A stretch of DNA of 60,494 nt from Hemiscyllium ocellatum. Lineage: Eukaryota. The position numbers and the translations under genes were made by a program. Below, one piece after another: positions 1 to 60,494 of this stretch (position 1 is the first letter of the stretch; each line of letters begins with the position of its first letter). The notes below the pieces were generated by a model, which worked only from the letters and a program-made list of their open reading frames with translations, had not been told where the DNA came from and did no database searches. The stretch lies in the NCBI RefSeq assembly GCF_020745735.1, contig NC_083409.1, positions 17,236,619 through 17,297,112 on the forward strand, in the 5' to 3' direction.

Positions 1-344
1 TGAGATGGCCCAGGGGCTACAGAATATGACAGCAGAAGTTGGAACCAGTTTATCATTGACTGTCCCCCCAGCCATGACTCCCAGACTGAACATTCTCAAT
101 CTGACCCCAGGGGCAATTCCATCTGATTTGAAGAGTAAAGAAAACCCAGGTCTAATTTATGGAATATTTATTACCCAAACCCTGTGGAATTGTTATTTTG
201 AGTTCCAAGATTCTGCTGATCGTATTGATCAATAGAGTGTCCCCAGTGACCCTGATCTGATTTGCTTGGCTCAGGATCTTGCTGTCCCTGATGGATGGGA
301 TGGTGTGGAGGGGGAATTGTGATCAGAATATTTTGTATCAGGGA

Positions 345-470
345 TGGATAAAGTTAGTATAGTGGGTGACATGGTGGCTCAGTGGTTAGCACTGCTACCT
401 CATAGTGCCAGGGACCTGGGTTCGATCCTCGTCTCAGGCGAATGTCTATGTGGATTTTGCACATTCTCTC
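345..470 (+). mobile_element. HE1-like SINE, 5' fragment
   Basis: ggtggctcagtggttagcactgct...gggttcgatcc: tRNA-derived A/B boxes. Confidence 0.75.
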
Positions 471-797
471 CAAATACAAATCAAATGCTGTTTGGAATAT
501 TTACTTTGCAAACCCTGTGGTATTGTTATTCTGGGTAGTAAGATCCTGCTGGTCAAATTGATCAATAAAATGCGAACTGAACTGCTTGGCTCGGGATCTT
601 GCTGTGCTGAAAGAATGTGTTGGTGTTCAGGGGAATTCCCATCAGATTATTGTGTTCCCCATTACCCCCTCTATTCTCCCCTTCCTGCTCCATACCTGGG
701 GGTGGGGTGGAGCTTTTCACTTCGTACACCTATCCCTGAGGACTCAGCTCTGGCCATTCCCAAAGCACACAGACACAGAGACTGAATCTTCTTCATC

Positions 798-803
798 TTT
801 ATT
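798..803 (-). terminator. PolyA signal AATAAA of cluster 1
   Basis: tttatt at 798-803, ~530 nt past the C stop and followed by a GT-rich tract. Conserved in the other arm (55893-55898). Confidence 0.75.
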
Positions 804-1330
804 CCCTTTTCCAGATTGACATTGACAGAAAACAGTCAGCAATTAACAGCCCAGACAGAGGAAGCTGCTCAAATTCACAGCCACATTGGAGCTTGAGGAA
901 AACACTTGTGGGGATTTTCTCAATAACATGAGAATCCTGTCCCTTTAAACAGTGACAAAACCTTAAATTGGAACTGGCGGCTGAGCAGAAAGGAGGTCTG
1001 TTTTACTGAAACAGAGACGTTTGAGGTTCACATTGTTTTTGCACAGCTAACAGTCTTTAGCATCTTCGAGAGGTTATACTTGACATCGCAAGTTAACACT
1101 GTCCCCATCAAACACATCCAGGTCAGGGAAGGCATGGGGCTAGATAAAGAGTAAAGTTTTCTCTACACTATCCCAATGACCTGCCTTAACCCCTGAAGCT
1201 CAGAAGTGTCTCTGAGCCAGTCCTCAGAAGGAAGAGAGTTGAAATTCAGTGCTGACAATGACCTTTGACCTGCCAGCTCAGCCCTGTTCTATTTAAAGTT
1301 GTGTCTCCTCTGTGGACTGTCTCCAACACT

Positions 1331-1659
1331 CTACACACATTCTGATCTCCTGATGCTCTTGCTGAGGGGAGAGGGGAGGGTCACATGGGTGAGGGCACAG
1401 GAGAAGCGAGCGTTGGACTCCCAGTCAGGCCCAGAGAGGGTCAGCAGGCTGCTGACACTGTAGGTGCTGTCCGAAGCTCGCAGGTAGTTGCTGGTCTGAA
1501 CCCCGTCCGAAATGACTGCACCGTCCTTCTTCCACTGCACCTCCAGCTCATCGGGATAGAAGTGATTGGCAAGGCACACCAGGGTGGCAGTGCCCTTGGC
1601 ATTAATCTGCTCCAGGGAGGGGGGCAGCAGGGTCAGCTTGGGCTGAGAGTTGTCACGGA
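1331..1659 (-). CDS. IGKC: Ig kappa-type (type III/NS4-like) light chain constant exon, cluster 1, intact
   Basis: Acceptor ...ttgtctttcAG at 1660-1661, then phase-1 exon (x)TC-RDNSQPKLTLLPPSLEQINAKGTATLVCLANHFYPDELEVQWKKDG...RFSCALTH...RSECV*. Both intradomain Cys, the Trp and the terminal interchain Cys are present. Stop at 1331-1333. Confidence 0.97.
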
Positions 1660-2789
1660 CTGAAAGACAAAAGAAACAATTTTAATCCCTGCCTTTTGAA
1701 GGGAATTCAACACTCACAATATTCACTGGCAATACAATCTTTTTGAACATTCTTAGTCAATACAGAATAAACCCAACAAATGAACAGACACTGTTCAAAT
1801 TGCTTCTTGCGATCTGAGTGTCACTGGCAGGGCCAGCATTCATTACCGTCCCTAGGTGTCCCTGAGAAGGTGATGGTGAAGCAGCAGAGAGAGAAGGGAC
1901 AGTTTTGGACCATTGGTTATGGAATGAATGTGGGCAGCTGGAAGGGCTATCGATGGGGAAGCACTTTAGTGACAGCGATCAGAACTCAGTGAGATTGAGA
2001 GGAGGGATGGAAATGGAGAACCATGGAGCAAGTGTAAAAGTTTTCATTTTACTAAACTGTGTGGTGCTTTGGTAAAAGTGGATCGGAACCAATGGCATGA
2101 TGGGAAATCAGTGTCAGGGCAGTGGGAGCCCTCGAAGGATGAGACAGACTGTTCCGAATCTGTTCCCACAATGAGTAAGGGTGGGACTCCCACATCTAGA
2201 CCAAAGAAACAAGAGGATTGGGGTTCACGTACTGACATGGATTGGGAACTGGTTGGCAGGCAGCACAGAAAGAATGAGTCTTTTTCTGAATGGCAGGTAA
2301 TAACAACTTAGGGTGCCACAGGGTCAGTCCTTGGTACCCAGTTATTCATAATAAATAACAATAGAGTCATAGGGGCCCAAAAGACCCATCATCCCATTGT
2401 GTCCATACTGGTCAAAAAACAACAACCCAATAATTGTCATCCATTTTTCCAGCAAAAGGGAATTAGATGCAATGTGTATTTAAGAAGGAATTAGATACAG
2501 TTCTTAGGATTAAAGGGATCAAAGAATGTGGAGAGAAAGTAGGAACAGGGGACTGTGTTGGATGAACAGCCATGATCATATTGAAGGGTGGAGCAGGCTT
2601 CAAGGGCTGAATGGCCTACTGCTGCTCCTGTGTTTGATGTTTCTATCTGTTTCTCAGATAATGAAGGAATGTCTCTCATCATTTTGAAGCTGGAAGTCAG
2701 ATGTGTGTGGAGGTGGAAGATGTGGCCATGGTGATTAATGCAGGTCAGTAAGGTGGTTCAGAAGACACATGGGAGAAACTGTTTTACTT

Positions 2790-3125
2790 TTTCCCTTGAT
2801 GGAATGAGGGCATTGCTGGATCGGCAGCATTTATTGCCCATCCCTAATCACCCAGAGGGCAGTTTAGAGTCACCCACATTGCTGTGGGTCTGGGGTCACA
2901 TGGTAAGGATGGCAGTTTTCTTCCCTAAAGGACATAAGGGAATCAGATGCTTTTCCTGACAATCAATGATGGTTTCATGGTCATCATTAGTCTCTTAATT
3001 CCAGATTTTGTTTTGATTGAATTTGAATGCCACCATCTGCTGGATTCTAACCCTGGTCCCCAGAACATTACCTGGATCTCTGGATTAACAGCTCAGCAAT
3101 AACACCATTAGACCATCACCTCCCT
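2790..3125 (+). mobile_element. SINE-like repeat (a second, partial copy starts at ~1805)
   Basis: Same sequence mirrored at ~54610-54920. Related text also at ~16835. Confidence 0.6.
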
Positions 3126-3179
3126 TATCTCATTTTTGGTTGACTGTGAAAGCAAGAAGTTTGTTTATTCTGGAACTGT

Positions 3180-3660
3180 ATAAAACCCCAGTTAGAGCAC
3201 AGTGAGAGAACTGTGTACGGTTCTGGTCACCACGTTACAGGAAGGATGTGATTCCATTAGAGATGGGGACAGAGGAGGAGTTTGTCTGGAATGGGGACTT
3301 TGAGCTTTGCGGAATGATTGGATTGGCTGGGACTGTTTTCTTTGGAACACAGGAGGCTGAGGGGAGATTTGGTGGTGGTGTGTAAAATGATGAGGGGCCT
3401 GGACAGAGTAGGTAGGAAGGACTGATTTCCACCAACACAGAGGACAATAACCCTGGGGAGAGATTGAAATCAGTTGGGGCAGGATTAGAGAGGAGTTGAG
3501 GGTATTTGTTTTCACCCAGAGCTTGGTGGGATGTGGGACTCACTGTCTGAAAGGGTGGGAGAGGCAGAAACCCTCATCAAATTGAAAAAACACTTAGATG
3601 TTCACTTGAAACAGCAAAACTTCCAGAGCTATGGAGCAAGAGCTGGAAAGTGGGATGGAG
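3180..3660 (+). mobile_element. CR1-like LINE 3' fragment
   Basis: Decayed RT C-terminus (LEYCVQFWSP-like) and 3'UTR shared with other copies. Confidence 0.65.
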
Positions 3661-4189
3661 CGTGATATCTCTTTAACAAACCTCTGATTACCCACAGATC
3701 AGGAGAACTTTATTCAAGAACATTGGAGCAGACTCGGATCCACACACGTCAGGAAAGAATCACGTTGGGGTGTCTGTGTAGAAGATTCCAGATGATATTT
3801 CAAACCTTGCTGCACACTATTGGGCTGAGGTCAAGGGTGAGGCTGCAAAGAGTCTCAGTGTCCTAGAGTCAGACAGGGTCACTGCTCCTAATGACCCCAT
3901 GACTCCTGGAAGGTGAGAGTGCGCAGACAATGGATGAGGATCCTGATCAGGAGACTCCAACCTTCAAGAAAGACTTGCACTTGTGTAGCACCTGTCCCCA
4001 ACTCAGGATGTCCCACTGGATGTTTCCAGCAGACTGTGCACAGCGAGATCCCAAACCCCATGTGATAATTAGCAGAGAAATACATTCTGAGTGATTTTGA
4101 CTGGGGGATAAATATTGACCAGGGACACCAGGGGGAACTGCCTGCTCTTCATCCAATAGTGCCATGGAATGGCATCTTTCACAACTGAA

Positions 4190-4895
4190 AGACTCTCAGT
4201 TATTCCAAAAAATGAAGAATAGTTCCTTGAAGATGAAGTTGCAGGTACATAGGGAAGTGACAAAGTTATTTGGTTTGCTTTCCTTTACTTGTCAGTGCAT
4301 TGGGTATTGGAGTTGGGAGCTGTTGCGGCTGTACAGGACATTGGTTAGGGCACTTTTGGATTACTGTGTGCAATTCAGTTCTCCTTGCTGTAGGAAAAAT
4401 GTTGCGAATCTTAAAATGATTTACAAGGATGTTGCCAAGGTTGGAGGGTTTGCATGAAAAGGAGAGGCTGAATAGGCTGAGGCTGTTTTTCCTGGATCAT
4501 TGCAGGTTGATGGGTGACCGTATAGAGGTTTATAAAATCATGAGCGGCATAGATAAGGTGAATAGAGAAGATTTTTTCTCCAGAGTTGGGGAGTCCAGAA
4601 CTGGAGGGCATAGGCTGAAGGTGACAGGGGAAAGATTTAAAAGGGACCTAAGGGACAACGTTTTCATTCAGAGGGTGTTAAATGTATGGAATGAGCTGCC
4701 AGAGGAGGTGGTGAAGGCTGGTACAATTACAACATTTAAAAGACATGGGTATGTAAATAGGAAGATGTTAGAGGGATATGGGCCAAATGCTGGCAAGTGG
4801 GACTAGATTAATTTCGGATATCTGGTCAGCATGGACGAGTTGGACCGAAGGATCTGATTCTGTGCTGTCCATCTCTCTGACTCTAATTGTATTTC
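4190..4895 (+). mobile_element. CR1-like LINE 3' end
   Basis: ORFs 4164 and 4429 (LYRTLVR..LDYCVQF; RLRLF..GDRIEVYKIM) are typical CR1 ORF2 C-terminus. Confidence 0.85.
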
Positions 4896-5489
4896 AATCC
4901 AGCCCTTAACACATCAGGCTCTCCCAAAGACATTTACAGACAGTTTTGTTTGACAAACAGTCACTGTTGCAATGTCAGTAACGTGGCAGCTGGTTTCTGC
5001 ACAGCAAGATCCCACTAGAAGCAATGAGATCAAAGAGCAATAATGATGTTGGCTCAACGATAACTATTGGCCTGAACTCAACCCAAAGAGAAAGGAATTT
5101 GGTTCAGTTGGATGGAAAATGAGAAAATGGAAGGTAAAGGAGAAGGTAGGATTGCTGGTTAGTGATGGGATTGATTGTTACCAGAAAATAAAAGAAAGGG
5201 ATGGAATTTTTGAATATCAAAGGGATCATAAAAGTGCAGGGAAAATCAACAATAGAACAAACTTAAAGAGTTTGTATCTAAATGCACAAAGCATTCTGAG
5301 TAAGGTTGACAAAGTGATGTCACAAATCCAGGTAAATTGAGTTTCCAAGGAATTTAAACTAGTTAAAGTTGAGGAGGGCTCAGGAAAGGTTATTCAAGTT
5401 TCTAGAAGATGTAAAAGGACAGAGAGTACAGAAAGGATCAGGAATCGAACATAAAGCACAGCAGATAAGAGGACAATGATGGGAAGGAG

Positions 5490-8020
5490 GGCAGTCAATG
5501 CAGGACTGAGGGTGTTGTACTTAAATGCACACAATATACACAATGGGCTGGTAGTGCAGATTGAAACTGGCAGGTACGATGTTGTGGGTATCACAGAGAC
5601 ATGGCTGTAAGGGAATTCGGGCTGGGAACTAAATATTCAAGGATGCATGTCCTATCAAAAGGACGGGCAGATGGGCAGAGGGGGAAGAGTTGTCTTGTTA
5701 GTGAGAAATGAAATTAAATCAATAGCAAGAAGTGATGTAGAGTTAGAAGGTGTAGAATCTGTGTGGGTAGAGCTGAGGAACTGCAATAAATAAAGAATCT
5801 GATGCAAGTTATGTCCAGGTCTCCAAGCAGTAATCAGGGTGTGGGGAAGGAAATCAGTCAGGAGACAGAAAATGTCAGGGCAGACTTCAATGGATCGGTG
5901 GACTGGGTAGTGTATCTCAAGGAAAGGATTTCATGGAATATCTATGAGACGGATTTTGGAGCAGCTTGTGCTTGAGCCATTATGGAACAGGCAGGTCTGG
6001 ATTCAGTGATGTGTATTGAGGCAAACATGATTAGTGAGTTTAAGGTGAAAGTATCCCTGTGGATAAGTGACCATAATACGATAGAATTCCCCCTGTAGTT
6101 TGAGAGGGAGAAGCTGCAATCAGATTGAACAGTATTTCAGTTGAGTAAAGGTAACTCAATGTGGTGGAGAATAGTGGGAAGCCGGAGGATTAGGAAGCCT
6201 TTAAAAACCTGCAGGGGATAACTGAAAAAGCATTAAGGGTGGAGAATGTGAAATGTGGGAGTTATCTAGCCAGTAATATAAAAGAAGATTGCAGGAGTTT
6301 TATCAGGTGTATAAAAAGGAAGAGGGAGTCAAAAATAGACTATGGATCACTGGAAAATGAGGCTAGAGAATGAATAACAGGAAATGAAGGAATAGCAGAG
6401 GAATTGAATAGATACTTTGCATCAGTCTGCATCATGGAAAACACCAGCAGTGTCCCAGTAATTCAAGACTGTCAGGGGTCGGAGCGGAGTGCAGTGGCCA
6501 TCACTAAGGAGGAGGTACTGGGGAAGCTGGAAGGTCTGAATGTGGATAACTCACCCAGACTGGATGAACTACACCAGTGTGTTCTGAAGGAGATCGCTGA
6601 GGAGATTGTGGAGGCATTGGTGATGATCGTTCAGGAATCAATGGAGTCAGGGTGTGGAGGTGAGATGGGGACGGATTTGGTGGGGGCAAGGGACAGGAAA
6701 ATGGCTCACATATCACCCCTGTTTAAGAAGGGAGGGAGGTAGAAGATGGGACATTATCAGCCAGTTAGCCAGGACTCAGTTGTTGGTAAGGTTTTAGACT
6801 TCAATTTAAGGATGAAATTGCAGAGGACTAGGAAGTGCAATGGCTTCATCAAGGAGATATCATGCCTGGCAAATCTGTTAGAATTCTTTGAGGAGGCAAT
6901 GAGCCAGTCAGACAAAGGAGAGTCTGAGGAAGTAATCTATTTGGATTTCCACAAGGCATTTGACATCAGACAAGCGCCCACAGTATTAGGGGCAATGTAG
7001 TGGCATGGATTGAAGACTGGCAGGTTGGCATAAAGCAGAGCGTGAGGAACAATGGCCAATGGTGACTAGTAGAGTTCTGCAGGTGTCAATGTTAGGGCCA
7101 TAACTATTCACGTTATACATGAACAATCTGGATGAAGGAAGTGAAGACATTGTTGCTAAGTTTGCAGGTGACATGAGATAGGTGGAGGGACAGGTAGTGT
7201 TGAGGAAGTGGGAAGGCTGTAAAAGCTCCTGGATAGGCTGGGAGAGTGGGCAAAGAAGTGGCAGATATAATACAATGTGTGACAGTGTGAGGGTATGCAC
7301 TTTGGGAGGAAGAAGAGATGCAAAGACTGTTTGCTAAATAAGGAAAGCCTTTGGAAATCTAAAGCACAAACCACATTCAGGTTTCCCTTCAGTTTAACAG
7401 GCTGGTCCAGTTTGTGCTTGGGTAGGCAAATGAAATGATAGCATTCATTTCAATAGGGCCAGAATACATGAGCAGAGATGTACTGCTGAGGCTGTGTAAG
7501 GCTCTGGTCAGACCACATTTGGAATATTGTGAGCAGATTTGGGACCCATAGTCTAAGAAACAATGTGCTGGTATTGGAGGGGTTTACAAAAATGATCCTG
7601 GGGATGAAGGGCTTGTCATATGAGGCGTGGTTGAGGACTCTGGGTCTGTACTCGACGGAGTTTAGAAGAATGATGAGGGATCTGATTGAAATTTGCAGAA
7701 TACTGATCGGTCTGGATAGAGTGGATGCAGGACAGACTCGGGAACCAAGGCACAGCCTCAGAATGACGGGCCGACCCTTTTGAGCTGAGGTGAGGAGGAA
7801 TTTGTACAGCCAGAAGGTGGCGTAACTGTGGAACTCATTGCTACAGAGGGCAGGGGAGGCCAAGTCACTGAGTGTATTTAAGACAGATATAGATAGGTTC
7901 GTGATTGTGAAGGGGATCGAACGTTCCTGTGGAGTAGGCAGGAGAATGGGGGTGAGAAGCATATCTGCCAAGATCAAATGGCAGAGCAGATTCAATGGGC
8001 TGAATGGCTGATTTCTGCTC
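5490..8020 (+). mobile_element. Decayed CR1-like LINE ORF2 (APE endonuclease + RT); mirror at ~51030-53200
   Basis: VLYLNAH...YDVVGITETW endonuclease start. RT motifs CLANLLEFFEE, YLDFHKAFD, KFAGD. Many stops and frameshifts. Confidence 0.85.
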
Positions 8021-10672
8021 CTATTTCTTAAAGACTTCTGGAGAGTTTCCCCAAAACCCTGGAACACTGAACCCACTGGACTGTGAGCCCTGCTGGAGCT
8101 GTTTGTCATCAGAACTTTGCCAAGAGACAACCAAAGAGTGGAGAGAGTGTGCATCCATGTCGGAATTTCAGTATGCTTCCCAGCTCCTGGAATACCATGA
8201 GTGCAGGAAGTGTAGTCAGTGACAGCAGTTGGAGCTCCGGGTTCGGAGCTTGAGCAGCAGCTGGTGTCAGTGCGGAGCGTCTGTGAGGCTGAGAGCTCCA
8301 TGGAGAGCACGTTTCTCGATGTGGTCACTCTGCAGCTTCAGAGTATGCAGGGAGACAGGGAATGGGGGAGGAGCAGACAGTCCAAAAGGATCAGGCAGCT
8401 AGTACAGGAATCCCCTGAGTGTATCCCACTCTCCAACCAGGATTTAGTTTGGAATCCTGATAAGAATGATGATTCATCTGGGGAGTGCAGCCAGAAGCAA
8501 GTCCATGGCACCATGGGGGGCTCAGCTGTATTGGGGGGCGGGTGTGTGTGGTGGGGGGGGGTGGTATACGGACGACTGGAAGAGTGATCGTGAAAGGAGA
8601 TTCAAGACTGAGGGCATCGATAGGTGTTTCTGCAGCTGCAGATGGGAATCCAGGATGGTGTGTTGTCTCCCTGGTGCCAGGGTCAAGGATGTCACTGAAC
8701 GGCTGCAGAGCACCCTGAGGGGAGAGGGGGAATAGGCAGCAGTCGTGGTCCACATCGGTCCCAGTGACAGAGGGAGAAAAGGGATATAATCCTGCAGTCA
8801 GAATTTAGGGAGCTCAGAAGGGAAATAACATCAGGAACTCAAAAGTAGGAATCTTCAGGTTACACTTGCCCCACGCAAGTGACAAGAGGAGCAGGAGGAT
8901 AACATAAGTGACTGTAGGGCTGGGAAGAGGATCCAGGAGGGAGGATTTTAGATTCTTGTGACATTGGGACTGGGTCTGGGGGAGATGGGACCTGGATAGA
9001 CCAGACAGCGTCGCTCCTGAACAGAACTGGCACTGAGCTCCTTTGAGGTGATCTACTCGTGCTGTTGGAGAGGGTTTAAACTAACTTGGCAGGGCTGTGG
9101 GAGCCAGGAGGGAATATCAGAGAGGAACACCAAGGTCCACAGAATCATCAGTGCAGTCAACAAGTCACCAACCAGTGGGAAGGATTTAGAGGAATACATT
9201 TGCAAGGAATTTACACAGACCTGCAAATATAATAGTCATTATAAATGGCGGGGGGGGGGTGGGAATGTCTTTAATGTCTGAATATAGACTGGGATAGTAG
9301 CAGTGTGAAGGACAGAGAGGTGCCAGAGTTGTGAGAGTGTGTTCATGTGAATTTTCTCCAGCCGCAGGTTTCCAGTCCAATGAGAAAGGAGGCTCTGCTA
9401 GATCTGGATCTTGGGAATGAGGAGGCCCAAGTGGATCAAGTGTCAGTGAGAGGACACTTAAGGAAGAGTGATCATTGTATCACAAAGTTGAGGGTGACGG
9501 TAGAAAAGAACAAAGGCCTTTTCAGGGTCAAACATCTTCACTGGGTAAAATGCCAGCTTCTATAGGATATGGATGTATCGGATCTGAATAAAATGGGATC
9601 AAAGGTTGGCAGGGAAATCCTGAAAAGAATAGTAGAGGATGTGGACCAGGTATATTCGAGATACATTTGAAGGAGGGCAAACAATTCCTGAACTTACTCA
9701 AGGGCAAAAGTGGTAGAATTATGGTAAATAAGAAAAGGGCAAAAGAGTAACTAGAGAGAGAATAGGGCCCCATGAAGATGAACAATGTACCTCTGGGTGG
9801 ATCCACAGGAAATGGTTTAGGTCTTAAATGAATATTCCAGGTCAGTATTTATCATGGAGAAAGACATGGAAATTTGGGAACTTGGGAAATAAATAGTAAT
9901 GTCTTGACACAGGTCCACATTACAGAAGAGGATTTCTTAAAGTGCAAGACGGTAGATAAATCTCCAGGACCTGATCAGGTGTATCCCAGGACATTGTGGA
10001 AAGCGAGGAGAGAGATTGCTGGACCGCTTGCTGAGGTATGTTTCTGATTGAAAGCCATGAGTGAGGTTCTGGAGAACAGAGAGGTTGGCTAATGTTAGCC
10101 ATTATTTAAGGAAAAGCCAGGGAACTATAAACCAGTGAGCCTGATGTCATTGCTGGGTAAGTTATTGGAGTGAGTTCTGAGGGACAGGATTTACATGCAT
10201 TTGGACAATCAATGCAGTTTTGTGCATGGTAATCGTGTCTCACTAACGTGATTGAGGTTGTTTGAAGAGAAGATTGATGTAGGCAAAATAGTAGACACTG
10301 TCTGCATGGACTTCAGCAAAGCATTTGACAAGGTTCCACATGATAGACTGATTAGTAAGATTAGGCCGCATGGGATCCAGGGGGAGCTAGCCATTTGGGT
10401 AAAAAAATGACTTCAAGATAGGAGACAGAGAGTGGTGGTAAGGGGTTGCTTTTCAGACTGGAGATCAGATGTCAGCTGTGTGCCACAAGGATTGGTGCTG
10501 GGTCCATGGCTTTTCATCATTTAAATAAATGATTTGGATGTGAATATAGGAATTATGGCGAGTTTGTAAATGATCCCAAAATTGGTGGTACAGTGGATAG
10601 TGAAGAAGCTTATCTGAGAGTACAGTGGGACCTTGATCATTTGGGGAAATGGGCAGAGGTGTGGCAAATGGA

Positions 10673-10884
10673 CAAAAGTGCAGACTGCAGATGCTGGAAA
10701 CCAGAGTTTAGATCAGAGTGGTGCTAGAAAAGCACATCATGTCAGGCAGCATCCGAGGAGCAGAAAAATCGACGTTTCGGCTAGAGGAATCCTGATGAAG
10801 GACTTTTGCCTGAAACGTCGATTTTCCTGCTCCTTGGATGTTGCCTGACCTGCTGTGCTTTTCCAGCACCACTCTGATCTAAAC
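10673..10884. mobile_element. Palindromic Penelope-end mini-element with 14-bp TSD
   Basis: Inverted arms 10706-10779/10811-10884. TSD gtgtggcaaatgga (10659-10672) / gtgtgacaaatgga (10885-10898). Empty site in the other arm at ~48381-48394. Confidence 0.85.
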
Positions 10885-11013
10885 GTGTGACAAATGGAGT
10901 TCAATTTAGATAAATGTGAGATGTTGCATTTTGGAAAGTCAAACCAGGGCAGGACTTGTACTGTTAATGGTGGGGCCCTGTGGGGTGTTGCTCAACAAAG
11001 TGACCTCAGGGTG

Positions 11014-11043
11014 CAGGGGCAGGGGCAGGGGCAGGGGCAGGGG
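11014..11043 (+). repeat. (CAGGGG)5 tandem repeat
   Basis: Five exact units, absent at the mirror position (~48260). Confidence 0.9.
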
Positions 11044-11719
11044 CATTATTCCTTGACAGTGGAGTCACAGGGAGACAGGGAGATGAAGAAGATGTTGAGT
11101 ACACTTGCCTTTATTGGTCACTGCACTAAGTATCAGAGTTGGGACATCATTTGCAGCTGTACAGGAAATTTGGGAATAATGTGAACAATTCTGATCATCC
11201 TGTGATAGGAAGGATGCTGTTAAACTTAAAATTCTGCAGAAAAGATTGACATGGATGTTGCCTGGAACTGGAGGGTTTGAGCTGTTGGAAGAGGCTCAAT
11301 AGACGGGTTATTTTTCCTGCAGGATCGGAGACTGAGAGGTGGCCTTATAGATGTTTATAAAATCATGACGGGCATGGACAGGGTGTACATCCCAGGTCTT
11401 TGCCTTGGGAAAGGGAAACCAAAACTAGAGGGTGTAGGTTTAAGATGAGAGGCAAAAGATCCAAAAGGGACCTGAGGGGTAACTTGTCACACAGAGGGTG
11501 GTGCGTGTCCGGATCGTGCTGTCAGAGAAAGTGCTGGAGACGGATAGAATTACAGCATTTAAAAGATGTTTGGATGGGTCCATGAATAGGAAGGGTTTAG
11601 AGGGATGTGGGCTAAATGCTGGCAAATGGGATGAGGTCAGTTTTGGATATCTAGTTAGCATGGAGAAGTTAGACTGAAAGATCTGTTTCCACGCTGTATG
11701 ACTCCGTGACCATTAGAGG

Positions 11720-12545
11720 CTGGAAAAGCTGAGATCTTTTACCCTGAAGTGCCGGAGGCTGAGGAGTGACCTTATAGGGGTTTATAAAATCATGAGGGAC
11801 ATAAATAATGTGAATAATGCAGGAAGGAGGTGAATGTTTTGTGGAGCTGGCAAACATATGCACAAAGATCATTCCAGGGATGAGGAATATCAGTTATAAA
11901 GATAGATTGGAGAATCTGGGACTGTCTTCTTTGGAGAAAGTTACAGATCACACAACATCAGGTTATAGTCCAACAGGTTAATGTGGAAGCACTAGCTTTT
12001 GGAGCGCCGCTGACAACCATTTGATGAAGGAGGGGCGCTCCGAAAGCTAGTGCTTCCGAATAAACCCCCTGTTGGACTATAACCTGGTGTTGTGTGATTT
12101 TTAACTATGTCCACCCCAGTCCAACACCGGCACCTTCAAGTCTTTGGAGAAGGCAGCGAGGAGAATTGTTCCAGAAATTCAAAATCAGGAGGGGCCTGGA
12201 ACAGAGTAAATAGGGAGAAAATGATTCCACTTGTGAAAGGATTGAGACCGAGAGGCCACAGATTGAAAGTAATTGGACTAGAAAGAAAAGTGAGATGAGG
12301 GAAAACATTTTCAGCCAGTGAGTGGTTAAGGTGTGGAATGCACTGCCTGAGAGTGTGGTGGAGGCAGCTTCAATTGAAACATTCCGAAGGGAATGAGACT
12401 GTTATCTGAAAAGGAACAATGTGCAGGGTGACAGGGAGAAGGCAGGAGAATGACACTCAGTGAATTGCTCATTCAGAGAGCTAGTCCAAACAGGATGGAC
12501 GGAATGGTCTCTTGTGCACTGTAAAAGTTCTGTGATTGTGTGATT
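11720..12545 (+). mobile_element. CR1/L2-like 3' fragments ending in a (gtgatt)n-like tail; mirror at ~46950-47560
   Basis: RT C-terminal text and tail ctgtgattgtgtgatt. Confidence 0.7.
11939..12140. mobile_element. Palindromic Penelope-end mini-element (family B) with 11-bp TSD
   Basis: Inverted arms around 12005-12030. TSD tctttggagaa at 11928-11938 and 12141-12151. Empty site at 47345-47355. Confidence 0.85.
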
Positions 12546-12990
12546 GAGCAGAGTTAAAGCTGGGGGAGGTGGGAGCTCGGTGTCTCACTGTGCTGCTGCT
12601 GCTGCTGCTGCTGCTGCTGAGGTCAGTGAGATCAGAGACTGGGACAGGGAGCCAGAGCTCACATCAAACTCTGCCCCGTGTCCGTCACACTGAGACTGGC
12701 AGGAGGCTACTCACTGATTTCACTCCATGCTGCAGGAATGGGACCACAGGCTGCAAATGGACAGAGCTCCTCTACACAGTGAGTAAAACTTACTGACTTA
12801 TATCTTGCGTTTTTTAAAGAGGGCATGAAAGTAAAGAAATACAGCTGGACACCCTGTTAGACACAGTGCTCCTCAATCAACCATTTCATTCTCTGCAGCT
12901 TTCCACTAACACCTTCAACAAATCAGCAACTGTATTTTAGAAAGTGTGTTTCAGTATTGAAAGGGTTAATAACAGAGGATTGAGGTTTAC
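12546..12990. other. Non-repeat island A in the J-proximal intron with a (CTG)9 tract; mirror at ~46505-46950 with (CAG)11
   Basis: Begins where a LINE tail ends. Almost identical between arms by eye and not similar to the LINE/SINE families elsewhere in the window. Confidence 0.7.
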
Positions 12991-12994
12991 TTAC

Positions 12995-13029
12995 TCAGTC
13001 TGAGCTTGGTTCCTTTACCGAACGTAAGC
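12995..13029 (-). CDS. IGKJ: Ig kappa J segment, cluster 1 (LTFGKGTKLRL)
   Basis: FGxG motif: G CTT ACG TTC GGT AAA GGA ACC AAG CTC AGA CTG A, followed by the canonical donor GTAAGT. Confidence 0.95.
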
Positions 13030-13067
13030 CACAGTGAGAGCTCCAGTGCAGAGGCTGTACAAAAACC
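13030..13067 (-). promoter_or_regulatory. J1 recombination signal (23-type, 22-bp spacer)
   Basis: Plus strand CACAGTG (13030-13036), 22 nt, ACAAAAACC (13059-13067). Consensus heptamer and nonamer. Confidence 0.93.
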
Positions 13068-13501
13068 TCAGCTCTCTGCTTCCCTCTTATCACTGTCAAC
13101 CTCTCTCTGTCTCTGTGTGTCTATCGCTCACTCTCACCCTCTCCCTGCCCCTCTTTGTCTCTCCCTCCTTCATGTGTCTTTCTCTCTCTGTCTCTCTGGG
13201 TTGTTTCCAGCTGGGCTCGGGAGGATGGTGAAATTTATTTTTCGATGTTAAATCTTGAGGCAGCTCTTCACATGTGGCCATGTCGTGTAAGAGGGAAACT
13301 TGAGGCCTTCAGTGAGCGTTGAGACACCACAGGGACGGGAGTGTGCCGTGGACAGTGGAAATCCCAGTTTGGGGTAATTTGATCAGTTTCATTCAGATCT
13401 AACTGGATATATCACTTCAGGCGGTGAGACTGTGTGTTCATTATTATACATTTTATGTAACTGCGATGTGTCAGTCCAGGAGGTGGTGTTGTGCGTGTTG
13501 A

Positions 13502-13529
13502 GGTTTTTGTACAGCTCTGTGTCACTGTG
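13502..13529 (-). promoter_or_regulatory. V1 12-RSS
   Basis: Minus strand CACAGTG-acacagagctgt(12)-ACAAAAACC, perfect consensus. V12/J23 is the kappa-type arrangement. Confidence 0.96.
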
Positions 13530-13828
13530 TCGAGGGTAGCTGTAAGCTTGCTGACAGTAATAGTCAGCGACATCCTCATTCTGAACGTTGCTGATTGTCA
13601 GGGTGAAACTGGTCCCTGATCCACTGCCGGTGAATCGATCGGAGACTCCTGTGAATCGAGTTGTTGCAGCATAGATCAGGAGAGAGGGTTTCTGACCTTC
13701 TCGCTGCTGGTACCAAGCAAGGGAGCTGCTAATGCTTTGACTGGCCTTACAGGTGATGGTTGCGGTCTGGCCCAGTCCCACTGACAGCACCGGGGGAGAC
13801 TGGGTCATGGTGATGTCCCCACTGATAC
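13530..13828 (-). CDS. IGKV: Ig kappa V exon, cluster 1, unrearranged and open
   Basis: Acceptor ctcAG then GT ATC AGT GGG + [49 protein letters not shown]...[16 protein letters not shown], ending at the heptamer. Conserved Cys, Trp and YYC. Confidence 0.97.
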
Positions 13829-14014
13829 CTGAGGGATCAGAGAGAAACACAGTGAAGTCAGAACTGTCACAGAAAGAGCCGGTCAAATGAGAGATTGTTG
13901 GAGACACTGAGCATTCCTCTAGTTTCAGCATTTTCCCTTCAATCACAAGTCAGTGGAATTGGAGTGAGATGGAGAGCAGCGAAAGATTCAAGGTGGAAGG
14001 AGAGAGATTTGTAC

Positions 14015-14063
14015 CTGCGACACAGAATGCCAGGGGCCAAATCAGCTGTATGTGTGAAATCAT
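14015..14063 (-). CDS. IGKV: Leader exon of V1 (MISHIQLIWPLAFCVA-G)
   Basis: ATG at 14063-14061, 49-nt exon, donor G|GTAC, 186-nt intron to the V exon with phase matched. Confidence 0.92.
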
Positions 14064-14123
14064 GGTGTGTGCTCCTGTCCCTGTGCCTGGTTCCTGATAA
14101 ACTCTCCCTTCACTGGGCTCTGC

Positions 14124-14220
14124 TTTATAAAGCTGCAGCCTGTGAGAGTCTGACTGGGTGTTCCTCAGTATGTAAATGGCATCAGGCAGAGAGAGCCACG
14201 TCAGCCCCTCACACTTCCTC
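14124..14220 (-). promoter_or_regulatory. V1 promoter: TATAAA (14124-14129), octamer variant ATTTACAT (14170-14177), TGACGTGG (14196-14203), GAGGAAGTG Ets/PU box (14212-14220)
   Basis: Motifs read directly upstream of the leader ATG. TATA plus octamer is the typical IgL promoter layout. The block is conserved in cluster 2. Confidence 0.75.
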
Positions 14221-14289
14221 TTCTCTCTCTCTCTCTCTGTCTCAGAGTCATTGATGTGAACAACATTGAATGAGGCCATTTGGCCCATT

Positions 14290-15050
14290 GTGTCTGTGCT
14301 GGTAAACAGCGATCTGATGACACTAATCCCATCCTCCAGCTCTTGGCCCGTTACCCTGGAGGTTACAGCAACACAAGGGAATATCTAAACACTGCTCCAA
14401 TGTCACGAGAGTTTGTGACTCAACCAGCCTTTCAGACAGTGAGTTCCAGACTCCCACCACCCTCTGGGTGAAAACATTTCTTCTCAACTCTCCTCTCACT
14501 CTCCAATTCTCCAACTCGCCTGGCCATGGACTCACTCGTGTTCAGAACGATGAGAGGGGATCTGATTGATACATATAAAATTGTAACAGGGCTGGGCAGG
14601 GAGGAGGTTTCCCCTGGTTGGGGAGTCTGGAACCAGGGGACACAGGCTCAGGGGGATACAGGGTCGACCATTTAGGACTGAGATGAGGAAACATTTCTTC
14701 ACTCAGAGGGTGGTCAACCTGTGGAATTCTCTACCACTGAAGGCTGTGGAGGACAAGGAACTGAATATATTCAGGAAAACAAGAGAGATAATTGTTTTGC
14801 ATTTTAACAGCTTGAAGAGAATGGGGAGAACGCAGGAATATGGCTTTGAGAGAGAGGATCAGCCATAGATCATAGAATGCCTACAGTGTGGAAACAGGCC
14901 ATTTGGCCCGACAAGCCCACACTGACCCTCGAAGAAATGATGACATTCAAAAATTGATACAGCCATGATCATACTGAATGACAGAACAGACTCAAAGGGC
15001 CGAATGGCCTACTGCTGCTCCAAGTTTCTACGTGTCCACGTCTGTGTTAC
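14290..15050. mobile_element. Two CR1-like 3' fragments in opposite orientation just upstream of the V1 promoter; mirror at ~44590-45190
   Basis: ELRRNVFTQRVVGVWNSL (minus) and MRKHFFTQRVVNLWNSL (plus). Confidence 0.75.
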
Positions 15051-15269
15051 CTTCAATCTCTGTACCAGGTTTTTAAGTCTTTTACTCATGTAAAAAGTGC
15101 CATCCTACCCACCCTATCACTGTCCTGAATAATCTTATCCCTCTCTATCAGGTCCCTGTTAAGCCTTCACTGCTCAAAGCTCACATTCAGGCAGCATCCT
15201 GGGAAATCTCCCCTGTACCCTCTCAGGTACAATCACATTCTTCCCAGAGTGTGGTGACCAGGACCTGTC

Positions 15270-15351
15270 CCTCTCTCTCTCTCTGACTCACATCTGCCAT
15301 TTCTTTCTCTGTACCTCTAGCTCTCTCTCCCACTGTTAATCTCTTTCATGT

Positions 15352-15410
<59 letters not shown>

Positions 15411-16005
15411 CTGTCTCATAGCCACTCTCTCCAACTCACTGATGCATTCTCACTCCATCTTATCATCTGTTTCTCCATCTCTCACTGTCTCTGTTACTCG
15501 CTCCCTCTCTCATTTCAATTAAAAGCCTCCAATTGTTATCTGTCACTGTCTATTCCTACCTCTTTCTCTCTCCTTCCCTCTCTCAATCCCAATTTACAGT
15601 CTCTCTCCCTCTCTCTCTCTGTCATTATAAATCTACCCATACTCATCTCTCTCTCTCACACTCAACTCTACCCTCCCTCTCAACTCTCTTCATGCTTTGT
15701 CTCACACCCATCCTGTCTCTCACTCTCTCTCTCTCTCTCTCTCTCCTTGTCTCTTTCTCTCTCTCCATCCCTCTCAGTCACACTGTCTCACATCTTGTTT
15801 CACTCTCTATCCCTCAGCCTCACCATTTCTACCTCCCTCTAACTCTCTTGGTCCCCTCACATATATTGCACCGTATCAGATGCTCGTCCCTCTATCTCTC
15901 TCTCTCACTTTCTTTCTTTCTTTCTCTCTCTCTCACTCACACACACGCACGCCCACACTCACTATTTTTCCCTCCATCTCTCTCTGTCTCACTGCTCTCT
16001 CTTTC
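15270..16005. repeat. CT-rich low-complexity tract with (CT)n(CA)n microsatellites; mirror (GA/GT-rich) at ~43870-44320
   Basis: Read directly from the sequence. Confidence 0.9.
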
Positions 16006-16430
16006 TGACAGTGTCCTGGGTGGTGACAGTTGAATGCAGGATAAATCTCCCTCTGCTCTGCTCCACTAATGGATGTTAACCCTTGACCCCTGTCTTCTCC
16101 TGGAGTAAGGCCCTATTTCCACGTTGACCAGGGTTTGGCCTCTCCCAGGAAGATGGACAGATTCTGGTCAAATGAAGGGCAGTTCTGTGCAGTTCTGTGC
16201 TGTTGGCCTATTCTCACTGGGGACTGATTTGGACACAAACCTCATTCCATGAAGGCCTAGCAGAGAGAGGAGATCCTCAGATCATCAGTGTGAGTTGGAG
16301 GCACAGGACAAGCTCTGACCCACTGACCCATCCTGTCCATTCACAACATGTTCCAATCCCTTCCCCTCTCCTTCCCCTTCCATGGTCAGTCTTTTCTGAA
16401 TGGAGTGGTCCCTTCCCTGTCTCACACCAA
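16005..16430. other. Non-repeat island B ~2 kb upstream of V1; mirror at ~43470-43870
   Basis: Reverse-complement similarity between arms and no evident repeat-family match. Confidence 0.6.
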
Positions 16431-16839
16431 GGAGGAGATGAACAGATATGTAATGGGTAATGGGTTAAAGGATGATGGAGAGTGGGCAGGAAAGTGGAGT
16501 TGAGTCTGAGATGGGATCAGCCATGATTGTATTAAATGGTGGAGTGGGCTCGAGGGGCTGAATTGCCTGCTCCTGCCCCTAGTTCTTATGTTCCTCCACC
16601 CCCTCCCCAATCCCTCTTACTGCAACTTTGTGAACATTCGTGGAATGTTTGGACATTGAAGTTGCTATGTGAATTCAAGATTTGTGTGGATTTAATGTGG
16701 GGGCAGTATTGCACACAGGCTGTGATAGCTCCTGCGGTTGAATATCCTGCTGGCAGGCTTCCGCCTTCCATATACAGAATGGGGAAGTGGGGGAGGTGGG
16801 AATGTACTGCCGGGGTACACGGCGCTGTCCTCTAGCAAT

Positions 16840-18480
16840 GTGGTTGACTCTCTAGTGCCCTCTGAAATGGCCGAGCAGGGCTCTCAGTTGTATCAATTAT
16901 GACAATGTTTAAACAAAGAAATGAGACCGGACGGACCACAGGCATCGATCTAGACACCGAAAAGATTATGACAGAAACAGTCCTGTCTACCCTGCTCCAT
17001 CCTCCTTACTGACATCTGGGAGCTAGTGCCAAATTCAGGAGAGCTGTCTCACAGATGACTCAAGCAACAGACTGACACTGTCATACTCACAGAACCATAC
17101 AGACAATGTCCCAGACACTACCATCACTGTCCCTGCATGTGTCCTGTCCCACCAGAAAGGCAGACCCAGCAGAGCTGATGACACAGTAGTCTACAGCCAG
17201 AAGGGAGTTACCCTGGGATGTCTCAAAGTTGGCTCTGGACCTCATGACACCAGGTTAAACATGGGCGAGGAAACCTCCTGGTGATTACAAGGTATCTTGC
17301 TCCCTCGGCTGATGAATCAGTCTCCCGTGGGTGTTGAACAACATTTAGAGGAAGCACTGAGGGTGATGACAGCAGAGAGTGTACTCTGGGTGCGGGGTTT
17401 CAATGCCCACCAGTGAGAGTGGCTCGGCAGCAGCATTACTGATCGAGCTGGTTGGTTCCTCATGGATGTAGCTGAGGGACTGGCTCTGCAGCTGGAACCA
17501 AAAAGATGGAAAAAGATTCTTGACCCCATCCTCACCAATCTTGTGGATGTAGGTGCATCTGTCCTTGACAGTGTTGGTAAGAGTGACCATCACACAGTCC
17601 TTGTGGAAACAAAGTCTGACCTTCACATTGAGAATCCCCTCCATTGTGTTGTGTGGTACTATCACCGTACTAAATAGGACAGACTCCGAACAGATATTGC
17701 AACTCAAGGCAAACTTGTAAATGGGGATGATTGCCAAAGATTGCATAATGCTCAGCACTCTTCTCAACTCCACAGATATTGAAGCAGTCCACATGCAAAT
17801 GCAACAATATCTGGACAATATCCAGGTTTTGTCTAAGAAGTGACATTTCCCATTGGTGCCATGCAAATGCCAACCAATCACCATCACCAATAAGAGACAA
17901 ACTTAACATCGACCCTTGACAATCCATGCTATTACCATCACTGAATCCCCACGATCAACATTCTTGAGGTGCCATTGACCAGAAACACAACTGGATTCAC
18001 CAAAGAAACACAGTGGTTACAAGAGCAAGTTAGAGGCTAGGAATACTGCATCCAGTAATTCACCTCCTGATACCCCAAAGCCTGACAACCAATCAGAAGT
18101 GTGAGCAAATACTCCCCAATTGCCTGGACAGGTGCAGCTCCAACAACATTCATAGATTGACAGTGTCACAGAGTCATACAGCACAGAAACAAACCCTTAA
18201 GCCAAACTTCTACATGCTGACCAGGTTTTCTGAAGTGAACTCATCTTATTTGCCTGCATTTCACACATATTCCTTGAAACCTTTCCTATCTATGTCGATT
18301 GTATCCTATGTCTTTCTTATCCACTCAAAAAGCTTGATACCATCCAGAGCAAAGCAAACTCCTTGATTGGCATCGCATTCTCAAAGCATCCAAACTCAAT
18401 GTCACTGACGCTCCGTCGCAGCAGTGTGTATTATTGATAAGATGCACTGCAGAAATTCATCACCGATCTTCAGATAGCAC
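16840..18480 (+). mobile_element. Decayed APE-type non-LTR retrotransposon of a second family
   Basis: Endonuclease remnant VLWV.GFNAH..EWLGSSITDRAG and IL.NL...VGKSDHHTV. A same-orientation copy lies at ~40040-40560. Confidence 0.7.
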
Positions 18481-18494
18481 CTTCCAAACCCATG

Positions 18495-18687
18495 GACAAA
18501 AATAGAAATTGCAGGAAAAGCTTAGCAGGTCTGGCAGCATCTTGGAGAGAAATCAGAATTAACATTTCGGGTTGACATTAAATATTAACTCTGATTTCTC
18601 TTCACAGATGCTGCCAGACCTGCTGAGCTTTTCCAGCACTTTCTATTTTTGTCTCAGATTTACAGCATCTGCAGTTCTTTTAGTTTC
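18495..18687. mobile_element. Palindromic Penelope-end mini-element with degenerate 14-bp TSD
   Basis: Inverted arms 18495-18562/18585-18653. Flanks cttccaaacccatg (18481-18494) and cctccaaacccacg (18688-18701). Confidence 0.7.
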
Positions 18688-19264
18688 CCTCCAAACCCAC
18701 GTTCACTTCCATTTAGAACAAGAGCAGCAGATACATGGGAACACTGTGAGCTGCAAGTTCCCCTCGAAAAAGCTTAGCATCCTGACTTGGAAATATGTCG
18801 CTGATCCCTCAGCCTTGCTGGGTTAAAATGCTGGCATTCTCTCCCCAACAGCATTGTGGGTCAACTTACGTCTTGTGGACTATAGTCAAAAAGTCAGGTT
18901 CCCACCGCCTTCTCCAGGGCAACTAGGGACAGGGTAAAAAATGTTGGCCCAGCCGGTGAAGCCACTTCCCACAAGTGAATATGCAAAACCAAATGAAGTG
19001 TCCCTCAGGAGGGGAGAGGGAATGTTCAGGGTCCTGAACTCCATTTCCCAGCCCAGGCAGTTTGTCTCCCAATGAATGAATGAGATGCCAATTTGAAGCC
19101 CAGGTTCAGGGCAGTCTCACTCTGTGGACATGAGGTCTCTAAGAGAGAATTGGAGATTGAGCTGTAAAGGAAAGATTTGCTGGGTTATGGGGAGAGAGAG
19201 GGGAGCAGTGGGATTCACTGGGTCATTCAAAGGCATGATGGGCTGAATGGCCTCCTCCTGTGCT

Positions 19265-19520
19265 GTCAGATTCCAGGGAGTGCAGACAGTTTACAGTTTT
19301 CTCCCATCTCAGTAACAAACACCCAGCTGCTCCGAGCTCTTTCTTTCACTTCCTCTCTTGATGAAGTTTCAACCTTGTGCTCTGACAGTCTTTGCATTTA
19401 TTTTTTACACTGGGGCTTTCTGCTGTGGTCAGAAACTCTAATAATAAGTGTCCAATCAGTGACAATCACAGCAGCTAAGAGCAGTCAGGACTGAGGAGCC
19501 AGGCTCACTGGGAAACACAT
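19265..19520. other. Non-repeat island C ~5.3 kb upstream of V1; mirror at ~39600-39875
   Basis: Reverse-complement similarity between arms. Carries CAGCTG, CACTTCCTC, CTTTGCAT and CCAAT. Confidence 0.6.
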
Positions 19521-19990
19521 TGGGAAGATCAAAGCCATCCTCTTCAGCTCCTGGTACAAGCTCCATCCCTCTCCCTGAGCACTGTCTGCTGCTCAACCAG
19601 ACTCTTTACAACTTTGGCCTCATCTTTGGGGCTGATTTGAGGCCCAAATCCTCCACATCACAATTATCAGCCACTGAAAATCTCAACCATATTTTTGTGA
19701 CCATTCCAATGATATCCAGGCCCACATCACAGCCACTGACTTCCGTAAACATCAGCTCATCCCAAACTCTGCTGTCTGTTTTCAAACTCACACCAAGTCC
19801 ACCCCATACCCCTGCCCAAACCTCCCCACCCCACCATGACCACCACAATCCTCACTGACTGACATAAGCTCCTGGTCCAGCAACACCTCGATTTTTAAAT
19901 TCTCATCCTTGTTCTCAATCTGCTCCCTGTTGTTCCACCCTCCCTATCTCTGTGACCTCCTCCAAGCTGCCTCACTCAGTGTGATCAATA
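19520..19990 (+). mobile_element. L2-like LINE 3' fragment; mirror at ~39150-39600
   Basis: The mirror translates LQLIQNYAARIQTCTKSRS...WLLVKQHLDFQILI, typical of the L2 RT C-terminus. Confidence 0.7.
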
Positions 19991-21499
19991 ATCTTGGATA
20001 TATGGCTCTCTGTTTCTTCATCCAAATCATTGAGAAATATCGTGAAAAGCTGAGGTCCCAGCACAGATCCCTGGGAATAACACTACTCACATCTGTCTCA
20101 TTGGAACACACGCACATTATCCTTCCTCTCTGTCTCCTAGACAGACCCATTCCTGACCCAAGGTAAATGCATTTCTCAAATTCCAATCAATTCCATGATT
20201 AGGAGATGCCAGTGTTGGACTGTTATGTAAATGTTAAAAATCACACAACACCAGGTTCTAATGCAACAGGTTTGTTTGGAAGTATTAGCGTTTGGAGCAC
20301 TGCTCCTTCATCAGATGGTTGTGGAGTGTAAGATCTGAACCAATGCTTCTTTTGTGGAACATACTTAAATGTTTTTTGGAAGTCCCGATAGACAATAGCC
20401 ATCGACATTCCCTTATATCCCAAACTAATGAGCTCCTAACAAAGTGTAATCCGGTTATTTAAAGATGTCTGAACCTTTGTCAATCCAGGCTGTCTCTCTC
20501 GGACCAGTTCATATTTGTCCGTTATTCTGCCTTTAAAAACAGACTCAATCACTTCCTGACAACAGACATTCAATGGAGATGTTCATTGTAATTGAGGCTC
20601 GTAAACAGCTAGCACTGACACGAGGAGCTGAACAGCCTCCTCCTGTGCTGGCATCTTCTCTGTCTCCTTGACGGAAATATTTTACACATTAAAAACTAAA
20701 GACCAGCAGCAAATTTTAAAATATAAATTAAAATCTCCTCAAATAATTTCCACATACAGGGCCAGGCGATGTGTAGTAATTGCACAATGGGGAAGGTGGT
20801 GGAGCCCATTGTAGCTCAGAGTGACCACATCTACAGCAAGTCTTGGTTGCTCAAGACACTCCAGCTCCGAGTTGATGAGCTGGAATCTGAGCTTCAAACA
20901 CTGCGACACATCAGGGAGGGGGAGAGTTACCTGGACACTGTGTTTGGGGAGACAGTCACACCTTGTAGGTTAAATACTTCAAATTATGGCCAGTGGTCAG
21001 GGACAGGAGGGTGTGACCAAAAGTGAACAGGCCGATGCAGCCTGGATTTAGCCTTACAGGTGCCTCAGCTCCTTGTCCAACAGGAATGAGGTACATGCTC
21101 CCTGTGTCAATGAGGAAAAGGATTGTCCGGAGAATGGGCAAATGTAGTTTGAGGATTTTGGTGATAGTGACCATAACTCTGTAAGTTTCAAAGTCATTAT
21201 ATAAAAAGATAAAGATAGGGCAGAAATTATAATGTCTAAACTGGGGAAAATGTAGGGATGTGTAGGTTAGGTGCATTAGCCATGGGAGATGCAGATTTAC
21301 AGGGATAAGGTAGGGAGACAAGTCTGGGTGGGATGCTCTTCAGAATGTTGGTGTGGACTCATTGGTCTGAATGGCCTGTTTCACACTGTATGGATTCTAT
21401 AATTCGATGACTCCTAAGGGCAGTCATTGCTGGCTTGGCCAGAGATGTCCATTTCCTATGAATGAATGAAGGAAACCACTGCACCATGGTCCAGGAGGC

Positions 21500-24110
21500 C
21501 ACTCAGATTGGGGGAGCATAAAGAAAAGAGGGGTCTTGATAATGAGGGGAACTGATAGCATCCTTTGTGAGCAGGATTGAGAGCCCCACTTGGTGTGTTT
21601 CCTGCCTGGTTTCAAGGTAAGGGCATCTCGAGCCGGCTTTTAAGTATAACAGACTTGGGGGGTGGGGGGGTGGGGGTTGAGGATCCAGTTGTTGTTGTCT
21701 GTGTCGGGACCAACAACGTCAACAAAAATCGGCAAAAGGCCCTATTTGGACAATATCAGGAAAGCTATCAGAAGGATATTGATTAGACAGATGGAGAGAA
21801 ATAAGAAAGAGGTGAATACAGCATCAGTGCTGAGGAACAGATTCCAGTGAATGGACTAAATAAGAGTTCTATATCCGAATGCATGAAGCGTAAGGAATAA
21901 ATACAATAATCTGCAGGCACAAATTCAAATTTAAGATTGTGGTATCGGATCAATTACTGAGCCATAGTTGCAGAATCATTCAGATTGGGAACGATATCTA
22001 TCGGGTTAGAAGGTTCACAGGATGGATATGGGGAAATGGCAGAAGAGGTGGAGCAGCTTCATTGATGAGGGAAAAAATGGCTTCAATGGTGAGGGAGGTC
22101 ATAATGAGGAGAAAACATTCAGTGGGACTGAGGAGCAGGAAAGGATCTAAAACTGTAATAGATGTTGGATACAGACCCCCCTGACAGCAGCTCGGAGGTG
22201 CTGGATTGTATAAATGGAGGAATTAGACAAGTGTGTAGCAAAGCCAGTGTATTATTAATGGGGAAGTTTAACTTTAAATTAGATTGGGAGACAGACAAGC
22301 CCTCTGTCAGAAAGGTAGTGAATTGCTGCTGTGTGTCCAGAATAGTTTCCAACAGCAATAGGTCCTGGATACAACAAGGGGACAAGCAATATTGGAATTA
22401 GTAATGAATAATGAGCCAGATTTAGTTTGTAACTATTTGTGCATGAATATTTATCAAATAGTGATCATAACATGATCTAGTTCAGTGTCGCATTTGAAAG
22501 TAAAAAGCATGAATCAGCTGCTAGAATTTGAGATTAAGGTAAGGGCCGACTTTAACGAGATGCGACAGAGACAGTCCACAGTAAACTGGGAAAATCTGCT
22601 CATGGGTAAAACTGAAGAACAGTGGGGAATACTTAAAGGAACATTCAGCACAAAACAAAGCCAGTTTATACCTGAGAGGGAAAAGCGAACAAACAACAAT
22701 GGTCAATTAAAGAGATAAGGGAAAGAATAAAATGTTAAAAAAGGCTTACAGAAAAGCCAAAAAAAGGACAGATTCCGCTGAATGGGAAGGATACAAAAGG
22801 GCCCCATATCAGCTTCTAAGAGCTACCATAAGGGATTCTGAAAGGAAACATGTAAGGGATAACAAAATCAATAAGGAGAAATGTTACAGTTCCATAAAAG
22901 GGAAGCTGGGAGGTCAGGAGCAATGTTGGCCATTAAAGACTGAAAGTGAGGGATATTGTCAGTGACAATGGGGAAATGACAGACATATTAAATAAATACT
23001 TTACCTCAAGATTTGCAGCAGAAAAGGAAGAGGACTTGCCTGAAGTCCCAAAGGAATTAACAGAGGATCTGTGTCAGGGACTGATTAGATTCCCTGCAGT
23101 GTGCAAACATGCCTTTTGGCCCAACCAGTCCACACCGACCCTCCGAAGAGTAACCCACCCAGACCCATTTTCCCTCTGACTAATGCACCTAACGCTATGG
23201 GCAATTTAGTATGGCCAATTCATCTGACCTGCACATCTTTGGATAGTAGAAGGAAACCCATGCAGACAATGTGCAAACTCCACACAGGCAGTTGCCCAAG
23301 GCTGGAATTGAACCTGGGACTCTGGTGCTGTGAGGCAGCAGTGCTAACCACTGTGTCACCTGAATAAAGTTAATGTCAATAGAACATGTGTAATAAGGAA
23401 AATAATGGAACTAAAGAGTGACAAATCCTCAGGACCTGAGGGTGATAAAGTAGTAATAGACCACATTGCAGACACCCTGACTATAATCTTTCAGAGTTAC
23501 CTGGCTTCAGGAGTCGTACCTCTGAATTGGAAAATTGCAAATTTCATTTCACATTTAACAAGAATGTTAGAGAAAAACCAGGGAATTACAGGTCACGAAG
23601 CCAACGTTTGTGGTGTGGAAATTGTTGTAGTCTATAATCAAGGATGGGGGTAACTGAAGACCTTGAAAATGGTCAGTTAATCAGGGAGAATCAGCATAGA
23701 TTCATGACAAGTTGGTCATGGTGAAAAAATCTCACTGAACATTTTTGAAGAGGAAACAAAATTACTGGACACAGTAATGTCAATGGATGTTGTTTATAGG
23801 GACTTCCAGAAGGCATTTGATAAAATCCCATGTAAGAAACTCTTCAACTCAGTTAGAAATCCACAGAATTGAGGCTAAAATACTGCCATACCGAAATTGG
23901 TTGACAGGTGACAGAAAATAGGGATCATGGATAAGTGCTGAAATTGGCAGGATGTGACCAGTGGTGTCCAATAGGAATGTGTGCGCACACCTCAATTATT
24001 TACATTATTTATTAATGCATTGGATAATGGCATAGAAAGTCAGATACTCTAGTTTGCTAATGACACAAAGTTAGACAGCTTTGTAGGTAGTGTTCATAGA
24101 GTCAGAGAGT
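21500..24110 (+). mobile_element. Heavily decayed CR1-like LINE (ORF1 end, ORF2) with a nested SINE
   Basis: VVVVCVGTNN, LMGKFNFKLDW, DFQKAFDK and KFANDTK remnants. Confidence 0.75.
23085..23360 (-). mobile_element. HE1-like SINE
   Basis: Same body as 38049-38360, with a tRNA-like head at the right end. Confidence 0.8.
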
Positions 24111-25329
24111 CAGCATTCATCCAGTGCAATCTTTAACAGAGTATAATTTATCTTTGACATAGAACTCCTTGACTCCATCTCTCTCACTCATTCTCTCTCC
24201 CCACCCCTCTCTAACTCAGCTGCATAGATCTCACTCTGAGTTCCATTCCTCTTTCTCTGTCCAAGCTCTATCCCCCTCTCTCTTAGTGCTCCATCTCTCT
24301 CTCTCTCTCCCTCCCTGTGCTCCATCTCTTGCTCTCTAAGCTGTATCCCTCCCTCCATTTCAGCTGCTGGGAGTTCGATCTGAGCCAATGCCAGTGAATC
24401 CCATGGAGAATAATGACGGGATATTTGGAGTGTGAGTTTGATGATGTAAATGTGAACCATTGCAGCAAAGACATTACAGATGGTTTGTACAAACAGCAAA
24501 GCCCAAACCAGAGCATTGTGTCAATCAACACAGACCTAATGAAAGCTTCAATAAAATAATTATAAATGCGATTCTCAGAGATATCATTATTCTAGTTACA
24601 AATGGCTATTTCTCAGTGAAGATCCATCCTGCTGAATATTAGATACAGCTGGGCTTTGAAGAAATATTGGGCAGATGGAGTGTAATGTGGGGGAGTGTGA
24701 CCTTGTTCACTTTCATAATAATCATTCAAATGTGACTGGAGAGTTGTTAAGTCCACAGAGCAAAACTTGCCATTGGGTATAATCCATTAGGTGTGATAAA
24801 TACAGAACCTCGCTTAGTTCTAGTTATCAGTGAGTTCTTGTCAACATCCTTTTAACAAATCAATTTTATACAAGAATGACATACAACAAACCCTCTCTAT
24901 ACAACCTTCTCAGCTGGGAATAGGGCATCCCATATGCCTTCTTCACCACCCTGTCTAGCTGCGCTGATACCTTCTGGGATTGATGGAGTTGTACACCAAG
25001 GTTCCTTTGTTCCTCAGTACTCCCAAGGAACATAAGAACATAAGAACTAGGAGCAGGAGTAGGCCATCTGTCCCTTCAACCCTGCTCTGCCATTCAATAA
25101 GATCATGGCTGATCTTTTCATGGACTCAGCTCCACATTAGACCATAAGACAAAGGAGTGGAAGTAAGGCCATTTGGCCCATCGAGTCCACTCCGTCATTC
25201 AATCATGGGTGATGGGCATTGAAGGACAGTTACCCACACTCTCCCTGTAGCCCTTAATTCATTCCAAGATTAAGAATTTATCAATCTCTGCCTTGAAGAC
25301 ATTTAATATTTCAGCCGCCAGTGCGCTCT

Positions 25330-26700
25330 GTGGCAATGAATTCCAAAGGCCCATCACTCTCTAGCTGAAGAAATGTCTCCTCAGTTATGTTTTAAACTGA
25401 CCCCCTCTAACTCTAAGGCTGTGCCCTCGGGTCCTAGTACTCCCACCTAATGGAAACAATTTCCCAGCATCCACCCTTTCAAAACCATGCATTATCTTGT
25501 AAGTTTCTATTAGATCTCCCCTTCTAAAGTCGAATGAATACAATCCCAAGATCCTCAGCCATTCATCATATATTAGGATTACCATTCCAGGGCTCACCCA
25601 TGTGAATCTCCACTGGACACGGTCCAGTGTCAATATGTCCTTCCTGAGGTGTGGGGCACAAAAGTGGACTAAATGGGGCCTAACCAGAGCTTTATAAAGT
25701 CTCAGTAGCACATCTCATTTTACATTCCAACCCTCTTGAGATAAACTGGAGAAAGTGAGGACTGCAGATGCTGGAGATCAGAGCTGAAAAATGTGTTGCT
25801 GGACAAGTGCAACAGGTCAGGCAGCATCCAAGGAGCAGGAGAATTGATGTTTCAGGCATAAGCCCTTTTTCATTCCTGCTGCGCATTTTCAGCAACACAT
25901 TTTTCAGCTCGAGATAAATGACAACATTACATTTGCTTTCTTAACCACGGATTCAACCTGCAAGTTAACCTTTAGAGAATCCGGGACTAGCATTCCCAGA
26001 TCACTTTGTACTTTGGCTTTATGAATGTTCTCACCGTTTCGAAAATTGTCCATGCCTGTAGTCTTTTTTCTGAAGTTCAAGACTTGGCATTTACTCTCAC
26101 TGTATCTCTTAATTCCTTTATTGTTCAAAAAAATCTACTTAGCTTTAAAACATTTACTGAAGTAGCATCAATTTCTTCATTGAGCAAGGAATTTCATAGA
26201 TTTATGACCCTCTGGATAAGAGGTTCCTTCTCAATTCAGTCCTAAATCTGCTCCCCCTAATTTTGAGGTTAAACCCTCTTGTTTTAGTTTCACCTGCCAG
26301 TGAGGACATCCTCTCTACTTCTGTCTTATCTATTCTCTTTATAATTTTATTTGTTTCTATAAGATTCCCCTCATTCTTCTAAGTTCCAATGAATAGATCC
26401 CAGTCTACACAGTCTCCCTTCATAAGCGAAACCCCTCCACCCCAGAATCAGCCTGGTGAACTTTCTCTGCACCCCTCTAGTGCCAGTATTGCCTTTTTCA
26501 AGTAAGGAGACCATTACTGCATGCAGTACTCCAGGTGTGGTCTCACCAGCACCCTGTACAGCTGCAACATAATCTTCCCGCTTTTTGAACTCAATCCCTT
26601 TAGCAATGAAGGACAAAATTCCATTTGCCTTCCTAATTGCTTGTTTTATCTGTAGACCAACCCTCTGTGATTCATGCATAAGGATACTCAAGGTACATGC
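25330..26700 (-). mobile_element. CR1-like LINE 3' half
   Basis: Minus ORFs MLLRLYKALVRPHL and QVESVVKKANVMLSFIS. Confidence 0.8.
25746..25910. mobile_element. Penelope-end mini-element with internal inverted repeat and 8-bp TSD
   Basis: TSD gagataaa at 25738-25745 and 25911-25918. Inverted gagctgaaaaatgtgttgctg / cagcaacacatttttcagctc. Confidence 0.75.
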
Positions 26701-26816
26701 CTTTCATTGTGTATATCCTTCCCTTATTAGACCTCCCAAGTTGGATCACCTCAGAGGTATCAGGATTAAATTACATCTGCCATTGCTCTGCCCAATTTAC
26801 CAGCTGACCAATATCA

Positions 26817-27667
26817 GACTGTAGCCTGAGACCCAGTAATCCAAGATGGCAGCAGAGTCAGACACTTCAGAACGAGTTCATCTGCTCCATCTGTTTCCTT
26901 TTCTTCTTTCTATCCCACTTCTCTTTTCCTTTTCTTTTGTGTTTTTCTTTTGTCCTTCTCCCTAATTTCTTCTCCCGGACTCGGACTCGCAGCCTCAGTT
27001 GCCAGGCCTCTGACCCAGTGCAGACCTAATGATGTGGCCTCTTGGCTTGATGTGGCAGTGTCCTGGCCTGGCAGGGAGATCTACCAGAGCTGAAAATGTG
27101 TTGCTGGAAAAGCGCAGCAGGTCAGGCAGCATCCAAGGAACAGGAGAGTCGGCGTTTCCAGCATGAGCCCTTCTTCAGGGATACCTTCCAGCCCAACGAG
27201 GCAGTCCAACATGATGGCCTCTGTTTGATGTGGTGGCCTCTCAGCCCAGCGTGATGGTCACTCGGCCTAGTGTAGCGATCTCTGAGTGGCCCAGAGTGGT
27301 TCTCTCTCAGCCCACATAGTGGTCCTTTCTGTATATGGTGGTCTCTCCACCCGGGAAGGCCTCAGCGTGGACTTCCGGTCTCGAGATGATGATTTAAAGA
27401 ATGATCCCATGGTAGCTAAGTTCTTAAGAAATGCTGTAATGTTTGAACTTTCAGCTTTATTTCTTCATTTTCTACTTAAAACTAAAAAAGATCTGCAACG
27501 TGTAACCTTGAACTTTATTCTTTCTTTCTACCTTGTTCTTACGATTCTGTACTGAGGTCCTTGTACCTAAGATGGCACCTTGTGAGGTGACGTTACATAC
27601 TTTTCACTGTACTCCAATACTTTTGCAATCGAGAACACGTGACAATAAACTTAAATAAAAATCAAAT
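26817..27667 (+). mobile_element. ~850-bp non-autonomous retroelement with 8-bp TSD, inserted in a minus-strand CR1 fragment
   Basis: TSD caatatca at 26809-26816 and 27668-27675. CAAGATGGC near the 5' end, and AATAAA with an (aatca)n-like tail at the 3' end. Nested Penelope-end fragment at ~27086-27180. Confidence 0.65.
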
Positions 27668-27899
27668 CAATATCAATAGCACCACCAATTTATGTGGCCT
27701 CTGAAAACTTTCTAATTTTACAATCACAGTCAATTTGTTAATGTACATTACAAACAGCAAGGGTCCCAGCCCCAATCCCTGTCTTACACCACTGGTCACA
27801 GGCTTCCAATCACAAAGACAAACCTCTCCCATCACTCTTTGCCTCATATTTGGATCCAATTTGCCAAAATGCCTTGGATCCCATGGGCTCTTACCATAA

Positions 27900-30800
27900 C
27901 TCCAGGAAAGGCAAGAGAGGTAGGCAAGTAGTGCAGGAGTCTTCTGTGGTTATTCCCATTTCAAACAAGTATGCTGTTTTGGAAAATGTAGGGGGTGATG
28001 GAAACTCAGGGGTACTTAGCATGAGCAGCCAAGTTTCTGGTATTGACACTGGCTCTAATGTAATGGGAGGTACGTCGGGTTCCAAACAATCGACTGTGTT
28101 AGGGGACTCTCTAGCCCGAGGTACAGACAGACATTTCAGTGGCCAGCAGTAAAAAATCAGAATGGTGTGTTGCTTCCCTGGTGCCAGGATCAAAGATGTC
28201 TCCGGGAGGGTGCAGAATGTTCTTAAGTGGAGAGAGACCAGCAGGAGGTCTTGTACACTTTGGAACCAACGACATAGGAAGGGAAAAGGTTGAGATTCTG
28301 AAGGGAGATTGCAGAGAGTTAGGCAGGAATTTAAAAAAGGAGGTCCTCAAGAGTAGTAATATCTGAATTACTACTGGTGCTATGAGCTAGTGAGGGCAGG
28401 AACAGGAGGATAGAGCAGATGAATGCATGGCTGAGGAGCTGGTGTATGGGAGAAGGATTCACATTTTTAGATCTTTGGAAGCTGTTTTGAGGTAGAAGTG
28501 ACCTGTACAAGAAGGACAGATTGCACCTAAATTGGAAGGGGACTAATATACTGGCAGGGAGATTTGCTAGAGCTGCTCGGGAGGATTTAAACTCGTAAGG
28601 TGGGCGGGTGGGACCCAGGGAGATAGTGAGGAGAGATTTCAACCTGAGATTGGTAAAGTTGAGAACAAAGGCAAGTCAATCAGTCAGGGCAGGCGGGGAC
28701 AAAGCAGAGAACAAGGTAAGACTGATAAATTAAACTGCATTTATTTCAGTGCAAGAGGCCCAACAGGGAAGGAAGATGAACATGGGGCGTGGTTAGGATC
28801 ATGGGACTGGGATATCATAGCAATTACAGAAACATGGTTCAGGGATGGGCAGGACTGGCTGTTTAATGTTCTAGGATACAAATGCTACAGGAAGGACAGA
28901 AAGGGAGGCACAAGAGGAGGGAGAGTGGCATTTTTGATAAGGGATAGCATTACAGCTGTACTTAGGGAGGATATTCCCAGAAATACATCCAGGGAAGTTA
29001 TTCGGATGGAACTGAGAAAAAAGAAGGGGATGATCACCTTGTTGGGATTATAATATAGCTCCCCTCCAGGAGTCAGCGGGAAATTGACAAACAAATTTGT
29101 AAGGAGATTTCAGTTATCAGTAAGAATAATGGGGTGGTTATAGGAGGGGATTTTAACTTTCCAAACATAGACTGTGACTGCTATAGTGTGAAGGGTTTAG
29201 ATGTAGAGGAATTTGTTAAGTGCGTACAATACAATTTTCTGATTCAGAATGTGGATGTACCTACTAGAGACGGTGCAAAGCTCAACCTTGGAAATAATGC
29301 AGGGCAGGTGACTGAGGTGTCAGTGGAGGAGCACTTTTGGTCAGCGACCATAATTCTATTCATTTTAAAATAGTGAAGGAAAAGGATAGACCAGATCCAG
29401 AAGTTGGAGTTCTAAATTGGAGGAAGGCTAATTTTGCCAGTATTAGGCAAGAACTCTGAAAAGCTGATTGGGGGCAGTTGCTCGCAGGTCATGGGACAGC
29501 TGGAAAATAGGAAGCCTTCAGAAATGAGATAAATTGAGCCCAGAGATAGTATATTCTAGTTACGGTGAAAGGAAAGGCTGGTAGGTGTAGGGGATATTGG
29601 ATGATGAGAGAAGTTGAGGGTTTGGTTGAGAAAAAGGATGAAGCATATGCCAGGTATAGACAGGATAGATTGAGTGAATCCTTAGATGGATACAAAGGCA
29701 GTAGGAGTACACTTAAGATGGAAATCAGGAGGGCAACAACATGAGATAGCTTTGGCAAATAGGGTTAAGGAGAATACAGAGGGGTTTTATGAATACATTA
29801 AGGACAAGAGGGTAACTAAGGAGAGAATAGGGCCCCTCAAAGATCAGCAAGGCGACCTTTGTGTGGAGCAGCAGGAGATGGGGCAGATACCAAATGAGTA
29901 TTTTGCTTCACTTTAACTGTGGAGAAGGATATTGAAGATATAGAATGCAGGGAAATAGATGGTGATATCTTGAAAAATGTTCATATTACAGATGAGGAGG
30001 TGCCAGATGTCTTTGAAATGCATAAATGTGGATAAATCCCCAAGACCTAATTAGGTATACCCTAGGACTCTGTCGGAAGCTAGGGAAGTGATTGCTGGGC
30101 CTCTTACTGTGATATTTGTATCCTCAATAGTCACAAATGATGTGCCAGAAGACTGGAGGTTCACTAATTGGTGCCACTACTTAAGAAAGGTGGTAAGGAC
30201 AAGCCAGGGAACTGTAGACCAGTGAGCCAGACGTCAATTGTGAGGAAGTTATTGGAAGGAATCCTGAGGGACAGATTGTCCATAAATTTGGAAAGGCAAA
30301 GACTGATTAGGGATAGTCAGCATGGTTCTGTGCATGGGAAATCATGTCTCACAAACTTGATTGAGTTTTTTGAAGAAGTAACAGAAAGAATTGATGAGGG
30401 CAGAACATTAGACTGGATCTGTACGGACTTCAGTAAGACATTCAACAAGGTTCCCCATGGAAGATTGGTTAGCAAGGTTAGATCTCATGGAATACAGTTA
30501 GAACTAGCCATTTGGATACAGAACTGGCTCAAAGGTAGAAGACAGTGGGTGATGGTGGAGGGTTGTTTTTCAGACGGGACGTCTCTGACCAGTGGAGTGT
30601 CATAAGGATTGGTGCTGGGCAACTACTTTTTGTCATTTACATAAATGATTTGGATGTGAACATAGGAGGTAGAGTTAGTAAGTTTGCAAATGACACCAAA
30701 ATTGGAGGTGTAGTGGACAGCGAAGAAAGTTACCTCAGATTACACCAGGATCTTGATCTGATGGGCCAATGGGCTGAGGAATGGCAGGTGGAGTTTAATT

Positions 30801-31595
30801 CAGATAAATGCAAGGTGCTGCAGTTAGGAAAGCAAATCTTAGCAGGACTTATACACTTAATGGTCAGGTTCTCGGGAGTGTTGCTGAACAAAGAGACCTT
30901 GGAGTGCAGGTTCATAGCTCTTTGAATGTAGAGTCGTAGGTAGGTAGGATAATGAAGACGACATTTGGTATGCTTTACTTTATTGATTAGAGAATTGAGT
31001 ATGGGTGTTGGGAGGTCACCTAAACCACTTTTGGAGTATTGTGTTCAATTCTGATCTCCTTCCTATCAGAAAGATGTTGTGAAACTAGAAAGGGTTCAGA
31101 AAAGATTTACAAGGATGTTACTAGGGTTGGAGGATTTAAGCTATACGGAGAAGTTAAATAGACTAGGGATGTTTTCCCTTGAGTGAGGTGTGACCTTACA
31201 GAGGTCCCTGCTGAGGGGTGACCTTACAGAGGTTTACAAAATCATGAGGGACATGGATTGGGCAAAGAGACCAAGTCTTTTCCCTGAGCTGGTGGAGTCC
31301 AGTAATAGAGGGCATGGGTTTAGGGTAAGAGGGGAAAGATATAAAAGAGACTTGAGAAGCAACTTTTTCACGCACAGAGTGGTGCAAGTGCAGAATGGGG
31401 CTGCCAGAGGAAGTGGTAGAGGCTGGTACAATTACAACATTTAAAAGGCATCTGAATGGGTATATGAATAGGAAGGGTTTGGAGGGAACTGGGCCAGGTG
31501 TTGGCAGGTGGGACTAGATTGGGTTGGGATGTCTGGTTGGCATGGACAAGTTGGACCTTAGGGTCTGTTTCCATGCTGTACATCTCTATGACTCT
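27900..31595 (+). mobile_element. Long CR1-like LINE (ORF1 3' part, endonuclease, RT, 3'UTR), inactivated
   Basis: VLGDSLARGTDR; VIGGDFNFPNID; ORF 30168 KSCLTNLIEFFEEVT...DFSKTFNKVPH; SKFANDTK. Confidence 0.9.
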
Positions 31596-31670
31596 AGAAG
31601 GAGGCTGTTCAGCCCCTTGTGTCAGTACTAGCTGTTTACTAACCTCACTCACAATGAACATCTCCACTGA

Positions 31671-32181
31671 ATTCTGGATGAGTGGTGCTGGAAGAGCACA
31701 GCCATTCAGCCAGCATCCGAGGAGCAGCGAAATCGATGTTTCGGGCATAAGCCCTTCATCAGGAATAAAGGCAGTGAGCCTGAAGCGTGGAGGGATAAGC
31801 TAGAGGAGGGTGGGGGTGGGGAGAAAGTAGCATAGAGTACAAGCAAATGTGTCTGTGGTAGCGAGTTTGTTTCATGAAATGTTTGAAGAGCTTCAGGGCA
31901 GAGGAAATGACCTGGGAGTTGCAGTGGGAGAGGGACTCCCTGAGATTATTGTAGAGAGAAGCTCTTCAACCATGTCATGAAACAAACTCGCTCCCACAGC
32001 CACATTTGCTTGTACTCTATGCTACTTTCTCCCCACCCCCACCCTCCTCTAGCTTATCTCTCCACGCTTCAGGCTCACTGCCTTTATTCCTGATGAAGGG
32101 CTTTAGCCCGAAACGTCGATTTCGCTGCTCCTCGGATGCCACCTGAACTGCTGTGCTCTTCCAGCACCACTCATCCAGAAT
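31671..32181. repeat. 223-bp inverted repeat (31671-31893 / 31959-32181) of Penelope 3'-end sequence, 65-bp loop
   Basis: Near-perfect reverse complement. Each arm carries a CTGATGA...GAAAC motif. Confidence 0.9.
32086..32121 (+). ncRNA. Minimal type-I hammerhead ribozyme-like motif (family A), core intact
   Basis: TC-CTGATGA-A-GGGC(ttta)GCCC-GAAACGT-C-GA: stem II GGGC/GCCC, palindromic ACGT, GUC triplet. Stem I is short. Confidence 0.65.
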
Positions 32182-32989
32182 CTGGTTTCCTGCATCTGCA
32201 GACATTGTTTTTATCTCTGTTGAACGTCTATTGTTGGGAAGTAATTAAATCTGTTTAGAGACAGAATGTCTGACAAATGTGAACAGATCAGAGTAAGTCA
32301 GCATGGATTAAAAAGGGTCAGACATCTTTAACTAACCTGGTTACATGTTTTAACGAGGTCACTAATGTGTGAGATAAGGGAATGTGTTGTTTATATGGAC
32401 GTCCAGATGACATTCAAGGAAGTTCTGCACAAGTGTTATAATGTTATCGTTGGAACAAAGAGATGACAGATAAACATATTCTGGATCTTTCTGCACAAAT
32501 GAATTCTCAAATAAATCTCAGACACGTTGGTGAACTTGGGGTTTTATCAGAGGAAGGAGCTGAGGGAAGTCAGTTGTTGGAGAAAAATGGTTCTGGGTAA
32601 ATTAGAATGTCTTAAATCAGGAGGGCCAAATAATCTATTTTCAGGAGTGCTTCAGGAAGTGGTTGTAAAATATGAGAAACATTGATGGTTATCTGTTTGT
32701 CGACTGTGGAATAGGTCCTACAAAATGGAGGGAGTTAATTTAACACGCCTATTGAAAGAGAGAGAGAGAGAGAGAGGGAAAATAAGAAATTTTAGACCAA
32801 TTAGCCAGAAGTCAGCAGTGGAGAAAATGCTTAAGTTCATTATAAAATATTTTATAGCTTAGCACTTTGAAAACAGTGGCAGAACTGGACAGAGTCGGCA
32901 TGAATTGTCGAAAGGGAAATCATGCTTAAAAAATCGACTGGAATTGTTTGAGGATGTAGTGAGTAGATTTGATAAGGGGGGGGCCCATG

Positions 32990-35900
32990 GATATGGTTTG
33001 TTTGGACTGTGTAAGGGGAATAGATCGGCGGTTCTGTGGTCAAAAACAAGACTCACGAATAGCATGTTGCCTCCCAGTTGTACAGCTCAGGGATGTCTCA
33101 GATCGGCTGCAGGACATTCTGAAGGGGTGGGTGAACAGCTAGCTGTGATAGTGCATGAAGGGACTGATGATATCGTAATAAATGGAATGGGGTCCTACAA
33201 GCAGAATTTATGGAGTGAGGAACCATATTAAAATGTAGGATCTCAGAGGTAGTAATCTCAGGATTGCTCCCAGTGCCATGTGCTAGTCAGAGTCGAAATG
33301 AAAATATAGGCAGGGTGAATGCGTGGCTTGAGAGATGGTGCAGGAGGGAGGGTTCAGATTTTTGGGACATTGGGACTGGTTCCTGGGGAGGTGGGACAAT
33401 TACAAATTGAGCGGTCTACACCTGGGCAGGACTGGAACCAGTGTCCTGTGGGATATGTTTGATCACGCTCTTGGGGAGGGTTCAAAATAGTGTAGCAGAG
33501 GGATGGGAACCAAATGAGGAGGTTAGTGGGCAATAAGGAGGGAGTAACTAAAGCCTGTCAGGAACTAGATATTGAAGTCAGTGTGACTAAGGTTAAGAGT
33601 AGGTAGGGAGCAGATGATGAACGCAAAGGGACAGATGGTCTGAGATGCATTTGTTTTAATGTGAGAAGCGTAGTAGGTAAGGCAGAGGAATTTAGGGCTT
33701 GGACTAGTATCTGGGAGTATGATGTTATTGCTATTACTGAGACGTGGTTGAGGGAATGGCAAGATTGGCAACTAAATATCCCAGGATACAGATGTATCAG
33801 ATGCGTTCGAGAGGGAAGTAAAAGGGATGGAGGAGTTGCATTACTGGTCAGAGAGAATATCACAGGTGTGGTGAAGGAGGGCACTATGGAGGACTCAAGC
33901 AGTAGGGCAATATGGGCAGAGGTCAGAAACAGGAAGGATGCAGTAACAATGTTGGTGCTATCCTACAAGTCTCCTAACAGTGAACGTGAGATAGAGGTAC
34001 AAATATGTAAACAGATTATGGAAAGATGTAGGAGTAACAAGGTGGTGGTGATGGAAGATTTTAATTTTCCCAACATTGACTGGGATTCACTTCATGTTAG
34101 AAGTTAAGATGGAGCAGAATTTGTAAGAAGCATCCAGGAGGATTTCACAGAGTAATGTGGAAGTAATCTAACTTAGGAAGGGGCCATACTGGGCTGGTGT
34201 TGGGGAATGAGCCCGGCCAGGTGATTGAAATTTCAGTCGGGGATTACTTTGGAAGAATGATCACAATTCCATACGTTTTAGAATGCTCATGGATAAAGAT
34301 GAGAGTGGTCCTAAAGGAAGAGGGCTAAAGTGGAGGAAGGCCAACTATCCCAAAATTTGGAAGGAGCTGGGGAATGTGGATTGGGAGCAGCTGTTTAAAG
34401 GGAAATCCACATTTGATATGTGGGTGGCTTTTAAAGAGAGGTTGACTAGAGTCAGGACAGACATGTCCCTGTGAAAATAAAGGATTGAAATGGCATGATT
34501 AGGAAACGCTGGATGACAGATGAAATTGTGAGACTAGCTAAGAGGAAAAAGGATGCATACATAAGGTCTAAGTGGCTGAAAACAGACAAAGCTTTGGAAG
34601 AATATCGTGAAAGTAGGACCAATCTGAAGTGAGGAATTAAAAGGGCTAAAGGGGTCACAAAATATCATTAAGGAAAATCCCAAATCCTTTTATTCATACA
34701 TAAGGAGCAAGAGGATGACTCGAGAAAGGGTTGGCCCACTCAAGGATAAAGGAGGAAAGTTATGTGTGGAGTCAGAAAATGGATGAGATTCTTAATGAGT
34801 GCTTTACGTCGGTATTCACCAAGGAGAGGGAAATGACAGATGTTGAAGTTGGGGATCGGTGTTTGATTACTCAAGGTCAAGTCGATTTAAGTAGGGAGGA
34901 AGTGTTGGGTATTTTAAAAGGCATCAAGGTGAACAAGTCCCCAGGTCAGGATGGGATCGATCCCAGCTTACTGAGGGAAGCAAGAGAGGAAATAGCTGGG
35001 GCCTTAATCGATATCTTTGTAGCAACCCTGAACATGGATGAGGGTCCCAGAGGACTGGAGAATTACTAATGTTTAAGAAGGGTAGCCAGGATAATCCAGG
35101 TAACTATCAACCAGTGAGCCTGATGTAGTGGTAGGGAAGCTGCTGGAGAAGATACTGAGGGATAAGATCTATTTACTTTTGGAAGAAAATTGACTTATCA
35201 GTTATAGGCAGCATGAAGTTGTGCAGGGAATGTCATGTCTTACCAACTTTATAGATTTTTTTGAAGAACTGATGAAGTTGATTGAGGAGGGATGGGCTGT
35301 GGATGTCATACGCATGGACTTCAGTAAGGTGTTTGATAAAGTTCCCCATGCTAGCCTGATAAAGAAATTTAAGTCGCATGGGGTCCAGAGTGTACTCACT
35401 AGATGGGTAGAGAACAGGTTGGGCAACAGAAGACAGACAGTAGTGGTGGGAGTACTTTCTCAAAATGGAGAACAGGAATCCGTGCTGGTACCGCTCTTGT
35501 TTTTGATCTCCATAAATGATCTGGAGGAAGGTATAGGTGGTCTGATTAGCAAGTTTGCAGATGACACTAATATTGGTGGAGTAGCAGATAGTGAAGTGGA
35601 CTGTCAGAGAATGTAGCAGAATATAGACAGATTGGACAGTTGGGCAGAGAAACGGATGGATGGAGTTCAAACCAGGCAAATGCGATCTGATGAATTTTGG
35701 AAGATCCAAATCTGGAGTAAACTGTACGGTGAATGGAACACCCTGGGAAAATTGATGCCCAGAGCGACCTGGGTGTTCAGGTCCATTGTACCCTGGAGGT
35801 GACAACACAGGTCGACAGAGTGGTCAAGAAGGCATATGGCACATCTTCCTTCACCAGACGTGGTATTCAGTACAAGAGTTGGAAGGTCATATTAGAATTA

Positions 35901-49374: not shown

Positions 49375-49690
49375 TTAGATTAGATTCTCTACAGTTTGGA
49401 AACAAGCCCTTTGGCCCAACAAGTCCACACTGATCTCCGAAGAGTAACCCACCCAGACCCATTTCCCTCTCAGTAATGCATCAAACACTATGGACAATTT
49501 AGCATGGCCAATTCACCTGACCTGCACACCTCTGGACTGTGGAAGGAAACCAGAGCACCCGGAGGAAAAACACGCAGACACAGGGAGAATGTGCAAACTC
49601 CACACAGACAGTCACCCAAGGCTGGATTCAAACCTGGGACCCTGGTACTATAAGGCTGCAGTGCTAACCACTGAGCCACCATGCTGATCC
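49375..49690 (-). mobile_element. HE1-like SINE
   Basis: Same body and tail as 38049-38360. Confidence 0.85.
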
Positions 49691-50091
49691 CCACCCCTGA
49701 GCCACCACTAAGCCACCAATGCCACCTGAAAATTCACCTAAACACACTTTTGCCAGTCTGGTCACTATATTCAGAAATTAAAGACCCCCCCCCCCCCCCA
49801 TTTATAAGGGCTCTATCATATTTGCAGGTCTCTGTAAATTCCTTGCATTTGTATTCCTCCACATCCTTCCCACTGGGTGGTGTCTTATTGACTGCTGTGA
49901 GGATTCTGTGGTCCTTGGTGTTCCTCTCTGATATTTGCCCCTGGCTCCCACAGCCCTGCCAAGTTAGTTTAAACCCTCTCTAACAGTAGTAAACCACCTC
50001 ACAAAAATCTAAAGCCCTCCCTCATGGATCCTCTTTCCAGCCCAGCAGTCACCTGTGTTCACCTCCTGATTCTATTCTCACTTGTGTGGGG

Positions 50092-50179
50092 TGCTGCAAA
50101 TGTGTTGCTGGGAAAAGCGCAGCAGGTCAGGCAGCATCCAAGGAGCAGGAGAGTCGACGTTTCGGGCCTGAGCCCTTCT
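50092..50179 (-). mobile_element. Short Penelope-end insertion with 14-bp TSD
   Basis: TSD tcacttgtgtgggg (50078-50091) / tcacttgcgtgggg (50180-50193). Empty site in the left arm at 8869-8882. Confidence 0.75.
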
Positions 50180-53100
50180 TCACTTGCGTGGGGCACTGGG
50201 AGTAATCTGGAGATTCCTACCTTTGAGTTCCTGCTACTAATTAGCAGCAGGAACTCAAAAGTAGGAAGCTCCCAGATTACTTAAAAGTCGGAAGCTCCAA
50301 AACCTCTGACTGCAGGACTACATCCCTTTTCTCCCTCTGTCACTGGGACCGATGTGGACCACGAACTGCTGCCTGTTCCCCCTCTCCCCTCAGGGTGGTC
50401 TGCAGCCGCTCAGTGCTATCCTTGACGCTGGCACCAGGGAGACAACACACCATCCTGGATTCCCATCTGCAGCTGCAGAAACACCTATCGACTGCCTTCA
50501 CTCTCCAATCTCCTCTCACTATCACTCTTCCAGTTTTCCTTGTGCCCCCCCTGTACAGCTGGGTCCCCCCGTGGTGCCAGGGACTTCGCCCTGGCTACAC
50601 TCCCCAGATGAACCATCATTCGCATCAGGATTCTGAACTGAATCCTGGTTGGAGAGTAGGATGTCTGGGGATTCCTGTACTAGCTGCCTGGTCCTTTTGG
50701 ACTGTCTGCTGTTCCCCATTCCCTCTCTCCCTGCATACTCTGAAGCTGCGGAGTGGCCACATCTAGAAACGTGCTCTCCACGGAGCTCTCAGCCTCACGG
50801 ACACTCCGCACTGACACCAGCTGCTGCTCAAGCTCCAAAACCGGAGCTCCAACTGCTGTCACTGACCACACTTCCTGTACTCATGGTATTCCAGGAGCTG
50901 GGAAACATTCTGAAGTTCCCACATGGATGCACACTCTCTCCACTCTTGGATAATCTCTTTGCAAAGTTCTGATGACAAACAGCTACTACAGCAGGGCTCA
51001 GAGTCCAGTGTTCAGTGGGTTCAGTGTTCCAGGGTTTTGGAGAAACTCTCCAAAAGACTTTAAGAAATAGGAGCAGAAATCAGCCATTCAGCCCATTGAA
51101 TCTGCTCTGCCATTTGACCTTGGCAGATATGCTTCTCACCCCCATTCGTCTTCCTACTCCACAAGAATGTTCGATCCCCTTCACAATCACGAACCTACCT
51201 ATCTCTGTCTTAAATACACTCAGTGACTTGGCCTCCCTGCCCTCTGTAACAATGAGTTCCACAGATTCACCACCCTCTGGCTGAAGAAATCCCTCCTCAT
51301 CTCAGGTCTAATGGGTCGGCCCTTCATTCTGAGGCTGTGCCTTGGTTAGCGAGTCTCTCCTGTTTTCGGAAACATCTTCTCCACATCCACTCTATCCAGG
51401 CCTATCTGTATTCTGTAAATTTCAATAAGATCCCGCCTCGTCCTTCTAAACTCCATTGAGTACAGACCCAGAGTCCTTAACCATGCCTCATATGACAAGC
51501 CCTCCATCCCCAGGATCATTCTTGTAAACCCCTCCAATGCCAGCACATTGTTTCTTACAATATGGGTCCTAAATCTGCTCACAATATTCCAAATTCAGTC
51601 TGACCAGAGCCTTACACAGCCTTAGCAGTACATCTCTGCCCTTGTATTCTGGCCCTATTGAAATGAATGCTAATATTTCATTTACCTTCCCAAGCACAAA
51701 CCACACCTGCCTGTTCACCTTAAGAAAATCCTGAATGAGGTTTGTGCTTTAGATTTCCAAAGGCTTTCCTCATTTAGAAAATACCTCCACACCCTGACTC
51801 CATTGATTCCTGAAAGATCATCAAAAATGTCTCCACAATCTCCTCAGTGATCTCCTTCAGAACACACTGGTGTAATTCATCTAGTCTGGGTGAGTTATCC
51901 ACACTCAGACATTTCAGCTTCCCCAGTACCTCCTCCTTAATAATGGCCACTGCTCTCACCTCTGTCCCCTGACAGTCTTGAAGGACTGGGACACTGCTGG
52001 TGTTTTCCATTGTGCAGACTGATGTAATGTATGGATTCAATTCCTCTGCTTTTTCTTCATTTCCTATTATTCTTTTTCCAATGTCTATTTCTGCCTCCAT
52101 CTTCCTTTTTATATATCTGATGAAACTCTTGCAATCTTCTTTTATATTACTGGCTCGCTTTCCCCCACATTTCACCTTCGGTACCCTGAATGTGTTTTTT
52201 TCAGTTATCCTCTACAGGTTTTTAAAGACTTCCTAACCCTCTGGCCTCCCACTATTTTCCACCACATTGTGTGCTTTTTCTTTTGCTTTTATGCTGTCCT
52301 TGACCTCCCTCATCAGCCATGGTTACATTGTCCTCCCCTTAGTGTGTTTCTTCTTTTTTGGGATGAATTCCTACTCTGCTTCCTGAATTACCCCCAGAAA
52401 CTCTGCTGTTTGCTGCCACATCATCTTACCTGCTCGGCTCCCCTTCCAATCAACTCTGGCCAGCTCCTTCCTCACGCCTTTGTCGTTCCCTTTACTCAAC
52501 TGAAATACTGTACCATCTGATTACAGCTTCTCCCTCTCAAACTACAGGGGGAATTCTATCGTATTATGGTCACTTATCCAGAAGGATACTTTCACCTTCA
52601 GCTCACTAATCAAGTTTGCCTCATTACACATCACTGAATCCAGAACTGCCTGTTCCAAACCGCAAGCTGTTTCAAAAACCATCTCATAGACATTCCATGA
52701 GAGACGTGCTACCCAATCCACCTCTCCATTTTTTTTAATGGATTTTCTGTCTCCTGATTGATTTCCTTCCCCACACCCTGTTTACTGCTTGGAGACCTGA
52801 ACTTGCATCAGATTCTTTATTTCTTGGGTTCCTCAACACTCCCCACACAGATTGTACACCTTCTGACTGTATCTTTCTTGCTATTGATTTAAAGTCATTT
52901 CTTACTAACAAGGCAACTCCTGTACCTCTGCTCTTCTGCCTGTCTTTTTGATAGATCATGTATCCTTGGATATTTAGTTCCCAGCCCGGATCCCCTTACA
53001 GCCATGTCCCTGTGATACCCACAACATTGTACCTGCCATTTAATTACAACACCCTCAGTCCTGCATTGACTGCCCTCCTTCTCATCATTGTTCCTCTTAT

Positions 53101-55082
53101 CTGATGTGCTTGACATTTGATTCCTGATCCCTTCCATGCTCTCAGTCCTATTACATCTTCCAGAATCTTTGCTAACCTCTCCTGAGCCCTCCTCCACTTT
53201 AACTAGTTTAAGTTACTTGGAAACTCAATTTACCTCGATTTGGGGCATCACTTTGTCTCCCTGACTCGGAATGCTTCGTGCATTTAGACACAAAATCTTT
53301 AAGGTTGATCTATTCTTGACTTTCCCTGCACTTTTATGGCATCTTTGATATTCAAAAATTCCCTCCCTTCCTTTTATTTTTGGTAACAATCAATCCCATC
53401 ACTAACCAGCAATCCTACCTTCTCCTTTACCTTCCATTTTCACATTTTCCATCCAACTGAACCAAATTCCTTTCTCTTTGGGTTGAGTTCAGGACAATAT
53501 TTATCCTTGAACCAAAATCATGAAGAATGCTCTTTGATCTTATTGCTTCCAGTGGGATCTTGCTGTGTAGAAATTGGCTGCCCTTTCCTGAAATTGCAAC
53601 AGTGACTGGTTTTCAAGCAAAGTGTAACTGTCTTTGGGAGAGTCTGAGGTGCTGAGGGCTTGATTGAAACACAATTAGAGTCATAGAGATGTACAGCATG
53701 GAAACAGACTCTTCGATCTGACTCATCCATGTCAACCACAGAGACATAGAGTCATAGTGTCATAGAGATGTACAGCACAGAAATAGATCCTTCTGTGTAA
53801 CTTGTCCATATCGACCAGATAACCTAAATTAATCTAGTCCCATTTGTCAGTATTTGGTCCATATCCTTCTAAACCCTTCCTATTCATATACTCACCCAAA
53901 TGCCTTTTAAATGTTATCATACCAGCCTCCACCACTTCCTCTGGCAGCTCATTCCAAAAATGTACCACTCTTGCAGGAAAACATCATGCCTTAGTTCCCG
54001 TTTAAATCATTCTCCTGATACTTTCCACCTATGCTCTCTAGTTCTGGACTCCTTCACTCTGACCAAAATATCTTCTCTATTCACTTGATCAATGCCCCTC
54101 ATTATGTTAGAAACCTCGATATGGTCATCCCTCAGCCTCCAGCGATCCAGGGAAAATAGCCTCAGCCTATTCAGCCTCTCCCGATTGCTCAAACCCTCCA
54201 ACTTGGCAACATCTTTGGAAATCTTTTCTGAACCAGTTTAAGGTTCCCAACATTTTTCCTACAGCAGGGAGGCCAGAATTCCACACAGTATTCCAAAAGG
54301 GGCCAAACTAATGTCCTGTACAGGTGCATCAGCTCCTAACTCCAATACTCAATGCACTGCCCAATAAAGGGAAGCATGCCAAGTGACTTTGTCGCTCCCC
54401 TACCTACCTGCAACTCCACTTTCAAGGAACTAATCTTTTTTGGGATGAACTGGAGTCTTTCAGAGTGCTTTTCCAAACACCCTGTTCAGAAACAAACTTC
54501 TTGCTTTCACACTCAACTAAAATAAGATAAAAGATGCATTTCATTAAACTAATGACTTCTTGCATTGAGATCTTAATCCAAAAATAAAGATAGAAAAACT
54601 TACTTGATAAGAAAGGTGATGATTTAATGGTACTATCGCTGAGCTGTTCATCCAGAGATCCAGATTAATGTTCTGGGGCCAGGGTAGAATCCTGCCGCAG
54701 CAGATGGTGGAATGTGAATTCAATTTTAAAATCTGCAATTAAGTGTCTAATGATGACCATGAAACAATTATTGATTGTCAGGAAAAAGCCATTTGATTCC
54801 CTGATGCCCTTTAGGGAAGGAAACTGCCATCCTCACCATGTGACTCCAGACCCACAGCAATGTGGTTGACTCTAAACTGCCCTCTGGGTGATGAGGGATG
54901 GGCAATAAATGCTGATCCTATCAGTGACACTCACATCCCAAGAAGCAATTTAAACAATGCTTGTTTTTTATGGGGATTGTTAGGTATTGGCTACAAATGT
55001 TCAAACATTTTATCAATGAATATTCTGAGAGTTGAAATCCCTTCAAATGGCAGGGATTAAAATTGTTTCTCTTGTCTTTCAG

Positions 55083-55366
55083 GCCGTGAGAACTCTCAGC
55101 CCAAGCTGACCCTGCTGCCCCCCCTCCCCGAGCAGGTCAATGCCAAGGGCACTGCCACCCTGGGGAAGAAGGACGGTGCAGTCATTTCGGACGGGGTTCA
55201 GACCAGCAACTACCTGCGAGCTTTGGACAGCACCTACAGTGTCAGCAGCCTGCTGACCCTCCCTGGGTCTGACTGGGAGTCCAATGCTCGCTTCTCCTGT
55301 GCCCTCACTCACGTGACCCTCCCCTCTCCCCTCAGCAAGAGCATCAGGAGATCAGAATGTGTGTAG
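55083..55366 (+). pseudogene. IGKC: Ig kappa C exon, cluster 2, with in-frame 45-bp deletion
   Basis: Acceptor tttcAG at 55081-55082. The exon is 284 nt vs 329 nt in C1. ...GTATL-G-KKDG... replaces ...GTATLVCLANHFYPDELEVQWKKDG. The supplied antisense ORFs (92 vs 77 aa) confirm the 15-codon loss. Confidence 0.95.
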
Positions 55367-55892
55367 AGTGTTGGAGACAGTCCACAGAGGAGACACAACT
55401 TTAAATAGAACAGGGCTGAGCTGGCAGGACAAAGGTCATTGTCAGCACTGAATTTCAACTCTCATCCTGCTCAGGACTGGCTCAGAGACACTTCTGAATT
55501 TCAGGGGTTATGGCAGTTCATTGGGACAGTGTAGATAGGGCTTTACGCTGTGTCAAACCCCATGCTGTCCTTGTTCTGGGAGTGTTTAATGGGGACAGGG
55601 TTGACTTGTGATGCCAAGTAAAATCTCTTGAAGTTGCTGAAGACTGTCAGTTGTACAAAACAATGTGAACCTCAGAAGTCTCTGCTTCAGTAAACCAGAT
55701 CTCCTTCCTGCTCAGCTGCCAGTTCCAATTTAAGGTTTTGTGACTGTTTGAAGGGACAGGATTCTCATGTTATTGAGCAAACCTCCACAAGTGTTTTCCT
55801 CAAGCTCCAATGTGGCTGTGAATTTGAGCAGCTTCCTCTGTCTGGGCTGTTAATTGCTGACTGTTTTCTGTCAATGTCAATCTGGAAAAGGG

Positions 55893-55898
55893 AATAAA
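55893..55898 (+). terminator. PolyA signal AATAAA of cluster 2
   Basis: Mirror of 798-803. Confidence 0.7.
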
Positions 55899-56079
55899 GA
55901 TGAAGAAGATTCAGTCCCTGTGTCTGTCTGCTTTGGAGACTGACCACTCCATTCAGCTGATTGGCTGTATTTCAGCATGGCATTGTCACAATTGGCTAAT
56001 TGGCCTGTCAATCAATGACACATCCGTTGTAGAGGATACTGACAGCCAATCATCAATCACTTTCAAATTATCCCTTTGA

Positions 56080-57415
56080 TCTGGAATCATTGGATGTTAC
56101 CAATTCCAAACAGATCTCCATTAATGACAACCTGGACCATCTCTGACACCTCCCTCCCCTTCCTGGAACTCTCCATCTCTATTAATGAACTGACATTTTT
56201 TACAAAACCCACCGACACCGAGGATTCCACCTCTTCCCAACCCACCTCTTGCAAAAATGCCATCCCGCATTCCCAATTCCTCTGCCTCCGCCATATTTCC
56301 TCCCACCACAGAACACACCAGATGGCATCCTTCTTTAGAGACCGCAATTTCCCTTCCCATGTGGTCAAAGATGTCCTCCAACGCATCTCGTCCACATCGA
56401 CCCCTCCACCCTCAAACCCCACCCCTCCAACTATAAAAAGGACAGAACCCCCCTGGCGCTCCCCTTCCACCCCTACCACCTTCGCATAAACCACATCATC
56501 CGATGACATTTCCGCCACCTCCAAATGGACCCCACCACCAGGGATGTATTTCCCTCCCCACCCATTCCTGCTTTCCGCAAAGACCGTTTCCTCCATGACT
56601 ACTTGGTCAAGTCCACACCCCCCAACAACCCACCCTCCTTTCCTGGCACCCTCCCCTGCCACCACAGGAATTGCAAAACCTGCGCCCGCACCTCCTCCCT
56701 CACCTCCATCTAGGGCCCAAAAGAGCCTTCCACATCCATCAAATTTTTACCAGCACACTCACCAATGTCATTTATTTTATCTGTTGCTCCTGCTGTGGTC
56801 TCCTCTACATTGGGGAGACTGGACGCCTCCTTGCAGAGCGCTTTAGGGAACATCTCCGGGACAACCACACCAATCAACTCCACCGCCCTGTGGCCCAACA
56901 TTTCAACTCCCCCTCCCACTCTGCCAAGGACAGGCAGGTCCTGGGCCTCCTCCACCGCTGCTCCCTCACCACCCGACAACTGGAGGAAGAACACCTCATC
57001 TTCCACCTCGGAACACTTCAATCCCATGGCATCAATGTGGATTTCACCAGTTTCCTCCTCATTTCCCCTCCCCCATCTCACCCCAGCTCCAAACTTCCAG
57101 CTCAGCACCATCCTCATGACCTGTCCTACCTGCTTATCTTCCTTTCCACCTACCCACTACAGCCTCCTCTCTGATCTATCACCTCCATCCCCACCCCCAT
57201 CCACCTATTGTACTCTATGCTGCTTTCTCCCCAACCCCCTCGCATTTATCTCTCCACTTTGCAGGCACCCTGCCTCTATTCCTGATGAAGGGCTTTTGCC
57301 CAAAACATTGATTTTCCTGCTCCTTGGATGCTGCCTGACCTGCTGTGCTTTTCCATGACCACTCTGATCTAGCCTCTGGTTTCCAGCATCTGCAGTACTT
57401 GTTTTTAACCAAGAA
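56080..57415 (+). mobile_element. 5'-truncated Penelope-like element (RT C-terminus, GIY-YIG endonuclease remnant, 3' end)
   Basis: ORF 56671: NVIYFICCSCCGLLYIGETGRLLAERFREHLRD...VAQHFNSPSHS (GIY-YIG with Cys/His motif). Ends in the same terminal sequence as the mini-elements. Confidence 0.9.
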
Positions 57416-57764
57416 ACAGAAAGTTGTGAGGACTCAATAATTACAATCTTAGGCAATTCTTCTTCACTCTGTGGTCCAGGCTCAGATGCTGGGATTGCAC
57501 TCTTTGCTGCATGCTGTGTTGTACCTGAAGTGATCTTAGGCCAATCACTGACACTGCAGGCTGCGTGTCCCTCTGAGTGCGAGTGTACTACATAATGCTG
57601 TCTGGAGGTGCCAATCTGAGGTGGGTGGTATTCACAGAGACACCTACAAGCATCATGGAGCATGTTACTCAGTGCTGCCTGACTCTCTGAGTGTGTGTGT
57701 TACTCAGTGTTGCCTGTAGGTGTCTGTGTGTGTGTTTATTCTGCACTGGCTGTAGGCAGTGCAA

Positions 57765-57997
57765 TGATGTGGAGATGCTGGTGTTGGACTGGGGTGTACA
57801 AAGTTAAAAATCACACAACACCAGGTTATAGTCCAACAGGATTAATTGGAAGCACACTAGCTTTCGGAGCGCCGCTCCTTCATCAAGGGAGTGTCCTCCA
57901 CAACCACCTGATGATGGAGTGGCGCTCCGAAAGCTAGTGTGCTTCCAATTAAACCTGAGGGACTATAACCTGGTGTTGTGTGATTTTTAACTTTGTA
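57765..57997. mobile_element. Palindromic Penelope-end mini-element (family B)
   Basis: Inverted arms gtacaaagttaaaaatcacacaacaccaggttatagtcc... / ...ggactataacctggtgttgtgtgatttttaactttgtac. Confidence 0.85.
57905..57939 (+). ncRNA. Minimal type-I hammerhead ribozyme-like motif (family B), core intact
   Basis: CAC-CTGATGA-T-GGAG(tggcg)CTCC-GAAAGCT-A-GTG: stem I CAC/GTG, stem II GGAG/CTCC, palindromic AGCT. Confidence 0.7.
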
Positions 57998-58226
57998 CCT
58001 CAATGAGTGTGAGTGTGTTACTCTGTGCTGCCTGTCGGTGTCTCTGAGGTATTTGTCTCCGAGTGATGGGGAGAGAATGGGTTTTGTGATGGGGATTGAA
58101 GATTAGGCTTTAATGTCGTCAAATCTCAGGAGAAAAACAACTCAGTCTGAGATGGCAGCTCATTGAGGTGGCCAAGGTTAAAAATCACACAACACCAGGT
58201 TATAGTCCAACAGGTTTCTTTGGAAG

Positions 58227-58261
58227 TACAAGCTTTCGGAGCACTGCTCCTTCATCAGGCA
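58227..58261 (-). ncRNA. Hammerhead-like motif (family B), core intact, CUU triplet
   Basis: Minus strand TGC-CTGATGA-A-GGAGC(agt)GCTCC-GAAAGCT-T-GTA. Confidence 0.55.
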
Positions 58262-58989
58262 GCTAGTGGGGCAGGATCATAGTTCACAGAATTTACAGTG
58301 AAATTGAGATGGCAGCTGAGAAAGGTGAATACTGAGAGTGTATTCTCAGGAAGAGAGGGATTTCAGAGGCAGTGCACAATGTGCTCCCTAATGTGCTCCC
58401 CAATTACAAGGGATTTTCTGGAGCTGGGATCATTGCAGTAGTGGCTGTCTGCTCAGCCAATGCTGACTAGCCATAGTCGTATTTCAATGGTCAATTAGCT
58501 CTAAACTAGATGCAGCAATATTACCTTACAGGGAGGAGAGCAGTGACTGAGGTTGAATTCTTGCAGACCCAAGAGGGATTGCAGTGGATTAACTTTGGGC
58601 ATAAGCTCTTCATTAGGTATGGAAGGAAGGCCAACCTCTCCCAAAGGCAGCAACAGGCTGGATCAAAGGGGCGTCAAGAGTAAGCATGGGAGATTGAGGT
58701 GTGACCAAAGGAGGTGGTTGGTTGGCTGGCAGTTTGTTATTCAAGTCAGGTCCCAGAGTATCAGTCCTTCTGACACTCCCCTTTTTATCTGTCAGCCAGG
58801 GCTCCCTGATTGGACGAGGTTAAAAGCCATCAAGGGGCTCTATTATTTTATTGAAAAAAAAACATTTATCTCAAACAAGAGCACAAGAGCTAAAACGAGA
58901 CAAGACAAATGAATGGTTTCATTACGAACGTCACAAATGAGATTTGGGAAATAAGATGTGCATTCTGGGTGATGGGAATCTGGAATGGC

Positions 58990-59330
58990 CTGTCACAGAC
59001 TCCACAGACTGTCACAGTGTGGACACAGGCCATTTGGCCCAACAAGCCAACACCAACCCTCTGAAGACAGACTCCCTGAGACACATTCCCCTACCCTTTT
59101 ACTCAACATCTCCCCTGACTGACAGATTCTTGATCACTGTGGCAATTTTAGAATGGCCAATTCACCTAACCTGCACATCTTTGGATTGTGGGGAACTGGA
59201 GCATGCAGAGAAACCCACACAGACACAGGGGGAGCGTGCAAACTCCACAAAGACAGTTACCTCGGGCTGGAATCGAACCCAGGTCCTGGTGCTGTGAGGC
59301 AGCAGTGCAAACCACTGAGCCACCATACTG
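58990..59330 (-). mobile_element. HE1-like SINE
   Basis: Same body, with a tRNA-like head at the right end. Confidence 0.8.
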
Positions 59331-59959
59331 CACATTAAAGAACAGGAGCTTTTGTTAAACTCCGTGAGCCTGACGTGATATGAATTATAAACACACAACC
59401 CTCTGTCAGGGAAGGTAGTGGAGGCTGGAAACCTTACAACATTTAAATATCATAACATGCAAGGATTTGGGATAAGTGCAGGAAATTGGGATTAGAGTCC
59501 TTCACGGTAGTTATGCCAGTGCAGACTCAATGGGCCAAAGGGCCTTTTCTGTGCTGTATTAATCTACGCTCCATGCTGAGAGGGCAGTGCAGGTTAATGG
59601 TGACTAGGCTAGACAGTTCCAAGATGGCAAATCAATGATCAAGGGTCAGAGGAAATGGCTCAAGCTTCAGTGAAGGCCCAAGTAAGTGCTTGGGAGGAGC
59701 GTCAAGGCTAATGCAGACAAGGTCAACGGAGACTGACTAAGGGCGTTAGGGTGCTGCCTGGCAATCCAGGGGTTGTAGTGAGGCATGTGGGGACAAGAGG
59801 GGAGTGTGTAGGGAGGAAGTGCAGTTTCAGTTGAAATGCGATCTTTGCCAGCAACAACATGACCTTCAGTACCAGGGGGTGTCCCTGACTGTGTCAGGCT
59901 CACTGGCTGCTCTCTGTGTGATTCCACACAGCCACCCATGTGGTCACCACGCAAGATCT

Positions 59960-60155
59960 TGCTCTTGTCTACGCTACTGTCTACACCACCATCTGCAACT
60001 ACCGTCTGGACCTTCTGTCTACAACACCATCTGCTCCCACCGTCTGCACCCTCAGTCTGCACCCAGCATCCACAGCCACTGTCTAGTCCCTCTGTTTCAC
60101 ACCCACCATCTAACCCACTGTCTACACTGCTGTCTGCACCCTCCATCTACACCTC
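59960..60155 (+). repeat. Degenerate ~13-bp minisatellite (caccgtctgcacc-like)
   Basis: Recurrent c(a/c)(a/g)tct(g/a)c units. Confidence 0.65.
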
Positions 60156-60494
60156 TCATCTTTCTGCTGTTGTAAGATAGTATCCAATGATTCCATTGAG
60201 ATTACTGCACCCGAAGCCTGAATTTTAGAACCGGAAATGATTGTCTTCTAACTCTGACCTACAAAGTCTGTGTTCCATGTAATAGAAAATTAACAAAATT
60301 AGCATTTACTCTGAAATCTAAAAGACAGTGCTGACTAAAATTAAAACTTTCTGACACTTTGCTGAAGTATGCAGTCGAGGAGTATGCAGCTTTCTCCTGA
60401 GGAACTTTGTAAATATTCAACAAGAGAAAAATATAAGAACAGTCTGTCCACAACAAGGGATGAAAAGAATAACAACTCAAATCTTCACAGTCTT

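Follow-up and report, generated by a model that had tools for sequence, protein, structure and literature searches.

The window, that is, the whole stretch of 60,494 nucleotides of Hemiscyllium ocellatum DNA analysed here, is quite probably one copy of a higher-order repeat unit in a very large shark kappa light-chain array. Two types of V-J-C cluster lie head to head in this unit, and genome match coordinates suggest that the pair, together with its spacer, recurs at least 17–33 times.

Self-BLAST of the window gives a contiguous, colinear minus-strand diagonal between 751–16378 and 55946–43499, in pieces of 71–88.5% identity, and V, J, and C are divergently oriented on the two arms. The original prediction of a quasi-palindrome formed by two head-to-head kappa miniloci, for which such a self-comparison was proposed as a check, is thereby confirmed. 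The large parts are as follows.

751–16378, minus strand: contiguous core of the left arm (self-BLAST and global alignment), holding an intact kappa-type V-J-C cluster transcribed leftward
43499–55946, plus strand: contiguous core of the right arm (self-BLAST and global alignment), holding a pseudogene V-J-C cluster pointing rightward
16379–43498, no strand: central region between the arm cores, with an inner inverted block, LINE and SINE debris, and a foldback
9735–11938, plus strand: degenerate LINE fragment in the left J-C intron (RVT_1 match)

The inner block, also found by self-BLAST, pairs 19254–20176 with 39867–38973 at 80.6% identity. When it is counted, the arms span 19.4 kb (left) and 17.0 kb (right) with a gap of 18.8 kb, in agreement with the predicted arms of about 17–19 kb separated by about 19 kb. 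The contiguous cores alone are 15.6 kb (left) and 12.4 kb (right) and lie 27 kb apart, and the stretches next to them (16.4–19.2 kb on the left and 40.0–43.5 kb on the right) are not alignable, with about 52% identity. The symmetry center of the large pair is near 29.6 kb. In a global alignment of the arms, 9912 of 11500 aligned columns are identical (86.2%; K2P 0.154). This homology is far above chance, and the divergence is much too large for alleles. The LINE fragment of the left arm has a degenerate RVT_1-bearing partner at the corresponding position of the right arm (47345–49252), and both fragments are flanked on each side by aligned unique sequence, so that the predicted sharing of LINE junctions by the two arms is observed.

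Each arm contains one V, one J, and one C in the same orientation, minus on the left and plus on the right. The recombination signal sequences (RSSs) of both V segments have 12-bp spacers, and those of the J segments have 22-bp (left) and 23-bp (right) spacers, which is the kappa-type polarity. The elements of the left cluster are as follows.

14124–14177, minus strand: promoter, octamer-like ATTTACAT (start 14177) and TATAAA (14129–14124)
14015–14063, minus strand: leader exon, ATG at 14063, with the donor GT next to it
13530–13828, minus strand: V exon with an open frame, V-set, starting DITMTQSP as in kappa chains
13502–13529, minus strand: V RSS, CACAGTG, 12-bp spacer, ACAAAAACC
13030–13067, minus strand: J RSS, GGTTTTTGT, 22-bp spacer, CACTGTG
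12995–13029, minus strand: J segment, FGKGTKLRL, followed by the donor GTAAGT
1334–1660, minus strand: C exon, intact C1-set domain, ending SECV; stop codon at 1333–1331
798–803, minus strand: poly(A) signal AATAAA, within a 132-bp run identical between the arms

The domain profile search assigns the left V to V-set (5e-17) and the left C to C1-set (3e-21). The promoter falls inside a 117-bp run identical between the arms, and the arm homology stops about 45 bp past the poly(A) signal. With open frames, intact RSSs, and undamaged splice sites, the left cluster appears to be functional. As a weak test of the chain type, V was compared with solved structures; full light-chain entries that align from residue 1–4 are among the best matches, e.g., 12e8_L, titled IgG1-kappa 2E8 light chain. 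The nearest named match in the protein search with the C exon is a partial protein from Scyliorhinus torazame. Shark-like fragments filed under bacterial names were also matched in that search.

The corresponding elements of the right cluster are as follows.

45426–45474, plus strand: leader exon; ATTTACAT promoter motif at 45312
45661–45956, plus strand: pseudo-V exon, in-frame TGA at 45852–45854 where the left copy has CGA
45957–45984, plus strand: V RSS, mutated heptamer TACAGTG, 12-bp spacer, ACAAAAACC
46429–46467, plus strand: J RSS, GGTTTTTAT, 23-bp spacer, CACTGTG
46468–46502, plus strand: J segment with an intact coding part and the donor GCAAGT in place of GTAAGT
55083–55363, plus strand: pseudo-C exon, in-frame 45-bp deletion near 55163

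Four defects mark the right cluster as a pseudogene: the TGA in V, the heptamer TACAGTG, the GC donor, and the deletion in the C exon. With this deletion, the C exon loses the first disulfide Cys along with the core Trp, and the right C matches C1-set only at profile positions 36–85 (the C-terminal half). Complete V-J-C clusters had been predicted on both arms, which is right for the segment content but not for the condition of the right cluster. The 45-bp deletion is common to five near-identical copies, while the V stop codon is found in only one other copy, on an unplaced scaffold. The right cluster has decayed stepwise, and the partner clusters of a pair can decay independently of one another.

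The recurrence of the pair was examined in the same genome. Based on hit coordinates rather than base-by-base alignment, the spacer and the right arm are colinear with at least 10 places at 97–100% identity. Among 40 matches to the left-type intron, 17 have a right-type partner in the same arrangement at 42–49 kb (on C9, C11 (twice), C12, and C13). The unit of a left-type cluster, a spacer, and a right-type cluster is thus found on the chromosome of the window and on four other scaffolds. The array spans 17 Mb and contains at least 150 C-kappa exons on one chromosome, with about equal numbers in each orientation. The spacing of neighbors was scored with the best 150 of 1040 C candidates and the best 150 of 667 V candidates, censuses which false duplications may inflate. 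Adjacent C exons lie 46–59 kb (around 53 kb) apart in 29 of 46 head-to-head pairs and in 13 of 95 neighbors of the other classes (Fisher p = 6e-9). Adjacent head-to-head V exons lie 24–39 kb apart in 33 of 41 pairs with a mode of 32 kb, and the distance in the window is 32.1 kb, whereas spacing is broad in the other orientation classes. The orientation of neighboring clusters, proposed as a further check on the pair, reveals stereotyped head-to-head pairs in the array. All but one of the 150 scored C exons (149/150) have no stop codon, and in many head-to-head pairs the V and C frames of both members are open.

These observations suggest a module in which left-type and right-type clusters would stand head to head with V genes about 32 kb apart, promoters facing inward, and C exons outward. 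Judging from two short segments and a 1-kb tree, which point to a single origin of the pair, the two cluster types may go back to a single ancient event, either an inverted duplication or the inversion of one of two adjacent clusters; their present divergence is about 15%. The copying of the whole pair with its spacer, many times and in both orientations along about 17 Mb of the chromosome, is observed and would have followed. The pair geometry would most simply be inherited, not maintained. An inverted duplication or an inversion in the array, as originally put forward, is still the best origin for the pair of left and right types, but it is not private to the window.

The central region is itself multi-copy, being 93–100% identical to at least 10 other places. 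Its features are as follows.

29686–31600, plus strand: LINE fragment with an RVT_1 reverse-transcriptase remnant
31671–32181, no strand: self-complementary foldback, 87%, present in all spacer paralogues
38050–38357, no strand: SINE-like insertion of about 308 bp, private to the module copy of the window
21829–21830, no strand: point at or near which the closest paralogue switches (genome match coordinates)

The foldback was considered as the center of the large palindrome and was ruled out; it is about 2.3 kb off the symmetry point of the inner block and is part of every spacer copy. The reverse transcriptase was detected by the domain profile search only in shorter stop-to-stop pieces. Rfam at gathering thresholds gave no match within the window, nor did Pfam on its ten longest ORFs.

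The position of the switch point should be considered together with the assembly. Compared with the module at C9:16.83 Mb, the window is 96% identical to the left of about 21829 and about 100% identical to the right of it. The left 21.8 kb appears to be of a different sublineage from the spacer and the right arm, and this mosaic would reflect either inter-module recombination or an assembly join. In the latter case, the window would be a chimera in which a left-type segment (1 to about 21829) is fused to the spacer and right arm of another near-identical module. The point 21829–21830 is also the exact position matching the end of the neighboring contig, which lies across a 13-N gap and shares a 34-kb overlap (99.67% identity) with the contig of the window; a false duplication just left of the window is likely. 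In addition, there are five copies of the spacer and right arm at about 100% identity, which are hard to assemble. Against a chimera, at least eight paralogous modules cross the same point from left-type sequence into the spacer (99% and 98%), which suggests that this arrangement is normal; the window is free of N; the 308-bp insertion, absent from every paralogue listed, points to a distinct locus; and inter-module recombination explains the identity switch equally well. Logan contigs matching 19000–24999 are only 94–706-bp pieces of very high word depth, too short for long-range joins, and the next 100 kb beyond the right end of the window are N. On balance, a chimeric join is considered unlikely.

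The original prediction also held that the geometry permits inversional V(D)J joining. The RSSs of the left V (12-bp spacer) and the right J (23-bp spacer) form a compatible pair in opposite orientation, 32.9 kb apart; in the reverse combination (right V, left J), the heptamer of the right V is TACAGTG. The geometry thus seems to allow inversional joining in one direction only, left V to right J, and the product would be dead in this pair because the donor of the right J and the right C exon are broken. In this pair, the predicted joining would be one-way and unproductive. More generally, the head-to-head geometry might be under selection, either for control elements shared in the 32-kb inter-V region or for inversional joining as a secondary rearrangement. 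The strikingly uniform spacing of the head-to-head class, the compatible RSSs, the pairs with both sides open, and the inter-cluster inversional joining that does occur in zebrafish (PMC3014032) are in line with this idea. However, block-wise copying of the pair gives uniform spacing without selection, no conserved feature was detected in the LINE/SINE-debris spacer by Rfam, Pfam, and domain profile searches, and the spacer identity among modules (93–100%) is comparable to the identity of the arms (89–100%). The partner cluster has been allowed to decay in the copy in the window, and published evidence indicates that shark rearrangement stays within clusters (PMC3014032, PMC12227049). Selection on the geometry is consequently very doubtful. 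It is likewise quite improbable, if slightly less so, that the fixed pairs with about 32 kb between V genes serve as building blocks of the array whose intact members are used for inversional V-J joining or are opened jointly from a shared control region. If this were true, inversion between partners would provide a route for secondary light-chain rearrangement or editing that is otherwise missing in single-V clusters.

The relationship between the two arms was compared with their relationships elsewhere. A left-arm intron segment has at least 40 genomic matches at 89–100% identity, whereas the right arm is only 86.8% identical to it; a right-arm segment likewise has its own set of closer paralogues, 40 among the matches listed. 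The C region of the left arm is among the weakest listed matches (86%) to that of the right arm. In the C-exon-core tree, the right arm groups with L015/16/17/19/26/27 (support 0.93), and the left arm with L001/3/4 and then with L005/13/14/18/25/28–30 (support 1.0). The arms of this pair thus appear not to be each other's closest kin but to belong to different supported clades. Arm identity is highest at the promoter and leader (94%) and the J-proximal intron (93%). No identical run is longer than 132 bp, and the four longest (132, 117, 116, and 92 bp) coincide with the poly(A) signal, promoter, C exon, and J-proximal intron. The alignment, with a divergence of about 14%, gives no sign of the arm-to-arm gene conversion that, in the original prediction, the geometry would permit. 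Because the arms are not sisters and the module recurs elsewhere, a local one-off inverted duplication of a single cluster with arms still exchanging sequence is hardly credible: colinear reverse-complement homology, the common LINE fragment, and the identity peaks are real, but the longest identical runs all lie on conserved gene elements of arms that are otherwise 86% identical, at least 40 sequences elsewhere are closer to each arm than its partner is, and the pair recurs many times over with the same spacer. The amplified module is the preferred reading, and there is no sign that the two arms of the window interact today.

The arms of primate sex-chromosome palindromes are more than 99.9% identical and are kept so by arm-to-arm gene conversion. 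The window resembles them in its gene-bearing inverted arms of 10–20 kb or more around a unique spacer, but the shark arms, at 86% and closer to paralogues elsewhere, lack the defining homogenization. In human IGK, the proximal and distal V-kappa copies form a large inverted duplication, V segments occur in both orientations, and inversional joining takes place. Both are kappa loci containing an inverted segmental duplication; however, the human duplicated parts are V arrays serving one J-C, whereas the shark arms are complete V-J-C units, are old (86%), and form a pair that has itself been amplified tens of times.

The clusters are similar to the cartilaginous-fish kappa miniclusters (nurse shark NS4 and horn shark type III) in the single orientation of V, J, and C per arm, the V RSS spacer of 12 and J RSS spacer of 22 or 23, the split leader, the octamer-like promoter, and the multigene family with pseudogenes (PMC2193156). 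Contrarily, the V-to-C span here is about 12.7 kb owing to LINE insertions, and at least 150 C exons are found on one chromosome, compared with an estimate of about 50 NS4 genes in nurse shark (PMC2193156) and up to 100 loci for any isotype (PMC12227049). Several V-J-C clusters of opposite polarity with compatible RSSs on one chromosome are also known for zebrafish IgL, where hybrid VJ-C transcripts have been shown (PMC3014032), whereas in the shark it is the geometry that is shown, and the only RSS-competent combination here would lead to a broken J donor and C exon. No description of head-to-head cluster pairing as a repeat unit in sharks was found in the literature searched.

An older comparison assumed one orientation for shark light-chain segments and hence no inversional joining (PMC3014032). 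In this array, most of the 150 or more kappa C exons belong to stereotyped head-to-head pairs. The window itself is sobering, with one arm dead and no hint of arm interaction. The evolutionary unit of the array is the pair, not the single cluster, and the pair gives a defined arrangement in which it can be tested whether inter-cluster rearrangement ever occurs in sharks.

The left cluster lies on the minus strand with every frame open, and its V domain is kappa-chain-like among solved structures. The right cluster, on the plus strand, has the same part list as the left one, with four parts damaged.

Features of the two clusters and of the repeats inside the arms (window positions)
14177, minus strand: left promoter element ATTTACAT, with TATAAA at 14129-14124
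14063-14015, minus strand: left leader exon
13828-13530, minus strand: left V exon, Pfam V-set 5e-17
13529-13502, minus strand: left V RSS, with CACAGTG, a 12-bp spacer and ACAAAAACC
13067-13030, minus strand: left J RSS, with GGTTTTTGT, a 22-bp spacer and CACTGTG
13029-12995, minus strand: left J, followed by a GTAAGT donor
1660-1334, minus strand: left C exon, ending SECV, Pfam C1-set 3e-21
803-798, minus strand: left poly(A) signal AATAAA
45852-45854, plus strand: in-frame TGA stop in right V (CGA in the left copy)
right V heptamer, plus strand: TACAGTG, mutated
right J donor, plus strand: GCAAGT, damaged
near 55163, plus strand: 45-bp in-frame deletion in the right C exon, with loss of the first disulfide cysteine and the core tryptophan
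9735-11938 (left arm) and 47345-49252 (right arm): degenerate LINE fragments with reverse-transcriptase remnants

The RSS of the right J remains sound, with a 23-bp spacer, and the Pfam C1-set match of the right C exon is limited to its C-terminal half. The right cluster is a pseudogene. Thus, of the two complete V-J-C clusters in the original prediction, the segment content is complete in both, but only as a pseudogene in the right one.

In the self-comparison of the N-free window, minus-strand matches run colinearly from 751-1847 / 55946-54901 inward to 15891-16378 / 43986-43499 with identities of 71-88.5%, and an additional inverted block lies inside them (19254-20176 / 39867-38973, 80.6%). 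Aligned globally in gene orientation (878-16331 versus 43546-55818), the arms share 9912 identical columns out of 11500 (86.2%; K2P 0.154), so that the predicted colinear inverted homology is borne out. The contiguous cores measure 15.6 and 12.4 kb with a gap of 27 kb; the predicted arm length of 17-19 kb and separation of about 19 kb are obtained once the inner block is counted. The sequences between core and block (left 16.4-19.2 kb, right 40.0-43.5 kb) are not alignable (about 52%). The shared LINE junctions are also found, as the degenerate fragments lie at matching places with aligned unique DNA flanking both. The homology stops about 45 bp beyond the poly(A) signal, indicating that an arm consists of a whole transcription unit and its upstream region. 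The arms being alleles or a foldback artefact is ruled out by the 86% identity.

Each arm has closer relatives elsewhere than its partner in the window. A 1.5-kb stretch from the J-C intron of the left cluster has at least 40 matches at 89-100%, a list to which the right arm (86.8%) does not belong. The matching right-arm piece has at least 40 matches of its own, with about 100% identity at C10:454366 on another scaffold and at C9:16863025, C9:14964502 and C9:14889092 on the chromosome of the window. With the right C region as the query, the left C region of the window is among the weakest matches listed (86%). When the 1.05-kb C core (30 loci and the right arm) is placed in a maximum-likelihood tree, the arms come apart: the right arm clusters with six loci from elsewhere (support 0.93), and the left arm with three near-identical loci and then nine more (support 1.0). 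These closer relatives and the separate placement exclude a private inverted duplication at the window site.

Instead, the pair recurs as a module, with a left-type and a right-type cluster on either side of a spacer, V genes innermost and C exons outermost. From 21830 to at least 51781, the spacer and right arm match C9:16834831-16864512 and C10:426192-455853 colinearly at about 100% identity. Two inverted copies near 14.9-15.0 Mb reach 99%, at least eight further places reach 97-98%, and left-type sequence follows on directly from the paralogous spacers. Among the listed left-type intron matches, 17 of 40 have a right-type partner 42-49 kb off in matching relative geometry; the pairs are located on C9, C11 (twice), C12 and C13. 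Adjacent exons were counted among the best 150 of 1040 C and the best 150 of 667 V candidates. For C exons, 29 of 46 head-to-head pairs fall within 46-59 kb, with a mode at 53 kb and the window pair at 53.75 kb, compared with 13 of 95 in the other neighbor classes (Fisher p = 6e-9). For V exons, 33 of 41 head-to-head pairs fall within 24-39 kb, with a mode at 32 kb and the window pair at 32.1 kb, and the other classes spread from 28 kb to megabases. The two independent censuses agree, and many head-to-head pairs have open V and C frames in both partners.

These observations suggest that a left-type/right-type head-to-head pair formed once; the whole pair was later amplified by segmental duplication in both orientations. 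The pair may have arisen by inverted duplication or by inversion of one neighbor, both of which fit the data alike. The origin originally proposed is therefore plausible in kind, but the paralogue matches, the tree and the recurrence make the event ancient and shared among modules rather than local. Since identity is 89-97% within a type versus 86-87% between types, the split of the types is only somewhat older than the oldest module copies. With the K2P of 0.154 and an assumed neutral rate of around 1e-9 per site and year, the arms would have split tens of millions of years ago, as an order of magnitude only. In C9:16171466-16263678, left-type and right-type intron matches recur with a period of 49.6 kb, less than the 53 kb that separate the two C exons of a pair; therefore, some tandem copies must start within a J-C intron, leaving truncated clusters without a C exon.

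The assembly around the window should be noted. The contig of the window begins 12.2 kb to its left, straight after a 13-N gap (C9:17224405-17224417), and its first 34 kb (to window 21829) repeat, at 99.67% identity, the final 34 kb of the contig before the gap. These direct copies, which meet at the gap (C9:17190342-17258447, window -46277 to 21829; loci L036-L040 and the window), are probably an unmerged overlap, perhaps of two haplotypes. Because the contig ends look like such an overlap, the "100% identical" neighboring cluster at C9:17203904/17216101 may be a false duplicate. The closest paralogue also switches at or near 21829, the module at 16.83 Mb being 96% identical leftward and about 100% rightward; the switch could reflect a recombinant module or a chimeric assembly join. 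At least eight paralogues cross this point with matching arrangement, and hence the module architecture does not depend on the window copy. Rightward of the window, 100 kb (C9:17297113-17397112; loci L041-L050) consist of N throughout, representing either a gap or withheld sequence.

The decay of the right arm proceeded stepwise. Among the matches listed, only five near-identical copies carry the 45-bp deletion; the right-type copies that rank next with the right C region as query exceed them by about 45 bp, and intact C exons exist among right-type copies. Among the V matches listed, the TGA is common only to the window and C10:449731, and the V frame is open in the remaining three of the five copies. 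The unplaced C10:426192-459946, about 100% identical to window 21830-55946 with the V stop codon in common, may be the other haplotype of the window locus rather than a paralogue. It is without the SINE-like insertion of about 308 bp at 38050-38357, which is present only in the window copy and absent from all near-identical paralogues listed. Relatives of this element lie at 23083-23360 and 49373-49684 (74-78% alike). Over 23000-23400, word depth in public runs exceeds that of the flanks by a factor of 100 to 1000, indicating a very abundant family that has perhaps been active recently. A self-complementary foldback at 31671-32181 (87%) is kept in every spacer paralogue listed. Rfam at gathering thresholds gives no match anywhere in the window.

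The original prediction also held that this geometry permits arm-to-arm gene conversion and inversional V(D)J joining. Identity along the arms ranges over 80-94%, with peaks at the promoter/leader (94%) and the J-proximal intron (93%). The longest identical runs are 132 bp at the poly(A) signal region (779-911 / 55785-55917), 117 bp over the promoter, including ATTTACAT and the TATA box (14102-14219 / 45270-45387), and 116 bp at the end of the C exon. As the runs coincide with functional elements, conservation explains them and conversion is not needed; the two longest persist although the right arm is a pseudogene. Neither the identity profile nor the identical runs of the global alignment give evidence of conversion or of preferential exchange between the partners.

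As regards inversional joining, the RSSs of the left V (12-bp spacer) and of the right J (23-bp spacer) form a compatible pair, pointing in opposite directions at a distance of 32.9 kb. As read from the sequence, inversion of 13530-46467 would create a coding joint, but the predicted left V-right J product is a dead end in the window copy owing to the GC donor and the broken C exon. An intact CAC is required in the RSS heptamer, and the reverse pairing of right V with left J is hampered by TACAGTG. The geometry thus permits joining, as predicted, though to no functional product here. Inter-cluster inversional joining is documented in zebrafish only, and shark rearrangement is reported to remain within clusters (PMC3014032, PMC12227049).

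The window occupies C9:17236619-17297112. In the 3.98-Gb genome searched, the left C exon has at least 150 matches at 92-100% identity (best 150 of 1040 candidates), 149 of them stop-free. They lie mostly at 6.8-24.3 Mb on C9, where 64 are on the plus and 60 on the minus strand. At least 150 V exons were likewise scored (best 150 of 667 candidates). Nearly all scored V and C exons have open frames, and the orientations are equally frequent. Kappa exons are also found on C10-C13, C291, C375, C456, C597, C628, C694, C741 and C1873. Two proteins that databases assign to Aeromonas veronii and Salmonella enterica (P0001, P0002) share 77-82% identity with the shark kappa C domain, the most likely explanation being contamination of those bacterial assemblies by fish or shark DNA.

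In nurse shark, about 50 genes of the kappa type (NS4) are estimated (PMC2193156). A figure of "as many as 100 loci" is quoted for any shark Ig isotype, with a genomic distribution "not well known" (PMC12227049). In the papers searched, we found no description of a kappa array built of head-to-head pairs. The kappa array of this shark consists largely of such stereotyped pairs, and its scored C exons, at least 150, exceed the number quoted for any isotype.
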